Source: an uncultured Gemmatimonadales bacterium
GTDB taxonomy: Bacteria > Gemmatimonadota > Gemmatimonadetes > Gemmatimonadales > Gemmatimonadaceae
Direction of reading: 5' to 3'
DNA: 64,000 bases
Assembly (NCBI GenBank): GCA_963851265.1
Contig: CAWKNZ010000007.1
Location: forward strand, 96,001 to 160,000
Positions 1 through 64,000 of this stretch are shown here, one piece after another. The notes below the pieces were generated by a model that saw nothing but the letters and a program-made list of their open reading frames with translations, did no database searches and had not been told where the DNA came from. The position numbers and the translations under genes were made by a program. How positions within the stretch are numbered: position 1 is the first letter of the stretch; every line of letters starts with the position of its first letter.

Positions 1-459
1 GTCCATGAGCTGCCACACCTGCGCAAACACCATCGACGCGGGCGGTGCCGCGTCGCGGATCGCGCGGAAGATCGGCATCTCCCGGAACTCGTGATTGAGC
101 GCCACCTGCCGGCCCGCGCTGGCAGCGGCCTCGATCACCCGGTCGGCCTCTTCGACGCTCGACACGAACGGCTTCTCGCACAACACGTGGGCGCCGGCCG
201 CGAGTGCGCGCACCGCGTAGTCCGCGTGCGTGTCAGGCGGGGTTGCGACGATCACGACTTCGGCCGCGGTCTCCGCGAGCATCCGGTCAAAGCTCTCGAA
301 CGTCGGCATGTGAAACGTCTGCGCAGCGCGATCGCGGCGTGCCGGGTCGAGGTCGCAAGCACCGACGATCTTGGTGTCGGGCAGGCCGGCGAGTGCGGGC
401 AGATGCAGCGTCAGCCCGGCGTTGCCGAGACCGACGAGGGCGACGCGAAACGGCGGCAT
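1..459 (-). CDS. Gfo/Idh/MocA-family NAD(P)-dependent oxidoreductase (3' end outside window)
   Basis: Not in the ORF track because it has no stop in the window. Manual translation from ATG at 459 gives MPPFRVALVGLGNAG...VIVATPPDTH...GAHVLCEKPF, with a Rossmann GxGxxG and the family CEKP motif. Confidence 0.85.
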   Translation of the reverse strand, partial: MPPFRVALVGLGNAGLTLHLPALAGLPDTKIVGACDLDPARRDRAAQTFHMPTFESFDRMLAETAAEVVIVATPPDTHADYAVRALAAGAHVLCEKPFVSSVEEADRVIEAAASAGRQVALNHEFREMPIFRAIRDAAPPASMVFAQVWQLMD

Positions 460-501
460 GCGAGTGGGGAGCTAGGAGAGGAGGGAGCGCAACCAGCGGG
501 A

Positions 502-1281
502 TCATCCAGGGGTGCGGCAGAGAGCGAGGAGGGTGCGACCGATCGGGAGGCGAATGCCGGCTGCCACGGCCCGTCCTTCGACCCGGAGCCAGTGCGCCTT
601 GAGCACATCCGCGCGCCCGGCGGCACCTGGCGTCGCGAGCAGGCCGTGGTAGCCCGCGTCGCCCGCCGCGCGCCGCGCGCGCAATTCGCGCGGGATCTCG
701 GCCAGGCCGAGAAGTGCGTTGATGCGACTCAGACGCAGCACCTCAAAGCCGGCCTGCGTCAGCTTCCGTCGCAATTCGTTCGGCTCGTACTTGTGGAATG
801 CGGCCTCGGCATCGTCGGCCGCGTGCGGAATCGCCTGCGCGTTGGTGCGGATGAACAGCACACCGCCCGGCACTAGCACGCGGCGCATCTCGGTGAGCGC
901 CGTCGCATCGCCTCCGCCGAGTGGCAGATGCTGCAGGACGTCCAGCGTGACCACGAGCGACACCGACGCATCCTCGGCGGGCAGCGCCAGCGCAGTGCCG
1001 AGCACCGCGTCCTCGCCGAGCGCACGGGCCGCCTGCACGGCCGTGTCCGCGACGTCGACGCCGCGAAACCGCCATGCCGGGAGGAGCGACCGCAGCCACG
1101 ACATCGTCTGCCCCGATCCGCAGCCCACGTCGAGCGCCATCCCCGTGGCCGGGAGCGCGGCGACGCGGAGGAGGCGCGCGGCGACGTCACGCATGCCGGC
1201 GTTCCACCAGGATCCCGCCTCGAGCGCACGCATGCGCGCGTAGTAGTCGGGGGCAAAGATGCGCGGCGCTTCGGTCGTCAT
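502..1281 (-). CDS. Class I SAM-dependent methyltransferase
   Basis: Motif I ALDVGCGSG, DVLQH and RRVLVPGG. Start MTTEAPR at 1281 overlaps the upstream stop (ATGA). Confidence 0.85.
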   Translation of the reverse strand: MTTEAPRIFAPDYYARMRALEAGSWWNAGMRDVAARLLRVAALPATGMALDVGCGSGQTMSWLRSLLPAWRFRGVDVADTAVQAARALGEDAVLGTALALPAEDASVSLVVTLDVLQHLPLGGGDATALTEMRRVLVPGGVLFIRTNAQAIPHAADDAEAAFHKYEPNELRRKLTQAGFEVLRLSRINALLGLAEIPRELRARRAAGDAGYHGLLATPGAAGRADVLKAHWLRVEGRAVAAGIRLPIGRTLLALCRTPG

Positions 1282-2348
1282 CGCGGATCGCGGGTGAGCG
1301 GGGCGGGGGTGAGCGAAGCCCGTGTGGCATGCGACCGGCCAGGGGCCATACCGGACGCGTCGAGAAGTGGGGCGATCTGTGCGAGGCCGGCCGCGACGGC
1401 CGGAACGCGACGCGCCCACGCGTAGATGGGGGCGATCCGACGACCGGCTGGGCCGAGGCGGTCCCGATCGGACGACAGCATGGACGCCGGCGTGACGGCG
1501 ACGTCGCCGAACCCCGCCCGACGCATCGCGCGGCTGATTTCGCGCGCCGAAAGCGGCCGGTGGTGCAGGTAGCGTTCACCGCTCCACCAGCGCACGTACG
1601 CATCGGCCCATCGCCGCGGGACCAACCCGACGCCCCACACGCCGACATGCGGTTCGGGGAGCAGCGAGAATCGGTTGGTCGTTCGCACCCACGCATCGCC
1701 GCCGGCGGCGAGGACGCGCGCCGATTCGGACACCACGACATCGGCGCGCTGGCAGTGTTCCAGCGTCCCGACCGACACCACGCGCGCGAAGCATCCGTCG
1801 CGAAAGGGTAGCGCCTCGCCGTTCGCGCAAATCAGGCGTTGCGCGCCCGACGCGAGCGCAGGCCGCCGCCGGGCGAGCACGAGCCAGCGCATCGCGACGT
1901 CGACGCCGACGGCTGGCACGCCGCGCGCCGCGCACGCCGCGAGCAGATCGCCGCTCGCACACCCGATCTCGAGCCACGGCCCAGACGCCGCCACGTGGGC
2001 CGTGCGATCGACCATGTCGAGCCACTCGGTCGCGCGGCGTTCTCCGGCGACGACGTGCGCCGTAAAACGACTGGCGAGCGCTGGCGGCGTCCCGGGTGTC
2101 ATCGCCCAGTATGCGGCGACGCTCGTCGCGAGGTCCTCACCTTCGGAGGCGGCGACCACCCGCCGCGCCTTCTCGCGGTCCGCCTCCAACCCGATCCACG
2201 GGTCGGGCTCGACGCGGAAGTCGGGGATGCCGAGCACGATCGGGTACTCCGCGGCACACGGGGCACAGTGGTACGCGTTACGATCGCCACTGAGCGCGCC
2301 GCGACAGCGCGGGCATACGAACTCGGGAAACGACGGCGCGGTCAGCAT
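1278..2348 (-). CDS. SAM-dependent methyltransferase with N-terminal Trm112-like Zn-ribbon
   Basis: N-terminal CPRC...CAPC...YPIVLGIPDF, then LEIGCASG, EALPF, TLEH and ARVL. Start at 2348 overlaps the upstream stop. Confidence 0.8.
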   Translation of the reverse strand: MLTAPSFPEFVCPRCRGALSGDRNAYHCAPCAAEYPIVLGIPDFRVEPDPWIGLEADREKARRVVAASEGEDLATSVAAYWAMTPGTPPALASRFTAHVVAGERRATEWLDMVDRTAHVAASGPWLEIGCASGDLLAACAARGVPAVGVDVAMRWLVLARRRPALASGAQRLICANGEALPFRDGCFARVVSVGTLEHCQRADVVVSESARVLAAGGDAWVRTTNRFSLLPEPHVGVWGVGLVPRRWADAYVRWWSGERYLHHRPLSAREISRAMRRAGFGDVAVTPASMLSSDRDRLGPAGRRIAPIYAWARRVPAVAAGLAQIAPLLDASGMAPGRSHATRASLTPAPLTRDPR

Positions 2349-3277
2349 ACGCGTTCGAGTGCGTCGCCCGAACCGAACCATGAGCCGACGACCTCGCCAG
2401 CCGCCCAGGCGCACACGAACAGCGCGATCAGTGGCAGCCCCCGCAGCAGCTCAACGCGGTGCCTGCGCTTGGCGCTGACGCGCGCCACCGTGCGCCAGAA
2501 CAAAAGTGGCGGCAGCCCCGCCGATGCGGCCCCGTACGCGAGGCGTTTGCCGACGCCGGCCGTCGCGACGCGCGCACCGGCGTACGACCGCGCGTACAGG
2601 TAGCGCTGCGTCAAATATTCGCGGATCGTGTAACGCTTCAGATGCCCGACCCGGATCTCGGGCCTGCAGGTGAGCGCGACGCCGTCGGCGTGCAACATCG
2701 CATGCAGGTGGTTCTCCCACTGGTCCGGCCGGAGGCGGTCGGCGTACCGCGCGAGCAGTGCGCGCGGGTAAACCACGTTGTTTCCCGTCAGCCAGTCCGT
2801 GGGGCCCGCCGCGAGCGGTGGCAGGCAGTGACTGTACTCGCAGAGAAACGCCGCCCAGTCGACCACCCGCTCCGTCGCGGCGTTCTCGACGGATCCGCCC
2901 ACCACCGGCGCGTCGCGTTGGGCATCGAGGAGCGCGCGCGCCCACCCGGCAGGGACGATCACGTGATCTTCGATGACCGCGACGGAGTCGCCGTGGGCGC
3001 GTGCGAACGCGAGGTGCCGCATGCCCGGGATCGTGGTCGTCGGCGGCACGGCGAGCAGTCGCGCGCGCGGGAAGGCCGCGCGCACGTGGGCGCGCACGGC
3101 CTCGCCGCACCGGTCGACGACGAGCACCTCGAGTCGCACGTCGCGCGAGTGGGCCGTGAGCGCGTCGAGGCAGCCGCGAAGATCGCCCCAGCCGTTCACG
3201 CTCGGCACGACCACGGACAGCTCGACCGCCGACGGCGGACCCGCGGCACCGCCCGTCGGCGCGTCAGCCAGCGTCAT
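2342..3277 (-). CDS. GT2-family glycosyltransferase
   Basis: LSVVVPS...LRGCLDAL...EVLVVD and VIEDH (DxD-like). Start MTLADA at 3277. Confidence 0.8.
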   Translation of the reverse strand: MTLADAPTGGAAGPPSAVELSVVVPSVNGWGDLRGCLDALTAHSRDVRLEVLVVDRCGEAVRAHVRAAFPRARLLAVPPTTTIPGMRHLAFARAHGDSVAVIEDHVIVPAGWARALLDAQRDAPVVGGSVENAATERVVDWAAFLCEYSHCLPPLAAGPTDWLTGNNVVYPRALLARYADRLRPDQWENHLHAMLHADGVALTCRPEIRVGHLKRYTIREYLTQRYLYARSYAGARVATAGVGKRLAYGAASAGLPPLLFWRTVARVSAKRRHRVELLRGLPLIALFVCAWAAGEVVGSWFGSGDALERVC

Positions 3278-4187
3278 GCACGTACCCCGCGAGTTCTCCG
3301 GCCGACCAAGCAGCCAGAAACGCGACGGTGAACGGCAACGCGCGCGCGAACGCCTGCGGCCGTTGACGCGCGGCGGCGCGCGCGACGCGCCACGTGAGCA
3401 CGGCGGGCAGCACGGGTGTGCTCGCCGCGCGGAGCCATCGACGCTCGGCGCCGGTCTCGCGCAACCGGGCGCGCGCATAGTCGCGGCCGTGCTCGAATCG
3501 ATCGCGCACGAACGGCGCGAACGCGTAGTGCAGGTCTTGCGCGACCCGCGCGTCGGGCGCGTAGCGCAGCGCGGCCCCCGACGCGGCGAGTCGGTCGTGC
3601 ACCACGTTCTCCCAGGCACCGGCGCACATCCACGCGGCGACTCGGTCGACCACCGGACGCGCGTACGCCACGTTGGCGGCCGTGATCCGTCGGTCCGCGT
3701 CGGCCGGGGTCGCGGCCGCGCCGAACGCGCTCGCAAAAAACCCGTACTCCGCGAAGTAGGCGCCCCAATCGATCGCGCGCGCGCGACGTCCATTGTCCAT
3801 GCCACCACCCACGACGTCGGCACGGGTCTCCCGTGCGGCGGCGCTGAGGGTCGAGACCCAGTCGGGCGCGGGGACACAGTGATCTTCGGTGAGCAGCACC
3901 ACGTCGCCGCGCGCGGCCGCCAGCCCGGCGCCGCGAAGGCGGGGAATGTCGGCGCCCGGCTCCGCGAAAACGACGCGCACGCGCGGCTCGGGATCCCCGA
4001 TCGATGCGACGCCGTCGTCACGTCCGGCTCGCACCAGGAGGAGTTCGGCGTCGTGCGCCACGCATTGCGGCACGAGCGACGCGAGACACGCATCGAGCAC
4101 CGAGCGCCGACGCGGTGAGGCCACGACGACGGAGAGGTGCCGCGACGTCGCTGAAGCGATCGAACTGCTGCGGTTATCGAGGGCCAC
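3264..4187 (-). CDS. GT2-family glycosyltransferase, paralogue of the downstream gene (start uncertain; alternative ATG at 4349)
   Basis: LSVVVAS...LDACLASL, LLTEDHC, DWGAYFAEY and AANVAY match the EDH / DWAAFLCEY / GNNVVY motifs of 2342-3277. Confidence 0.75.
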   Translation of the reverse strand: MALDNRSSSIASATSRHLSVVVASPRRRSVLDACLASLVPQCVAHDAELLLVRAGRDDGVASIGDPEPRVRVVFAEPGADIPRLRGAGLAAARGDVVLLTEDHCVPAPDWVSTLSAAARETRADVVGGGMDNGRRARAIDWGAYFAEYGFFASAFGAAATPADADRRITAANVAYARPVVDRVAAWMCAGAWENVVHDRLAASGAALRYAPDARVAQDLHYAFAPFVRDRFEHGRDYARARLRETGAERRWLRAASTPVLPAVLTWRVARAAARQRPQAFARALPFTVAFLAAWSAGELAGYVHDAG

Positions 4188-4439
4188 GAGCGGTGTCTGA
4201 GAGACGATCCCGTGCGTGCGATGCGCCAATGTGTGGGCGAATCCGCACGCTGTCCATACCGCGACCTTCGCGAGCCGCCGGACTGCGGTGGTTGCGGTAT
4301 GCGCCGATCGCCCGTATTGTCGCGTCGCGCGACATTCCTCATCCGACATGCGCGCATCCACACACCCGTTGGTCCCACCCGGGATCACCATACCCGTGTG
4401 CGTTGCGCCACGCGCGTCGCACCACGCGAGGACGATGTG

Positions 4440-5210
4440 ATGAGCGCTGTGTCCGACGTGGCGGCTGCGGTCGCACACGGCGATCAGCCCGCAGCGGATC
4501 GCGACTTCTGGGCCGGGCAGTGGACGGCGATGGGCATCGAACCGCCGGACGCGCCGACGTGGTTCAACGACCGCGATCGCATGCTGCTCGACTTTCTCGC
4601 GCCCTACCTCCCCGAGCGCGGCACCGTCGCGGAGCTCGGGTGCGGCTCGGCACGACTTCTCGCGCGCATCGGCCTCCATCGGCCGGATCTTCGGCTCGTC
4701 GCCGTCGATTACGAGGCGTCCGCACTCGATCTCGTCCGCGCCTCGTCGCACGTGTATGGGGTCCCGATCGAAACCTGCCTCGACGACGTCAATCACCTGT
4801 CGTTCGCGGACGCGAGCTTCGACATGGTGCTCTCGGGCGGACTCCTCGAGCACTTCGTCGACCCGACCAAAGCGCTCGGCGAGATGGTGCGTACGCTCAA
4901 ACCGGGCGGCACCTTCTACGCGGCGGTCGTGCCGCGAAAATTGTTCTCGCTGCACCGGCCGCTCCATCGCTGGCGCGGTCCGCAAGTGTTCCGTACCACA
5001 CACAACGCGTATCAGTACGCGGAGTGGCTGCGTGCCCTCGGCATGCGCGACGTCGTCCCGCTCACGAAAGGCGTCTACCCGCCATTGTTCTATCACCTGC
5101 CGCCGGCCCCGAGGCGGGCAATCGAGCGCACGCTGCGACACCTCGACGGGTCCTGGGTTGCGGACCGTCTGGGGTACTTCTTCGTCCTTGCCGGTCGCAA
5201 GCCGCGCTAG
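4440..5210 (+). CDS. Class I SAM-dependent methyltransferase
   Basis: VAELGCGS, LSFADASFDMV, LLEH and VRTLKPGG. Confidence 0.85.
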   Translation: MSAVSDVAAAVAHGDQPAADRDFWAGQWTAMGIEPPDAPTWFNDRDRMLLDFLAPYLPERGTVAELGCGSARLLARIGLHRPDLRLVAVDYEASALDLVRASSHVYGVPIETCLDDVNHLSFADASFDMVLSGGLLEHFVDPTKALGEMVRTLKPGGTFYAAVVPRKLFSLHRPLHRWRGPQVFRTTHNAYQYAEWLRALGMRDVVPLTKGVYPPLFYHLPPAPRRAIERTLRHLDGSWVADRLGYFFVLAGRKPR

Positions 5211-5211
5211 C

Positions 5212-6741
5212 ATGCGGCCGCGCGAACAGGGTCAGCGGGACGCGACCTCGCGCACGCTGCTGTCGATCGGTGCGGTCCAAGTGCTCGTTATGCTGGTGGC
5301 CCTCGTCCGTTCGAAGGTGCTCTCAACGCTCCTCGGACCCGCCAGCTTCGGCGTCGTGAGCACGATCGATCAGACGGTGCTCACGCTTGTCAGCCTCGGC
5401 GCGTTGAGCCTGCCGTTCACGGCGCTCAAGTTCATGGCGCGCGGCCATAGCGAGAGCCCCGACGCCTTCCGCGAGAGCTACGCGAGCTTCTTTCGCACCC
5501 TCACGATGCTCGCGGCGCTGACCGTCGCCGTCGTGCTCCTTCTACTCCGCTTTCGCCCGGGCACGTTCGGCCAGGACATGGCCCCGTACCGGACCGCGCT
5601 CGCGATTGCGACGCTCGGCGTGCCCGCGGCGATGCTCAACGTCCTCTTCGTCAACACACTTGCCGCCGCGCAGGCGCCAGCGACGAGCGCGATCACCGGT
5701 CTGCTCGTCACCGGCGGTCTGGCGCTTGGCGCAATTGTCGGCGAGGTCGCCAACGGCATCGAGGGGCTGTACGCGGGCACCATCGCGGCCGGCGTCGTCA
5801 CGACCACCGGGACGCTGCTAGTACTCCGCCGGCGTCTCGGTCTCCGTCCCGCGGGACCAGCCGTGAGCCTCGTGCGCGAGCTTCGGCGCAACCCGGAGAT
5901 CGTCTCGTACTCGGTGCTGATCTACGGCGCGATGGCCGCCTACTCGCTCGCGATGCTCGCGACGCGCTATTTCGTGTTCTCGGGGCTCGGCGCAGTACAG
6001 GCGGGTCTGTTGCAGGCGCTCCTCAGCCTCGCGCTGACGGTCGGTGCCGTCATGGCGCCGATGAGCAATCTGTTTCTCACGCCGCTCGTGAATCGGTCCA
6101 TCCCGATGGACCGCAAGGTCGCCGCGGCCGATGACTTCGCGGCGAAGATGGCGGTCCTGCTCCTGTGTGCGGCTCTACCGATCGTGCTCTTCCCAACCTG
6201 CGTGATCGGCGCGTTGTACTCGAACCGCTTCGCCGCCGCTGGTCGCGTGCTCTTCGTGTTCATCTTCTGGCAGTGCTTGTACCAGATCGCGAACGTGTAC
6301 CTGCAGTTGTTGATCGGCCTCGACGACGTCGCGTTCACGTGCGCGGTCGCCGGCATCACGTATGGCGTTAGCGCCGCGCTGCTCCCGGTGCTCCTGCCGC
6401 GCCTTGGCCTCGGTGGCGCGGGTGTCGCGCTCGCCATCGGGATCGGCATCGGCGCCGCATGTGCGGGTGTGCGACTGCACCGAAAGTTTGGCTGCCGCCC
6501 GTCGCGCGCGCCCCTCGCCCGCGCTGCCTGCACGCTCGGCGCGATCGCGCTTGCCGGCTACGTGTTTCGGGATCTGCCCGGCGAGCGCACGGCCGTTGGC
6601 GTCGCCACCCGTCTGAGCTATGCGTTCGCGGCCATCACCGTCATGTGGACGCTGCTCGGGCCGACGGAACGCGCCCTCGTCACCGCGAGCGCGGCGCGTC
6701 TCTGGAGCGGCCGGCGTCGTGTACGGCCGAGTCCCTCCTGA
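5212..6741 (+). CDS. wzx: Polysaccharide flippase (Wzx/MOP superfamily)
   Basis: About 510 aa with many hydrophobic segments. N-terminal RSKVLSTLLGPASFGVVS is typical of Wzx; located in a polysaccharide locus. Confidence 0.7.
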   Translation: MRPREQGQRDATSRTLLSIGAVQVLVMLVALVRSKVLSTLLGPASFGVVSTIDQTVLTLVSLGALSLPFTALKFMARGHSESPDAFRESYASFFRTLTMLAALTVAVVLLLLRFRPGTFGQDMAPYRTALAIATLGVPAAMLNVLFVNTLAAAQAPATSAITGLLVTGGLALGAIVGEVANGIEGLYAGTIAAGVVTTTGTLLVLRRRLGLRPAGPAVSLVRELRRNPEIVSYSVLIYGAMAAYSLAMLATRYFVFSGLGAVQAGLLQALLSLALTVGAVMAPMSNLFLTPLVNRSIPMDRKVAAADDFAAKMAVLLLCAALPIVLFPTCVIGALYSNRFAAAGRVLFVFIFWQCLYQIANVYLQLLIGLDDVAFTCAVAGITYGVSAALLPVLLPRLGLGGAGVALAIGIGIGAACAGVRLHRKFGCRPSRAPLARAACTLGAIALAGYVFRDLPGERTAVGVATRLSYAFAAITVMWTLLGPTERALVTASAARLWSGRRRVRPSPS

Positions 6742-6818
6742 ACCGTCTACCGGCCGCGTCCGCGCGCGTGCCGCCCGGTCACTCCCGTTCGCATGCACAT
6801 CGAGGTGCGTTGCACCAC

Positions 6819-7616
6819 ATGAGCCAGGACCCCGCATACGCGTTCGAGCGCAGGAATCCGATTCACGAAACGCGGGACACCAAGGGCGTCCTGAATCGCC
6901 TGCGGCCACCGCACTGGCTGCGCTACAACGACAGGCGCGTCCAGACGCGAACCGTGCGCGTGCTCGCACCATTCCTCGCCGACATCGCACGACCGATCGT
7001 CGTTGTCATCGGGGTCGGGGAGGGTGGAATCTATCGTTGGCTGTGGCGTGGTCCGGACGTGCTGCGCATCGGGGTCGACGTCAATCACGAAGTGATGACG
7101 CAGGCGTTGGCCGCGGCCGGGCGCGATCACTTCGCGCCCGTCGAAGGCGATGCCCTCCACCTTCCGTTCGGCGATGCCGCGGTGGACGTCGTCGTCTACG
7201 ATTTCGTGCTGCACCACCTCGTGGCCCAGGCGCCGCTCGAGGACGTCCTCGCCGAAGGCGCACGCGTGCTCCGCCCTGGCGGGTTGATCATCTCCCGCGA
7301 GCCCTCGAGTTACTCGCCGAGCGGCCTGGCCTTGAATGCGCTCAACCGCTTCGGTCTCATGCACGACCTCACGGGCGCCTCGAGCCAGGAGTTCGCACTG
7401 TCACCACCGCAGCTCATTCGCATGTTCGAGCGGCACGGCGCCGTACTGGCGGTGGAGGGCCTGACGTACCTATTCGCGCACCGGCTGCCCCCGCGGGTGC
7501 AGGACGTCATCACGCGATCCGAGCCGTACCTGTTCCGTGGTCCGCGCAGCCGCTGGTTCGCCGACTTTCTGCTCTACGCGGTGCGCAAGACGCCGAGCGC
7601 TGCCCCAGCTGGCTGA
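6819..7616 (+). CDS. Class I SAM-dependent methyltransferase
   Basis: VIGVGEG, GDALHLPFGD, VLHH and ARVLRPGG. Confidence 0.8.
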   Translation: MSQDPAYAFERRNPIHETRDTKGVLNRLRPPHWLRYNDRRVQTRTVRVLAPFLADIARPIVVVIGVGEGGIYRWLWRGPDVLRIGVDVNHEVMTQALAAAGRDHFAPVEGDALHLPFGDAAVDVVVYDFVLHHLVAQAPLEDVLAEGARVLRPGGLIISREPSSYSPSGLALNALNRFGLMHDLTGASSQEFALSPPQLIRMFERHGAVLAVEGLTYLFAHRLPPRVQDVITRSEPYLFRGPRSRWFADFLLYAVRKTPSAAPAG

Positions 7617-7624
7617 CCCGACGC

Positions 7625-8254
7625 TCATGCCGCGGAAGCCGCGGTAGTCTCGTGTGCGGTGTCCTCGGCGGCCGCGGGCACGCGCTTGATGAAGCGCGCC
7701 GGCCATCCGCCCCAGATCTGGTCCGGCGGCACGTCCCGGTGCACGACGCTGCCGGCGGCGATCACCGAGTTGTTGCCGATGTGGACACCGGGGAGGACAA
7801 TGCACCCGGCGCCGACCCACACGTTGTCACCGATGTCGATGCCGACCGTGTCTTCGTCCCATGATGTGTTCATCATCGGGATGCCCTGCAGGATGCGGTG
7901 GTTTGCGGCGACGAGTACGCAGTTCTGCGCCACGCCGGAGCCATGGCCGATGCGAATCGTCCCGCCTGCCGCGCGGATGTTGGCGCCGGTCGAGATGGTC
8001 GCGCGATCGCCGAGGATCAGCCGCCCCTCGTGCCGGCTGTGAGGAGAACGCTTGTACACGAGGATCTCCGAGTACGCGCGCACCGCGACGTTCGCACCGA
8101 TCTCGATGGCGTCGAGGTCGTGGAAGCCATAGTCCCAGATCGCGGTCGGGTCGCACCACAGCGTGGGATTGTGCGCGCACACGCGGTGGCGGAGGATCTT
8201 GCGTGTCGCGCGCACGCGCAGGTGGCTGGTCGCGATGCGGAGGTGCGTCAGCAT
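7625..8254 (-). CDS. Left-handed beta-helix (hexapeptide-repeat) acyl/acetyltransferase
   Basis: IGDNVWVGAGCIVLPGVHIGNNSVIAAGSVV...DVPP...GGWPARFIK. Confidence 0.9.
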   Translation of the reverse strand: MLTHLRIATSHLRVRATRKILRHRVCAHNPTLWCDPTAIWDYGFHDLDAIEIGANVAVRAYSEILVYKRSPHSRHEGRLILGDRATISTGANIRAAGGTIRIGHGSGVAQNCVLVAANHRILQGIPMMNTSWDEDTVGIDIGDNVWVGAGCIVLPGVHIGNNSVIAAGSVVHRDVPPDQIWGGWPARFIKRVPAAAEDTAHETTAASAA

Positions 8255-9243
8255 GGCACCACGGCCGGAGGCTGTGCGCGCGACCACGCCACCGTGCGCG
8301 CGAGCCCGTCTGGGAGCGATGTGCGCGCCCGCCACCCGAGCAGGACATACGCACGCTCCGTGGTCGTCACGAGGTGATCGAGATCCCGCGCGCGAGTCTG
8401 CCGCGCGTCCAGCGCCAGACGCCCGTATCCCGTAAGGCGCACGATCGCGTCCGCGACGTCGCGAATCGCGTGTTCCTCGCCGGTGCCGACGTTGATGACT
8501 GCGCCGGCGAGGCCCGGCCGGGTCGCTGCGCGGAAGAGTGCGTCGATCATGTCGTCGATGTAGAGGAGGTCGCGCCGTTGCGTTCCGTGCGTCATCGCGA
8601 ACGTCTCGCCGCGGACGCACGCGGCGATCAGGGCGGGGATGAAAAACTCCTCGTCCTGGTCCGGCCCGTAGACGAGCGCCGGCCGGAGCGTCACGACGGC
8701 GAAGGGCAGCTGCGGTTGCAGGGCCTGGCAGTAATGTGTGGTCGCGACCTGGCTCGCCGAGTACGGTGAGATCGGTCGCTCGCGTGCGTCTTCGGTGAAT
8801 GGGATCGGGGCGGTGCCGTACTCCTCCAAGCCGCCGAGCCGCACAACGGTTTCGACGGGTCCCCCGGATTCAGCTGCGGCGCGTAGGACGTTCAGCGTAC
8901 CGCTGAGATGCACAGCAACGCTCCGCTCGACGGCGTCCCACGCGCCGGCCGCGCGGCGGCCGCTCGTGTCGCCGGCGAGGTGCAGCACCACGTGCGGGCT
9001 CGCGCCACGGACGCAGGCGTGCACGGCGCGCGCATCGGTCACGTCGCCCGGCCATCGCGTGACGGACCGGTCGTCGCTTAACGCATCGAGCCGGCGGGCG
9101 ACCGTGCCGCGTCGCACGAGCGCGTGCACGTCGGCGCCGAGCGCGAGCAGCCCGCGTACCGCGTGCGACCCGATGAACCCCGACGCGCCGGTGACGAGCA
9201 CACGGCGGTTGCGGAACTCGATGGAGGGCTCGTCAGCTGACAA
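8248..9243 (-). CDS. NAD-dependent sugar epimerase/dehydratase/reductase (extended SDR)
   Basis: VLVTGASGFIG, PISPYSASQ (YxxxQ variant of YxxxK), LRPALVYGP and RDLLYIDD. Probable TTG start at 9243. Confidence 0.85.
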   Translation of the reverse strand: MSADEPSIEFRNRRVLVTGASGFIGSHAVRGLLALGADVHALVRRGTVARRLDALSDDRSVTRWPGDVTDARAVHACVRGASPHVVLHLAGDTSGRRAAGAWDAVERSVAVHLSGTLNVLRAAAESGGPVETVVRLGGLEEYGTAPIPFTEDARERPISPYSASQVATTHYCQALQPQLPFAVVTLRPALVYGPDQDEEFFIPALIAACVRGETFAMTHGTQRRDLLYIDDMIDALFRAATRPGLAGAVINVGTGEEHAIRDVADAIVRLTGYGRLALDARQTRARDLDHLVTTTERAYVLLGWRARTSLPDGLARTVAWSRAQPPAVVPC

Positions 9244-10471
9244 CCCGGGGCTCCGGGATCGGCAGGATGAACTGGCCACCGCGCAGGCGGTACTCCTCCT
9301 GCTGCTGCATGATCTCGTCGCCGAAGTTCCACGCCAGGATCAGCAGGTAGTCGGGTGCGTCCTCGAGGACGCGCTCGGCCGGTACGACCGGGATGTGCAT
9401 GCCCGGCGAGTACTTCCCATGTTTCAGCGTGTTGCGGTCGGCGAGGAAGTCGAGCAGATCCGGACCGATACCGTAATAGTTGAGCAGGGTGTTGCCCTTC
9501 GCTGGCGCGCCGTAGCCTGCGAGGCGCTTGCCACGCGCCTTGAGGCCGCGCAACGTCGTCACGAGCTCGTCGCGGATGCCGTGCACGCGCGCCGCGAGGT
9601 CATCGTACGTGCGGCGCTCGAACAGCCCGCGCTCGCGCTCGCGATCCAGCCACGCCTGTACCACCGGAACCTCTGCCCCGTCGGCGGTCGCCGCGCGGCG
9701 CTGCGCCACCACGCGCATCGAGCCACCGTGGATGGGCAACACCTGGACGTCGACGATCCGCATTCCGAAGAACCGGTACAGCGCCGCGAGCGACGTAACA
9801 CTGAACGTGGACAGGTGCTCGTGGTAGACCGTGTCGAACTCGTTCTGCTCGACGAGCGCCAGCGCCTGTGGCACCTCGACGATGAAGCGCCCGTCTGGCG
9901 CGAGTAGCGTGTCGACGCCGCGCATGAATCCGTGCAGGTCGTCGATGTGATTGAACGTGTTGCTCGTCGTGATCACGGCCGCCGGCCCATGCCGCGCCCG
10001 GAGCTCGCGGGCCGTGTCGGCCGTGAAGTAGAGGTTCTCGACTTCCAGCCCCTTCGCACGCGCGAGCGCGGCGATGTTCGCGGCGGGCTCGACGCCTAAC
10101 GTATCGAGTCCGCCCGCCTTACACGCGGCGAGGAGCAGGCCGTCGTTGCACCCGATGTCGACGACCAGCTCACCCGGTGCGCGCGCGAATCGGTCGCGGA
10201 TCTGCCCGGCGAACGCGCTGAAATGCGCCAGCATCGTGTCGCTGGCCGATGGCACGTACACGTAGTCCTGGAAGAAGTCGGCCGGCAGCTGGTCCGCGAC
10301 CTCGATGACCGCGCAGTCGAGGCAGACCTGACAGTCGAGCGGGAACACGGCCTCCGGCCTCGTCAGCTGTGCCTCGGTCAGGAACGCGTTCGCGGGCGGG
10401 TGATCGCCCAGCGGCAGGAATGTGTACAGGTTGTCGCTGGTACACGCGCGGCAGACTGTCATCGGCGCCAT
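9233..10471 (-). CDS. NDP-sugar C-methyltransferase (TylC3/EryBIII/NovU-like architecture)
   Basis: N-terminal CRAC...CLDC Zn site, VVDIGCNDG, FDTVYHEH, IHGGSMR, GYGAPAKGNTLLN and LILAWNF. Confidence 0.9.
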   Translation of the reverse strand: MAPMTVCRACTSDNLYTFLPLGDHPPANAFLTEAQLTRPEAVFPLDCQVCLDCAVIEVADQLPADFFQDYVYVPSASDTMLAHFSAFAGQIRDRFARAPGELVVDIGCNDGLLLAACKAGGLDTLGVEPAANIAALARAKGLEVENLYFTADTARELRARHGPAAVITTSNTFNHIDDLHGFMRGVDTLLAPDGRFIVEVPQALALVEQNEFDTVYHEHLSTFSVTSLAALYRFFGMRIVDVQVLPIHGGSMRVVAQRRAATADGAEVPVVQAWLDRERERGLFERRTYDDLAARVHGIRDELVTTLRGLKARGKRLAGYGAPAKGNTLLNYYGIGPDLLDFLADRNTLKHGKYSPGMHIPVVPAERVLEDAPDYLLILAWNFGDEIMQQQEEYRLRGGQFILPIPEPRVVS

Positions 10472-10500
10472 GGGTATGCCGTCCGGATCTGGGGGAGGGG

Positions 10501-11628
10501 TCAGTGGGCCGCCACCTGGCGGACCACGTCCAGCGTCTGTCGCGTCGTCCGCTGCCACCGTAGCGTGGCGGCACGGGCGAGTGCACGCTGCACGAGATCC
10601 GCGCGGAGCGCGCTGTCCGTGAGCACGCGGCCGATCGCGTCCGCGAGAGATTCCACGGTTGGCGTGTCAAGCGTGAGCGCGTGGCCTGCGGCCAGCTCAC
10701 CGAGGCCGCCGCGGTTGGTCGCGACGACAGGCGTGCCGCATGCCATCGCTTCCACGGTGGTCATCGACCACCCCTCGTACGTCGACGGGTGGACGAATAC
10801 GTCGGCCGCGCTGTAGATCGGGACCAGCTCGCGGTGGTCGACGATCTGGCCGTCCGTCTGTACGACGTCGCCCGTAATGCCCAGCTCCTCACAGATCGCG
10901 CGGAGCGGCAGCTGATCCGGATTCGGCCCGAACAGCAAGAGTCCATGCGGGATGTGCATCTCGTGGCGAAGGCGTGCGAACGCCTGCAGCAGCATGGGAA
11001 TGTTTCGGCGCGTCGAGGACTTCCCCGCGAACAGCAGGTACGGACGGTTCCCGCCGAAATGCGTGTGTCGCACGGCTGCGAGGGTCTGTGCGTCGTGAAT
11101 CGGTTGGAAACAGTCGTCCGCTCCTTGGAGCACGACGACCATGCGTTCGGCTGGAATCCCCCAAGTGCGCGCGATATCGCCCTTCGTCGACTCCGACGCG
11201 ACGATGACTGCATCGGCGCGTTCGGCGCTGTGCCTGTACAGTCGGCCGTACGTGTGCGGATACCACCACGCGTGCGCGCCCGACTGGATCTCGTTGATGC
11301 TGTGCGTGGCGACGACGAGCGGACCCCGGTACGCCAGGGGGGCCGTGTACGCAGGGCAGAACAGGACGTCGAGGCGTCCGGCCTGACGACGTAACGCCAC
11401 GTTCTCCCACGGAATTCCCGAGATGTCGGGCGCGAGCACCGTTTCGCGAACAGCGGTCGACAAGCCCAGATACGCACGGCTCGACGCGTCGAGCGGACGC
11501 CGGACGAAGAGGTTCAACTCGTCGGTCTCATCGAGCATGCCGCTCCAGTAGCGCAGCATGTACTCGATGTAACGCCCCACGCCGAGTCGCTGGCCCGCGA
11601 GGCGATGTCCGTTGAATCCGATGCGCAC
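10501..11628 (-). CDS. GT4-family glycosyltransferase
   Basis: GVGRY, ADVFVHPSTYEGWSMTTVEAMACGTPVV (EX7E). Confidence 0.9.
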   Translation of the reverse strand: MRIGFNGHRLAGQRLGVGRYIEYMLRYWSGMLDETDELNLFVRRPLDASSRAYLGLSTAVRETVLAPDISGIPWENVALRRQAGRLDVLFCPAYTAPLAYRGPLVVATHSINEIQSGAHAWWYPHTYGRLYRHSAERADAVIVASESTKGDIARTWGIPAERMVVVLQGADDCFQPIHDAQTLAAVRHTHFGGNRPYLLFAGKSSTRRNIPMLLQAFARLRHEMHIPHGLLLFGPNPDQLPLRAICEELGITGDVVQTDGQIVDHRELVPIYSAADVFVHPSTYEGWSMTTVEAMACGTPVVATNRGGLGELAAGHALTLDTPTVESLADAIGRVLTDSALRADLVQRALARAATLRWQRTTRQTLDVVRQVAAH

Positions 11629-11646
11629 GTCGGTGGGCCGGGAGCG

Positions 11647-12903
11647 TCAGCGATACTGCCCGGCGAACGCGCGGACCTGCTCGTGCACGTAGTCGAGCTG
11701 GAGTTCACTCAAGCCATGATGGCAGGCGAGCAGCATTCCACCGCGCATCACGCGGTCCGCATTCGGATAGCCGTCCGGCGACTCGTGCCGCATGATGCCG
11801 GCGAATCCTGGTTGGCGCAGGATGTTGCCCGTGAACACCGTGCGGGTCTGGATCCCACGTCGTTCGAGAAAGATCTGCAGGTCGCGGCGGATGAATGGCG
11901 CGTCGTCTCGCACGATGAGGGGGAACGCGAGCCAGCCGGTCGACGATGCCTCGGCCTGTCGCGGAAGCACGAACCACTCCTCGTATTCGGCGAAGAACGC
12001 GCGCTGCCGCGCAAAATTGCGGGCGCGCGTCTCGACGTTCCCGGCGAGCCGGTCGAGCTGCACGAGCCCGAACGCGGCGCCGATCTCCGACGGCTCCATG
12101 TTGTAGCCGACGCGCGAGAACACGAATTTCGCGTCGTATGGAATTCCACCCACGTCGACGTTGAAGCGATTCTCGACCCGCTCGGAATCCACGAACAGCG
12201 ACGAGCTACGACCCCAGCTCCGCAGCAGGCGCGCCTCCTCGTTCCACTCCTCCCGATTCACGCACAGCATGCCGCCGTTTCCGGCGCAGTTGATGACATG
12301 CGATCCGTAGAAGCTCGTCGTGCTGATGTCGGAGCGCGTGCCGGTACTCGTGCCGCGGAGGGTCGCGCCTAACGTGTCGGCGGAGTCCTCGATCACGTAC
12401 AGGTCGCGCGCCCGCGCGATCTCGGCGATGCGGTCCCAATCCGGCAGGTTGCCGATGAGCGAAGGAACCATCACCGCCCGCGTTCTCGGGGTGAGTGCCG
12501 CCTCGACCTGGTCGACATCGATGTTGAACGTGTCGGGCTCGACGTCCACGAAGGCGGGCACCAACCCATTCTTGACGAGCGGGGCCACCGTCGTGGCGAA
12601 GGTGAGCGCCGGCGTCACCACCTCGGCTCCGGCCGGCAAGCCGAGTAGCTCGACCGCGAGGTAGTTCGCACTCGAGCCAGAGTTCACCATCACGCCATGC
12701 CGTTTCGCGAACAGCGCCGCGATGCGCGCCTCGAACGCGCGCACGCGCGGGCCCATCTGCGTCGACGTGCGCAGCACCTCGAGCACGGCTGCGATCTCCT
12801 CCTCGCCATGTACGGTCTGGCCGTACGGCACGCGCAGCATCTCGGCGGGCGGCGACATATCGATCCTGAGACTGTTCGTGGCGCTGCTCGTAGCGTTGGT
12901 CAT
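11647..12903 (-). CDS. DegT/DnrJ-family PLP/PMP enzyme, RfbH(DdhC)/ColD-type sugar 3-dehydratase
   Basis: VNSGSSAN, TFATTV, IEDSAD and SFYGSH with His at the usual Schiff-base Lys position; follows rfbF-rfbG. Confidence 0.8.
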   Translation of the reverse strand: MTNATSSATNSLRIDMSPPAEMLRVPYGQTVHGEEEIAAVLEVLRTSTQMGPRVRAFEARIAALFAKRHGVMVNSGSSANYLAVELLGLPAGAEVVTPALTFATTVAPLVKNGLVPAFVDVEPDTFNIDVDQVEAALTPRTRAVMVPSLIGNLPDWDRIAEIARARDLYVIEDSADTLGATLRGTSTGTRSDISTTSFYGSHVINCAGNGGMLCVNREEWNEEARLLRSWGRSSSLFVDSERVENRFNVDVGGIPYDAKFVFSRVGYNMEPSEIGAAFGLVQLDRLAGNVETRARNFARQRAFFAEYEEWFVLPRQAEASSTGWLAFPLIVRDDAPFIRRDLQIFLERRGIQTRTVFTGNILRQPGFAGIMRHESPDGYPNADRVMRGGMLLACHHGLSELQLDYVHEQVRAFAGQYR

Positions 12904-13991
12904 GGCGTCGGGTCTGCGCCGTCGACGCGGCGCTCGTAGGCAAGCAGTTGCTCGCGGACCAGCGCTCCAGCCCGCGATGGATCGTCGTAGAACGCACGGT
13001 ACCAGCCGACCGTCAGGTCGACCGTCTCGCGCAACGTCAGCGCCGAGCGCCAGTCGAGGCGCGTGGCGGCCTTCGCGGAGTCGAGCACCAGTAGCTGTGC
13101 CTCTTGCGGTCCACCGACCTCCGGCGCGAAATCGGCCGCCACCCGGTCCCACGCGACGGCCATCCGCTGCACCACGTCGCGGACCGGCACCGCACCGTCC
13201 GCGTCGGGCCCGAAGTTCCACGCCTCCGCGAACCGCTGACCGCACTCGACCAGCGCGCGGCCTAACAGCAGATACCCACGCAATGGCTCGAGGACGAACT
13301 GCCACGGCCGAACGGCGTCGGGGCACCGAACGGGCGTGCGCTCGCCCGTCGTCGCACCACGCATGAGGTCGGGCACGAGGCGATCGGTCGCCCAGTCACC
13401 GCCGCCGATCACGTTGCCGGCGCGCGCAGAGGCGACCGCCGCCGCCGCCGAGTCGAGAAACGACCGGCGCATCGCCGTCGTGACCAACTCCGCGCACCCC
13501 TTGCTCGAACTGTACGGGTCGTGCCCGCCGACGGCGTCATCCTCGCAGTAACCGCGGGGCAGGGCACGATTGTCATAGCACTTGTCGCTCGTCACGACTA
13601 CCACGGCGCGGACGGTCCCGACGGGCCGCACGGCGTTCAGGAGGTGCACGGTTCCCATCACGTTCGTCGCGTACGTCGCGACGGGATCGGCGTACGAGCG
13701 CCGAACGAGCGACTGCGCCGCGAGGTGGAACACCAACTCCGGCGCCGCCGCACGCAGCGCGCCGGCGAGCGCGGCTTCGTCCCGCACGTCAGCGAAGATC
13801 GACTGTACCCCGTCGCCGATCGCGGCCGCCTCGAACAGGCTCTCTCGGCCCCGCTCGGGCGGAAGCGCGTAGCCGACGACCGTCGCACCCACGTCGCGCA
13901 ACCACGCGGTCAGCCACGCACCCTTGAACCCAGTGTGGCCGGTGACGAGCACGCGCCGGCCGCGATACCACTCGCGCAGCGCGCCGTTCAC
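12900..13991 (-). CDS. rfbG: CDP-glucose 4,6-dehydratase
   Basis: VTGHTGFKGAWL, HLAAQSLVRRSY, TSDKCY, DPYSSSKG, RAGNVIGGGDW and RPWQFVLEPL. Confidence 0.95.
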   Translation of the reverse strand: MNGALREWYRGRRVLVTGHTGFKGAWLTAWLRDVGATVVGYALPPERGRESLFEAAAIGDGVQSIFADVRDEAALAGALRAAAPELVFHLAAQSLVRRSYADPVATYATNVMGTVHLLNAVRPVGTVRAVVVVTSDKCYDNRALPRGYCEDDAVGGHDPYSSSKGCAELVTTAMRRSFLDSAAAAVASARAGNVIGGGDWATDRLVPDLMRGATTGERTPVRCPDAVRPWQFVLEPLRGYLLLGRALVECGQRFAEAWNFGPDADGAVPVRDVVQRMAVAWDRVAADFAPEVGGPQEAQLLVLDSAKAATRLDWRSALTLRETVDLTVGWYRAFYDDPSRAGALVREQLLAYERRVDGADPTP

Positions 13992-14758
13992 GGCGGGCAC
14001 ATCCAGGGAGGATTGCCGCTACGCCATAGCTCCTCGAGCAGTTGCTTCTCACGCAGCGTGTCCATCGGCTGGAAGAACCCGTCGTGCCGGTACGCCATGA
14101 GTTCTCCGTCGGCCGCGATCCTGTCCAACGCGTCGCGTTCGAGCGAGGTCTCGGGACCGTCGAGGTAGTCGAGCACGCCGGGCTCGAAGACAAAGAATCC
14201 GCCGTTGATCCACCCGATGTTCGTTTGCGGCTTCTCCGAAAACTTGCGGACGGCGCACCCGTCCAGTTCAAGCGCGCCAAAACGCGCGGGTGGGTGGACC
14301 GCGGTCACCGTCGCCAGACGCCCGTGCGACTTGTGGAACGCGACCACCTGGTCGATGGGTACGTCGCTCAGCCCATCGCCGTACGCGACGAGGAACGTCT
14401 CATCGCTCAGCATGTGCCGCAGGCAGAGCAGTCGCCCGCCGGTCAGAGTCTCCGCCCCGGTGTCGATGCAGTGGACCCGCCAGTCGGGCGCCCGTTGGCT
14501 CACCACCGTGCGCTCGCCGTTGCGCAGATCCACCATCCAGTCCGAGTGGTGGTGGAAGAAGTCGCTGAAGTACTGCTTGATGACTTCGCCCTTGTAGCCA
14601 CACGCGACCACGAACTCGCGGTAGCCGCGGGACGCATAGATCGACATCACGTGCCAGAGCATCGGGTGACCGCCGATCTCCACCATCGGTTTCGGTCGGA
14701 CGCTCGTCTCTTCGGCCAGCCGGGTTCCGAGGCCCCCGGCGAGGATGACAGTCTTCAT
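13988..14758 (-). CDS. rfbF: Glucose-1-phosphate cytidylyltransferase
   Basis: ILAGGLGTRLAEET...PKPMVEIGG, TGGRL, WINGGFFV and FFQPMDTLREK. Confidence 0.95.
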   Translation of the reverse strand: MKTVILAGGLGTRLAEETSVRPKPMVEIGGHPMLWHVMSIYASRGYREFVVACGYKGEVIKQYFSDFFHHHSDWMVDLRNGERTVVSQRAPDWRVHCIDTGAETLTGGRLLCLRHMLSDETFLVAYGDGLSDVPIDQVVAFHKSHGRLATVTAVHPPARFGALELDGCAVRKFSEKPQTNIGWINGGFFVFEPGVLDYLDGPETSLERDALDRIAADGELMAYRHDGFFQPMDTLREKQLLEELWRSGNPPWMCPP

Positions 14759-14845
14759 GGCGTCACCGCATACGCAGAAAGGCGAACATGCCGACGACGG
14801 GCGCGGATGAACCCGCAGCGTGGACAGATGGCCCGACGTGGCGCG

Positions 14846-15538
14846 TCATCGGACGTCCTTCACGCGAATCCGCGCCGCGACCGCCGCATAGCGGCGCCGG
14901 CCGTCCAGTTGCAGCGCGCCGACGCCGCCGACCAGCACCACGAGCACGGCGATCGCGCCCCATGCGCGCCGTTCGATCGCCTGGTACGCGAGACCATGCA
15001 CGGCGACGAGTACGGCGGCCGCGTACGTCCATCGCTGCACTCGCTTCCACCGCGCCGCACCCAAGGCGCGCAACGCGCGGTCGTTCGAAACGATCGTCAG
15101 GAGCACCAACAGCACCGCAGCGACCAGCCCCGTGTCGTTGGCCGCGCCGAACGCGTCCACGCGCGGTGACAGAGCGTTGGTCACGTCGGCGCGATGCATG
15201 AAGTACGCGACGATGTCGCCCTTGAGGTGCACGCGGAGCCCGACGACCGTATGCACGACCCCGAAGACCGCGCTCCAGATCCCGACGTCGCGCCGCTGGT
15301 CGGTGCTCGTCGGAGGGCGACGTCCGCGCCGTACGGACCACGGGCCGAGTACCAACGCCCAGGCGAGCAGCAGCGTGCTCGTGTAGGCCGTCGCGACGCT
15401 CACGCGGTGCACGAGCGCCGGGTCGCCAGCGCCGCACGCATAGGCCAGCGCGGTCACGCCTGCCGCGACCGCGAGGACGCGCGCGTTGTGGCGTAGCCGT
15501 GCGCCCCAGTACCGCGAGCGGCCATTCACGCCAACCAT
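14846..15538 (-). CDS. MsrQ/YedZ-like ferric-reductase-type transmembrane protein
   Basis: About 6 TM segments with RRDVGIW...VH, LTIVSND...LG..RWKRVQRWTY...VH; two putative haem-ligand His. Confidence 0.7.
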   Translation of the reverse strand: MVGVNGRSRYWGARLRHNARVLAVAAGVTALAYACGAGDPALVHRVSVATAYTSTLLLAWALVLGPWSVRRGRRPPTSTDQRRDVGIWSAVFGVVHTVVGLRVHLKGDIVAYFMHRADVTNALSPRVDAFGAANDTGLVAAVLLVLLTIVSNDRALRALGAARWKRVQRWTYAAAVLVAVHGLAYQAIERRAWGAIAVLVVLVGGVGALQLDGRRRYAAVAARIRVKDVR

Positions 15539-15956
15539 CGCGCGGCGTGGGGGCGGTACCATTCGGACTGCCGCAAGACCGTCATACGGCCGCGGGACGG
15601 GGGAGGTCACCACGTCGAGACTCGGTGCCGGGTGGGAGAACTTCAGGAGGTCGACGCGGCCGGCTGCCGCCGGCCGCGTCGTGGGGGACAGCGAGGCGAG
15701 ATCGCGCGGGGGAGGTGCGGGGGGCGCGACTGTGGGACCGATTGCGCAAGAGGCATGCTGTGCGGCGCGCTTCGGAGCGCGCGTCTAACCGACCAGCTTG
15801 CACCAGCTTACGCGTTCTGCCGTGGACAGGTCGCGTTTGAACTTCCGGATCGGGTGTAAGCATCCGACCACAACTTGTCGGCTCGGTACTGACAAGTCGC
15901 GCCGCGCGTCTTGCTGTCGGTGACGACCGCCGGCGCGTTCATCATACGAGCGGGCG

Positions 15957-17039
15957 TCAGCGTGACATCGGAATCGCCGCCGCGTTCGGTACACCGCGAC
16001 GCCGCACGACGAAGCGCCACACCCCGTGCAGGTAGCCGATGCCGTACGCGACGTGCATGACCGCGAAACACGCGCCGAGGCGGAGCCCGACGCTCATCCC
16101 TGCGCGACGCGCCTCGGCGAGCGCTGCGGCCAGGGCGGAGATCGCATATGTACCGGCGATCGCCGCCGCGCACGTTGCTGCGGTAGCGCTCACCGGTGCG
16201 AGCAGGAGCGAGACGCCGAGTGCGGTCACGAACGCCGGTGGCACCACCTGCCGGAGGGTCGGAATGTGCCCGAGCTTTCGCGCCGCGAGCGGCTTGTAGT
16301 GGCCGTACTGATACATCATTCGCGCGAGCTGTCGATAGGTGCTGCGGGCCACGTACGTCGTCACCACTCCTGGCACGAGCAACACGCGACCGCCCGCGCG
16401 GCGCAGCCGATGATTGAACTCGTCGTCCTGATTGCGCACGAGTTCCTCGTCGAACCCGCCGATGCGTGCGAATACCTCCCGCGGCCAGCAACCGAACGGC
16501 ACGGTGTCCACCTCCCGCGCATCCGCCTTTCGAGGATTGATCCGGAACTGAGAATTGCCGACGCCGAGTGGATGCGAGAGTGCGACGGCGATGGCACGCG
16601 CCTGCGCGCCGGGACCGCCCGGCACGGTGCGGCACACGCCGCCAACGTTGTCGGCCCCGGAGCGTACGAGCCAACCGACGAGCGCCCGGACGTAGTCGGG
16701 CGGATACTGGCTGTGCGCGTCGACGCGGACGATTACGCCGCCGCGCGCGGCCCGCAGGCCGATGTTGAGCGCCGTCGGCGTTAGCCGCCTCGGGTTGTCG
16801 AGCACGCGCACGCGCGCGTCGCGCGCCGCGAGTTCGTTCAGACGCTCGCGCGTACCGTCGTCGCTCTGTCCGTCGACCACGAGCACCTCCAGCCGGTCGG
16901 CCGGGTAGTCGCCCGCCAGCACCGACTCGAGGCAGGGCCCGATCTCCGTGCGCTCGTTCCGACAGGGGACGATGATCGACACGAACGGCGGCCGTGCCAC
17001 CGCGCCGACGCCCGGGGTGGGGAGCGAAGGGACGGTCAT
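15957..17039 (-). CDS. GT2-family glycosyltransferase (ExoA-like)
   Basis: VSIIVPCRNE, VDGQSDDGT, RVDAHS and GGFDEELVRNQDDEFN. Confidence 0.9.
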   Translation of the reverse strand: MTVPSLPTPGVGAVARPPFVSIIVPCRNERTEIGPCLESVLAGDYPADRLEVLVVDGQSDDGTRERLNELAARDARVRVLDNPRRLTPTALNIGLRAARGGVIVRVDAHSQYPPDYVRALVGWLVRSGADNVGGVCRTVPGGPGAQARAIAVALSHPLGVGNSQFRINPRKADAREVDTVPFGCWPREVFARIGGFDEELVRNQDDEFNHRLRRAGGRVLLVPGVVTTYVARSTYRQLARMMYQYGHYKPLAARKLGHIPTLRQVVPPAFVTALGVSLLLAPVSATAATCAAAIAGTYAISALAAALAEARRAGMSVGLRLGACFAVMHVAYGIGYLHGVWRFVVRRRGVPNAAAIPMSR

Positions 17040-18493
17040 CAGACGCTCCCGTGGGTGGCCAGTTGCGACCGATCTGCCGCGGAGAGCGCGCACACGACCG
17101 CGCGGAATTTCCCGTTCCGCGCCCGCGGGACCGCGCCCACGGCTTCGAGCACCACATCGACGTCGCCCATGCGCTCGCGGAGCCGCGCGGCTATGGTCAC
17201 GCCGTCGGCCGCCGAGTAGCCCGCCGTCGGGACGTAGCGCACGCGCACCCGGTCGAGTGTTTCCTGCACGATCTGCGCTTCCTGAACGCCGAGTCCCGAC
17301 TTGAAGACCGAATCGAGGCGCCCGACGGTTCGCCCGTCGCGCGTGTACAGCACGTCGTCCGTGCGGCCCTCGACGCTCGCGAGCACCGGAAGCCCGCGTC
17401 CGCAGGGGCACGTTGCGCCGATTGGCACGGCGTTCCTCGGTGGCGTACTCGCCGGCGCGAGCGTGACGCGATCTCCCACGCGGTACCGGATGAGAGGCAT
17501 GTCGGCGTTGAGCAGGCTCGTACACACCAGCTCACCCGCCACACCGGGCGGCGACGCGCGTCCTGCATGATCGAGCACCTCGCTGCAGCCGGCCTCGGGC
17601 CACAGGTGCAAGCGGCCGTGATCACACTCGCTCGCGGCAGCGACCGCTTCAGCCTGGCCGTAGGTCTCGCGCACCGGGCCGCCAAACGCTGCCGCAATCG
17701 CCTCACGCTGGTTCGCGAGCAGCGGCTCGGCGTTCGCCACCGTGACCCGAAGCGCGGGCGCGGCGATCCCGGCGGCAAGTATCTCGCGGGCGAGGGCGTG
17801 CAGCGCCGATGGATAGCCAAGCGCGTACACCACGCCGGAGCGCGCGAGCGCCGCCGCGTACGCACCGACGTGGCGCGGCGCGATGTGGTACGCCGAAAGG
17901 TAGAGCTGGCGCAGGGCGGCGTTCCACACCCAGAACGGCGGCGCCTGCTGCGAGGCGGGGACGACGAGTTGACCCCCGACGATCGCCCAACGGTCGCGGC
18001 GGGTCACACCGTACCACGCGCGCGCGCGCGCTTCGTGGAGCGCGTACCAGCGGCGCACGACGTCGCGCGTGAACCACAGGTCGAGCGACGTACCCGTCGT
18101 GCCACTGGTGTGGTCGTGGAACATGCGCCCGATCGTGCGATCATCGGCCACGAACGCCGCGGGCGCGCGGCGCAGCGCGTCTTTTTCCAGGACCGGCCAG
18201 TGTGCGAGCACGTCCCACGCCGCCCGGTCTCCGGCGCGGCGCCGTTCTGCCCATAGCGCCCGATAATACGGGACGCGCGTCGCAGCGCGCTCGAGCACGA
18301 AGGCGAGTCGCTCCTGCTGCCAGGACGTCCACTGCGCCGGGGACCACCGATCGCGGTCGAGCGCCTCGTCTCGCAGACGGTCTGCGCCGGGCCCATACCG
18401 CCATCCGCGCAAATACCCACCGCGAGCGGTCGCGACCGCCGAACGGAGCACGGGCGGCAGCGCGTGGTAGCGGCGCAACAACGCGTCACGCAT
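17039..18493 (-). CDS. Phenylacetate-CoA ligase-like adenylate-forming protein (CapK-type, polysaccharide-associated)
   Basis: TSGTTG P-loop, GYPS, ETYGQAE, MPLIRYRVGD, CPCGR, EGRTDD and NGKFR. Confidence 0.85.
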   Translation of the reverse strand: MRDALLRRYHALPPVLRSAVATARGGYLRGWRYGPGADRLRDEALDRDRWSPAQWTSWQQERLAFVLERAATRVPYYRALWAERRRAGDRAAWDVLAHWPVLEKDALRRAPAAFVADDRTIGRMFHDHTSGTTGTSLDLWFTRDVVRRWYALHEARARAWYGVTRRDRWAIVGGQLVVPASQQAPPFWVWNAALRQLYLSAYHIAPRHVGAYAAALARSGVVYALGYPSALHALAREILAAGIAAPALRVTVANAEPLLANQREAIAAAFGGPVRETYGQAEAVAAASECDHGRLHLWPEAGCSEVLDHAGRASPPGVAGELVCTSLLNADMPLIRYRVGDRVTLAPASTPPRNAVPIGATCPCGRGLPVLASVEGRTDDVLYTRDGRTVGRLDSVFKSGLGVQEAQIVQETLDRVRVRYVPTAGYSAADGVTIAARLRERMGDVDVVLEAVGAVPRARNGKFRAVVCALSAADRSQLATHGSV

Positions 18494-18932
18494 GCGTCCA
18501 ACACCCGTTCGCTGTAGCAGAACCGGTGCACCAAGGGCACACGTCGGTCGTGCCGTGCATCACGTCGATCGTGAGCCCCGTATGCAGCGCAGTGATCGTG
18601 ACGCCCTCGGCCGCAGCACCTACACCGAAAGAGACAAGCGATCTGCGACGCATCGATATGCAGTGATCGGTATCACGACGGCAACAATACCCGCATCGCT
18701 TGGTTTCCCCGGTCCGACGGCGGCGCGGGGTCTGGTCGTGACACCCCGCGTGGCTGACGCGTCTCTTCGCGTCACCAGCACCGGCCCTACGACGGCCGGC
18801 CCCCACGGAACACCACCGTGGCGCACCCCTCGATAGGGGCGGCCGCATCACGACGAGACGACGGTCCTGTGCGATTCTGCGTCGGGCCCGCCCCGTCGAT
18901 ACGCCTAACGGTTTACAAGGACGTTCTGTAAC

Positions 18933-20513
18933 ATGAAGTGCATGCTTCCCGCTTTCGCCTGCCTGGCTCTCGTTACACTCGCCTGCGCCGACCATCCGCT
19001 CGCCCCGGCCACCAGCGTCCAAGCAAGCCATGGGCTGAAGGGTGCCGCGCTGACGCCCTCGACGGCTCGCGCGTTCTACGCCGCCCCGGGCGGATCGAGC
19101 ACCGGTGACGGGTCTGCGAGCCAGCCCTGGGACCTCGCCACCGCGCTCGCGCAGCCGCGAAGCGTCGCCCCCGGCGACACGCTGTGGGTGCGCGGCGGCA
19201 CGTACCGTGGCGACGTGACGAGCAACCTCACCGGCACCACCGAGAAGCCGATCATCGTGCGCCAGGCCCCCGGCGAGCGGGCCACAATCGACGGCAAGTT
19301 CTCGGTCGCGGGCAGCTATACGTGGTACTGGGGCCTCGAGTTCACCTACTCGGACACCAAGCGCGTGAGTGCGATCGAAGGGTCCGATCCCGCCGACCTG
19401 CCGCGGCAGGACAAGACCGTATTCGTCACGGGTCCGTTCAACAAGATCATCAACTGTGTCGTCCACGACATGGGAGACGGCCTGTTCTCCGGAATGAGCG
19501 CGGAAGGCGTAGAAATCTACGGAAGCCTTTTCTACAATAACGGTTGGATCGCGCCCAACCAGCCGAACGGGCACAACATCTACCTGCAGAACTCCGGAGC
19601 GACCAAACTCGTCGCCGACAACGCGGTGTTCAACTCGTTCGCATACGGGGTGCAGCTTTACGGGAGCGAAGCCGCGACCATCTACAATATCCGGCTCGAA
19701 GGCAACAGCATCTTCAACAGCGGGGGCGGCGCGTCGTCCCAATTCGGTCCCTCGCCGAACATCCTGATGCGCGGCGGTGACGGCCGGTTCGGACGCTCGG
19801 TGATCACCGGCAACAGCCTGTACCAGCGAAACGGCGTGGCGAGCGCGGTCGAACTCGGCTCCGCCGGCGGCACGCCCGGCTCGGACATTGAGTTCAGCAA
19901 CAACAACGTGCAGGGACAGGCGTTGTTCGACGAGATGTACGGATACCGCGTGACCGGAAACCGCTTCACCTCCGGTACGACCCCGCTGACGAACGGGGCG
20001 GTGCTCGTCGGGCTTCGGCTGCCGCCGGGTTCCGGATTCGACATCCACCAGTGGACCGGTAACCAATATTCGGCCGCGGCGACCGGCTCGCAGGAGGCGT
20101 TCTACACGCTCGTCCCGTCCGCCGATACGCGCACGTTCGCGAGTTGGCGGCAGGTGACGGGCTACGACGGCGCGGGAAGTAGCTACACCACCGGGGCGCT
20201 TCCGGCGTCCACCCGCGACGTCGTCGTGCGCCCCAACCGGTACGAACCCGGCCGCGCCATGGTGACCGTGTGGAACGCGCGCAATGCCGCGACCGCCTCG
20301 GTCGATCTCAGCCAGGTGCTGAAGGCCGGAGACCGGTATCAGGTGCTCCACGTGTACAACATCTTCGGTACGCCGGTCACTACCGGCACGTACGGCGGCG
20401 GAAGTGTCCAGATCCCCCTTCCCGCGCTGCGTGCTCCGGCGCCGCTCGGCCTCCCCGCGTCCACCGCGCCGGCCAGCCGCGCCTTCAACGTCTTCATCGT
20501 CCGACGGATGTGA
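18933..20513 (+). CDS. Secreted lipoprotein with predicted right-handed beta-helix (pectin-lyase-like) fold
   Basis: Lipobox TLA-C, FYAAPGG...GDGS...PW, PGDTLWVRGGTY, PGERATIDG and Asn-rich repeats. Confidence 0.75.
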   Translation: MKCMLPAFACLALVTLACADHPLAPATSVQASHGLKGAALTPSTARAFYAAPGGSSTGDGSASQPWDLATALAQPRSVAPGDTLWVRGGTYRGDVTSNLTGTTEKPIIVRQAPGERATIDGKFSVAGSYTWYWGLEFTYSDTKRVSAIEGSDPADLPRQDKTVFVTGPFNKIINCVVHDMGDGLFSGMSAEGVEIYGSLFYNNGWIAPNQPNGHNIYLQNSGATKLVADNAVFNSFAYGVQLYGSEAATIYNIRLEGNSIFNSGGGASSQFGPSPNILMRGGDGRFGRSVITGNSLYQRNGVASAVELGSAGGTPGSDIEFSNNNVQGQALFDEMYGYRVTGNRFTSGTTPLTNGAVLVGLRLPPGSGFDIHQWTGNQYSAAATGSQEAFYTLVPSADTRTFASWRQVTGYDGAGSSYTTGALPASTRDVVVRPNRYEPGRAMVTVWNARNAATASVDLSQVLKAGDRYQVLHVYNIFGTPVTTGTYGGGSVQIPLPALRAPAPLGLPASTAPASRAFNVFIVRRM

Positions 20514-20521
20514 TCCGGCCG

Positions 20522-20557
20522 CGAGGACGGGACGCGCCGCGGCGCGTCCCGTCCTCG
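20522..20557. terminator. Perfect 36-bp palindrome between convergent genes (probable bidirectional terminator)
   Basis: CGAGGACGGGACGCGCCG|CGGCGCGTCCCGTCCTCG is exactly self-complementary. Confidence 0.65.
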
Positions 20558-20603
20558 GAGATCCGGGGCGTCCAGCGCGGTACGATTCGACGCGTCGGCG
20601 CAC

Positions 20604-22046
20604 TCAGCCCGCCCTCGGATCGGGCGTGACGTCGGTCGCCTCAGCGGGCGGCGCGTCGTATCCGCGAAGCTGACCGAGGGCGAACACGAACGGGAGTACG
20701 GCGACGCGCATCCCGACGTGCCCCATCGAGAACAGCACCCATGTCAACCAGAGGGCGCGGAGGCCGCGCTCGGGCGCATTCTGCATCTGCAGCAGTGCCG
20801 TGAGCGCCATGCCGAGCAGGGCGAGTACCGCGATCGCGCCGAAGGTGCCGTGCTCGCTCAGGAGTCGCGTGTACTCGGTGTGGGCCACCTTCGAATCGGT
20901 CCGCCGCTCGCGATACGCGCCGCCCGGACCGAGCCCGAGGATCGGGTGTTCACCCCACAGGCGCCAGTCCTCCGCCATGATCTCGTCGCGGTGGCTGCTC
21001 GTCGTCTCCGAAAATCGCGCGTCGAGTGCACCACCGGTGAACGCGTTCAATCGTGGCAGCACGACGGCCGCGAAGAGCGCGGCGATGACGACGATACCGA
21101 CGGTGAAGGCCCGGCGCGTCGCCCGCGCCCGGAGCATGAACGGCGTGGCCGCGATCACCGCGGCGCCGAGGCTGTACAGCCCCCCGCGTGAGAAGGTCAT
21201 CACCGATTGGGTTAGGCACAGCATCGCCACCGCGCCCAGCGCGCCCCGCTCGAGTTTCGGGGCGCTCGCGTCCAGCAGTCGGGGCAGGCAGTACAACACG
21301 CCGAGTCCCAGCACGACCGAGACCTGATTGGGTCCGTACCCGCCGCTCGTCGCGAAATTGGACTCCTCCGTAAAGGCGAGTTGTGCCGTCGAGTACGTGG
21401 TGAACACGGTCACGGCCGCAATCCCGAGCACCGGCGCGAGCCCGACGAACAACACCCGCTGGAACTCGGCGCGCGTGAGCGAGAGGACTGAGGCGTACCA
21501 GGCTGCCGCGCCAAGCGCGAGAGGCGGAACGAGGTTGAAGCCGAACATGATCATGAACTCGCGCGTCGTGTACGTGCCGTCGCTGGCCGGCACGAGCAAC
21601 GACGGTAGCAGCGCGACGAGGAACACGAACGGCAGCAGGCGCATGCGGAAGGCGTCGCGCGACCGCACGAGTCCCGCGATCGCGAGCAGCAGCACTTCGT
21701 ACTTCGCCGATTCCCACGGCGCGCGCCCGTCGGACATTCTCCAGAGCACCTCGGCACTCGCGGCGTACGCGGCGACGCACAGCAGCGTTACCGGACGCGC
21801 CGCGATCATCGCGACCGCGCCCACCAAGAGGATCGCCACGCCGTAGATGGTCGCCAGCACGGCCGACCGGTGGACGAGTAGCCCGAGGGGAACGTGGAGC
21901 CCGAGTAGCAGGCCGCCGACGATCCAGCCGGGGAGTGTGCCATCGCGACCGGTGCCGGTCACCCGCGCCGGCGACGGACGCGTTCCCCACGCGCCAGCCC
22001 GTGCCGGCGCCGCCGTTTGCAAACGCCGCTCAGAGAGTTGGTCCAT
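20604..22046 (-). CDS. O-antigen ligase/polymerase (Wzy_C/WaaL-like) membrane protein
   Basis: Many TM segments with PNQ, TFSRGG, R...W...HPILGLGPG and AHTEY...LSEHG. Confidence 0.8.
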   Translation of the reverse strand: MDQLSERRLQTAAPARAGAWGTRPSPARVTGTGRDGTLPGWIVGGLLLGLHVPLGLLVHRSAVLATIYGVAILLVGAVAMIAARPVTLLCVAAYAASAEVLWRMSDGRAPWESAKYEVLLLAIAGLVRSRDAFRMRLLPFVFLVALLPSLLVPASDGTYTTREFMIMFGFNLVPPLALGAAAWYASVLSLTRAEFQRVLFVGLAPVLGIAAVTVFTTYSTAQLAFTEESNFATSGGYGPNQVSVVLGLGVLYCLPRLLDASAPKLERGALGAVAMLCLTQSVMTFSRGGLYSLGAAVIAATPFMLRARATRRAFTVGIVVIAALFAAVVLPRLNAFTGGALDARFSETTSSHRDEIMAEDWRLWGEHPILGLGPGGAYRERRTDSKVAHTEYTRLLSEHGTFGAIAVLALLGMALTALLQMQNAPERGLRALWLTWVLFSMGHVGMRVAVLPFVFALGQLRGYDAPPAEATDVTPDPRAG

Positions 22047-23238
22047 CGAACGCGCCGAGAGGTTGGGGCATGGGCGGCACGGTGCCGACGGGGGTGAGCG
22101 CGGCCGCGTACAGGTGGCGCAACCGGTCGGCCAGTTGGGGGAGGGCGTACCCGACCTCGATCACCCGCCGGCCGCTCTCCCCGAATCGGCGCCGGAGGGC
22201 GCCGTCGGCGGCGAGGGCGAGCACCCCCGCAATCAGCGCGGGCTCGTCGCCGCGCGGCACGACGAAACCCGTTGCGCCGTGCGTAACCAGGCGGGCGACG
22301 TCGCCCACGTGTGTGGCGACCACGGGAAGCGACGCGGCCATCGCCTCGAGGACCACGTTCGGTGTGCCTTCCGAGTCGGAGGTCAGCACGAGCAGGGACG
22401 CCCGGCGGTACCAGGGCGCGAGGTCGGCCTGGGCGCCGTGGAACTCCACCGCTCCGGGTAGCAGTCCGAGCGCGCTCGCCTGCCGCTCGAGCGACGCGCG
22501 CTCAGGGCCATCCCCGACGACGTCGCCGACGACGGCGTCGCCCAACGTCTGCCGCGCCCCGGCGAGAACGCGCAGAAACCGATCGCCACGCTTTTCCGAG
22601 CTCAGACGTCCCGCCAGCAGCAGCCGGATTGGCCGTTCCCCGATGCGAGGCGGCGTCGTGAACTGGGGGACGTCGACGGCGTTGGGCAGCAGCCACAGTC
22701 GCGCCCGGGGTACGCCGAACGTCGCCGCCGCCTCGATCGCCCGTGTGGAGTTGGCCGCGAGCAGTCGGGGCGCGCGCAGGCTCGCCATGCCGAGTGGGGC
22801 GGGGAGCCCGGCGACCTCGCGCATGACGTCACCGCGCATCGCGCCGATGTCCGGCACCCCGAGAATGCGTCCCGCGGCGCTCCCGTACAGGTTGACGTAG
22901 AAGTGCTGGCTCTGCACCACGTCGGCCGGATCGGCCCGAAGGTCGGCCACCACGCGCGCGAGCCGCTGCAGCCGCGAACCGGAACGCCCCACATATCGCA
23001 CCGGGACGTCGAGCGCGCGGATGCGCGCTTCCCAGAACTCGTGTTGAGTCAGGCACAGTACACGCGGCCGTCCGTCATGTCCGCGGAGCGCGTCCAGCAT
23101 GTGATAGAGTTGCCGTTCGGCGCCGCCTTGCCCGAGTGTGCCGGCGATGAAGCACACGCGGCGCCCCGCGAGCGTGGCCGCCTGCATCGGCGTCCGACCC
23201 GCAGGCCCTGCGCGGCGCAAGACTGCGGCGCCGGTCAC
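22030..23238 (-). CDS. GT4-family glycosyltransferase
   Basis: GGAERQL, GRLSSEK and SDSEGTPNVVLEAMAASLPVV. GTG start overlaps the upstream stop. Confidence 0.9.
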   Translation of the reverse strand: MTGAAVLRRAGPAGRTPMQAATLAGRRVCFIAGTLGQGGAERQLYHMLDALRGHDGRPRVLCLTQHEFWEARIRALDVPVRYVGRSGSRLQRLARVVADLRADPADVVQSQHFYVNLYGSAAGRILGVPDIGAMRGDVMREVAGLPAPLGMASLRAPRLLAANSTRAIEAAATFGVPRARLWLLPNAVDVPQFTTPPRIGERPIRLLLAGRLSSEKRGDRFLRVLAGARQTLGDAVVGDVVGDGPERASLERQASALGLLPGAVEFHGAQADLAPWYRRASLLVLTSDSEGTPNVVLEAMAASLPVVATHVGDVARLVTHGATGFVVPRGDEPALIAGVLALAADGALRRRFGESGRRVIEVGYALPQLADRLRHLYAAALTPVGTVPPMPQPLGAFDGPTL

Positions 23239-24500
23239 GCGTGTGCGCACGCCACTGAACGCTCGCCGAGCCATGCGTCGAGCGTGCGTGCGAGTTGGCC
23301 GTAGGTCGCATCAAAGTCGTAGCGCGCCGCGACCTGCGTGCGCGCTGCGGCGCTCTGCTCGGCGGCGTACGCGGGGTCGCTGATCAAGGCAAGGACGTTC
23401 CGAGCGAGCGCCGCGTCGCTCACCCCGAGCAGCAGTCCTTGATTCTGCTCGAGCTCCATGCCGTACACCGCGTCCGGCGAGGCGCAGACGGGAACGCCCA
23501 ACGCCATCACTTCGATGAGGCGGCTGCGAAACCCGTACGTCCCCTCCCACGGGCACAGTACCGCGGTAGCGGTGCGCAGCACGGAGGCGACGTCGTCGAC
23601 GAACCCGGTCACGCGAACCCGCGGTCCCGCGAGCGCCAGAACGCGCGCCGGCGGCCGACTGCCCACTATCCAGAGCGCGGCGTCCGGCCGTGCGCGCCAG
23701 ACGTGCGGCATGATGCCGCGCGCGCAGCGCATGGCGGCGTCGGCGTTGTGCGACGACCCGAGCCCGCCGTAGCAGACGATGCGCGGTGGGGTAGCCGGCC
23801 GCCAATCGAAGGGCCAGCAGTCGAGCCGTATGCCCATGGGCGCGTAGAAAGTGGGTGCGCCTGAGCGGGCACGTGGGGCGGCGTACGCTCGCTCGGCCGC
23901 GTTGATTGCGATCAGCGCGTCGAAGCGGCGCCACGCGCGCTCCTCACGGTCGCGATAGCGCTCGACCGCCCACCGGCGGAGGGTGGGTGGGACGCCACGT
24001 ACCTCGGCCAGTTGCCTGGCGCGCGCATGCCAGAGCACGTCGTGCATGTCGAGCACCACCGGGACGCCGAGCGCGTGCACGGCAGCCGCAGCATCGTTGG
24101 CGTGCCAATACTCGAAGAGCACGACATCGAACGCCCCCGCGCGCACCACAGGCACCACGCGATCTGGCGGGAAGATGACGCGGTTGATCGCGTAGTTCGA
24201 GGCACGTTCCCCCGTACGCGCGCAATACGCAGCCGCACGCGCGGCCGCAAGAACGCGCCCGGCACGCCCGCGCGGGGCCGGTGTCGAGAGCAGCACGGCG
24301 TCGTCGCAGTGCGCGCGCAACGCGCCACGGAGCGTCTCCTCCTCGCCCCTCGCCGCGGGGGCGAGCATCGTGACGTGAAAGCGCGTGCGTAGCGCATCGA
24401 GTGTGAGGCGCACGCGCTGGCGCTGCCCGGCCTCGGCCGGAAACGGCAGGACGTGCGACACGACGAGCACGCGGCGCGGCTCAGCAGTCACCGGAGGCAC
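23235..24500 (-). CDS. GT4-like glycosyltransferase
   Basis: LPFP..AGQ..R, LDMHDV, VTGFVDD and RLIEVMALGVPV. Confidence 0.85.
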   Translation of the reverse strand: MPPVTAEPRRVLVVSHVLPFPAEAGQRQRVRLTLDALRTRFHVTMLAPAARGEEETLRGALRAHCDDAVLLSTPAPRGRAGRVLAAARAAAYCARTGERASNYAINRVIFPPDRVVPVVRAGAFDVVLFEYWHANDAAAAVHALGVPVVLDMHDVLWHARARQLAEVRGVPPTLRRWAVERYRDREERAWRRFDALIAINAAERAYAAPRARSGAPTFYAPMGIRLDCWPFDWRPATPPRIVCYGGLGSSHNADAAMRCARGIMPHVWRARPDAALWIVGSRPPARVLALAGPRVRVTGFVDDVASVLRTATAVLCPWEGTYGFRSRLIEVMALGVPVCASPDAVYGMELEQNQGLLLGVSDAALARNVLALISDPAYAAEQSAAARTQVAARYDFDATYGQLARTLDAWLGERSVACAHA

Positions 24501-25953
24501 CCGCCAACTTCAGGAGAGTGTCGGCGACCCGTCTGCCGGACTGCCCGTCGAGCGTGTCACCGAACATCCGGTGCACGAAGGCGCGGCGGCGTTCGGCACC
24601 GGCGTCCGGGTGATGCAACGCCGCCGCCAACAGCGTGCGCATTTCGTCGCGCGTGCGTGCGAGCTGAACCGCACCCTCGGCGACGAGCGGCGCGTAGTGG
24701 TCGTACTCGTAGTACCGCGCGTAAGGCACGCGCACCGGCCCGTAGCCCGGCGGATCGTACGCGACGTTGATCACCGGCTTGTCGAACATTCCCAACTCGA
24801 GCGACACCGTGGAGGCCACGTTGATGCCGACCGCCGTATGGAGCAACGTGTTGGTCAGCAGCCGTGTGTCGGCTTCGGTGGGGGTGAGGAACGCGTCGAC
24901 CCACCGTGCCGGTGGGGACAGGATGTCTCGTCGCCGCCCGAGCAGCTCGTCGAATCGCCCGGTGCGGTCCTTGGGGTAGACGCGGACGAGCAGCTGCGGC
25001 GGTCCCAGCTCGGGCATCGCGCCTAGCAGGTCCGCGATCTGCTCGACTACTCGCGGCTCCCCAGGCATGTGCTCGGGCATCCCCGTCGAGTAGAGGACGA
25101 TCGGGCGCGCGGGATCGGCGCCGACGCGTGCGCAGTAGTCCTCGCGCGTCCAGTGAGCGCCCGGACGGAAATGCAGGTCAAACTGCGGGGTTCCGGTGAC
25201 GTGCACGCGGTCGGGTTCCGCGCCGGGGTAAATCGCGAGCAGCTGTCGACGAATCTCCGCATTCCATACGAGGTAGTGGTCGTACTCCGGGATACATCGG
25301 CCCTGTGACGTGAGATTGTCCCACGAAAACACGAATGCCGCTGTCGGCACGCCGAGCCATCGCGCGGCCTGCACGGCGTGGATGGCATTGCTGCTGTGCA
25401 CGTGCGAGCCGTTGAACACCAGCGTCGGGCGCAGCGTGCGGTACAGGTCGTGGTAGTGGCCGCTCGGACAGAGTGCCCGGCTCGTCGCGCGCTCGAGCCG
25501 GGCTAGCGCGCGTACGCCTCGCGGACTGGCGAACGGCGTGCACGCGGCTTTGCGCCCCGCACGTTTGAGCCGCTTTACGAGCGTATTCGCCTCGACGTCG
25601 CGCAACCGCCAGCGTTCCTGCGCCGCCGCTGACCAGAGCGTCCGCCCATGGGCCATGTCCAGCACGTCGCGCAGAAACCGCGCAGGCCACCGGTCGCGTG
25701 GGCTCCGGAGCGGCAGGACCCGCGGAAAACGGTGTGAGAGTTCCGCGAACGTCCCTTCGTCAGGCACGACCGTGAGCACCGTCAGGTCCGCCTGCGAGGC
25801 GATCCGGTCGAGCGCGCCGGTATGCACGAAGTTGCGGATCGCCTCGCCGCGCGGCAGGATTGCGACGATGTGCGCCCGGGTGATCGCTCGATCGCCCGGG
25901 GTGGCCGGGGTTGCTGGGATCGGCCGCAGCGGGCGCGTGGTCGCGGCGCTCAC
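24481..25953 (-). CDS. GT-B-fold protein related to CDP-glycerol glycerophosphotransferase-like proteins ('SWDNL' paralogue 1)
   Basis: FSWDNL, GTPQFD, VRVYPKD and INVASTVSLE...DKPVIN; coupled within the operon. Confidence 0.6.
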   Translation of the reverse strand: MSAATTRPLRPIPATPATPGDRAITRAHIVAILPRGEAIRNFVHTGALDRIASQADLTVLTVVPDEGTFAELSHRFPRVLPLRSPRDRWPARFLRDVLDMAHGRTLWSAAAQERWRLRDVEANTLVKRLKRAGRKAACTPFASPRGVRALARLERATSRALCPSGHYHDLYRTLRPTLVFNGSHVHSSNAIHAVQAARWLGVPTAAFVFSWDNLTSQGRCIPEYDHYLVWNAEIRRQLLAIYPGAEPDRVHVTGTPQFDLHFRPGAHWTREDYCARVGADPARPIVLYSTGMPEHMPGEPRVVEQIADLLGAMPELGPPQLLVRVYPKDRTGRFDELLGRRRDILSPPARWVDAFLTPTEADTRLLTNTLLHTAVGINVASTVSLELGMFDKPVINVAYDPPGYGPVRVPYARYYEYDHYAPLVAEGAVQLARTRDEMRTLLAAALHHPDAGAERRRAFVHRMFGDTLDGQSGRRVADTLLKLAGASGDC

Positions 25954-27413
25954 GCCCGGCGCTCGCTTGCCGGCGTGCCGCCGGCCAACGCCTCGGCGAA
26001 GGAGGCGACCGCGTGCGCCATCCGCACGCCCGATTGTCCGTCCGCGTACTCGCACACGTGGTCAACGATCCACCGACGTCCGGCGCGGTCGCGTGACGGG
26101 TCCGCCAGATAGCCACGCACCGCGTCGAGCAGGTCCACCTCGTTCCGCACGAGCCACACGCCGCCCGACTCGGCCACCGGGGCGAAATGCGTCCAACAGT
26201 GGTTGATGTCGCGCACGAGCGCGTCGTCTGGCGCCCCCGGTCCGGGATCGTAGTCCAGGTTCACCACGGGGCGATCACACAGGGCCGCATCCACGGTGCA
26301 GGTCGACGAGAGGTTCACGACGACGTCGGCGTGTCGGAACGTGTTCACCCATTCCGCGATCGCCTCGGCGTCCTGCGAGCGCTCGGTCAAGGGCAGCCCG
26401 GCCGCGCTCGTGCGCTGCAGCCGAACCGCGGGGCCGAACGCGCCAAAGAGCGCCGCCATCTCCGCGTTGTCATGGATCGGGTGCGGGCGCACGAGCAGCT
26501 GTGCCGGGCCGAGCGCGCCGGACTGGATCGCGCGCGCGACGTGCCGGGCGCCGTGCGGCTCCCCGCGGAGGAAGTTAGGCGAGCCCACGGCGTAGACGAT
26601 CACCGGCCGCGACGGATCGAGCCCCTGCGACCGCCAGAACGCCTCCCGGGATCGCCAGAAGCGGGGTTGGGCGAAGACGTCGAACTGCGGGGCGCCGACA
26701 ACGTACACCGGCCGGGTACGCGCATGCGGGTAGTAGTCGAGTAACTGGCGCCGCATCTCGCTCGACCAGACCACGTAGCCGTCGTGGTCGAGGATCATCC
26801 GCTTCTTCGTCGAGAGATTGTCCCAGGACGGGATCAACGCGAGCACGGGGATGCCGAGTCGTTTCGCCGCCGCGACGACCGCGGGTTGCTCGAACTGAAA
26901 GGGTCCGGTGGCGAACACGACCGCTGGCCGGTCAGCGAGGAGCCGCGCGGTGGCCTCGGGCGATCTGTCGTAGGCGAGGAGCCACGCGTTCAGCGCGCGC
27001 TCGACGGCGTGTTCGATCGGCAGGACTGCGAGTGTCCGACCGGCCGCGTGCAGGGCACGCGCGATCCCCCGCACTGGCGTGGCGTGCCCGTGCCGTGCGA
27101 GACTGAGGCGGCTCGGCTGCCGATGGCGATGGTCCCAGATCGCCTCGTTGAGCCGGCGCGGGTAGTTGTGCCACACCTCTCGAAACGCGCGCGTGGCCGG
27201 AAACGGGCGTACGGTGGCGGGTTGTCCTGCCCACACCTCGCGTGCGCGCGGTTGCGCTGCGGACGTGGCCCACACGTCCACGTCTGCATGCCGTCGCAAC
27301 TCGGGCAAGAACCCGGTGTGCGCGAGCATGCGATCGACGAGGAGCGACGACGACAGCACGATGCACCGAAGCCGTCGGGGCTCGGGAATCGCGTGTGGCG
27401 TCGGGGACGGCAT
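25950..27413 (-). CDS. GT-B-fold protein, 'SWDNL' paralogue 2
   Basis: PSWDNL, GAPQFD, VRPHPIHD and VNLSSTCTVDA...DRPVVN. Confidence 0.6.
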   Translation of the reverse strand: MPSPTPHAIPEPRRLRCIVLSSSLLVDRMLAHTGFLPELRRHADVDVWATSAAQPRAREVWAGQPATVRPFPATRAFREVWHNYPRRLNEAIWDHRHRQPSRLSLARHGHATPVRGIARALHAAGRTLAVLPIEHAVERALNAWLLAYDRSPEATARLLADRPAVVFATGPFQFEQPAVVAAAKRLGIPVLALIPSWDNLSTKKRMILDHDGYVVWSSEMRRQLLDYYPHARTRPVYVVGAPQFDVFAQPRFWRSREAFWRSQGLDPSRPVIVYAVGSPNFLRGEPHGARHVARAIQSGALGPAQLLVRPHPIHDNAEMAALFGAFGPAVRLQRTSAAGLPLTERSQDAEAIAEWVNTFRHADVVVNLSSTCTVDAALCDRPVVNLDYDPGPGAPDDALVRDINHCWTHFAPVAESGGVWLVRNEVDLLDAVRGYLADPSRDRAGRRWIVDHVCEYADGQSGVRMAHAVASFAEALAGGTPASERRA

Positions 27414-27454
27414 CCGGCGTGGCAGCAAGCGTGTGGTAGCGACCGCGTGGCGGG

Positions 27455-28366
27455 TCAGCGCGTGCGAAGCGCGAAGCTGGTCATCGCATCCCCGTCCGGC
27501 ACCCGGAAGTCGGCCGGACGCACCATGAACTCCTGCGACTCGGACGCCTGCGAGGTGAACATGCACGTGTAAAGCAACCGATCACGTTCGCGGGCATGCC
27601 CACCCTTGTGATAGCCGTTCGTGTCGGCGAAAATGATCGTGCCCGCCGCGCCGGTGCCTAAGCGCCACTGGGTGTATGGCGCGAGCGCGTTCATCTGCTC
27701 GTCGGTCGTCCGCTTCACCTTGCCGCCTTCCAGCTCGAATGCCGGCTCGCCCTGCGTGGGGCCGAAGCGGTGCGTCCCACGCGCGTACGTGAATGGACCG
27801 GCGCCGGCATCTACATCGTTCAGGTAGACGAACACTTTGACGATGAGCATGTCCTCGCGGTCGCGATGCCATAGTTGCGATTCGCGCGGCTTCGCGTCGG
27901 CGGCGAACGTGTGCCACACGTTGTAGTAGCGTAGGCGCGAGAACATCCCGAGATAGCCGTTTGCCACCTCGAGAATCGCGCGCTGCAGCGCGAACCGAGC
28001 GAACGCGCTGGCCGGATCGAGCACGGGATTACGGCCGAGATACTCGAGCATGAACGTTTTCTCGCCGATCGTATCGTCGCCCAACGCACGCGCGCGCGCG
28101 GCAGCGATGTCGACCGCGCGCGCATCCGCCACCGCGGCGACGGCGCCGCGCAGCGCCGCGAGCGGCGCGGCGTCGCCGAAGAGTGCGTCCGCCGTGGTCA
28201 CCGCGATCCCGTCACGGCGAAGTTCGCCGAGAACGCGGCCGGCCTCGCCCGCAGGATCCTGCCGGTGCAGGCGGTACGACACACTGGGGCCGAGGTTGAA
28301 GCCATAGCGCCACGCGAACTCGTTCTTGCGCGAACGTCGGGCGAGGCGGCGGATCGTGGAGAGCAT
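27455..28366 (-). CDS. 2-oxoglutarate/Fe(II)-dependent dioxygenase (PhyH-like)
   Basis: HxD motif (WHRD), KVFVYLNDV...GPF...GTH, distal His in GYHKGG and downstream R. Confidence 0.75.
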   Translation of the reverse strand: MLSTIRRLARRSRKNEFAWRYGFNLGPSVSYRLHRQDPAGEAGRVLGELRRDGIAVTTADALFGDAAPLAALRGAVAAVADARAVDIAAARARALGDDTIGEKTFMLEYLGRNPVLDPASAFARFALQRAILEVANGYLGMFSRLRYYNVWHTFAADAKPRESQLWHRDREDMLIVKVFVYLNDVDAGAGPFTYARGTHRFGPTQGEPAFELEGGKVKRTTDEQMNALAPYTQWRLGTGAAGTIIFADTNGYHKGGHARERDRLLYTCMFTSQASESQEFMVRPADFRVPDGDAMTSFALRTR

Positions 28367-28447
28367 GAAAGTCTCCTGCGGTGGGCGGGACGGGACGTAC
28401 GACGGGTGCTTCGGTCGGCGACTGGAAGCGGCGCGCGCCGTGGTGTA

Positions 28448-29344
28448 TCAGGGCGGGCGGGCGCGGTGCGGAGCATGCCGGCCCCGCCTGGTCGCCCGTG
28501 CACGGAGCACGACGGCCGCGGCCTCCCGGCGCGTCATCGACAGCGCGTGGCGGGCGGTGCCGGCGAGGACGCCACGCACGGCGACCAGCACCGTTCCGGC
28601 GACGCCGCGGCGGAGTAGGCCTAACGGTACGCCTGTCGCGTCGTACACCGCCAGAAGTTCCCCGTAGTTCTTACGCACGGCTGCTTCGCCGGAAACGCGC
28701 TTGAGGTACAGGTAGAACGCGGGACACGGGGACACGATCACGTGGCCGGCCTCGAGCACCGCCGCCGCCCACAGTTTGTCTTCCGCGGCGGCCACCTGCT
28801 CGTCGAACGGCACGCGTTCCCACACCGAGCGCCGGATCGCGCATCCGCTCGCCAGCGGTCCGAGCGAGACTACCGTGTCGACATCAACGACGCCCTGCAG
28901 TCGACGCGGCGTGATCCAACGCTCCATGTCGAAGCGTTTGTCGACGCGCACGCAGCGAACCGCTGCCACCTCCGGGGCGTCGAACGCGCGCGCGCATTCG
29001 GCGAGGAACCACGGGCCGAGTGGCATCGCGTGCGCGCTCAAAATGACGCAGATCTCGGCCGTCGCTTCGGCAAGGCCGACGTTGAGCGCCCGCCCGTAGG
29101 TGAACGCGCCGCGCGCGATCGACACGACGCGCGCGCCGTACTCGGACGCGAGCGCGACGCTGGCATCCGTTGACGCGTTGTCGACGAGGATGATCTCCGC
29201 GGCGACGCCGCGTTGTGCGCGCAACGCGGCGAGCACGAGCGCCAGGTACTCCGCTTCGTTCCGATTGCGCACGATCACCGAGACCGCCGGTCGGTGCTCC
29301 GCATCGCGCGCACGGTCGGTGCCGCTTTCGGGGCGCGCCGTCAT
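28448..29344 (-). CDS. GT2-family glycosyltransferase (rhamnosyltransferase-like)
   Basis: VSVIVRNRNE, VDNASTD, FTYGRALN and PFDE...AEDKLWA. Confidence 0.85.
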   Translation of the reverse strand: MTARPESGTDRARDAEHRPAVSVIVRNRNEAEYLALVLAALRAQRGVAAEIILVDNASTDASVALASEYGARVVSIARGAFTYGRALNVGLAEATAEICVILSAHAMPLGPWFLAECARAFDAPEVAAVRCVRVDKRFDMERWITPRRLQGVVDVDTVVSLGPLASGCAIRRSVWERVPFDEQVAAAEDKLWAAAVLEAGHVIVSPCPAFYLYLKRVSGEAAVRKNYGELLAVYDATGVPLGLLRRGVAGTVLVAVRGVLAGTARHALSMTRREAAAVVLRARATRRGRHAPHRARPP

Positions 29345-30606
29345 CCGACCCCCGCTACGGCCGGCACCGACGAGCCGCTCCCGAGAGGCGTTCCTACGAT
29401 CCATCGGCATTCGGGGGCCAGGTAAGCCTTCCCGTGCTGGCCGTTCCATCCGAGCACGTCGATCAGGCGGTGCTCCGACGTGTAGCGAACGTCGCGCCCA
29501 TCGTGTGTGCGTCCGAGCAGCTTGAGGTGGACGTTGTACAACCCCGGCGCAAGCCAGAGCGGCGGGACTTGGACGGCGACGTCGTAGCGTCCCGTCGCGA
29601 GCGGGAGCGAGGCCACGTCGCCGATCTCCACGCGATGATGAACTGCCATCGTCCCGGATGCGTCGTGGATGATGCAGAACAGTCGCCCGTCGGTCATCGT
29701 CGTGGGCACGGTGAGCGTCGACGTCAGCGCGATCGGTGCGCCCGACGCCACCCGCCAGTGTTCGACCGATTCATCGGCTTCGGGGCGGATGGCCGTCCAT
29801 CCCGCGCCAGCGCCGCCCTCGCGCACCGAGTCCCCGAGCACGGCTGCCGTGTAGTGTGCCACGCCGTCGACGACATCGCCGCGGAAGGTGACGCGTCCGT
29901 GCTGCAACACGACGGCGGTCTGACACAGTTCTTTCACCGCGCCCAGATTGTGGCTGACGAAAACGACGGTCCGTCCCTCGGCAGCCACGTGTTCCATCTT
30001 GCCCAGACATTTGCGTTGGAAGCGCATGTCCCCGACGGCGAGGACCTCGTCGATGAGCAGGATCTCCGGTTGCAGATGCGCCGCGACGGCAAACGCCAGC
30101 CGGAGGTGCATCCCGCTCGAGTAATGCTTCACCGCGAGATCGATGAACCGCTCGACCTCGGCGAAAGCGACGATCTCGTCGAACTTGCGGCGGATCTCGT
30201 CGCGGCGCATGCCGAGGATGGCCCCGCTGAGGAACACGTTCTCGCGGCCGCTCAACTCGAGGTGGAAGCCGGTGCCAACTTCGAGCAACGAACCCACGCG
30301 TCCGCGCGTCACGGCGAATCCACAACTCGGCTCCGTGATGCGCGCGAGGATTTTCAGCAGCGTGCTCTTGCCCGCGCCGTTGTGGCCGATGAGCCCGACG
30401 ACCTCGCCGGCGCGGACTTCGACATCGATGTCTTCGAGCGCCCAGAACTCCTCGCCGCAGCGCGCTGCGCGGTTCTCGCGCCAGGTGCGCAGCGGTGAGC
30501 GGACCGCGCGCGTGAGCGTCCGGCCGAGCAGGCCGTAGCGTTCCTGCGTATGGCCGAGGCGGAACGACTTGCCCAGGCCGGCGATCGTGATCGCGGCGTC
30601 GCTCAC
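29341..30606 (-). CDS. wzt: Polysaccharide ABC transporter ATP-binding protein with C-terminal extension
   Basis: GHNGAGKST, LLEVGTGFH, YSSGM, LLIDEVLAVGD and VSH. Confidence 0.95.
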   Translation of the reverse strand: MSDAAITIAGLGKSFRLGHTQERYGLLGRTLTRAVRSPLRTWRENRAARCGEEFWALEDIDVEVRAGEVVGLIGHNGAGKSTLLKILARITEPSCGFAVTRGRVGSLLEVGTGFHLELSGRENVFLSGAILGMRRDEIRRKFDEIVAFAEVERFIDLAVKHYSSGMHLRLAFAVAAHLQPEILLIDEVLAVGDMRFQRKCLGKMEHVAAEGRTVVFVSHNLGAVKELCQTAVVLQHGRVTFRGDVVDGVAHYTAAVLGDSVREGGAGAGWTAIRPEADESVEHWRVASGAPIALTSTLTVPTTMTDGRLFCIIHDASGTMAVHHRVEIGDVASLPLATGRYDVAVQVPPLWLAPGLYNVHLKLLGRTHDGRDVRYTSEHRLIDVLGWNGQHGKAYLAPECRWIVGTPLGSGSSVPAVAGVG

Positions 30607-32372
30607 GTGCGGGCGCCGGCGTGGAGCCGGGCGAGTCCGAGGCTCACCCACTGCCACACGAACACGCTGTTGTCGCACGCGCCCGCCACGTACCGCGCCC
30701 ACTCGGCACGTACCGCGTCGGCGTCGAGCCAAGCGCCGCTCGATCCACCGATCGCGCATTCGATACAGTCGTGCGCCCACGCGCGGAGCGGTCCGCGCAA
30801 CCACTCGCGTTGCGGCGTCTGCAGCGCGCGCTTGGGCGCGTCCGCCACCGCCGCAGGCGCGATCTTCCGGGTGAGCTGCCGGAGCGTCCACTTCCCCACG
30901 CCGTCGCGGATCTTGTGGCCTGCGGGTTGCCGAAGCGCCAGTTCGACGAGCCGGTGATCCAGAAACGGCTCCCGCAGTTCCGTCGACGCGCGCATCGAGA
31001 CACGGTCGTTGTACCGCAGCGCGCGCGGGAGCTTCGCGTGTCGCACGTCGCGGTACTGCAGGTCACGCAGGACGTCATCGAACGGACGGGGTGGTACAAA
31101 CGGGACCGCGAGCGCCCGGAACTCCGGCGTCAGGCATCCGGGGCGTGTCGTCGACTGCGTCGTACCTTGAACGAATGTGGCGGCTTCGCGGCCGCCGGCC
31201 GGCGTGCGGTCGTTCGCCGCCCGATAGTAGTCGTACCCGGCCCACTGTTCATCCATGCCCTGCCCGTCGAGGAGCACGGTCGCGCCACGCTCGCGCGCTG
31301 CCTCGAAGAGCCGCGCGTAGGCGAGTGTCGGAATTCCGCCGTACGGCTCGAGCGTGTGCGCCCACACCGACTCGGCGAGCGCCGGGACATCGGCGGAGAG
31401 AAGCCGACAGACCACGTGCGGATGGCGCGTGTGCGCGATCAGTTGCTCGGCCCACGGCAGCTCGTCGTAGCGGGCGTCGTTCGTAACGAACGTGAATGCG
31501 GTGACCGCCCCCGCGTCGACCAGGTCGTCCTGCTCGAGCCGCGCGATGAGCGCGAGCAACGCCGAGCTGTCGACCCCACCGCTGACGTTGACCCCGACCG
31601 GGACGTCGCTGCGGAACCGCCACCGGATGCTCGAATCGAGCAAAGTGAGATACTCCGCCGCAACCACGTCCTGCGACCTCCCGTCCAGCGCCGTGCCGAC
31701 GCGGTCGGCCACGTCGTACCAGCACTGGGTGCGACACCGGCCGTCCTTCCACGACAGCACGTGGCCGGGCGGAAGCGCCCAAACGCCGGTCCAGAACGTT
31801 CGGGCGGAGACGTCGTGCGCACCAGTGGCCAGATACGTCGCCCAAGTCGCGACGTCCGGCTCGCTCGGCACGCCGCCGGCGAAGAGCGCACCGATCTCGC
31901 TCGCCACGGCGAGGCCGCCGTCCGTACGCTGATGATAGTACAGCGGCTTGACGCCGAATCGATCGCGGACACCAGTTAGGCGCTGCTCGTGCGCGTCCCA
32001 CACCAGGAACGCGAACATCCCCATCAGCCGGTCGAGCGCTCCGGGTCCCCACCGGTCCCACGCCGCGAGCAGCACCTCCGTATCCGTACCGGTGCGAAAT
32101 GGATAGCTCGCCAGCTCCGCGCGTAGCTCGCGGTAGTTGTAGATCTCGCCGTTGAACACGATCCAGTACCGCCCGTCGTGCGACGCCATCGGTTGGCGCC
32201 CCGCGTCGGAGAGATCGAGGATGCTCAGCCGGTTGTGGCCGAGCAGCGCCCGGCCACCCGCATCCTGGTGGATGCCTTGGGCGTCGGGGCCACGGTGGCG
32301 CTGGCTGGCCACCATCGCCGTGATCTGCGGGCACTCCCAACCGGCGCCGAACAACCCCGCGATACCGCACAT
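30603..32372 (-). CDS. asnB: Asparagine-synthase-type glutamine amidotransferase
   Basis: MCGIAG, HRGPD, RLSILDL, NGEIYN, RDRFGVKPL, SGGVDSS and REPFLD. Confidence 0.9.
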   Translation of the reverse strand: MCGIAGLFGAGWECPQITAMVASQRHRGPDAQGIHQDAGGRALLGHNRLSILDLSDAGRQPMASHDGRYWIVFNGEIYNYRELRAELASYPFRTGTDTEVLLAAWDRWGPGALDRLMGMFAFLVWDAHEQRLTGVRDRFGVKPLYYHQRTDGGLAVASEIGALFAGGVPSEPDVATWATYLATGAHDVSARTFWTGVWALPPGHVLSWKDGRCRTQCWYDVADRVGTALDGRSQDVVAAEYLTLLDSSIRWRFRSDVPVGVNVSGGVDSSALLALIARLEQDDLVDAGAVTAFTFVTNDARYDELPWAEQLIAHTRHPHVVCRLLSADVPALAESVWAHTLEPYGGIPTLAYARLFEAARERGATVLLDGQGMDEQWAGYDYYRAANDRTPAGGREAATFVQGTTQSTTRPGCLTPEFRALAVPFVPPRPFDDVLRDLQYRDVRHAKLPRALRYNDRVSMRASTELREPFLDHRLVELALRQPAGHKIRDGVGKWTLRQLTRKIAPAAVADAPKRALQTPQREWLRGPLRAWAHDCIECAIGGSSGAWLDADAVRAEWARYVAGACDNSVFVWQWVSLGLARLHAGART

Positions 32373-32374
32373 GA

Positions 32375-32587
32375 TCAGCGACTCCCGTCGGCGGCGGCGA
32401 CGATTCGACGCGGGCCAGTATCGCGCTCGTGTACCGACGCGGGCGCGGGCCTCATCGTGTCGATGACGGCGCGCATCACGGTTGCCAGCGTGCGTGCCGG
32501 GTGCCGTCGGGACCGCGGGCGTAGACTGGCCGTCGGAAATCGACCGTTCACGACGGCGCCGTCCACGCGCACCGTATCGCCGGTCAT
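32375..32587 (-). CDS. Small hypothetical protein (70 aa)
   Basis: Fills the neuA-asnB gap exactly: ATGA overlap with the neuA stop, ending 2 nt before the asnB start. No motif recognised. Confidence 0.35.
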   Translation of the reverse strand: MTGDTVRVDGAVVNGRFPTASLRPRSRRHPARTLATVMRAVIDTMRPAPASVHERDTGPRRIVAAADGSR

Positions 32588-33312
32588 AGGCCAGCCTGCG
32601 CCATCGCCGCCTGCGTCACGCCGAGCCGCTCGACGATGGCTTCAGCCCGCGCCCAGTCGTCGGGCGAATCTATGTTCACGCTCCGCTCGGGATCCATTGT
32701 GTAGCCGAGCACCCGCGCGCCGTACAACGAGTCCTGTTGCATCACCACCGCGCAGCGCGACACGTATACCGCGCCGTCCCGGTGGAACGCCGGTGGCAGC
32801 GCCTGGCGTCGCGGAATCGGTGTGGCATCGCCGGTCGAGAGCCGCAGCCCACCATCGGGTGCGAGAAGGTAGGTCCAGTGCGGATGGTACTCCGCCGGCA
32901 CCGGAAGTACGGAAAGCACCGCGTCGGCTGCCTCCGAATCGAACAGTGCCACGCACGCGTCGATGTCGTCGCTCCGGCGGAACGGGCTCGTCGGCTGTAG
33001 CAGGCAGACAGCGTCATAGTGATCGCCGGTCGCGGCCAGGCGTCGCAGCGCGTCCTGCACGACGGGAAGCGTTGGCGTCGCATCGCGCGCGAGCTCCCCC
33101 GCCCGCATAAACGGTACGTCGAGCCCGAACCGCCGGCCGACGGCAGCCACTTCGCCATCATCCGTACTCAGCACAACGCGTGTGAGCGTGCGTGCCGCGA
33201 GCGCGGCTTCTGCCGTCCAGGCGAGCAGCGGCCGCCCGCCGAGCAGGCGGACGTTCTTGCGCGGGACACCCTTGGAGCCTCCGCGCGCGGGGATGAGTCC
33301 GAGGACACGCAC
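32584..33312 (-). CDS. neuA: CMP-N-acylneuraminate synthetase
   Basis: IPARGGSKGVPRKN, STDD, LQPTSPFR and NIDSPDD. Confidence 0.92.
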   Translation of the reverse strand: MRVLGLIPARGGSKGVPRKNVRLLGGRPLLAWTAEAALAARTLTRVVLSTDDGEVAAVGRRFGLDVPFMRAGELARDATPTLPVVQDALRRLAATGDHYDAVCLLQPTSPFRRSDDIDACVALFDSEAADAVLSVLPVPAEYHPHWTYLLAPDGGLRLSTGDATPIPRRQALPPAFHRDGAVYVSRCAVVMQQDSLYGARVLGYTMDPERSVNIDSPDDWARAEAIVERLGVTQAAMAQAGL

Positions 33313-33313
33313 G

Positions 33314-34465
33314 TCAGTAGGTGAGCCGCTTGTCGATCCCGAGCACCTCGCCGGCCAGCAGGGCCGCGATACGTGTGCCGGCATGTCCGTCGCCGTACAG
33401 CGGGTCGCTCGGATACAGCCCGTTGGCGAGATGCCGATCGATCGCGGCGCCGATCTCGTCGCGTGCATATCCGACGTCAATCACGTTCGCGCCGCGGTCG
33501 CGTCCCACCTGTCGCGTCCCGACGTTCACGACCGGCACCCCGAGGAACGAGCACTCGCGAACCCCCACGCTCGAGTTGCCGACGAGCAGCTTGGCGTTGC
33601 AGAGGAGCCGCAGGAAATCCAGCGACGCCATGTTCTTGAAGAAGTGCATCTGCCGCGGCTTGCGCTGCTCGCGAAAGCTCCGGATCGCGCCCGACGTGCC
33701 GTCGGATCCCGCGTCGACGTTCGGCCAGAACCAGAGCACCGGCAGACCCACCTGGTCCGCGGCTTCGAGCGTCTCGACGGTCTGCGCCCGCGCTGCCTCG
33801 TACTCTGTGGTGACCGGGTGCTGGAGGACGACGATGTAGCCGGCGGAGAGGTCCTGCCGCGCGCCGACCCCACCGTACGTGTCGAACGGGTCGAACGTGA
33901 GGGCCGGGTCGCACGCGACCTGTGCGGCGAGATCGATGCTGGGGCATCCGGTCACGTGCACCGCGCTTGCACGCTCGCCCATCCGGAGCAGGCGCTCGGC
34001 GGCGGGTTGACACGATACGAGGTGTAGGTCCGCGAGCTTCGTCACCGCGTGTCGGACTTTCTCGTCGATGGAGCCGGTCACCTCGCCACCCTGCACGTGC
34101 GCGAGCGGGATGTTCATGTATGCCGCCGCGACGGCCGTGGCGATCGTCTCGAACCGATCGGCGATGGTTACCACGACGTCGGGCTGCATGTTGTCAAAGA
34201 CCGTCGTGAGTTCCATCAGGCCGATGCCCGCCGTCTTCGCCATCGCGGCCAGGTGTCCGCCTTCGAGAACCATGTGCACGCGCGCGGCAACCTCGAATCC
34301 GTCACGCTCGATGAAATCGATCGCCGTCCCATACCGGTCGAGCAGCGCTGACGCCGCAACGACGAGCCGCAGCTCGGTCCCCGGATGCGCCTGGATCGCC
34401 TGAAGTGCGGTCTTGATCCGGCTGTAGCTGGGACGAGCGGTGACGACGACGCAGACCGTGCGCAT
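33314..34465 (-). CDS. neuC: UDP-N-acetylglucosamine 2-epimerase (hydrolysing)
   Basis: ADRFE, HVQGGEVTGSIDEKVRHAVTKLADLH, QHPVT, GNSS and YGDG. Confidence 0.92.
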   Translation of the reverse strand: MRTVCVVVTARPSYSRIKTALQAIQAHPGTELRLVVAASALLDRYGTAIDFIERDGFEVAARVHMVLEGGHLAAMAKTAGIGLMELTTVFDNMQPDVVVTIADRFETIATAVAAAYMNIPLAHVQGGEVTGSIDEKVRHAVTKLADLHLVSCQPAAERLLRMGERASAVHVTGCPSIDLAAQVACDPALTFDPFDTYGGVGARQDLSAGYIVVLQHPVTTEYEAARAQTVETLEAADQVGLPVLWFWPNVDAGSDGTSGAIRSFREQRKPRQMHFFKNMASLDFLRLLCNAKLLVGNSSVGVRECSFLGVPVVNVGTRQVGRDRGANVIDVGYARDEIGAAIDRHLANGLYPSDPLYGDGHAGTRIAALLAGEVLGIDKRLTY

Positions 34466-34482
34466 GGGAAGGGGCTCGGCGT

Positions 34483-35571
34483 TTACGTCGGGAAAACGAC
34501 ATCGGACGCGGCGAGCAGCTCGTCGCGGGCCATCGCGCGCGTGAGGGTCGCACCGACCAGATCCGAGAGACGGTCGGCCGGGATGCCTGTTCCGGGCTTC
34601 TTCGCGGCTAAATGCGTCCGCTGTAGGACCGTGCCGGCGACGAGCGGCACGCGCGCGACGACGCTCTTCGTGAAAAGCGTACGCATGGCCGCCGTCTCGG
34701 CCGACGCCACGTCTTTGTCGACCGGGTGCGCCAGCATGCGCTCGCACGCGCGCACGCCGGCGACGAGCTGCGCGAACTCGGCGCTCGTGACCGATGCCGG
34801 CACGTCGGGGCCGAACATCTCGCGGCTGAGTGTGAGGTGTACCTCGACCACGTCCGCGCCTAACGTAGCCGCCGCAATCGCCGGCCAGATCGTCCCGGAG
34901 TGATCCGACAGGCCGACGGCACAACCGTAGCGCGCGCGGTACTCGGGAAGCAGGTTCAGGCCTACGCGCTCCGGGGGGCAGGGGTACGCCGACGTGCACT
35001 GCAAGACGGCGAACGGCGCGTCCGCGGCTCGGATCCGGGCGACGGCGGCGTCGAGCTCCGCCCAATCGCTCATCCCCGACGAGAGCAGGACCGGGATGCC
35101 CGATCGTGCCATTCGGTCGAGCACCGCGCCATTCGCCACCTCGCCCGAAGCAACCTTCCACGCGCAGGTTCCGACGCGCTCCAGCAACTCCATCGCGTCC
35201 AGCGAGAATGGCGTGCTGAGAAAGAGCAGCCCGCGTTCGGTCGCGTGCGCGCGAAGACCCGCCCACTCGGGTTCCGTGAACTCCATGCGGCGCCAGTACG
35301 CGTAGCGCGAGACGTCCTGCGGGCTGAACCGCACGCGCCAGGGCTCGCTCGGCGTGCTCTCCGCGTCCGCAATGTGCGTCTGGAACTTGACAACGTCGGC
35401 ACCCGCAACGGCCGCGGCGTCGACGAACGCATGCGCGAGTCCAAGGCTGCCGTCATGCGCCTGCGCGACTTCCGCGATGAGCAGACACCGTCCCGCGTCG
35501 GGAGGGAGTCCGGCAGCCCCGCGGAGTCGTGCGCGGAGCGAGGTCACGCCGGCGACGGGCTCAGACCGCAT
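34483..35571 (-). CDS. neuB: N-acylneuraminate (nonulosonate) synthase
   Basis: IAEVAQAHDG, VKFQT, STPFS, KVASGE, CTSAYP, GLSDHS, EVHLTL and a C-terminal SAF-like KKPGTGIP. Confidence 0.92.
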   Translation of the reverse strand: MRSEPVAGVTSLRARLRGAAGLPPDAGRCLLIAEVAQAHDGSLGLAHAFVDAAAVAGADVVKFQTHIADAESTPSEPWRVRFSPQDVSRYAYWRRMEFTEPEWAGLRAHATERGLLFLSTPFSLDAMELLERVGTCAWKVASGEVANGAVLDRMARSGIPVLLSSGMSDWAELDAAVARIRAADAPFAVLQCTSAYPCPPERVGLNLLPEYRARYGCAVGLSDHSGTIWPAIAAATLGADVVEVHLTLSREMFGPDVPASVTSAEFAQLVAGVRACERMLAHPVDKDVASAETAAMRTLFTKSVVARVPLVAGTVLQRTHLAAKKPGTGIPADRLSDLVGATLTRAMARDELLAASDVVFPT

Positions 35572-36469
35572 CGGCGAACGTCCGCTCCATGCGGCGGAAG
35601 TAGAACGCGCCCGACACGAGCAGTAGCGCGGCCGAGACGGACGAAACGGCGAGAGTGGCGACCGGGGCCCCACGTCCGCTCCCGAAAAGCGCCCAACGGA
35701 AGCCGTCGACGACGCCGACCATGGGGTTCACGGCGTACAGCGAGCGCCACGGACCGCGGACCAGACTGCTCGGGTACGCGACCGGCGTCGCGAACATCCA
35801 GATCTGCGTGAGAAATGGGACCACGTACCGCACGTCGCGGTAACGTACGTTCATCGCCGAGAGCCACAGCCCGACTCCAAGCGCCGCCGCCAGCGCAAGC
35901 ACCACGAGCGCCGGCAACGTCGTGACAGCGAGCGTTGGGCGTACGCCGTAATAGGCCATCATCGCGAACAACAGTCCGAGGGCGATCGCGAGGTCGACCA
36001 GGCCGACGAGCACCGTTGCAATCGGCACGGCCAGGCGCGGGAAGTACACCTTCTTCAGCAGCGTCGCGCTGCCAACGAGCGCGTTGGATGCGTTGGTCAG
36101 TCCGGACGCGAAGAACGTCCACGGCACGAGTGCGGCGAAGCTGAAGATCGGGTACGGAATCCCGTCCGAGGGCACCTTCGCGAGCTTGCCGAAGAACACG
36201 CTGAACACGACCATCGTCAGAAACGGCTGCAGCAGCGCCCAGGCTGCCCCGAGTGCCGTCTGCTTGTAGCGCACCTTTACGTCGCGCCAGGCGAAGAAGA
36301 AGAGCAGCTCCCGGTGTTCGACGAGTTCGCGCAGTTGCAACGCCCGCCACCCGGTCGTGGCCTCGATGCGCCGCTCGATCCCAGTCGCGACCGTCGTCCC
36401 CGCGGGGCCAACGCCGGGGCCGGGCGGTGGCCCCGAGTAGAGGCCATGCGTGAGTGAGATCGAGAACAT
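35561..36469 (-). CDS. wzm: Polysaccharide ABC transporter permease
   Basis: RDVKVRYKQTALGAAWALLQP, KKVYFPR, VRYRDV, ATPVAYP and NPM. Confidence 0.95.
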   Translation of the reverse strand: MFSISLTHGLYSGPPPGPGVGPAGTTVATGIERRIEATTGWRALQLRELVEHRELLFFFAWRDVKVRYKQTALGAAWALLQPFLTMVVFSVFFGKLAKVPSDGIPYPIFSFAALVPWTFFASGLTNASNALVGSATLLKKVYFPRLAVPIATVLVGLVDLAIALGLLFAMMAYYGVRPTLAVTTLPALVVLALAAALGVGLWLSAMNVRYRDVRYVVPFLTQIWMFATPVAYPSSLVRGPWRSLYAVNPMVGVVDGFRWALFGSGRGAPVATLAVSSVSAALLLVSGAFYFRRMERTFADAV

Positions 36470-36627
36470 GAGCGGGGGTGACGGCAGGACGCGCGCGAGC
36501 GACGTGCGGCTCGGCTCGTGGCGGCGGGGAGGGCGGAACGACGGACGGAGATGCGCAGATCGACCCATCAGTCGAGTGCCAGGCGACCGGCATCTTCCAT
36601 TCCCAGATGACGACTGCGAAAGCCAAT

Positions 36628-36654
36628 CCAAGTACTTCACAGACAAAGACTTGG
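36628..36654. promoter_or_regulatory. AT-rich inverted-repeat element (IHF-site-like or activator site) upstream of wzm
   Basis: CCAAGT-N15-ACTTGG in an otherwise GC-rich intergenic region. Confidence 0.3.
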
Positions 36655-36770
36655 CGCGTACCGCGCGCCCGGTCGCGATCGTACCGAGAGCGAGTGTCAG
36701 CGCGGTACCGCACAACTGTCAGGTACGCGCCGCAACTGCGCCCAGAGCGCGCGTCGTCGTGGGGCTTGGG

Positions 36771-38315
36771 TCAGGCCGCGCTCGGCTGCTCACCCATCGC
36801 GCTCGCCGGAATGTCGTCGTCTCGCCGCACGATGCCGTACCGCTCGACGAGGCGATACAGCGTCGTGCGGTCCATGCTCGCGATACGCGACGCTTTCGAG
36901 AGATTCCCGCCCGCTCGCACGACGAGCCGCGAGAGGTAGAGCCGATCGAACTCGGCGACGATCTCGTCTCTTCCCGGGTAATAATCACGTTCGAGCAGCC
37001 GACGCGGGATCGTGATCTCGCCGCCGCTCTCGACGGGCTCGTCGTAACACGGGACCTCGTCGACGCGCAGCGTCGCGCCCGGCTGCGCCATGACGGCCAG
37101 GTATTCGACGACGTTCTGAAGTTCGCGGACGTTCCCGTACCAAGGACGGGAGGCGAGAAAGCTCAGCGTCGATGGCGCGAAGCATGGCGGCCGGTGCTCG
37201 TGCCCGCGGAACTTCCGCCACGCCGACGCGAGGAAGTGTTGCGCGAGCAGCGGAACGTCCTCCGGACGGTCGCGCAGCGCTGGGAGCTTGATGAGCACGA
37301 CGCGCAATCGATAGAACAGATCCTTGCGCAGCAGGCCCCGCCGGACGGCCTCGTGGGGTTCCACGTTGGTGGCCGAGACGAAACGCACGTCGACCTGGGC
37401 GTCGTTCTGCTCGCTCCCGACGCGCCGGACGATGCCGTCCTGCACGACGCGCAGCAGCTTGGCCTGTAGCCGCGGCGACATCTCGGTGAATTCGTCCAGC
37501 AAGAACGTCCCACCGTGCGCGGTTTCGAGCAGTCCAACCTTTTCACGCTCGGCACCGGTGAACGCCCCGCGACGGTGGCCGAGCAGCTCGCTCTCGAGCA
37601 ACGCCTCCGGCAGGGCGGCGCAGTTTACCGGTACGAGCGGCTTGGCCGAGCGCCGGCTGTGGCGGTGGATCAGGTTCGCGATCACCTCCTTCCCGGTCCC
37701 GCTCTCCCCGTAGATCATCACCGAGGCGTCACTTGGAGCAACGCGCAACGCCATCTCGACAGCGGCTCGAAACGCCGGCGCGGTGCCAACGCACGATGTC
37801 CGTCCCTCGGCCGGAGACGCTGCGCGAAACGTCGTCCCGCCGCGCGTGCGCGCTCCCTCGCTGCTCGATTGTGCAGTGGCCTGGATCGCTCGTCCGAGCA
37901 GGACGCCCAGGTGGTCTGGCGTGAACGGCTTCAGCAAGTATTCCCACGCGCCGTTCCGGACGACGTCGGCGTTCGCCTCGATCGCGGGGGTCCCGGTGGT
38001 GACGACCACGAGAGCGCTTGGGAGCGCGACGTGGATTGCCCCCACCAGTCCGGCGCCATCCGGCGACAGGTCGAGATCGACGAGTACGAGGTCGAACGCC
38101 GCCGCGTGCACGCGCTCCAACGCTTCCGGCCCGCTGCGTGCCGTGTGCACGCTGCATCCCGTTGTGCGAAAGAATCCAGCACAGCCCTCGCGCAACGCAC
38201 GGTCCGCCTCGACGATGAGGACGCGGAGCGCGTTCCGCTCGCGCGGCGCGTCGGAGACATCGTGGACGGCGCGTTCCGCGTCATCACCGGATCGAAGCAG
38301 GACGCGGGCAGACAT
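36771..38315 (-). CDS. Sigma54-dependent NtrC-family response regulator (REC-AAA+-HTH)
   Basis: REC (LVD, TTG, KPF), Walker A GESGTGKE, GAFTGA, LLDE, DLFYRL, GNVREL and a Fis-type HTH (RTTLYR). Confidence 0.92.
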   Translation of the reverse strand: MSARVLLRSGDDAERAVHDVSDAPRERNALRVLIVEADRALREGCAGFFRTTGCSVHTARSGPEALERVHAAAFDLVLVDLDLSPDGAGLVGAIHVALPSALVVVTTGTPAIEANADVVRNGAWEYLLKPFTPDHLGVLLGRAIQATAQSSSEGARTRGGTTFRAASPAEGRTSCVGTAPAFRAAVEMALRVAPSDASVMIYGESGTGKEVIANLIHRHSRRSAKPLVPVNCAALPEALLESELLGHRRGAFTGAEREKVGLLETAHGGTFLLDEFTEMSPRLQAKLLRVVQDGIVRRVGSEQNDAQVDVRFVSATNVEPHEAVRRGLLRKDLFYRLRVVLIKLPALRDRPEDVPLLAQHFLASAWRKFRGHEHRPPCFAPSTLSFLASRPWYGNVRELQNVVEYLAVMAQPGATLRVDEVPCYDEPVESGGEITIPRRLLERDYYPGRDEIVAEFDRLYLSRLVVRAGGNLSKASRIASMDRTTLYRLVERYGIVRRDDDIPASAMGEQPSAA

Positions 38316-38841
38316 TCGAGGAGGGGAGTTGCCGGGGCAGGTGGAGGGCGGCTGTGACGCCGGCCCAGATGCGGCGCCGCGACAATGTGAACCGATCGTC
38401 ATTTCCGCAATACGCGATTTCGGCGAACAGCGGACCTATCAGCTGGCCCTGTACGACGATGACACGCTGAGGCGGAATCGTTGCGTCAGAAGCTTACGAT
38501 CCAATCGCTTTGGTGGGATAACGCACACCATGACGCGTCGACCGTCTGACCGCGAGATGTTGCGCCGTAGTACGGTCGCCGTGCGCGTACGAGCGCTCCG
38601 GTATCCCTCGATACGCTGGCTGCAATGGGGCATCTGCGCCGGCCGGTCGCCGATGCCAAGGGTCGCCGCGGCGGTGGCCGGATCGTCGTCGCTGTTGTGG
38701 TGTTACTGATTCACGTCTTGGATTCGATCGGCGTGATCCAGGCGCGGACACGTCCTCTCGCTTGCTCGTCGGCTCACCATCGGCTGCGCGTAGGCCAGTG
38801 CAGGAGACAGCCCCATCGTGAGGTTTGGGATCAGTGCCGGA

Positions 38842-40446
38842 ATGCTGGCCCGCGTCTGTGGTGCAGTGTGCTTCGGTGCGGTGCTCTGCGCCTGTCGTGG
38901 CGACGGACCGGCGGATCCGGCGGCTCCGCCCGGCTCCGCGTCGACGGCGGTACACCAGGGGTACTATGTGGCACCAAGCGGAACGGCCACAGGCACGGGA
39001 CGCATGGATGATCCGTGGGACCTCACGACGGCGCTCGCGCAGCCGAGCGTCGTGCAGGCGGGTGATACCCTTTGGCTGCGTGGGGGCCAGTATCGGGGCG
39101 AATTCGTCAGCCGAATCTCGGGCGCCACGGACCGTCCCATCGTCGTGCGGCAAGCGCCTGGCGAGCGCGCGACGATCGATGGTCGTCTCACGATCGAGGG
39201 ACAGAACGCGTACTACTGGGGGTTCGAGGTCACGTACTCGGACCCGACCCGCGTCACCGATCAACCTGGCTCAGATCCGGCGCATCTCGCGCGCGCGCGG
39301 ATGACCGTTCTCGTCAGCGGGTCGCACGTGAAACTCATCAACCTGGTCGTCCATGACTTGGGCGACGGTCTCTTTTCCGGCGCCGCTGCGCAAGGACTCG
39401 AGGTCTACGGGAGTTTGTTCTACAACAACGGCTGGCTCGCGCCGGACGGCGTGAAAGGGCACAACCTGTATCTGCAGAACGACGGCGAACAGAAGACCAT
39501 CGCCGACAACGTCGCGTTCAATTCCTTCGCCTACGGCCTACACCTCTACGGGAGTGACGCCGCGACCCTCTACAACTTCCGGGTCGAAGGCAACACGATC
39601 TTCAACAGCGGAATCGGCGGTGGTGTGGCAACCGGTGGGCTGCCCAACATTCTGATGCGTGGCGCGGACGGGCGCTTCGGCCGTAGCGCATTTATCGACA
39701 ACAATCTGTACCAGGACACGGGTCTCGCCACGAGCGTGCAATTCGGTGCTGCCGGCGAGCAGCCCGGCGAGGACATCGAGTTCCGCGGCAACACGGTCCA
39801 GGGTCCGCTCAGCTTCAACGAATCGCGCCGGTACGTTGTCAGCAGCAACCGCGTGACGTCTGGATCCGGCGTGCTGAGCGATGAGACGGTGCTCGTCGGA
39901 TATCGGCCGCCCGGCGCGGACACCGCTCGCAGCACGTTTCAAACGAATCGATGGGACGGTAACGTGTACGCGTCTCCACCCGGCAACACGCAGGACCCGT
40001 TCTTCGTGGGTTTCTCGCCCGACGCTCCGACGTTGCGTTTTGACGAATGGCGACGCCGGACCGGCTTCGACGTCACCAGCACGTACGTCGCCGGCCCGCT
40101 GCCAGCCGACGCCGCGCGTGACATCGTGGTCCGCCCGAATCGGTATGAGCCCGGCCGTGCGCTCATCACGATCTGGAATCTCAGCAACGCCGGGGTCGCC
40201 GGGGTGAACGTGTCGGGCGTGCTGCGGCCCGGCGACCGGTACGAGGTCCACCATGTGTACGACGTTTTCGGCCCGGCCGTGACGACCGGGACGTACGTCG
40301 GCGGCGACATCGAACTGCCACTGACGCCGCGTCTCGCGCCGGCTCCGATCGGCCTGGGAACATCGGGGCATCCGTCGAACGCGTTTCAGGTGTTCGTGCT
40401 TCGAGCCCTTCAACCCTCTCGTGTGCAGGGGCTGCTGAGGCCGTAG
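38842..40446 (+). CDS. Secreted beta-helix lipoprotein, paralogue of 18933-20513
   Basis: Lipobox LCA-C; shares PWDLxTALAQP, RQAPGERATIDG, YGSLFYNNGW, NILMRG and VVRPNRYEPGRA with the paralogue. Confidence 0.75.
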   Translation: MLARVCGAVCFGAVLCACRGDGPADPAAPPGSASTAVHQGYYVAPSGTATGTGRMDDPWDLTTALAQPSVVQAGDTLWLRGGQYRGEFVSRISGATDRPIVVRQAPGERATIDGRLTIEGQNAYYWGFEVTYSDPTRVTDQPGSDPAHLARARMTVLVSGSHVKLINLVVHDLGDGLFSGAAAQGLEVYGSLFYNNGWLAPDGVKGHNLYLQNDGEQKTIADNVAFNSFAYGLHLYGSDAATLYNFRVEGNTIFNSGIGGGVATGGLPNILMRGADGRFGRSAFIDNNLYQDTGLATSVQFGAAGEQPGEDIEFRGNTVQGPLSFNESRRYVVSSNRVTSGSGVLSDETVLVGYRPPGADTARSTFQTNRWDGNVYASPPGNTQDPFFVGFSPDAPTLRFDEWRRRTGFDVTSTYVAGPLPADAARDIVVRPNRYEPGRALITIWNLSNAGVAGVNVSGVLRPGDRYEVHHVYDVFGPAVTTGTYVGGDIELPLTPRLAPAPIGLGTSGHPSNAFQVFVLRALQPSRVQGLLRP

Positions 40447-40537
40447 CCGTTGCCCGGCGAGAGCATCCCGACGCGCCAGCTCGTCGGTGTGCTGCGCCTC
40501 GCCCACGAGCAGTCCCACGGCGAGCGCGAAGCACTTA

Positions 40538-40895
40538 CCGGCGGTTTCGCAACTCGATTAGCGGTCCGGTGCTCGATGCTATCCCGCCGCTCACGACGGG
40601 GCGGCGCTGCCGCCCACGCCGGCGCCCCGTCAAGCTCCACGCCGACAAGGGCTTCCACCACCGGCGCTGCCGCGACGCACTGCGTGCAGCGCGGGATCAA
40701 GCACCGAATCGCGCGCAAAGGGATCGAGTCGAAGACGCACCTGGGGCGTAGCCGCTGGGTGGTGGAACGCATATCTGCGCGGATCGCGCGCTACCGACGG
40801 CTCACGATCCGCTATGAGCGGCTGGTCGCGACGCACCGCGCCTTCCTGCATCTCGGCTTCGCCTCAACTACCTACAACGGTTGGGAAACCGTCAG
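40538..40895 (+). mobile_element. Internally deleted IS5-family element (MITE-like) with terminal inverted repeats and TA flanks
   Basis: Left ACTTACCGGCGGTTTCGCAAC (40533-40553) vs reverse complement of right ACTTACTGACGGTTTCCCAAC (40880-40900): 18/21 identical. TA at 40536-37 and 40896-97. Confidence 0.8.
40569..40895 (+). pseudogene. IS5-family transposase C-terminal fragment, frameshifted
   Basis: One frame reads DAIPP...RPRRRPVKLHADKGF. After a shift near 40680-40690 another frame reads RGIKHRIARKGIES...LGRSRWVVER...YRRLTIRYER...AFLHL. Confidence 0.85.
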
Positions 40896-40939
40896 TAAGT
40901 TCGCCGTACCGCCGCACACGCCCTTCCGACCCGTTACCC

Positions 40940-41764
40940 GTGCCCGACACGCCTCACGTCCTGCCCGCGGCCGCGCCGGCCGCCCGAGCGTTCGAGGGGC
41001 GCGTCGCGCTCGTCACGGGCGGCGGGTCCGGCATCGGTCGCGCGTCCGCGCTCGCCTTCGCGCGCCTCGGCGCCCGCCTCGTGCTCGGCGACGTGAGCGA
41101 GGAGGGCCTCGCCGCGACGCGCGCGCTGCTCGGAGGCGAGGGCGTGGCGGCCGCGGGCGTGCGCACGGCCCGCACCGACGTGCGCCGCGACGACGAGGTG
41201 GCCGCACTCGTCGCGCTCGCGGCCGACGGCTTCGGGCGGCTCGACTTCGCGCTCAACGCCGCCGGCGTCGGCGGGGTCGAGGCGCGCGCGGCCGACTACC
41301 CCGAAGACGACTGGGTGCGCACGCTGGACATCAACCTCACCGGCGTCTGGCGCTCGATGCGTCACGAATTGCCCGCGATGCTCGCCACCGTGCAGGCGCA
41401 CGGCGGGACGGCGTCGCTCGTGAACGTGGCCTCGATCGCCGGGGTGAACGGCTTCCCGAAGCACGTCGCCTACGCGGCGAGCAAGCACGGCGTGGTCGGG
41501 CTCACGCGCTCCGCGGCGCTCGAGTACGCGCAGGCCGGCGTGCGCGTCAACGCGCTCTGCCCGGGGTTCACCGCGACCCCGATGGTCGAGCAGATCACGC
41601 GCGGCGACGCCGGGCGCGAGGCGCGGCTCGCGTCGCGGGTGCCGTTAGGCAGACTCGGCGCGGCCGAGGAGATCGCGGCGGCGGCGGTGTACCTGTGTTC
41701 CGACGCGGCCGCGTTCATGGTGGGTCACGCGCTCGTGCTGGACGGGGGCATCACCGCGGCGTGA
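40940..41764 (+). CDS. Short-chain dehydrogenase/reductase
   Basis: TGGGSGIG, NAAG, YAASK, VNALCPG and DGG. Confidence 0.92.
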   Translation: MPDTPHVLPAAAPAARAFEGRVALVTGGGSGIGRASALAFARLGARLVLGDVSEEGLAATRALLGGEGVAAAGVRTARTDVRRDDEVAALVALAADGFGRLDFALNAAGVGGVEARAADYPEDDWVRTLDINLTGVWRSMRHELPAMLATVQAHGGTASLVNVASIAGVNGFPKHVAYAASKHGVVGLTRSAALEYAQAGVRVNALCPGFTATPMVEQITRGDAGREARLASRVPLGRLGAAEEIAAAAVYLCSDAAAFMVGHALVLDGGITAA

Positions 41765-41798
41765 GGCGGCCGCCGCGCGGCGCGCCGCCTCACGCCGC
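41756..41798. terminator. Strong hairpin between convergent SDR and S9 peptidase genes
   Basis: GCGGCGTGAGGCGGC (41756-41770) pairs perfectly with GCCGCCTCACGCCGC (41784-41798). Confidence 0.6.
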
Positions 41799-41800
41799 CG

Positions 41801-44104
41801 TCACCGCTTCACCGCCCCCGCCGCGTTGGGCGGCGGCGTCACCGGCGGCGCCGCGTGCAGCCGGTACCCGGCCGGCGGCTCGGCGCCTAACAGATACCGG
41901 ACGAAGTAGTCCCACCGGCGCCGGATCATGTACGGCTCCCCGCCGAACCCGTGCCGCCGGTTGGGCAGCGGGAGCACGTCGACGTCCTTGTTGGCCGCGA
42001 TGAGCGCGTCGACGAGCACGAGCGAGTTGTCGGGCGGCACGTTGTCGTCGGCCGTGCCGTAGGCGACCAGCAGGTGCCCCTTGAGCGCGCCCGCGCGCAG
42101 CTCGTCCGCCTGCGCGTCGTAGTTGCTGGTGCCGTCCGCGTTGCGGACCAGGAGCCCCGTCCACTTCTCGCCCCAGTCGTCCTCGTACAGGCGGTTGTCG
42201 TGGTTGCCGGCCTCGCTCACGCCCGCCTTGAAGAAGTCGGGGAAGCGGAGCATCGCCGACGCCGTCGCGTAACCGCCGCCGGAGTGCCCCCACACGCCGA
42301 CGCGCGACGAGTCGACCCACGGGTAGCGCGCCGCGAGCTGGCGCACCGCGGCCACCTGGTCGGGGATCCCGTTGTCGCCCATGTCGGCGGCGTACGCCGC
42401 GTGGAAGGCCTTCGAGCGGAGCGGAGTGCCTAACGCGTCGAGCTGGACGACGACGAAGCCGAGCTCCGCCATCGCGCGCGCGTCCCCGCGCACGGGCGAG
42501 AAGCTGCGGCTGCCCACCGAGCCCACCTGCGGGCCCGGGTAGACGTTCACGACCACCGGGTACCGCCGGGCGGCGTCGAACGCGGTGGGCCGGTAGAGCA
42601 GACCGTACAGGTCGGTCCGCCCGTCGCGCGCCTTGGTCGTGAACGGCACCGGCGCCGTCCACCCGGTCGCGACGAGGCGCGACACGTCGCCGCGCGCGAG
42701 CGTCGCGGAAACGCGCCCCGTGGCCGCGTCGCGGAGCACGAGCACGGGCGGCACCTCGGGCCGCGAGTACGCGTCGACCACCGTGCGCCCGTCGGGCGAG
42801 AGGGAGACCTCGTGATCGGCGTCCTCGGGGGTGAGGAGCCGCGACCCTGCGCGGTCGAGCGAGGCGCGGTAGAGGTGGCGGAAGTACGGGTCGCGCCCGG
42901 GCTCGCGGCCGACGGCCGTGAACAGCACCGAGCGCGCGCGCTCGTCGACCGCGAGCACCCGCGCGACGTCGCCGGCGCCGGTCGTGATCTGGCGCTTGAG
43001 GCGGCCGTTCGCGAGGTCGTACAGGTACAGCTGCCCCCAGTCGTCGCGCTCCGAGAACCAGAGCACTTCGTTGGTGCCCCAGAGGACGCGCCAGTTGGGC
43101 TGGTCGGTCACCACGTCGTACCCCGATTCGAAGAACGTCGGCGTGGTCTCGTCGAGCACGTCGCGCACCGTGCCGGTCGCCGCGTCGGCCACGCGCAGCG
43201 TCGCGCGCTTGTGGTCGCGCGAGCTCGACACGAACGCCAGGCGCGACGCGTCGGGACTCCACTCCACGTCCACCCAGCGGTTGCCGCAGACGATGTGGTC
43301 GCAGAGCGTGGAGCGGTGCGGGTCGGGCGGGAGCTGGAGCGGCACCACGCGCGGGGCCGCGCCCGAGAGGTCGATCACGACGCGCCGGATGGTGCTGATC
43401 ACGCTGTCGCCGACGAACGGGTACTTCCACGCCTCGAGCCGCGGGTGGCCGACGCGCGCGGCGGTCGACGTGCGTACGAGGTAGAAGTCGCCCACGGCGC
43501 GGTCGTCCTGCTGAAACGTCGCGATCTTCCTCGAGTCGGGCGACCAGAGCACGACGGCGCGGCCACTCCGCACCCATCCGGCGTTGTCGGTGGCGTACCC
43601 GTCGTCCTTCACGCCGTCCGTGGTGAGCTGCTGCTCGTTGCCGCCGGCCGCGTCGCGCACCCACAGGTTGTAGTCGCGCACGAACGCGACGCGCCGGCCG
43701 TCCGGCGACACGGCCATGTCGCGGCGCTCGGGCGCGGCGGCCGCGGCGCGCGTCACGGCGCGGATGCCGGCGGTGTCGGTGACCACCTGGGTGGCCCCAC
43801 GCGCGGGGTCGACCACGGTGACGCTCGCGCCGCGGGCGGTGCCGTCGGCGGGCGTCGCGAACGCGAGCCGTCCGTCGGGCAGCCACGCGGGGCGACCCGG
43901 GAGCGACACGAGCGGCAGCGCGTTCCACGCCATGTAGCGTTCGGCGCGGGCGTAATCGCTGTCGGCGAGCGCGCGCGGCGCGGGCTGCGCCGGCACCCTA
44001 CGCGACGGGGCAAATGCGACGGCGCCGGCGAGCAGGCTCGCGACCAGGGGCGCGCGCGTGAGCGGCGAGCGCGTGCGGCGCGCGCGCGTGAAGGGGCGGA
44101 GCAT
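41801..44104 (-). CDS. S9B-family dipeptidyl-peptidase IV-like serine peptidase, secreted
   Basis: Signal peptide, WSPD propeller repeats, YPGP, GHSGGG nucleophile, DDNV and RHG. Confidence 0.92.
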   Translation of the reverse strand: MLRPFTRARRTRSPLTRAPLVASLLAGAVAFAPSRRVPAQPAPRALADSDYARAERYMAWNALPLVSLPGRPAWLPDGRLAFATPADGTARGASVTVVDPARGATQVVTDTAGIRAVTRAAAAAPERRDMAVSPDGRRVAFVRDYNLWVRDAAGGNEQQLTTDGVKDDGYATDNAGWVRSGRAVVLWSPDSRKIATFQQDDRAVGDFYLVRTSTAARVGHPRLEAWKYPFVGDSVISTIRRVVIDLSGAAPRVVPLQLPPDPHRSTLCDHIVCGNRWVDVEWSPDASRLAFVSSSRDHKRATLRVADAATGTVRDVLDETTPTFFESGYDVVTDQPNWRVLWGTNEVLWFSERDDWGQLYLYDLANGRLKRQITTGAGDVARVLAVDERARSVLFTAVGREPGRDPYFRHLYRASLDRAGSRLLTPEDADHEVSLSPDGRTVVDAYSRPEVPPVLVLRDAATGRVSATLARGDVSRLVATGWTAPVPFTTKARDGRTDLYGLLYRPTAFDAARRYPVVVNVYPGPQVGSVGSRSFSPVRGDARAMAELGFVVVQLDALGTPLRSKAFHAAYAADMGDNGIPDQVAAVRQLAARYPWVDSSRVGVWGHSGGGYATASAMLRFPDFFKAGVSEAGNHDNRLYEDDWGEKWTGLLVRNADGTSNYDAQADELRAGALKGHLLVAYGTADDNVPPDNSLVLVDALIAANKDVDVLPLPNRRHGFGGEPYMIRRRWDYFVRYLLGAEPPAGYRLHAAPPVTPPPNAAGAVKR

Positions 44105-44280
44105 GAGACGGGGCGGGAGGACCGCGCCGGGCCGGCGCGACCCGACGAGCTTCTCCAGTGTACGGGCCAGCTCGCCGTTGCGCTGGCGGCCTCGGCGCCG
44201 GTCGCGTCATTGCGCTCGCGCCCCGCCCGGGTAGGATGCGAGGTCGATCGCTCGTGCCCGCCCCCCGTGCCCCCCGCCCG

Positions 44281-45459
44281 ATGCCGAGTGCCACCCCCGC
44301 CCGTCGCGCGTCGCGTGCCGTGCTCGCGACCGCCGCCCTCCAGCTCGCCGCCCTGACCATCGCCCCGACGGTCCGCTCGGCTGGCGCACAAGGCCGGGCG
44401 CCGGCGAGTCCATCGGCGTCGGACACGACGCGCCCGCGCACGCACCGGCTCATGCCCTCGCCGACCACGGTGGCGTGGGGCTACTACGATGCGAAGGCGA
44501 CACCGGTCCTCCACGTGCGCTCCGGAGACACCGTCGTCGTCGGCACCCTCATCACGTCGAGCCCCGACCGCCTCGAGCGCGCGGGGGTCCCGGCGGCCGC
44601 CGTGGAGCCGGCGCTCCGCGCCATCTACGCGCAGGTCACGAACAAGGGCCCGGGCGGGCACATCCTCACCGGCCCGATCTACGTCGACGGCGCGGAGCCG
44701 GGCGACGTGCTCGAGGTGCACATCGACCGGATCGCCCTGGCCATCCCGTACGCGTACAACGCGTTCGGCCCGGGGAGCGGCTTCCTCCCCGAGGACTTCG
44801 GCTACGCGCGGATGAAGATCATCCCGCTCGACTCCGCGGCGGGAGTCGCGCACTTCGCCCCGGGGATCGACGTCCCCATGCGCCCGTTCTTCGGCTCGAT
44901 CGGCGTGGCGCCGCCGCCGAGCATGGGCCGCCTCAACTCGGCGCCGCCGGGCGTGCACGCGGGCAACCTCGACAACAAGTACTTCGTCGCGGGCACGGTG
45001 CTGTCGATCCCGGTGCACGCGCCCGGCGCGCTCCTCGAGGTGGGAGACGGCCACGCGGGGCAGGGGAACGGCGAGGTCGACATCACCGCGCTCGAGACCT
45101 CGCTCGTGGGCACGTTCCGGCTGGTGCTGCGGAAGGACCGGCACCTGACGTGGCCGCGCGGCGAAACGCCGACGCACTGGATCACGATGGGGACCGACAC
45201 GAACCTGGTCCGCGCGACCAAGACCGCCGTGCGCGAGGCGGTGAGTTTCCTGATGACGGAGAAGGGGCTGTCGCACGACGACGCGTACATGCTGGCGAGC
45301 GTCGCGGCGGACGTGGAGATCACCGAGCTCGTCGACGGGAACGTGGGGGTCCACGTGTTGATCCCGAAGGCCGTGTTCACGGGCCGCGGCGCGCTCCGCG
45401 AACCGCTCGGCGACCAGGTCCGCGGCCCGCGCCCGGCGCCGGCGCCCGGCGACCGTTAG
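44281..45459 (+). CDS. Acetamidase/formamidase-family protein with signal peptide
   Basis: GHILTGPIYVDGAEPGD, AGNLD, GDGHAGQGNGEV...ALE and AYMLASV. Confidence 0.9.
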   Translation: MPSATPARRASRAVLATAALQLAALTIAPTVRSAGAQGRAPASPSASDTTRPRTHRLMPSPTTVAWGYYDAKATPVLHVRSGDTVVVGTLITSSPDRLERAGVPAAAVEPALRAIYAQVTNKGPGGHILTGPIYVDGAEPGDVLEVHIDRIALAIPYAYNAFGPGSGFLPEDFGYARMKIIPLDSAAGVAHFAPGIDVPMRPFFGSIGVAPPPSMGRLNSAPPGVHAGNLDNKYFVAGTVLSIPVHAPGALLEVGDGHAGQGNGEVDITALETSLVGTFRLVLRKDRHLTWPRGETPTHWITMGTDTNLVRATKTAVREAVSFLMTEKGLSHDDAYMLASVAADVEITELVDGNVGVHVLIPKAVFTGRGALREPLGDQVRGPRPAPAPGDR

Positions 45460-45474
45460 GCGCCACCCGCCCGC

Positions 45475-46731
45475 TCACCCCTCCCGCAACCCGGGCACGC
45501 GCGCGTACACCCACGCCGCGTACGCCAGCATCGCCGCGCCACCCGCCGCGATCACCCAGTCCACCCCCACCGCGCGCGCCAGCGCCCCGCCGGCCAGCGC
45601 CCCGACCCCCTGGGCCATGCCCACGACGAGGAACGAGTACGCCGCCATGAGCCGCCCGCGCATGGCGTCGGGCACCGTCCGCTGGAGCACCGCGTTGCCT
45701 AACGCACCCGAGACGATCATCGCGACGCCCGTCGCCAGCAGCACGACCTCGGCCGCGACGACGTTGCGCACCGCGGCGAGCGCGACGAGGAGCACGGGGT
45801 AGGCGACCGTCGACCACATCAGCCACCGCCCCGGGCGCACGCGCGCGCCGAACGCCGCGAGGCCCAGCGCGCCGGCGAGTCCGCCCGCCCCCACCGCGGC
45901 GAGCAGCGCGCCGTAGCCACGGGCGCCGAGTCCCAGCACGTCGCGCGCGAGCACCGACATCAGCGCGAGGTACGGCGTGCCGCACACCGAGTAGACGAGC
46001 GTGAGGCCGAGGATCGCCCGAACCGTCGGGACGCGCCACACGTAGCGGAAGCCCTCCGCGAGCCCGTCCCACGGCGAGCCGTGGTGCGCACCGCGCTCCG
46101 CGCGCGGAAGGCGGATCCGGAGCAGCCCCGCGAGGACGGCGAGGTAGCTCAGCGCGTTCAGCCCGAAGCACCACCCGATCCCGAGTGTCGCGATCGCGGC
46201 GGCGCCGAGCGCGGGGCCGACGATGCGCGCGAGGTTGAAGCCGCTCGAGTTGAGCGCGATCGCCTGCGGCAGATCGTCCCGTCCCACCAGGTCGACGATC
46301 AGCGACTGACGCGCCGGCACCTCGAACGCCGTACAGGTGCCGCCGAGGCAGGCGAGCGCGAGCATCCAGTGGATCGTGACGTGGCCCGAGACGGTCAGCG
46401 CCCAGAGCGCGACGGCCTGCACGAGCAGCATGGCCTGCATCGCGGTGACCAGCCGCAGCCGGTCCACGCGGTCGACGAGCACCCCTGCGGGGAACGAGAG
46501 TACGAGCACCGGGAACGCGCCCACCGAGGCGACCAGGCCGACCAGAAACGGGTCGTTGGTGAGCTGCAGGGCGAGCCATCCTTCGGCCATGACCTGCATC
46601 CACGTGCCGACGAGCGACGCGGTCTGCCCGAACCAGAACAGCCGGAAGTTCCGGTGCCGGGCGAGGGTTCGGAACGGGTTCAGCGACGTGGCGGCTGCAC
46701 GGGCGCGGGATGGACCGACGGACGATGACAC
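45475..46731 (-). CDS. MFS transporter (start uncertain)
   Basis: RHRNFRLFWFGQ..S.VGTWMQ, GVLVDRVDR, PARQS, NLARIVGPALG and MRGRLM. Confidence 0.9.
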   Translation of the reverse strand: MSSSVGPSRARAAATSLNPFRTLARHRNFRLFWFGQTASLVGTWMQVMAEGWLALQLTNDPFLVGLVASVGAFPVLVLSFPAGVLVDRVDRLRLVTAMQAMLLVQAVALWALTVSGHVTIHWMLALACLGGTCTAFEVPARQSLIVDLVGRDDLPQAIALNSSGFNLARIVGPALGAAAIATLGIGWCFGLNALSYLAVLAGLLRIRLPRAERGAHHGSPWDGLAEGFRYVWRVPTVRAILGLTLVYSVCGTPYLALMSVLARDVLGLGARGYGALLAAVGAGGLAGALGLAAFGARVRPGRWLMWSTVAYPVLLVALAAVRNVVAAEVVLLATGVAMIVSGALGNAVLQRTVPDAMRGRLMAAYSFLVVGMAQGVGALAGGALARAVGVDWVIAAGGAAMLAYAAWVYARVPGLREG

Positions 46732-46746
46732 GAGACGCGAGCGGGT

Positions 46747-46814
46747 GACCGGGCGGGCGCGACCGGGCGGGCGCGACCGGGCGGGCGCGACCGGGGGCGC
46801 GGCGCGACCGGGCG
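46747..46814. repeat. 14-bp tandem repeat GACCGGGCGGGCGC
   Basis: Perfect copies at 46747, 46761 and 46775; degenerate copies at 46789 and 46806. Confidence 0.9.
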
Positions 46815-46942
46815 CCGCCCCGGAACATACCCGTCCCGGGCCGCGCGCCCCCGCGGCTGGGCCCTCCTGGCGGGTCCGATCGCGAGCGAGGGCACACCAA
46901 CGGCCGCCGGGCGTATGACGGAGGTCCCTCACCCGCGCCGCC

Positions 46943-48151
46943 ATGCCCGACGTCTCTCCCGCGTTCCGCCTCAGCGTCCTCGATCAGTCCCCGATCCCCG
47001 AGGGGAGCAGCGGCGCGGACGCCCTCCGCGCTTCGGTCGCGCTCGCCCGCGACGCCGACGCGCTCGGCTACGACCGGTTCTGGGTGGCCGAACACCACGG
47101 CACGCCCGGCCTGGCCGGCGCGAGCCCGGAGGTACTGATCTCGGCGGTCGCGGCCGCGGCGCCGCGCATTCACGTCGGGAGCGGGGGGGTGATGCTGCCG
47201 CACTACAGCCCGCTCAGGGTGGCCGAGACGTTCAGCGCCCTCGCCGGGCTCTACCCGGGTCGCATCGACCTCGGGCTCGGGCGTGCGGCGGGTACCGATC
47301 CGGGCACCGCGTTCGCTCTCCAGCGCGATCGGCGGACCAGCGCGCCCGACGACTTCCCCGAGCAGCTCGTCGAACTGCTCGGCTACCTCGACGGCACGCT
47401 GCCGCCGGAGCACGGCTTCTCGCACCTCGCCGACACGCTCCCCGGTCTGCCCGAAGCGCCCCGGCCGTGGCTGCTCGGTTCGTCGCCGCAGAGCGGCATC
47501 TGGGCCGCCGAGCTCGGGCTGCCCTACGCGTTCGCCGATTTCATCAACCCGCACGGCGCCGAGATCGCGCGGCGCTACCGCGACACGTTCACCCCGGCGA
47601 CCAGCGCGCGGCCGGGGCGCGGGCGCACGGAGGCCCGCCCGCACGTGGCCGTCTGCGTGTGGACCCTCTGCGCCGACACCGACGCGGAGGCCGAGCGCCT
47701 CGCGACGAGTGGGAGGATGATGTTCACGCTCCTGCGGCGGGGCGAACTCGTCGCCGTCCCCACCGTCGAGCGGGCGGAGCGCTTCCTCGCGGCCGAGCGC
47801 GCGCGCAGGGCGCTGCCGGTCGGACGACGCACCGTCGTCGGCTCGCCCGAGACGGTGCGCGCGGGGATCGAGTCGGTGGCGCGCGCGTACGCCGCCGACG
47901 AGGTGTTCGTCGTGACCATCGCGCACGACCAGCAGGCGCGGCGGCGCTCGTACGCGCTGATCGCCGACGCGTTCGGGCTGTCAGCCGGCGCCGGGCTCTC
48001 CGGCGAGCGTGCCGCGGTCGCGCGTCTCGGGCATGCGCAGGTAGACGACGAGCGAGGCGGCGACGCACGCGGCGACGTACCAGAAGTACCAGCGCTCGTG
48101 CCCGGCCTTGCGCGCCCAGAGCGCGAGGTACTCAGCGGTGCCGCCAAATAA
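46943..48151 (+). CDS. Luciferase-like (LLM-class) flavin-dependent oxidoreductase
   Basis: LSVLDQSP, RFWVAEHH, GSGGVMLPHYSP, RIDLGLGRA and WLLGSS. Confidence 0.92.
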   Translation: MPDVSPAFRLSVLDQSPIPEGSSGADALRASVALARDADALGYDRFWVAEHHGTPGLAGASPEVLISAVAAAAPRIHVGSGGVMLPHYSPLRVAETFSALAGLYPGRIDLGLGRAAGTDPGTAFALQRDRRTSAPDDFPEQLVELLGYLDGTLPPEHGFSHLADTLPGLPEAPRPWLLGSSPQSGIWAAELGLPYAFADFINPHGAEIARRYRDTFTPATSARPGRGRTEARPHVAVCVWTLCADTDAEAERLATSGRMMFTLLRRGELVAVPTVERAERFLAAERARRALPVGRRTVVGSPETVRAGIESVARAYAADEVFVVTIAHDQQARRRSYALIADAFGLSAGAGLSGERAAVARLGHAQVDDERGGDARGDVPEVPALVPGLARPEREVLSGAAK

Positions 48152-49276
48152 CGACACGGCCACCGCGTACGGGAACCCGACGCCGAGGGCCCGCACCTCG
48201 ACCGGGAACAGCTCCGCCTTCACGACCGCGTTGACCGCCGTGTAGCCGCTCACGACGAGGAGCGCGGCGACGAGCAGCACGAACGCCCGCCCCTCGCCGA
48301 CGCCGCGCGTGCCTAACGCACCGAGCAGCGGCACCGTCGCGAGCGCGCCGAGCACCCCGAACGCGACGAGCACCGGCCGCCGCCCCACGCGGTCGGACAG
48401 CGCGCCGACGGCCGGCTGCGCGACCGCGAAGGCGAGCAGCGACGCGGCCGACACGCGCGTGGCCGCGGCGGACGTCCACCCCGCGCTGTTGACGAGGAAC
48501 TTCTGCGCGTAGGTCGTGAACGTGTAGAAGGCGACCGTGCCCCCCGCGGTGAGCCCGACCACCGTGGCGACGGCGCGCGGATGTGCGGCCAGGGCGCGCA
48601 GCGACGCGCGCCCGGGTCCGGCCCCCGCGCGCACGAAATCCGGCGTCTCGTCGAGGCGGCCGCGCAGCAGGCGCACCGCGAGCGCGGCGAGCGCGCCTAA
48701 CACGAACGGCACGCGCCACCCCCAGGCGGCGAGTTGCGCGGGGGTGAGCGCGCGCTGCAGCACGAGCAGCGTGCCGAGCGCGAGCAGCTGCCCGGCGATG
48801 AGCGTGACGTACTGGAAGCTCGACCAGAAGCCGCGGTGGCGCGCGCCGGCCATCTCACTCAGGTACGTCGCGCTCGCGCCGTACTCGCCGCCCACGCTCA
48901 GGCCCTGCAGCAGCCGCGCGCCCACGAGCAGCGCGGGCGCTGCGAGCCCCGCCCGGGCGTAACTCGGCACGAGCGCGACCGCGAGCGACCCCGCGCCCAT
49001 GAGCAGCACCGAGCGCGTGAGCGCCGCGCGCCGCCCGCGCCGGTCGCCGTAGCGGCCCAGCAGCCAACCGCCGACCGGGCGCATGAAGAAGCCGACGGCG
49101 AACACGGCCGCCGCGTCGAGCAGGTGCGCCGTCTGACTCGCCGGCGGGAAGACGATCGGCGCGAAGTAGAGCGAGCACGCCGAGTACGCGTACCAGTCGT
49201 ACCACTCGACGAGATTCCCGGCCGAGCCGCCGAGGATGGAGCGAAGTCTGCGCACCGTGCCGCCGCTACCTTGCAT
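47981..49276 (-). CDS. MFS metabolite:H+ symporter (KgtP-like)
   Basis: GNLVEWYDW, FFMRPVGG, QGLSVGGEYG, SFQYVTL and KAELFP...RALGVG. Confidence 0.9.
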   Translation of the reverse strand: MQGSGGTVRRLRSILGGSAGNLVEWYDWYAYSACSLYFAPIVFPPASQTAHLLDAAAVFAVGFFMRPVGGWLLGRYGDRRGRRAALTRSVLLMGAGSLAVALVPSYARAGLAAPALLVGARLLQGLSVGGEYGASATYLSEMAGARHRGFWSSFQYVTLIAGQLLALGTLLVLQRALTPAQLAAWGWRVPFVLGALAALAVRLLRGRLDETPDFVRAGAGPGRASLRALAAHPRAVATVVGLTAGGTVAFYTFTTYAQKFLVNSAGWTSAAATRVSAASLLAFAVAQPAVGALSDRVGRRPVLVAFGVLGALATVPLLGALGTRGVGEGRAFVLLVAALLVVSGYTAVNAVVKAELFPVEVRALGVGFPYAVAVSLFGGTAEYLALWARKAGHERWYFWYVAACVAASLVVYLRMPETRDRGTLAGEPGAG

Positions 49277-49304
49277 GTCGTTCCGTCCCATGTCGTTCGT
49301 ACCC

Positions 49305-49874
49305 ATGCCGACTACCGCCGCAGACCGCCGCGCCGTGCCGCGCCCCGACCCGGGCCCGTTCGCGCGGGTCGTCGAGCGTAACATCCGCGCGCTGCTTCAG
49401 CGACGGAAGCAGGAAGACGAGCGCCGCCGCACGCAGGACCGCGTCGCCGACGTGATCACGCGGTTCACGGGGAGCATGCTGTTCGTGTACATCCACCTGG
49501 CCATGTACGGCGCGTGGATCGCGACCAACCTCGGCGTCGTGCCCGGGCTCGCGCGGCTCAAGGGCTTCGACAAGGGCTTCACCGTGCTCGCGATGGAGGC
49601 GAGCGTCGAGGCGATCTTCCTCAGCACCTTCGTGCTCATCTCGCAGAATCGGATGCAGGCGCTGTCCGACCAGCGCGCCGATCTGGACCTGCAGGTGTCG
49701 CTGCTCGCGGAGCACGAGGTCACCGAGCTGATCCGGCTCGTGCGCGGCATGGCGGCCAAGATGGAGATCGACGAGGCCCGCAACCCCGAACTCGACGAAC
49801 TCGCCACCGACGTGCAGCCCGAGACGGTGATGTCGCATATCGAGGCGGCGCAGGCGTTGAACGCGAGGCGCTGA
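49305..49874 (+). CDS. DUF1003-like membrane protein
   Basis: ADVITRFTGSM.F, SVEAIFLSTFVLISQNR and DLQVSLLAEHE. Confidence 0.8.
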   Translation: MPTTAADRRAVPRPDPGPFARVVERNIRALLQRRKQEDERRRTQDRVADVITRFTGSMLFVYIHLAMYGAWIATNLGVVPGLARLKGFDKGFTVLAMEASVEAIFLSTFVLISQNRMQALSDQRADLDLQVSLLAEHEVTELIRLVRGMAAKMEIDEARNPELDELATDVQPETVMSHIEAAQALNARR

Positions 49875-49922
49875 CACCAACCGCGCCCGGGGCACCGCGC
49901 GGGCGACGGGGTACCATGACGT

Positions 49923-50258
49923 ATGGAAAAGCTGCGCGTTCTACGCCCCACCGATCTCCGCCTCGACTGCGACGCATGCGGCGCGGCGTTCGACCTCATG
50001 ACCGGCGGCACGTGCGAGGAGTGCCGCCGCATCCTCTGCGCCCGGCACCTGCACGGGTCGTGGCTCATGCGCATGGTCCACGAGTTCAAGCGACCGGTCA
50101 CCTGCGTCGACTGCCGCGCGGGGCGCGAGGTGCCGCCGCCTCGCACCGGGGCGGGCGCGTCCGTCCCGCCAGGCGCGCAGTCGCGGCGCGCGGAACGACG
50201 CGCGGAACGACGCGCCGACCCCCGGACGCACGACGCCCCGGACCGCCAGGGGAGCTAA
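49923..50258 (+). CDS. Small Cys-rich putative zinc-finger protein
   Basis: Eight potential Zn ligands: CDAC...CEEC...CARH...CVDC. Confidence 0.65.
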   Translation: MEKLRVLRPTDLRLDCDACGAAFDLMTGGTCEECRRILCARHLHGSWLMRMVHEFKRPVTCVDCRAGREVPPPRTGAGASVPPGAQSRRAERRAERRADPRTHDAPDRQGS

Positions 50259-50342
50259 CGGGCCGGGGACGTCGCTTACTCGGGGTTCCGGACACGGGAG
50301 GTCCGGTGTAGTGATCACGCTACATAGTGGACCACAATTCCG

Positions 50343-51416
50343 CTATGCCGCGTCGATACGCACCGGGTACGTCCCCGTCTTCGTGGCGGCCTCGACCGCA
50401 GAACGCCGTCGCCCGCGCCGGCGGAGCGCACGCAGGGCCGTTCGCCCCGTCGCCACGCCGCCGAGCAGGACGTACGCGTAGAACGTGTACACGCGCCACC
50501 AGATGAGCGACGCGCCGAAGATGGCGGCGGGGATCGCACCCGCGAGCGTTGCCGCGAAGGCGGCCTCGACGACGCCGCCGCCGCCAGGCGCGGGCGCCAC
50601 GGCCGCGCCGTACGACAGGGCGAGCGGCCAGAGCAGGAGCGGCGCGATCGCGTTCCGCGCGAAGGGCACCGCCGGCCCGCCGGCGAGCGCGGTGCCGTAG
50701 ATCAGGCCCGGCAGGACCAGCACGCGGGCGACGATGTGCAGAATCGACGCGAACAGCGCGAGCGCCATCGTGCCGAGCCGCGCCCCGCGCACCGCATCCA
50801 CGCTCGAGCGCAGTTGGCGCACCGAGCGCTGGACGGTGCGCCAGCGCGCCGCGCCGAGCCAGGCGGCCCAGCGCGGCGGCGGCCCGGCGGCGTTCCGACG
50901 CGCGAGCAGCAGCCCCGCGCCGCCCACCCCGAGTACGAAAAAGGCGTAGCCGCCGACCAGGCCTTCGAGGCCCGCGAGCGCGCCGCCCGTCCCGCGGAGC
51001 GCCACCGCGAGTCCGACCGACACCACCGCGAGCGAGAGCATCTCGAGGAACAGTTCGGTGAACAGGATGAGCAGCCGCGCCGTCGCCGGCACGCGCGCCT
51101 CGGTCAGCACCAGGTAGCGCGCGGGCTCGGCGCCCGACCGCGCGGGGGTCACCGCCGCGCCGAAATCACCGCCGAGGCAGGTGCGCAGTGCCGTCCCGAA
51201 CCCGAGCGGAATGCGGAGCGCGCGCGCGGACAGCTGAATCTTCCACGCGCGCGAGAACAGCTCGAGCAGGAACGCCCCGCCGCCGAACGCGTGCGCGAGC
51301 AGCGGGAGGGCGACCGTGCCGCCCTCGGCCGGCCACGACGACCAGACGACGTAACCGGAGGCCGCGATCGCGGCGGCGAACGAGAGGGCGACGAGGAGCC
51401 AACGGGCGGGAGACAC
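50343..51416 (-). CDS. Lysylphosphatidylglycerol-synthase TM-domain / flippase-like membrane protein (UPF0104-like)
   Basis: Multi-TM; AVTPARSGAEP, PAPGGGGVVE and WRVYTFY. Confidence 0.75.
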   Translation of the reverse strand: MSPARWLLVALSFAAAIAASGYVVWSSWPAEGGTVALPLLAHAFGGGAFLLELFSRAWKIQLSARALRIPLGFGTALRTCLGGDFGAAVTPARSGAEPARYLVLTEARVPATARLLILFTELFLEMLSLAVVSVGLAVALRGTGGALAGLEGLVGGYAFFVLGVGGAGLLLARRNAAGPPPRWAAWLGAARWRTVQRSVRQLRSSVDAVRGARLGTMALALFASILHIVARVLVLPGLIYGTALAGGPAVPFARNAIAPLLLWPLALSYGAAVAPAPGGGGVVEAAFAATLAGAIPAAIFGASLIWWRVYTFYAYVLLGGVATGRTALRALRRRGRRRSAVEAATKTGTYPVRIDAA

Positions 51417-51443
51417 CCGGGCAGAACATAGCGCGCCGCGCGA

Positions 51444-54035
51444 TTAGTGCGCGGCCGCCGCGAGCGCGAGCGCGTGACCCGACGGGCGCCGCGCGAGCGC
51501 CGCCGGATACGGCACGCCCGGCCCCTTCACCGTGCGCCAGAGCACGCGGTTGAACGTCCCCTCGTCCGCCGCGTCCTCCACGTCCAGCGCGAGGCGGGAG
51601 CTCGCGCGCGCGTCCGCCGGCGTGGTGTTGGTCGCCGTGTTGCGCTCCTCGAGCGGGACGGCGGGCGTGAGCGCGGCATAGGGGCGAAAGTCCGGCGTCG
51701 CGGCCCAGACGTCGTGCAGCGGTCGCGCGAACGCGTCGAACTGGCTCATCCGCCCCAGATGCAGCGCCTCCTCGATGGTCGCGAGCACGTCGGTGGTGTT
51801 GGTCCAGCGGTGCACCGCGCCGGGCCGGCTCCAGGCCGAGATCGCGAGGAACGGGGCGCGGTGCGAATCGACGTGGTCGGGGCCGTTCTGGGCGTCGTCC
51901 TCGACGACGAACATCACGGTGTTGCGCCAGTAGGGCGAGCGCGAGAGCGCCTCGACCATGCGGCCTAACGCGAGGTCGTTGTCGGCGAGGTAGGCGCGCG
52001 GCGTGTGGCTGCCGCGGCGCGCGCCGGCGGTGTGGTCGTTGGACAAGCGCACGAGCTCGAGCGCGGGCATCTGCCCGTTGCGCGAGAACTCCTGCAGCTC
52101 CGCGATCCAGCGGTCGGCGCGGAACTGGTCGGGGATGTCGAGGTCGAACCCCGGCGAGAGCGTGTCGGTGTGCGTGAGGAGGAAGGCCTTGGTGCCGCGG
52201 TACCGGGCCGGGCGCGCGCCGGGCCCGGAGGGCGGCGCCGTGCCCTCGTCCGAGACCGCGCCCTCGGGCACGACGAACTCGCCGTAGTTGCGGAACGACG
52301 CGCCCGCCGCGCGCGCGAGGTCCCACAGGTACCCGCTCGCGGGCTCCGCGACGTCGTCCGTCGGGATGTCGCGCGTGGAGAAGCCGCGGTTGGTGCCCTC
52401 GAAATCGTAGCTCCGGCCGCGCCCCGAGTAGTTGATCGGCACGGTCTTCTGGACGTACTCGGTGGCGTACGCCGCGGTACTCCAGTTGTGCCCGTCCCCG
52501 CTCACCTCCGCGTTCACGAAGAACCGGTCGAAGATCCCGAACCGCTCGGCGAGGGCGTGGTGGTTGGGCGTGTTGGCGCGCGGGAAGAACGTGAGCGAGG
52601 TGTCGCCGTCGGCCTGCGCGAGGTCGCCGAGCAGCTGGTCGTAGGTGCGGTTCTCCTTGATCACGTAGACGACGTGTGCGAACGGCGGGATGCGACCCGC
52701 GAGCCCCGCCGCGCGGCCGCCGTCCCAGCCGTCGGCCCGCGTCACGCGCGCGCCTAACGCCGCCAGCCGGGCGGCGTCGCCGAGGGCGGAGAGGGGCAGC
52801 GCGGTCACCGTCCCGCCGATCTGGCTGAGCGTCGTGTTCGCGCCGCGCGAGCCCTGCTTGTCGAGCGACAACCGCGGCTGCGGGCCGTCGGGGTTGGGCG
52901 CCGTGCCGCGCCCCTTACCGTCGGCGGAGTAGACGGTGTCGCCGAGCACGGCGACGGCGGTGGGGTACCAGCCCACCGGTGCGCGCCCGAGCAGCGCGCC
53001 CGCGCCGTCGGCCGCCAGCGAGAACACGGCCACGGCGTTGTCGTCGCTCTCGCCCACGTACAGCCGCGACTCGTCCGCCGAGAGCGCGAGCGCGGCCGGT
53101 GTGCTCCCCTCACGGATCGCGCCAACAGCGGACGCGGGTGGCGCGTCGTCGAGCGTTGCCCGCGTCGCGAGCGTGCGCGTGTCGACCACGAGCACCCGGT
53201 CGGTGTTCGTCGAGGCGACGAACAGCCGCCGTCCCGCCCGGTCGAGGAGCAGCGACGACGGGTGCCGGGCGACGTGCACGTCCCGCACGCGTCCTAACGC
53301 GCCCGCCCCGTCCGGGTCGAACACGCTCAGCGTGGTCCCGCCCCACGCGCTCACGAACACCCGCCCCTCGGGCGTGACGGCAACGCCGTACGGGTAGCGC
53401 TCGGTCGGGAGCCGCTGGAGGACGCGTCCGCTCTCGACGTCCAACACCGCGAGCCCGTCGCCGAGGTTCTCCGCCACGTAGAGGCGGCGCCCGTCGGGCG
53501 AGAGCGCGAGCCCGGCCGGATAGCGCGTGCCGTTGGTGCGCGGCGTCCGCCGGGCCGCGAGGATCAGCGAGTCGACCCGCTCCAGCCGTCCGCCGGCCCA
53601 GCGGTAGCGATACACCACGTCGGCGTTGCCGCCCGACGTGTAGAGCGTGCGCGAGCCGTCCGCGTTCGGGGCGGGCGCCCAGGCGAGCCCGACGAACGCA
53701 CTCGCCTGCTCCACGGTCTGCCGCACGCGCCCGGTCGCGCGATCGAGCACCTGCACCCCTTCGCCGTTCCACCCGCACCCGAGGAGGACGAGCGCGTCGC
53801 CGTCGGGGGCGGGGAGCATCGTCAGCGGCATCGGCAGCACGTCGACCTGCCGCCCGGCGGGGTCGAGGTGCTGGCCGTTGGGCAGTCGCCGCGCGCCGGT
53901 GTCGAGCGACACGCCGCTGACGGCGCGAGCGGCGGTCGCGTCGGGGCGCGACGTGGCGGAGCAGCCCGCGCCGACGACGGCGGACGCGACGGTGAGCGCG
54001 GCCGCAGCGGCGCGCGCAGGCAGGGAAGGGCGCAT
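51444..54035 (-). CDS. Lipoprotein with YncE/YVTN beta-propeller and C-terminal phosphoesterase domain
   Basis: Lipobox GAG-C, ALSPDG propeller repeats, IKENRTYD, SGDGHNW and EDDAQNGPDHVDSHR. Confidence 0.88.
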   Translation of the reverse strand: MRPSLPARAAAAALTVASAVVGAGCSATSRPDATAARAVSGVSLDTGARRLPNGQHLDPAGRQVDVLPMPLTMLPAPDGDALVLLGCGWNGEGVQVLDRATGRVRQTVEQASAFVGLAWAPAPNADGSRTLYTSGGNADVVYRYRWAGGRLERVDSLILAARRTPRTNGTRYPAGLALSPDGRRLYVAENLGDGLAVLDVESGRVLQRLPTERYPYGVAVTPEGRVFVSAWGGTTLSVFDPDGAGALGRVRDVHVARHPSSLLLDRAGRRLFVASTNTDRVLVVDTRTLATRATLDDAPPASAVGAIREGSTPAALALSADESRLYVGESDDNAVAVFSLAADGAGALLGRAPVGWYPTAVAVLGDTVYSADGKGRGTAPNPDGPQPRLSLDKQGSRGANTTLSQIGGTVTALPLSALGDAARLAALGARVTRADGWDGGRAAGLAGRIPPFAHVVYVIKENRTYDQLLGDLAQADGDTSLTFFPRANTPNHHALAERFGIFDRFFVNAEVSGDGHNWSTAAYATEYVQKTVPINYSGRGRSYDFEGTNRGFSTRDIPTDDVAEPASGYLWDLARAAGASFRNYGEFVVPEGAVSDEGTAPPSGPGARPARYRGTKAFLLTHTDTLSPGFDLDIPDQFRADRWIAELQEFSRNGQMPALELVRLSNDHTAGARRGSHTPRAYLADNDLALGRMVEALSRSPYWRNTVMFVVEDDAQNGPDHVDSHRAPFLAISAWSRPGAVHRWTNTTDVLATIEEALHLGRMSQFDAFARPLHDVWAATPDFRPYAALTPAVPLEERNTATNTTPADARASSRLALDVEDAADEGTFNRVLWRTVKGPGVPYPAALARRPSGHALALAAAAH

Positions 54036-54133
54036 GCCGGCCAACGTAGCCCCGGGCCGGGTGCCGCGCGCCGACCGGCGCGCTCGCGCGTGTATCACCA
54101 CGGCAAAAGTGTGGGCGGAGGTAGTTTTTCCGG

Positions 54134-55171
54134 ATGACCACCGTCGACGTCGTGCCGGCCGCGCCCGTGCTCCCCTCCCTCGCCGCGATCGAGGCCGCGG
54201 CGTCCACGGTCTACGCAGCCATGCCCCCCACCCCGCAGTACCGCTGGCCGCTGCTCGAGCTGCGCACCGGCACCGAGACCTGGGTGAAGCATGAGAACCA
54301 CACGCCCGTGGGCGCGTTCAAGATCCGCGGATCGCTCGTGCACCTCGAACGACTGGCGCGCGAGACGCCGCGCGTCACGGGGGTCGTCACCGCCACGCGC
54401 GGCAACCACGGCCAGGGCGTGGGATTCGCGGCGCGCCGGCACGGCATCCCGGCCGCGGTCGTCGTCCCGCGCGGCAACGGGCGCGAAAAGAACGCCGCGA
54501 TGCGCGCGCTCGGCGTCGAGCTGCTCGAAATCGGCGACGACTTTCAGGCCGCCGTCGAGGCGGCCGACTCGATCGCCGCCGAGCGCGGGTGGTACCGCCT
54601 CCCGAGCTTCCACCCGGACCTCGTGACGGGGGTGGCCACCTACGCGCTCGAACTGTTCCGCGGCACCGCAGCGGCCGGAGCGCCGCTCGACACCGTGTAC
54701 GTTCCGATCGGTCTCGGGTCGGGGGCGTGTGCCGTGCTCGCCGCCCGCGCGGCGTTGGGCGCCGGCGCGGACGTGGTCGGCGTCGTGAGCGCGCACGCGC
54801 CGGCCTACGCGCGCGCGTTCGAGACGGGACGCGCCGAGTCGTACGCCGCGACGACCGTGCTCGCCGACGGGATGGCCTGCCGCACGCCCGTGCCCGACGC
54901 GGTCGCGATGCTCCGGGGCGAGCGGGGCGGGGCGGGGCTCACCCGCGTCGTCGAGGTCACCGACGCCGAGGTCGGCGACGCGATGCGGGCCCTGTTCACC
55001 GATACGCACAACGCCGCCGAGGGCGCCGGGGCGGCCTCGCTCGCCGGACTGCTGCAGGAGGTCGCGCGGGACCCCGGGCGCGTGCGGGGGCGGCGCGTCG
55101 CGGTCGTGCTGTGCGGGGCGAACGTCGACGCGTCGGTGTTCGCGGACGTGCTCACCCAGCGGTCGGCCTGA
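54134..55171 (+). CDS. Threonine/serine dehydratase-like PLP enzyme
   Basis: KHENHTPVGAFKIRG, TRGNHG, PIGLGSG, ADGMA, EGAGA and GANVD. Confidence 0.9.
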   Translation: MTTVDVVPAAPVLPSLAAIEAAASTVYAAMPPTPQYRWPLLELRTGTETWVKHENHTPVGAFKIRGSLVHLERLARETPRVTGVVTATRGNHGQGVGFAARRHGIPAAVVVPRGNGREKNAAMRALGVELLEIGDDFQAAVEAADSIAAERGWYRLPSFHPDLVTGVATYALELFRGTAAAGAPLDTVYVPIGLGSGACAVLAARAALGAGADVVGVVSAHAPAYARAFETGRAESYAATTVLADGMACRTPVPDAVAMLRGERGGAGLTRVVEVTDAEVGDAMRALFTDTHNAAEGAGAASLAGLLQEVARDPGRVRGRRVAVVLCGANVDASVFADVLTQRSA

Positions 55172-55202
55172 CGGGTCGCGCGCCGGCGTGGCACGGCCCG
55201 CG

Positions 55203-56465
55203 TCACGCCGGGCCGGTCGCCCGCTCCCGACGCGAACGGAGGGCGAGCACCGCCGCCGCGACCAGCGCCGGCACGGCGAACACGATCGCGGTCGCGCGCG
55301 GCCCGATCACGTTGCCCAGCGCCCCATCCGCCAGGCTTGCGATCGGCCGCGTCCCGAGAAACGCCACGCTCCACAACGCCATCACGCGCCCGCGCTCGGC
55401 GTCGCTCACGCCGAGCTGCAGCTCGGTGGTCGCGCGCGTCTGCGCCAGCAGGTAGCCGAACCCGGCCAGCGGGAGTGCGGCGAACGCGAACCCCAACCGC
55501 GGCGCGAGCGCGAAGCCGACGAGCCCGGCGCCGAAGCAGAGCAGCGCGACGGGGACGGTGCGTGATGGTGGCCGCGGCCCCGTGCCGCCCGTCCCGCCGG
55601 CGGGCATGAGCGACGCCACGACCGCGCCCACGCCGAACGCCCCGATCAGGACACCGGCGAACGTGTCGGGGCGCCCGAACAGCCGCGTCGCGAAGGCCGG
55701 CGTGAGCGTGTTCACCGGGTCGAGCGACACCGACACCGCGGCGATGGTGAGGAGGAGCGCCACGAGCCGCGGCTCGCCGCGCACGCGCCGCAGGCTGTCG
55801 CGCAGCGTCGGGCGCGGCCCCTTCGCCGCGGCCGGCGGCGTCGCGGCGCGCACCGCGACCACCGCGCCCGCCAGCGCGAGAAACGACAGCGCGTTGAGCC
55901 CGATCGCCCACGGGATCCCGAACCGCGCGACCACCGCCGCGCCGGCGACGGGCCCCACGGCGCGCGCGAGGTTGAACGTCACCGAGTTCATCGCGATCGC
56001 CGCGCCGAGATCCTCGCGCGGAACGAGCGCCGGCACGACCGCCTGCAGTGCGGGAGTGGCGAACGCGGTCGTCAGCCCCAGGAGCAGGGCGAGCCCCAGC
56101 ACCACGGCGAGCGAGCCGTGCCCCGCCGCGACCGCGAGGGCGAGCGCGGCGCTCGTCGCCGTGGCGACGAGCTGCGTGACGAGGATGAGCCGCCGGCGGT
56201 CGAACCGGTCCGCCGCGGCGCCCGCCCACGGCGCGAGCAGCAGCACCCCGGCGAACTGTGCGAAGTTGACCGCCCCCACCCAGAACGACGAGTGCGTGAG
56301 GCGGAAGACGAACAGGGCGAGCGCGATGTTCTGGAACCACGTGCCGCAGTTCGACAGCACGTTGCCGCCGAAGAAGAGCCCGAAATCCCGGTGCCGGAAG
56401 GCGCGGAGTGCGGAGCCGCGCCCTCCCGACGCGGGCTCCGCGGCCGGACGGGCCCCTGCCGTCAG
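55203..56465 (-). CDS. MFS transporter (probable CTG start at 56465; first canonical start GTG at 56360)
   Basis: AFRHRDFGLFF...GTWFQ, AADRFDRR, NLARAVGP and RGRVMALW. Confidence 0.85.
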   Translation of the reverse strand: MTAGARPAAEPASGGRGSALRAFRHRDFGLFFGGNVLSNCGTWFQNIALALFVFRLTHSSFWVGAVNFAQFAGVLLLAPWAGAAADRFDRRRLILVTQLVATATSAALALAVAAGHGSLAVVLGLALLLGLTTAFATPALQAVVPALVPREDLGAAIAMNSVTFNLARAVGPVAGAAVVARFGIPWAIGLNALSFLALAGAVVAVRAATPPAAAKGPRPTLRDSLRRVRGEPRLVALLLTIAAVSVSLDPVNTLTPAFATRLFGRPDTFAGVLIGAFGVGAVVASLMPAGGTGGTGPRPPSRTVPVALLCFGAGLVGFALAPRLGFAFAALPLAGFGYLLAQTRATTELQLGVSDAERGRVMALWSVAFLGTRPIASLADGALGNVIGPRATAIVFAVPALVAAAVLALRSRRERATGPA

Positions 56466-59170
56466 TTGCCCCGCCGCCCGGCGCCGTCCGGGTGCAGGAT
56501 GCGGTCGATCTGATCGCGCGCGCCCTGCAGGTGCAGGCGCGTCGTGCGGTCGGTCGTGCGCCCCACGGCGGCGGCGATCTCGCGGTCGAGGTCGACGAGC
56601 TCGCCCCGGAGCAGCGCGCGCGCGTCGACGGCGTTGACCGGCGTGAGAAAGCGCACCACCTCGGGCGGCAGCCCCGGCGGGACGGCCGGCGCGGCCGACG
56701 GGTTGAGCTTCGCCCCGATGACGTCGAGGTAGGCGAGCTGCAGCCGGCGCCGGAACGGGTCGATCGCCGCCCCGCGCGGCAGCTCCGTCCAGATGCCGCG
56801 TCGCAGGTCACCGAGCATCTCGCCCACCGCGTAGGTGTCGCGGTCGGCGCCCATCCCCTCCTGCTCGACCATGCGCTGCAGGCGCGCGTTGTCGAGTAGC
56901 GTGTTGAGGATGCGCCGCTGCGCCGTGCCCAGGCGGTCGATCGAGCCCGAGGCCTCGATCTTCCGCAGCACGCTCGGGTCGAGGAGGTACTCGGGGGTCT
57001 GGAAGGCGTTGGCGTTGAGGAACGCGACGGCCGCCTTCTGCCGGGCGCGCGGGATGCGCGAGTAGACCTCGCCCTTCTGGCCGACGTACTTCTCCTGCTT
57101 GTAGTCGCCGCCCGGGATGCGCGCCACGTGCCCGAGCTCGATCGCCCACTGGCCGACGAGGCGGTTGTAGAGCTCCTGGAGGTCGTCGTACGGCTCGCCC
57201 GGGCGCGTCTCGGTCGCGCCCTCGAGCAGGCGGGCCACCCGGCGGATGTTCTTGATGCCTAACGCGGTCGCGCGCACCGCGTCCTGGTCGCCCACCGCCT
57301 CGCTCGCCTCGCCCGGGTCGGGGCCCTGGATGCCCTCGTCGCCGCCGAAGCGGTACCAGGGCACGCTGTCCTGCATGCGCGACCAGCGGTCGGTGGTGGG
57401 CTTCTCCGCGTCCGCGGTGGCCGCGCCCGGGATGGGCGTGTAGCCCCACATGATCGCGTACTTGTCGTAAGGCCCCACGCGCGGCACCAGGTCCTCGAGC
57501 GCGATGTGGTCCTCGGGCTGCGCCACGTAGTTGTAGCGCGAGTAGTCCATGATGCTCGGGCTGTGCCCCATGCGGTGCACCCACGCGGCGGAGCGCACCG
57601 AATCCATCGGGTACATCGAGCTGCCCTTCATGTCGTGGCGCAGCCCCATCGTGTGTCCCACCTCGTGCGCGACGACGAACTGCATCAGCCGCCCCATGAG
57701 GGAGTCGGGGAAGGGCAGGTGCTGCGCGCGCGGGTCGAGCTGGCCGACCTGCGTGAAGTACCAGGCGCGGTTGAGGTTCGTGACGTTATGGAAAATTTGC
57801 ACGTCGGCGTCGAGGATCTCGCCGCTCCGCGGGTCCACCGTGCTCGGACCGACCGCGTTCTCCGTGGCGCTCGGCACCCAGCGCACCATCGAGACGTTCG
57901 CGTTCTCGCCGCGCAGGATCGCCACCGAGTCGCGCGGCACCTCGCGCGCGACGATCCCCTGCTTGAAGCCCGCGGCCTCGAACGCGCTCTGCCACTCCTC
58001 GATCCCCTTCTTCACCCAGGGCACGTAGACGGTGGGCGTCGCCGGGTCCACGTAGTAGGTGATCGGGCGCTTGGGGTAGCAGAGGTTGCCCTCGCGCCGG
58101 TCCGAGCACTCGAGGCGCCAGCGGTTGATGAAGCTGACCCGCCGCACGCGCTGCTCGCGCGAGCCGAAATCGGACTGCTGCGTGTTGAAGTAGCCGACGC
58201 GCTCGTCGGAGAGCCGCGGCTTCATCGGCACGTCGGGCAGTCGGACGAGCGAGAAGTGGTACAGCTCCGTCCCGGTCGGCGTCGGCCCGAAGAGCGCGGC
58301 GACCGGGCTCGCGGCGAGGAAGGGCGACGCGTTGCCGAACGTCTGCGACGCCTCGATCTCGACGTTGCGCGGGTAGGCCGCGACGCTCTCGACGAACGAG
58401 CGCGACGGGTCGGCGCTCGCCCGCGAGCCGCCCTGGAGCAGGTCGGACACGCCGCCCGTGAACAGCCGCGACACCTCGACCACCGCGCTCGAGTCGGGGC
58501 CGTAGGCCTCGACGTTGAACGCGGCGATGATCGGCGCGTACGTCACGATCTCGACCGCGCGCGCGACCGGGTTGGTGGTGTCGGCCACCACGTTGCGGTA
58601 CTCGATGCCGCGCAGCAGCAGGCGGTTCTCGCGGCGCTCCCAGCGCACGAGCCGGTTGCCGGCGAGCGTCGTGAACGCGAGCCCGCCGGACGGCGCCTGC
58701 GTCCCGCGCAGCGTGCGCACGATGAGCATGTCGCGGTTCAGCTGCGCGCGCGGGATCTCGAAGTAGAGGCGCCCGCGGGTGAGGTGCGTCGTGACGAGGC
58801 CGTGCTGCGTGCGCGCCCCCGGCGTGATGACGAAGTTGTACGGGCGCGGGCTCGGGTCGCCGCCCGCGCCGCCCGTCATGCTCGCCATCATCGCGGCGAG
58901 GTTGGGCGGCCCGGCCGCCGGCGTACCGCCCGGCGTCGGCACGCCGGGCGTGCCCGGGGTCGTCGGCGAGGCCGCGGCCTGTGTCGGGCGCGACGACGAC
59001 GACGGCGCGGGGGTGGGCGCGTTCTCGGGCGAGCGCCACTGGCACCCGGACGCGAGGAGCGCCGCGAGCAAGGCGGCGACCGGCGGCATCGCGTGTGACA
59101 GTGTCGCATGCGACGGCGTCGCGCGCGACGGGTGTGCGCGACGGCCGCGCGCGGGCGGGAGGCGAAGCAT
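56462..59170 (-). CDS. Zinc-dependent metalloprotease lipoprotein (metzincin-type; alternative start 59089)
   Basis: HEVGHTMGLRH, SIMDY Met-turn, lipobox ASG-C, DERVGYF and DPRSGEI. Confidence 0.9.
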   Translation of the reverse strand: MLRLPPARGRRAHPSRATPSHATLSHAMPPVAALLAALLASGCQWRSPENAPTPAPSSSSRPTQAAASPTTPGTPGVPTPGGTPAAGPPNLAAMMASMTGGAGGDPSPRPYNFVITPGARTQHGLVTTHLTRGRLYFEIPRAQLNRDMLIVRTLRGTQAPSGGLAFTTLAGNRLVRWERRENRLLLRGIEYRNVVADTTNPVARAVEIVTYAPIIAAFNVEAYGPDSSAVVEVSRLFTGGVSDLLQGGSRASADPSRSFVESVAAYPRNVEIEASQTFGNASPFLAASPVAALFGPTPTGTELYHFSLVRLPDVPMKPRLSDERVGYFNTQQSDFGSREQRVRRVSFINRWRLECSDRREGNLCYPKRPITYYVDPATPTVYVPWVKKGIEEWQSAFEAAGFKQGIVAREVPRDSVAILRGENANVSMVRWVPSATENAVGPSTVDPRSGEILDADVQIFHNVTNLNRAWYFTQVGQLDPRAQHLPFPDSLMGRLMQFVVAHEVGHTMGLRHDMKGSSMYPMDSVRSAAWVHRMGHSPSIMDYSRYNYVAQPEDHIALEDLVPRVGPYDKYAIMWGYTPIPGAATADAEKPTTDRWSRMQDSVPWYRFGGDEGIQGPDPGEASEAVGDQDAVRATALGIKNIRRVARLLEGATETRPGEPYDDLQELYNRLVGQWAIELGHVARIPGGDYKQEKYVGQKGEVYSRIPRARQKAAVAFLNANAFQTPEYLLDPSVLRKIEASGSIDRLGTAQRRILNTLLDNARLQRMVEQEGMGADRDTYAVGEMLGDLRRGIWTELPRGAAIDPFRRRLQLAYLDVIGAKLNPSAAPAVPPGLPPEVVRFLTPVNAVDARALLRGELVDLDREIAAAVGRTTDRTTRLHLQGARDQIDRILHPDGAGRRGN

Positions 59171-59393
59171 CGGGGAATCGAAGGGTCGGGAACGCGCGCG
59201 CGGTCCGGTGTACGCTACGCCGGACCGCGCGCCCTCGCGCCGCCGCCGAGCGGGGCGCGACGCACGACGAAGCTACGGCGCGCGCGTCCGCGGTGTTGGC
59301 GGGGGCTTCGCCGTGAACGCCCGAACGGCATCAACCGTTGCCTCCCGATCCTGACCGCCGCCGCGCCGCGTGGCCTGTTACGCTTCCCCGCCC

Positions 59394-61250
59394 ATGTCCG
59401 ACGTCCTGATCCCGACCATGCCCGACGGGCCCGCGCCTCCCGCGGTGCTCGCGCCCGATCCCGCCGCCCACGCCTACCCTCGCCCGCAGCTCGTGCGCGA
59501 GCAGTGGGTGTCGCTCAACGGCGCGTGGCAGTTCGCCCTCGACCGCACGGGGCACTGGCGACGCCCCGACGAAGTGGTGTGGGACCGCCGCATCGTCGTC
59601 CCGTTCGCGCCCGAGACCGCGGCCAGCGGTGTCGACGATCCCGGCTTCTACCGTCGCTGCTGGTACCGGCGCCGATTCGATGCGCCCGCGCTCGAGCCGG
59701 GCGAGCGCCTCGTACTCCACTTCGGCGCGATCGACTACGAGGCGACGGTGTGGGTGAACGGCGTCGAGGTCACCCGGCACGAGGGCGGCTACACGCCGTT
59801 TCACGTCGACATCACCGACGCGCTCCGCGCCGACGCGCCGCAGGTGCTCATCGTCTGCGCCGACGACGACCCGCAGGACCTCGCGAAGCCGCGCGGGAAG
59901 CAGGACTGGCTCCTCGAGCCGCACTCCATCTGGTACCCGCGCACGACCGGCATCTGGCAGACGGTGTGGACGGAGCGGGTGCCGGGCACGCGCATCACCG
60001 CGCTCCGCTGGTCGGCCAACCTCGAACGGTGGGAGGTGGGCGTGGCGGCGACGGTCGACGGCCCGCGTGCCGCCGACGGACTGCGCCTCGCGGTGCGCCT
60101 GACCGCGCGCGGCGAGACGCTCGCCGACGACGTCTACCTCGTCACGGCAGGCGAGGTGCACCGGCGCATCGCGCTCTCGGATCCGGGGATCGACGACTAC
60201 CGCAACGCGCTCCTGTGGCGCCCCGAGCACCCGACGCTCATCGACGCGGAGCTCACGCTGCTCGCCCCCGACGGCGCGGTGCTCGACCGCGTGACGAGCT
60301 ACTGCGCCCTGCGACAGGTGGGCGTGCAGGGCGATCGCTTCCTGCTCAACGGGCGGCCGTATCACCTGCGCCTCGTGCTCGACCAGGGCTACTGGGCCGC
60401 CACGGGCCTCACCGCGCCCAACGACGCCGCGCTCCGCCACGACGTCGAGCTCGCCAAGGCGCTCGGCTTCAGCGGGGTGCGCAAGCACCAGAAGATCGAG
60501 GACCCGCGCTACCTGTACTGGGCCGACCGCCTCGGGCTCCTCGTGTGGGAAGAGATGCCGAGCCCGTACCGGTTCACGCGGCGCTCGGTGGAGCGGTTGA
60601 CGAAGCAGTGGCTCGAGGTGCTCACGCGCGACGCGAGCCACCCGTGCATCATCGCGTGGGTGCCGTTCAACGAGAGCTGGGGCGTGCCCGACCTCCCCAC
60701 CACCCCCGCGCAGCGGCACTGGGTGTCGGCGCTCTACCACCTCACGCGCACCATGGACCACTCGCGCCCGGTGGTCGGCAACGACGGCTGGGAGAGTGTC
60801 GCGACCGACCTCGTCGGCATCCACGACTACGACGCCGACCCGGAGCGCATGCGCCGCCGCTACCGCCCGGACGTCGAGCTGCCCCAGATCTTCGAGCGCG
60901 AACGGCCCGGCGGCCGCGTGCTCGTGCTCGAGGGGATCGACGAGAACGCGCGCCTGCCCGTGGTGCTCTCGGAGTTCGGCGGCGTCGCGCTCGCACCCGA
61001 CGAGGAGAACACGTGGGGCTACTCGCGGAGCCGCACCACCGAGGAGTTCGCCGACAAGTACCGCGCGCTGCTCGCCGCGGTGAACGGGATCGGCCTGTTC
61101 GCCGGCTTCTGCTACACGCAGTTCGCCGACACCTACCAGGAGGCCAACGGCCTCGTGACGATGGACCGCGCGCCGAAATTCGCGATCGCCGCCATTCGCC
61201 GCGCCACGACCGGGGTGCCCGACCGCAGTTCGGTGACCGGCGCGGCCTGA
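59394..61250 (+). CDS. Glycoside hydrolase family 2
   Basis: YPRPQL..LNGAW, LHFGAIDY, HEGGYTPF, GIWQTVW, LDQGYW, RKHQK, FNESWG (acid/base) and SEFGG (nucleophile). Confidence 0.92.
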   Translation: MSDVLIPTMPDGPAPPAVLAPDPAAHAYPRPQLVREQWVSLNGAWQFALDRTGHWRRPDEVVWDRRIVVPFAPETAASGVDDPGFYRRCWYRRRFDAPALEPGERLVLHFGAIDYEATVWVNGVEVTRHEGGYTPFHVDITDALRADAPQVLIVCADDDPQDLAKPRGKQDWLLEPHSIWYPRTTGIWQTVWTERVPGTRITALRWSANLERWEVGVAATVDGPRAADGLRLAVRLTARGETLADDVYLVTAGEVHRRIALSDPGIDDYRNALLWRPEHPTLIDAELTLLAPDGAVLDRVTSYCALRQVGVQGDRFLLNGRPYHLRLVLDQGYWAATGLTAPNDAALRHDVELAKALGFSGVRKHQKIEDPRYLYWADRLGLLVWEEMPSPYRFTRRSVERLTKQWLEVLTRDASHPCIIAWVPFNESWGVPDLPTTPAQRHWVSALYHLTRTMDHSRPVVGNDGWESVATDLVGIHDYDADPERMRRRYRPDVELPQIFERERPGGRVLVLEGIDENARLPVVLSEFGGVALAPDEENTWGYSRSRTTEEFADKYRALLAAVNGIGLFAGFCYTQFADTYQEANGLVTMDRAPKFAIAAIRRATTGVPDRSSVTGAA

Positions 61251-61308
61251 GCCGGGCCGGCCCGCCCCGCCGCGCACGCCGTGCGCGGATCTTGCCCTCG
61301 TCCGGGGC

Positions 61309-62115
61309 ATGCCGACGCGCCTAACGCACGACCTGCTCGACGAGCGCCCGCTCCCCGGCGGGGGCCGCCGGATCACGCTCCGCTTCGGACGCGAGGGCGA
61401 AGCCGAGCGCGTGCCGGGGCTGCTGCTCGTCCCCGACGGCGCCGGCCCGACCCGGCTGGCGCCCGCGGCGGTCCTCCTCCACGGCTACTCGTCGCGCAAG
61501 GAAGACATGGCCGAGTTGGTGGGGCACGGACTGCTGGCGCGCGGCATCGCCTCGCTCGCCATCGACCTGCCGTTGCACGGCGAGCGGCGCGGCGACGTCG
61601 ACTTCCGCTCGGTGCGCAACCCGCTCGCGCTCGCGCAGGCCTGGCGCCGCGGCCTCGCCGACGGCAAGCTCGCGCTCGGCTACCTCGGCGCCCGCCCCGA
61701 GGTCGACGCCGACCGCCTCGCGCTCACGGGCTACTCGATGGGCAGCTTCCTCGGCGTGCAGATCGCGGCCGACGCGCCGGCCGTGCGCGCCCTCGTCCTC
61801 GCCGCCGGCGGCGACCTGCCCACGGGTACGCCGTTCGACCGCCTCGTGCGCGCCATGGCCGACCCGCTCAAGGCGGTGCGGCGCTTCGACGGGCGCCCGC
61901 TGCTGATGGTCCACGGCCGGCGCGACAGTACGGTACGCCCCGAGCAGGCGCAGCGCCTGTTCGACGCGGCCGAGGAGCCGAAGGAGCTGCGCTGGTACGA
62001 CGCCGGGCACTACCTACCGGCGTCGGCGATCGACGACGCCGTGGCGTGGCTCTCGGAGCGCCTCGCGCGCCGGAGCGGCGTCCAGGGGCGCGGCGAGAGC
62101 GCACGCTCCGCGTGA
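61309..62115 (+). CDS. Alpha/beta-fold hydrolase
   Basis: LLHGY, GYSMG, HGRRD and AGH catalytic-triad motifs. Confidence 0.88.
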   Translation: MPTRLTHDLLDERPLPGGGRRITLRFGREGEAERVPGLLLVPDGAGPTRLAPAAVLLHGYSSRKEDMAELVGHGLLARGIASLAIDLPLHGERRGDVDFRSVRNPLALAQAWRRGLADGKLALGYLGARPEVDADRLALTGYSMGSFLGVQIAADAPAVRALVLAAGGDLPTGTPFDRLVRAMADPLKAVRRFDGRPLLMVHGRRDSTVRPEQAQRLFDAAEEPKELRWYDAGHYLPASAIDDAVAWLSERLARRSGVQGRGESARSA

Positions 62116-62124
62116 CGACGCGCT

Positions 62125-63519
62125 CTGCCGACCGCGTGCGAGATCGCGGCGGGCGTGCGCGCCGGCACGCTCGGCGCGCGCGCGGTCGTGCGCGAGGCGC
62201 TCGCGCGCATCGCCGCGCGCGACCCAGCGGTAGGCGCGTTCGAGCGCGTGCGCGACGCGGAGGCGCTCGCCGAAGCCGGGGCGGTGGCCGAGCGCCCGGA
62301 CCGGGCGCGACTGCCGCTCGCCGGCGTGCCGGTCGCGGTCAAGAACAACGTCGACGTCGCCGGCGAGGTCACCGCTAACGGCACGCTCGCGTGCGCGCCG
62401 CACCCGGCCGCGCGCGATCACCCGACCGTCGCGCGGCTGCGCGCCGCCGGCGCGGTCGTCGTCGGCGTCACGCGCGTGCCCGAGCTGTGCCTCTGGCCGT
62501 TCACCGACGGCCCGCGCGGCACGGCCCGCAACCCGTGGGACCCCGCGCACACGCCGGGCGGCTCGAGCGGCGGCAGCGCCGCCGCGGTCGCGGCGGGGAT
62601 GGTCCCGCTCGCGTTAGGCAACGACGGGCTCGGCTCGATCCGCATCCCGGCCGCGTGCTGCGGACTCTTCGGCCTCAAGCCCGGCCGCGGGGTGGTGCCG
62701 GCCGAGGTCGGCGCGCACGCGTGGTTCGGATGGTCGGAGAACGGGCCGCTCGCGACCACCGTCGACGACGCGGCGCTCATGTTCGCGGTGCTCGCGGGGC
62801 GCGACCACGCGGACGGCGCGCGCGACACGTTCGCCCGCGAGGCCGGCGCGGTCTCGGGGACGCCCTCGCGGCTCCGCGTCGCCGTCGCGCTCGGCCCCCC
62901 GACGCCCGGCGTGCGCGTGGATCCGGCGTGGCGCGCGGCGGGCGCGCGGGCGGCCGCCGCGCTCGCCGAGGCGGGGCACCGCGTGACGTCCGCCGCCCCG
63001 CCCGCGCCCCTCCGCTTCGTGCCGCGGATCCTCGCCACCTGGATGGCCGGCGCCGGTGACGATGCCGACGCGCTCGCGGCCGCTGGCGGCGATCTCACGC
63101 GCCTCGAACGCCGGACGAAGCGGCACATCGCGGCCGGGCGGCGCCTGCGCACGCTCGGCCTCGTGCGGCAGGAGGACCGCGACGCGTGGCGTGCGCTGCA
63201 GCTGCGCTTCTTCGACGACTACGACCTGCTCGTCACGCCGACGCTCGCCCGCGCCCCGCTTCCGGCGGACGGGTGGGCGCGCCGCGGGTGGCTCGCGACG
63301 CTCAAGGCGTCGGTCGACGTGGCGCCGTTCACCGGAGGGTGGAACGTGGCCGGATTCCCGGCCGCGAGCGTGCCGATGGGCGTCGACGCGCGAGGGCTGC
63401 CCGTCGCGGCGCAACTCGTCGCGCCGCCCGGTGGCGAGCAGCAGCTGCTCGACGTCGCCCGGCTACTCGAGCGATCGCTGCCGTGGCCGCGCACCGCGCG
63501 TGTTGGTCAGCTTGACTAA
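62125..63519 (+). CDS. Amidase-signature-family amidase (start uncertain: CTG 62125 or GTG 62155)
   Basis: PLAGVPVAVK, NPWD..TPGGSSGGSAAAVAAG and GNDGLGSIRIPA. Confidence 0.9.
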   Translation: MPTACEIAAGVRAGTLGARAVVREALARIAARDPAVGAFERVRDAEALAEAGAVAERPDRARLPLAGVPVAVKNNVDVAGEVTANGTLACAPHPAARDHPTVARLRAAGAVVVGVTRVPELCLWPFTDGPRGTARNPWDPAHTPGGSSGGSAAAVAAGMVPLALGNDGLGSIRIPAACCGLFGLKPGRGVVPAEVGAHAWFGWSENGPLATTVDDAALMFAVLAGRDHADGARDTFAREAGAVSGTPSRLRVAVALGPPTPGVRVDPAWRAAGARAAAALAEAGHRVTSAAPPAPLRFVPRILATWMAGAGDDADALAAAGGDLTRLERRTKRHIAAGRRLRTLGLVRQEDRDAWRALQLRFFDDYDLLVTPTLARAPLPADGWARRGWLATLKASVDVAPFTGGWNVAGFPAASVPMGVDARGLPVAAQLVAPPGGEQQLLDVARLLERSLPWPRTARVGQLD

Positions 63520-63541
63520 AATGTACGACGCGCTCTACGAT
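63512..63541 (+). promoter_or_regulatory. Sigma70-type promoter of the toxin-antitoxin operon
   Basis: TTGACT-N18-TACGAT, flanked by inverted repeats at 63503-63519 and 63544-63559. Confidence 0.6.
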
Positions 63542-63568
63542 GCCCGGACCTCAGTCCGGAGCGCCGTC

Positions 63569-63910
63569 ATGGCGAAGCACGAGTACCGCCCGAAGACTCC
63601 GTCGCCGCGCTCGCCGCGCGTGAGCGAGCCGACGACGCTCAACCTGTACGAAGCCAAGACGCACCTGTCCGACCTCGTCGAGCGTGCGTCGCGCGGCGAA
63701 GAGATCGTGATCGCGAAGGCGGGCACGCCGATGGCGCGCCTGGTCCCGCTCGCCGTGCCCGACAAACCGATCCTGCGGAAGCCCGGGATGTGGAAAGGTA
63801 AGATTTGGGTGGCGGACGACTTCGACGACCCGCTGCCGCCGGCGATTCGGAAGGATCTCGATGACCCGCAAATCTTCCCCGAGAATTGGGACGCCGAGAG
63901 ACGCCGGTGA
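63569..63910 (+). CDS. Phd/YefM-family antitoxin (alternative GTG start 63620)
   Basis: NLYEAKTHLSDLVERASRGEEIVIAKAGTPMARLVP...PG.WKGKIW..DDFDDPLP. Confidence 0.9.
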   Translation: MAKHEYRPKTPSPRSPRVSEPTTLNLYEAKTHLSDLVERASRGEEIVIAKAGTPMARLVPLAVPDKPILRKPGMWKGKIWVADDFDDPLPPAIRKDLDDPQIFPENWDAERRR

Positions 63911-64000
63911 CCCTCACCGCGACCGGAATGTCCGAAGGCCGTCTGCTGCTCGATACGCACGTTTTCCTCTGGTGGCAGGAGGAGTCGGAGCGCCTTGCAC
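63907..64000 (+). CDS. vapC: VapC/PIN-domain toxin, N-terminus (truncated by window edge)
   Basis: Manual translation from the GTGA overlap: VTLTATGMSEGRLLLDTHVFLWWQEESERL, with the PIN-type LLDTH motif. Confidence 0.8.
   Translation, partial: MTLTATGMSEGRLLLDTHVFLWWQEESERLA

What the first reader, a model, noticed from the sequence alone, without database searches (positions are those of the whole stretch)
10094..62619. Dispersed heptamer GTTAGGC/GCCTAAC written into genes with otherwise avoided codons: candidate HIP1/DUS/Chi-like genomic signal
Seen: 21 exact copies found by eye. GCCTAAC on + at 10094, 12367, 13260, 18903, 28619, 34858, 41885, 42428, 45697, 48311, 48695, 51963, 52752, 57257 and 61319; GTTAGGC on + at 21211, 26574, 31975, 41644, 45455 and 62613. 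Near matches occur at 53292 and 62373. Fifteen copies read in frame as xxG-TTA-GGC (Leu-Gly), three as CTA-ACN (Leu-Thr), one as CCT-AAC (Pro-Asn), one supplies the TAG stop of the acetamidase gene, and one is intergenic. TTA and CTA are otherwise very rare in this sequence, and most TTAG/CTAA 4-mers in the right half fall inside this motif. A naive zero-order estimate assuming ~70% GC gives about 6-7 copies, and TA depletion should lower that. Occurrence in several frames, on both strands and outside genes points to selection or biased mutation at the DNA level rather than the protein level. Established: frame-independent iterated motifs exist in cyanobacteria (HIP1), Neisseria/Pasteurellaceae (uptake sequences) and as Chi sites; GTTAGGC also fits the integron core consensus GTTRRRY. 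Inference: this may be an uncharacterised uptake, recombination, methylation or nucleoid-protein site. An alternative is bldA-like TTA control, but the CTA, CCT, stop and intergenic copies argue against it.
Basis: partly seen in the sequence, partly recalled or inferred. Interest (0 to 1): 0.88.

Follow-up and report, generated by a model that had tools for sequence, protein, structure and literature searches.

The report
Genome-wide DNA word GTTAGGC, uptake-signal-like
This soil bacterium and scattered relatives write the exact DNA word (C)GTTAGGC into ordinary genes far more often than chance and against their own codon habits, much as Neisseria and Haemophilus write their DNA-uptake tags, and the word is also the core of the lineage's own integron cassette sites.

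Summary
All 21 copies lie at the stated coordinates and in the stated frames. Dinucleotide shuffles give 2.4 copies in the window. Window genes hold 17 copies against 1.3 in codon-preserving shuffles. The genome holds 1762 copies in 4.6 Mb, against 19-160 expected from Markov models. Called genes hold 1139 against 78 in codon-preserving shuffles. The word is enriched in all four stop-free frames and at TAG and TAA stops, on both strands. A pyrimidine, mostly C, precedes it in two different frames. It is therefore a DNA-level signal, not a TTA-codon effect.

The word is rich only in scattered genera of three families of one order. My best reading, at about 45%, is an uptake-sequence-like self-tag kept up by a transfer-biased drive. 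Its reader is unknown. ComP-like pilin, FimT-like pilin, ComEA, PilT, IntI, AddB, Vsr and RecC were absent or did not follow word richness. A Chi-like role is largely refuted.

The word matches the R box of this genome's own attC sites over nine bases. This scan had already reported the same word in other windows of this genome and in other genomes.

The parts
10094..10100 (-). Word copy read ACG-TTA-GGC (Thr-Leu-Gly), sense, in a C-methyltransferase gene (9236-10666, -)
12367..12373 (-). Word copy read ACG-TTA-GGC, sense, in a DegT/DnrJ aminotransferase ORF (11647-13326, -)
   Evidence: frame by arithmetic on the ORF end
13260..13266 (-). Word copy read CTG-TTA-GGC, sense, in an epimerase/dehydratase gene (12903-14018, -)
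18903..18909 (-). Word copy outside any called gene, between the genes at 17042-18559 (-) and 18909-20510 (+)
21211..21217 (+). Word copy antisense to a Wzy_C (O-antigen ligase-like) gene (20607-22160, -); the gene reads TGC-CTA-ACC
26574..26580 (+). Word copy antisense to the gene at 25953-27581 (-), which has no Pfam match; the gene reads TCG-CCT-AAC (Ser-Pro-Asn)
28619..28625 (-). Word copy read CCG-TTA-GGC, sense, in a family 2 glycosyltransferase ORF (28448-29449, -)
   Evidence: frame by arithmetic
31975..31981 (+). Word copy antisense to an asparagine synthase gene (30606-32615, -); the gene reads CGC-CTA-ACT
34858..34864 (-). Word copy read ACG-TTA-GGC, sense, in a NeuB-family gene (34486-35727, -)
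41644..41650 (+). Word copy read CCG-TTA-GGC, sense, in a short-chain dehydrogenase gene (40562-41761, +); shared with G004 but not G001
41885..41891 (-). Word copy read CTG-TTA-GGC, sense, in a DPP-IV/S9 peptidase gene (41804-44206, -); shared with G004 but not G001
42428..42434 (-). Word copy read GCG-TTA-GGC, sense, in the same peptidase gene; conserved in G001 and G004
45455..45461 (+). Word copy that supplies the TAG stop (CGT-TAG-GC) of an acetamidase/formamidase gene (44107-45456, +); it lies at the left edge of a segment that is inverted in G004
45697..45703 (-). Word copy read GCG-TTA-GGC, sense, in an MFS_3 transporter gene (45478-46983, -); conserved in G001 and G004
48311..48317 (-). 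Word copy read GCG-TTA-GGC, sense, in a sugar/MFS transporter gene (47984-49396, -); conserved in G001 and G004
48695..48701 (-). Word copy read GTG-TTA-GGC in the same transporter gene; specific to G000 (both congeners have G-CTC-GGC here)
51963..51969 (-). Word copy read GCG-TTA-GGC, sense, in a phosphoesterase/beta-propeller gene (51447-54317, -); conserved in G001 and G004
52752..52758 (-). Word copy read GCG-TTA-GGC in the same gene; specific to G000 (congeners have a CTC-GAC-type sequence)
57257..57263 (-). Word copy read GCG-TTA-GGC, sense, in a Met-zincin (DUF4953) gene (56465-59272, -); conserved in G001 and G004
61319..61325 (-). Word copy antisense to a hydrolase gene (61237-62112, +); the gene reads CGC-CTA-ACG (Arg-Leu-Thr); conserved in G001 and G004
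62613..62619 (+). Word copy read GCG-TTA-GGC, sense, in an amidase gene (62116-63516, +); conserved in G001 and G004

Best explanation
(C/T)GTTAGGC is a signal read on the DNA itself. It is kept far above its mutational equilibrium by a process that favours DNA carrying it. The most likely such process is preferential uptake of word-bearing DNA by a type IV pilus competence system, followed by homologous recombination. This is the molecular drive that builds the USS of Pasteurellaceae and the DUS of Neisseriaceae. What is shown: the word is exact, and it sits at the DNA level in all frames on both strands. It is at most weakly polarised with replication. It is both conserved and newly gained between species, it distorts the proteome, and it is commonest in the most GC3-rich and most conserved DNA. 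What is inferred: that the favouring step is uptake, and that a receptor specific for the word exists. No such receptor was found.
For: (1) Size and sharpness of the excess. The genome holds 1762 copies, against 64 or 19 expected from word-masked Markov models of order 2 or 3, and the codon-preserving excess is 14.6-fold. One-mismatch neighbours reach only 1-3 times expectation. Relatives reach up to 7758 copies in 5.1 Mb (G012). I recall that excesses this large are typical of USS, DUS and HIP1, not of Chi. (2) All six reading frames and both strands are used, and the flank preference is the same in two frames. (3) Evolution among three congeners over 220,869 aligned positions. Of 81 G000 copies, 36 (44%) are kept in all three species. 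The figure is 14-24% for five 7-mers made of preferred codons and 0-8% for five rare 7-mers. There are also 54 tip-specific copies, against 2 each for the neighbours GCTAGGC and GTTAGCC. (4) Cost to proteins. The observed/expected ratio of the Pro-Asn dipeptide rises with word density: 1.06-1.10 in three word-poor genomes, 1.13-1.25 in genus g1, 1.40 in G008 and 1.76 in G012. This echoes the co-evolution of USS and DUS with proteomes (PMC2817400, abstract seen). (5) Link to proxies of recombination. Occupancy of X-Leu-Gly sites is 14.8% in the most GC3-rich quartile of genes and 4.5% in the least. Density rises from 2.0 to 6.2 copies per 10 kb with local GC. Density correlates weakly with identity between species (rho 0.20-0.44). 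(6) The competence toolkit is present: ComEC, DprA and two secretins, a comEA-pilB-pilT operon, and a FimT-like minor pilin whose C-terminal GRVR matches the DNA-binding GRxR motif of FimT (PMC8897410, Discussion passage seen).
Against: No word-specific reader was found. ComP_DUS (PF16732) does not match in G000, and its weak hits elsewhere do not follow the word. PilT (42 of 42 panel genomes), the FimT-like pilin (41 of 42), ComEA (39 of 42) and a PilW-like pilin (38 of 42, missing in word-rich G001 and genus g76) occur in rich and poor genomes alike. The FimT-like alignment of 30 sequences shows no column that separates rich from poor. The distribution is patchy, even within a genus: in g48, G240 has 3896 and G297 has 4141 copies of the 8-mer, but G293 has 66. 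No dialects were seen, unlike DUS. No hyper-abundant alternative word was found in samples of word-poor G006 (400 kb) or G021 (200 kb). Flanks of newly gained copies are no more diverged than background (7.1% against 6.9-7.3%), so nothing shows import from divergent donors. Donors of the same species would be invisible to this test. My literature searches listed no report of natural transformation in this phylum (listings only). The core is shorter (7-8 bp) than DUS or USS.
Confidence: 0.45

Rival explanations
1. The word is the binding site of an abundant chromosomal protein, such as a nucleoid-associated, nucleoid-occlusion-like or chromosome-organising factor. It is kept by ordinary selection on each site and has no role in DNA transfer.
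For: The word is an exact asymmetric 8-mer. Short spacings are too few: 46 gaps under 200 bp against 130 expected. Positional conservation is above controls. The largest word-free stretch of the genome, 45,086 bp at C1:182876-227962, holds mnmG, parA, parB and mnmE. The same zone is word-poor in the two congeners: G001 has 3 copies within about 35 kb around parB, and G004 has 2 within about 20 kb.
Against: Density differs about tenfold between word-rich genomes (roughly 0.16 to 1.5 copies per kb), and the word is near background in close relatives, including one member of a rich genus. That is odd for a structural role. The zone around parB is not word-poor in G304, G292 or G121. Weak selection per site is unlikely to hold thousands of sites against codon bias and protein cost.
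Confidence: 0.15
2. The word is integron-related. It is the R box of the lineage's attC sites. The genomic copies are read by integron integrase or a related tyrosine recombinase, as secondary sites, decoys or recombination substrates.
For: GTTAGGC fits GTTRRRY. G000's own attC hairpins (C10:188936-203786 and C6:1592-1702, the latter beside a split intI) carry R'' = (C)GCCTAACG and R' = CGTTAGGC(G), the same nine bases as the genome-wide consensus. In relatives G027 and G029 the word occurs as inverted pairs 83-125 bp apart in cassette arrays. IntI is over its curated cut-off in 25 of 41 relatives. A segment inverted between G000 and G004 is flanked by inverted copies of the word.
Against: IntI does not follow word richness. 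It is intact in many word-poor genomes. It is split in G000, partial with a stop in G001, and broken into three frame pieces in the richest genome, G012. Only about 8 attC-like pairs exist, which is fewer than 1% of the 1762 copies. Of the 16 GTTRRRY variants only GTTAGGC is strongly enriched. The other GTTA variants are at 0-0.75 times the shuffle mean. Rearrangement breakpoints are not enriched for the word: 8 of 18 against 28 of 90 collinear gaps.
Confidence: 0.1
3. The drive acts through another route of transfer. The word would be a packaging start site for a gene-transfer-agent-like particle or a generalised transducing phage, or a nick site for chromosome mobilisation, so that word-bearing DNA is exported more often.
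For: This would give the same population-genetic signature as uptake bias: gain, retention and a link to recombination proxies. A mobile or easily lost determinant would also explain the patchy distribution across three families.
Against: It was not tested here. No terminase or relaxase was examined. I recall that known pac and nic sites are longer and far fewer.
Confidence: 0.1
4. The word is a HIP1-like product of methylation and sequence-biased mismatch repair. A methyltransferase marks it, and a very-short-patch-type repair converts near-matches into it.
For: By my recollection the excess is comparable to HIP1. A large Eco57I-family (type IIG/L-like) ORF of about 1000-1170 residues is conserved in 41 of 42 panel genomes, so a methyltransferase with changeable specificity is available.
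Against: Vsr (PF03852) does not match in G000. Transition neighbours are not depleted: GTTGGGC is at 2.0-2.2 times, GTTAGAC at 2.4-2.8 times and GTTAGGT at 1.0-1.8 times expectation. The word is not palindromic. The Eco57I-family gene is present in word-poor genomes too.
Confidence: 0.08
5. The word is a Chi-like recombination hotspot read by an AddAB or RecBCD end-processing enzyme.
For: The word is an asymmetric 7-8-mer. G000 has an AddAB-like gene pair at C3:244523-251686. There is a weak trend for GTTAGGC to lie on the presumed leading strand: X-Leu-Gly occupancy is 9.9% against 6.6%, p = 0.04, in one region.
Against: RecC does not match in G000. The AddB-like protein was found in only 10 of 42 panel genomes. 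With this query at E <= 1e-10 it was not found in word-rich G001, G004, G012, G304, G240 or G297. A genome-wide proxy for polarity is not significant. Word orientation follows gene frame, not replication. By my recollection the excess is far above that of known Chi sites.
Confidence: 0.03

Closest known systems
Uptake signal sequence (USS) of Pasteurellaceae
   Same: Both are short exact words present about once per 0.7-3 kb, mostly inside genes, on both strands and in the least costly frames, with a flank preference. Both measurably distort peptide composition (PMC2817400 and PMC3458573, abstracts seen). In both cases the receptor has not been shown by experiment (ComN is only predicted; bioRxiv 10.1101/2025.06.16.659825, abstract seen).
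   Different: The core here is 7-8 bp with no AT-rich flanks visible in the context table. The phylum is different. The distribution is patchy across genera and even within a genus, not family-wide. Uptake preference has not been tested.
DNA uptake sequence (DUS) of Neisseriaceae, read by the minor pilin ComP
   Same: Both are hyper-abundant non-palindromic words in a lineage with type IV pili and a competence toolkit, shared between related species.
   Different: No ComP_DUS-family pilin matches in G000. No dialects were seen: the same word occurs in three families, whereas DUS has dialects (PMC3630211, abstract seen). Copies rarely form inverted pairs.
HIP1 (GCGATCGC) of cyanobacteria
   Same: The degree of excess is comparable, the motif is written into genes regardless of frame, and the cause is unknown (recalled, not from a call).
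   Different: HIP1 is a palindrome linked to methyltransferases. This word is asymmetric. No Vsr was found, and no link to methylation was tested.
Integron core site / attC R box (GTTRRRY)
   Same: The spelling is identical. G000's own attC sites carry CGTTAGGC(G) and its complement as R' and R''.
   Different: More than 99% of genomic copies are single, lie inside intact genes and have no hairpin partner. IntI does not co-distribute with the word. Only one of the 16 consensus variants is enriched.
Chi sites and KOPS
   Same: These are also short, asymmetric, over-represented chromosomal words.
   Different: There is no strong replication polarity. The reading enzymes are absent from most word-rich genomes. 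The excess is much larger.

Membership tests
DNA uptake sequences (USS/DUS) | A short exact word present hundreds to thousands of times, at least ten times above composition- and codon-aware expectation | tested here: met
   1762 copies against 19-160 expected; a 14.6-fold excess over codon-preserving shuffles
DNA uptake sequences (USS/DUS) | Found on both strands and in all frames, with no strong replication polarity | tested here: met
   The replichores could only be inferred from gene orientation, because replication skew is undetectable
DNA uptake sequences (USS/DUS) | Shared by related species of a lineage, often as dialects | tested here: inconclusive
   The same word occurs in scattered genera of three families. 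It is absent-like in most genera and in one member of a rich genus. No dialects were found
DNA uptake sequences (USS/DUS) | Competent cells preferentially take up DNA that carries the word | not testable with these tools
   This needs uptake or transformation assays in a cultured word-rich strain
DNA uptake sequences (USS/DUS) | A word-specific receptor, such as a ComP-type minor pilin | tested here: not met
   PF16732 does not match in G000 and does not correlate elsewhere. The FimT-like and PilW-like pilins and ComEA do not follow word richness. A receptor of an unknown family is not excluded
DNA uptake sequences (USS/DUS) | Competence machinery is present | tested here: met
   ComEC, DprA, secretins, a comEA-pilB-pilT operon, PilT and a FimT-like pilin with GRVR
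DNA uptake sequences (USS/DUS) | The word distorts the peptide composition of the proteome | tested here: met
   The Pro-Asn observed/expected ratio is 1.06-1.10 in word-poor genomes and rises to 1.76 in the richest (crude gene calls, small samples for some genomes)
Chi sites | Read by RecBCD or AddAB present in the same genomes | tested here: not met
   No RecC in G000. The AddB-like protein was found in 10 of 42 genomes and is missing from most word-rich ones
Chi sites / KOPS | Strong co-orientation with replication | tested here: not met
   Orientation follows the gene frame. Occupancy differs by 1.5-fold at most
Integron attC / core sites | Sequence fits GTTRRRY / RYYYAAC | tested here: met
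   By direct reading. The word is identical to the R boxes of G000's own attC hairpins
Integron attC / core sites | Occurs as an inverted R''...R' pair that folds into a hairpin bounding a cassette | tested here: not met
   About 8 such pairs among 1762 copies
Integron attC / core sites | Co-occurs with integron integrase | tested here: not met
   IntI is intact in many word-poor genomes and broken in G000, G001 and G012
HIP1-type methylation-linked motifs | A palindromic motif with a cognate methyltransferase and very-short-patch-type repair | tested here: not met
   The word is not a palindrome. No Vsr was found. Transition neighbours are not depleted. Methylation itself was not testable
bldA-type TTA codon control | The signal is the TTA codon in the sense frame | tested here: not met
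   Antisense and stop-codon frames are enriched as much or more

The most novel reading that the evidence does not exclude
The competence system of these bacteria has a receptor tuned to the R box of their own integron cassette sites (CGTTAGGCG). It would then preferentially fish gene cassettes, and DNA of relatives, out of the environment. The thousands of genomic copies would be the by-product of that uptake bias, accumulated by molecular drive. This would physically couple natural transformation to integron cassette capture. In Vibrio cholerae, cassette recruitment from transformed single-stranded DNA has been shown (PMC12614218, abstract seen), but without any sequence-selective uptake.
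Probability: 0.12. Interest if true: 0.9.

Novelty: new variant of a known kind. Interest (0 to 1): 0.72.

Why it matters
To my knowledge, sequence-biased DNA uptake words are established only in two proteobacterial families. A third case in Gemmatimonadota soil bacteria would show that self-tagging of DNA is a wider strategy. Its patchy on/off distribution between close relatives would offer natural contrasts for finding the receptor and for measuring how fast such a drive writes and erases a genome-wide signal. The word is also spelled exactly like the lineage's integron cassette sites. That raises a testable link between transformation and cassette capture. Practically, the word is a strong lineage marker for binning soil metagenomes and for spotting recently acquired DNA.

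Tried and rejected
1. Translation-level (bldA-like) reading: rejected, because antisense and stop frames are enriched too.

2. Replication skew as a guide to replichores: no usable signal. Gene-orientation proxies gave only a weak trend or a non-significant one.

3. Very-short-patch-type drive: no Vsr and no depleted transition neighbours.

4. Chi: see the rival explanations.

5. IntI as reader: no co-distribution.

6. ComP_DUS: no match in G000.

7. PilT, FimT-like pilin, ComEA, PilW-like pilin and the Eco57I-family gene as determinants: present in word-rich and word-poor genomes alike, or not matching richness.

8. Import of new copies from divergent donors: flanks are not more diverged.

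9. Words at rearrangement breakpoints: 8 of 18 against 28 of 90 collinear gaps, not significant.

10. A conserved word-free zone at the origin: not conserved outside the genus.

11. Dialects in word-poor relatives: none in samples of G006 and G021. The top words of G035 are a different kind of repeat.

12. Ssn-type single-strand nuclease targets (PMC11893778, sections 6 and 10 read): those are roughly 30-bp hairpin repeats, unlike this word.

13. Rfam on the window: no match.

14. tRNA genes in the window: none. The genome's tRNA-Leu(UAA) was not looked for.

15. Sequencing runs: only soil-metagenome contigs were listed and no RNA holder was listed.

16. Literature: whole-word searches for the 7-mer, the 8-mer and their complements found nothing relevant. 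Searches on Gemmatimonadetes with uptake, competence or attC listed no report of this word or of transformation in the phylum (listings only).

17. One search failed on a wrongly written reference.

Full report
**Observation.** The window is G000:C7:96001-160000, part of a 4.60-Mb, 12-contig assembly with 73% GC. Dinucleotide shuffles give 2.41 +- 1.52 copies (largest 7; 0 of 100 reach 21). Fifteen copies read xxG-TTA-GGC, three read CTA-ACN, one reads CCT-AAC, one is the TAG stop of an FmdA_AmdA gene, and one lies outside called genes. The near match at 53292 exists, but nothing within one mismatch lies at 62373.

**More than chance, and at which level.**
- The genome holds 885 + 877 = 1762 copies. 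Markov models of order 0-3 expect 396, 160, 96 and 126. With the word masked from model training, orders 2 and 3 expect 64 and 19.
- The maximal-order model fits (1722 expected) only because the 6-mers inside the word are themselves almost confined to it.
- Shuffling synonymous codons within each gene gives 77.8 +- 7.3 copies in called genes against 1139 observed. For the window's genes it gives 1.33 against 17 (12 shuffles).
- One-mismatch neighbours reach only 1-3 times expectation. GTTGGGC is at about 2 times.
- Among sites where the protein would allow the word, it occupies 9.0% of X-Leu-Gly, 16% of X-Pro-Asn (antisense), 4.7% of [CSRG]-Leu-Thr (antisense) and 1.8% of Val-Arg-[LPHQR]. The rare codons involved make up only 1-4% of their families.
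- The word also supplies 55 of 586 TAG stops and 86 of 310 TAA stops.
- The base before the word is C in 78% of Leu-Gly copies (background 42%) and in 82% of Pro-Asn copies (background 49%). In those two frames it falls at different codon positions.
- This shows a DNA-level word, (C/T)GTTAGGC. It is not a codon or peptide effect.

**Layout along the genome.**
- Spacing is close to Poisson (mean 2592 bp, median 1806 bp). There are too few gaps under 200 bp: 46 against 130 expected.
- The share of copies without a clear local coding periodicity (31.1%) equals the background share (31.1%).
- Orientation follows the strand of the gene. Even in genes on the presumed lagging strand the sense orientation prevails.
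- Replication skew is undetectable. With gene orientation as a proxy, occupancy differs by at most 1.5-fold between presumed leading and lagging genes. The p value is 0.04 in one region and not significant genome-wide.
- Density rises with local GC, from 2.0 to 6.2 copies per 10 kb.
- The most GC3-rich quartile of genes has 14.8% of X-Leu-Gly sites occupied, against 4.5% in the least GC3-rich quartile. This is the opposite of what relaxed codon bias would give.

**Phylogenetic range.**
- All five genomes of the genus are rich, with 977-3304 copies. G012, from another genus, has 7758 copies in 5.1 Mb. A 141.6-kb sample of G012 at 62.6% GC has 204 copies, with the core shifted slightly to CGTTAGG(C/T).
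- In an even sample of 301 genomes of the phylum, the 8-mer is abundant only in scattered genera of three families of one order. All genomes of the other nine families have 70 copies or fewer.
- Richness varies within genera. In g48 the counts are 3896 and 4141 against 66, and in g76 they range from 181 to 1061.
- The tool flags four unpublished genomes (G011, G085, G203, G124).
- The family name Gemmatimonadaceae is taken from earlier notes of this scan. I did not verify it.

**Evolution between species.**
- The window's right part (40951-64000) is syntenic with G001 and G004. The left 40 kb is a lower-GC sugar/O-antigen-type gene cluster. It has 9 copies and is not syntenic there.
- In the syntenic part, 7 of 12 G000 copies are shared with G001 and 9 of 11 with G004.
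- Over 220,869 positions aligned in all three genomes, identities are 0.823 (G000-G004), 0.810 (G000-G001) and 0.801 (G001-G004). On these identities I took G001 as the outgroup. No tree was built and the margins are small.
- Counts by presence in (G000, G001, G004), present (+) or absent (-), are: +++ 36, +-- 22, --+ 32, -+- 56, +-+ 15, -++ 24, ++- 8.
- Thus 44% of G000's 81 copies are kept in all three. The figure is 14-24% for five preferred-codon 7-mers and 0-8% for five rare 7-mers.
- There are 54 tip-specific copies, against 2 each for GCTAGGC and GTTAGCC. Raw parsimony 'gains' exceed 'losses' for every 7-mer at this divergence, so only the comparison with controls carries weight.
- An earlier, smaller sample had suggested turnover like that of the controls. 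The larger sample corrects that.
- The commonest alternative states are GCTCGGC (two changes away) and GTTGGGC.
- Flanks of tip-specific copies are not more diverged than background.
- Word density correlates weakly with identity between species: rho 0.20-0.44, p 0.04-0.15, and a partial correlation on GC of 0.23-0.43.

**Cost to proteins.** The Pro-Asn dipeptide is 1.06-1.10 times expectation in three word-poor genomes. It is 1.13, 1.21 and 1.25 times in the genus, 1.40 in G008 and 1.76 in G012. The gene calls are crude and some samples are small.

- G000 has the generic competence set: ComEC, DprA and two secretins, a comEA-pilB-pilT operon, and nine prepilin-type genes.
- One of these is a 155-residue, very basic pilin that ends in GRVR. 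A C-terminal GRxR motif contributes to DNA binding by FimT (PMC8897410, Discussion passage).
- I tested candidates on a panel of 21 word-rich and 21 word-poor genomes. PilT was found in 42 of 42, the FimT-like pilin in 41, ComEA in 39 and the PilW-like pilin in 38 (missing in rich G001 and g76). An Eco57I-family large ORF was found in 41.
- An alignment of 30 FimT-like sequences keeps the GR.R end in 28. The other two were cut one residue short by the match bounds. No column separates rich from poor.
- ComP_DUS has no match in G000. Vsr and RecC have none either.
- The AddB-like gene of G000 was found in only 10 of 42 panel genomes, and in neither congener.
- IntI is over its cut-off in 25 of 41 relatives. 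It is intact in many word-poor genomes but broken in G000, G001 and G012.

**The integron coincidence.**
- G000 has about eight inverted pairs 60-150 bp apart that fold as attC hairpins. Four lie at C10:188936-203786 and one lies beside the split intI at C6.
- Their R boxes read (C)GCCTAACG ... CGTTAGGC(G). That is the genome-wide consensus including its flanks.
- In G027 and G029 the word occurs mainly as such pairs in cassette arrays.
- These pairs explain fewer than 1% of G000's copies. Of the 16 GTTRRRY variants only GTTAGGC is enriched.
- Chromosomal integrons can recruit cassettes from single-stranded DNA taken up by transformation (PMC12614218, abstract). A receptor tuned to this R box would therefore have a clear use. 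This is my most novel reading, not my best-supported one.

**Verdict.**
- The word is real and is read at the DNA level. It is actively maintained and still being written.
- Its anatomy and evolution work like those of USS and DUS. Membership of that class is not shown, because uptake preference and a receptor are untested or not found, and the patchy distribution without dialects differs.
- Chi, KOPS, bldA-type and very-short-patch-type readings are disfavoured by tests made here.
- A chromosomal binding-site role, an integron-linked role and other transfer-bias routes remain open.
- Four searches of the held literature found no report of this word.
- Earlier agents of this scan reached similar conclusions on other windows of this genome and on other genomes.
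- What I believe this report adds:
  - the three-way conservation and gain analysis with controls;
  - the codon-preserving null;
  - the GC3 and identity correlations;
  - the Pro-Asn gradient;
  - the panel tests that exclude nine candidate readers;
  - the nine-base identity with the genome's own attC R boxes.

Noticed in passing
G000:C1:182876-227962 (outside the window): The largest word-free stretch of the genome (45,086 bp, GC 73.8%) holds mnmG/gidA, parA, parB and mnmE, the classical origin-proximal gene set. The orthologous zone is also word-poor in congeners G001 and G004 and shows lower identity between species (74-79% against 83-88% in the flanks). It is not word-poor in G304, G292 or G121. 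This is unexplained.
   Followed up: partly
window 45378-45502 and 55153-55250: The segment 45502-55153 is inverted in G004 relative to G000. Its edges carry inverted copies of the word: GTTAGGC at 45455, and GCCTGAC at 55166, which is GCCTAAC in G001. G004 has copies at both edges. Over all 18 breakpoints examined the association is not significant.
   Followed up: partly
G000:C6:3005-6044, C6:1592-1702 and C10:188936-203786: An integron integrase gene is split into two pieces about 2 kb apart, with an attC hairpin beside it. A separate array of at least four attC-type hairpins lies on C10.
   Followed up: partly
L059-L068 (G035:C4:100001-300000): A word-poor relative from another family carries many intergenic runs of tandem heptads (GGTRAGA)n. 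They are arranged as inverted pairs 70-150 bp apart, at about 0.3 per kb. This is a different kind of repeat from the word studied here.
   Followed up: no
G000:C7:759615-763226 (outside the window): A comEA-pilB-pilT gene order. ComEA lies within about 3 kb of the best PilT hit in every relative I checked by coordinates, word-rich and word-poor alike. This suggests a pilus-linked DNA receptor module across the whole order.
   Followed up: partly
G000:C7:452369-452836 (outside the window); alignment A1: A FimT-like minor pilin (155 aa, pI 11.9) with a C-terminal SRLGRVR. The G-R-x-R end is kept in 28 of the 30 sequences aligned across three families, and the other two were cut one residue short by the match bounds.
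   Followed up: yes
G000:C7:583220-584149 (outside the window): A large Eco57I-family (type IIG/L-like methyltransferase/endonuclease) ORF of about 1000-1170 residues is conserved in 41 of 42 panel genomes. That is unusual for a restriction-type gene.
   Followed up: no
window 1-40950: A sugar/O-antigen-type biosynthesis cluster: C-methyltransferase, DegT aminotransferase, epimerase, Wzy_C, GT2, asparagine synthase and NeuB. Its GC is lower (66-71%), it is not syntenic with the two congeners at this place, and its word density is about half that of the window's right part.
   Followed up: partly
G000:C3:244523-251686 (outside the window): An AddAB-like helicase-nuclease gene pair that was not found in the two congeners and was found in only 10 of 42 panel genomes. 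It is an accessory end-processing system.
   Followed up: partly
G000:C8:143543/143555, 241285/241297 and 305728/305740: Three places where two direct copies of the word lie exactly 12 bp apart. They were not examined.
   Followed up: no
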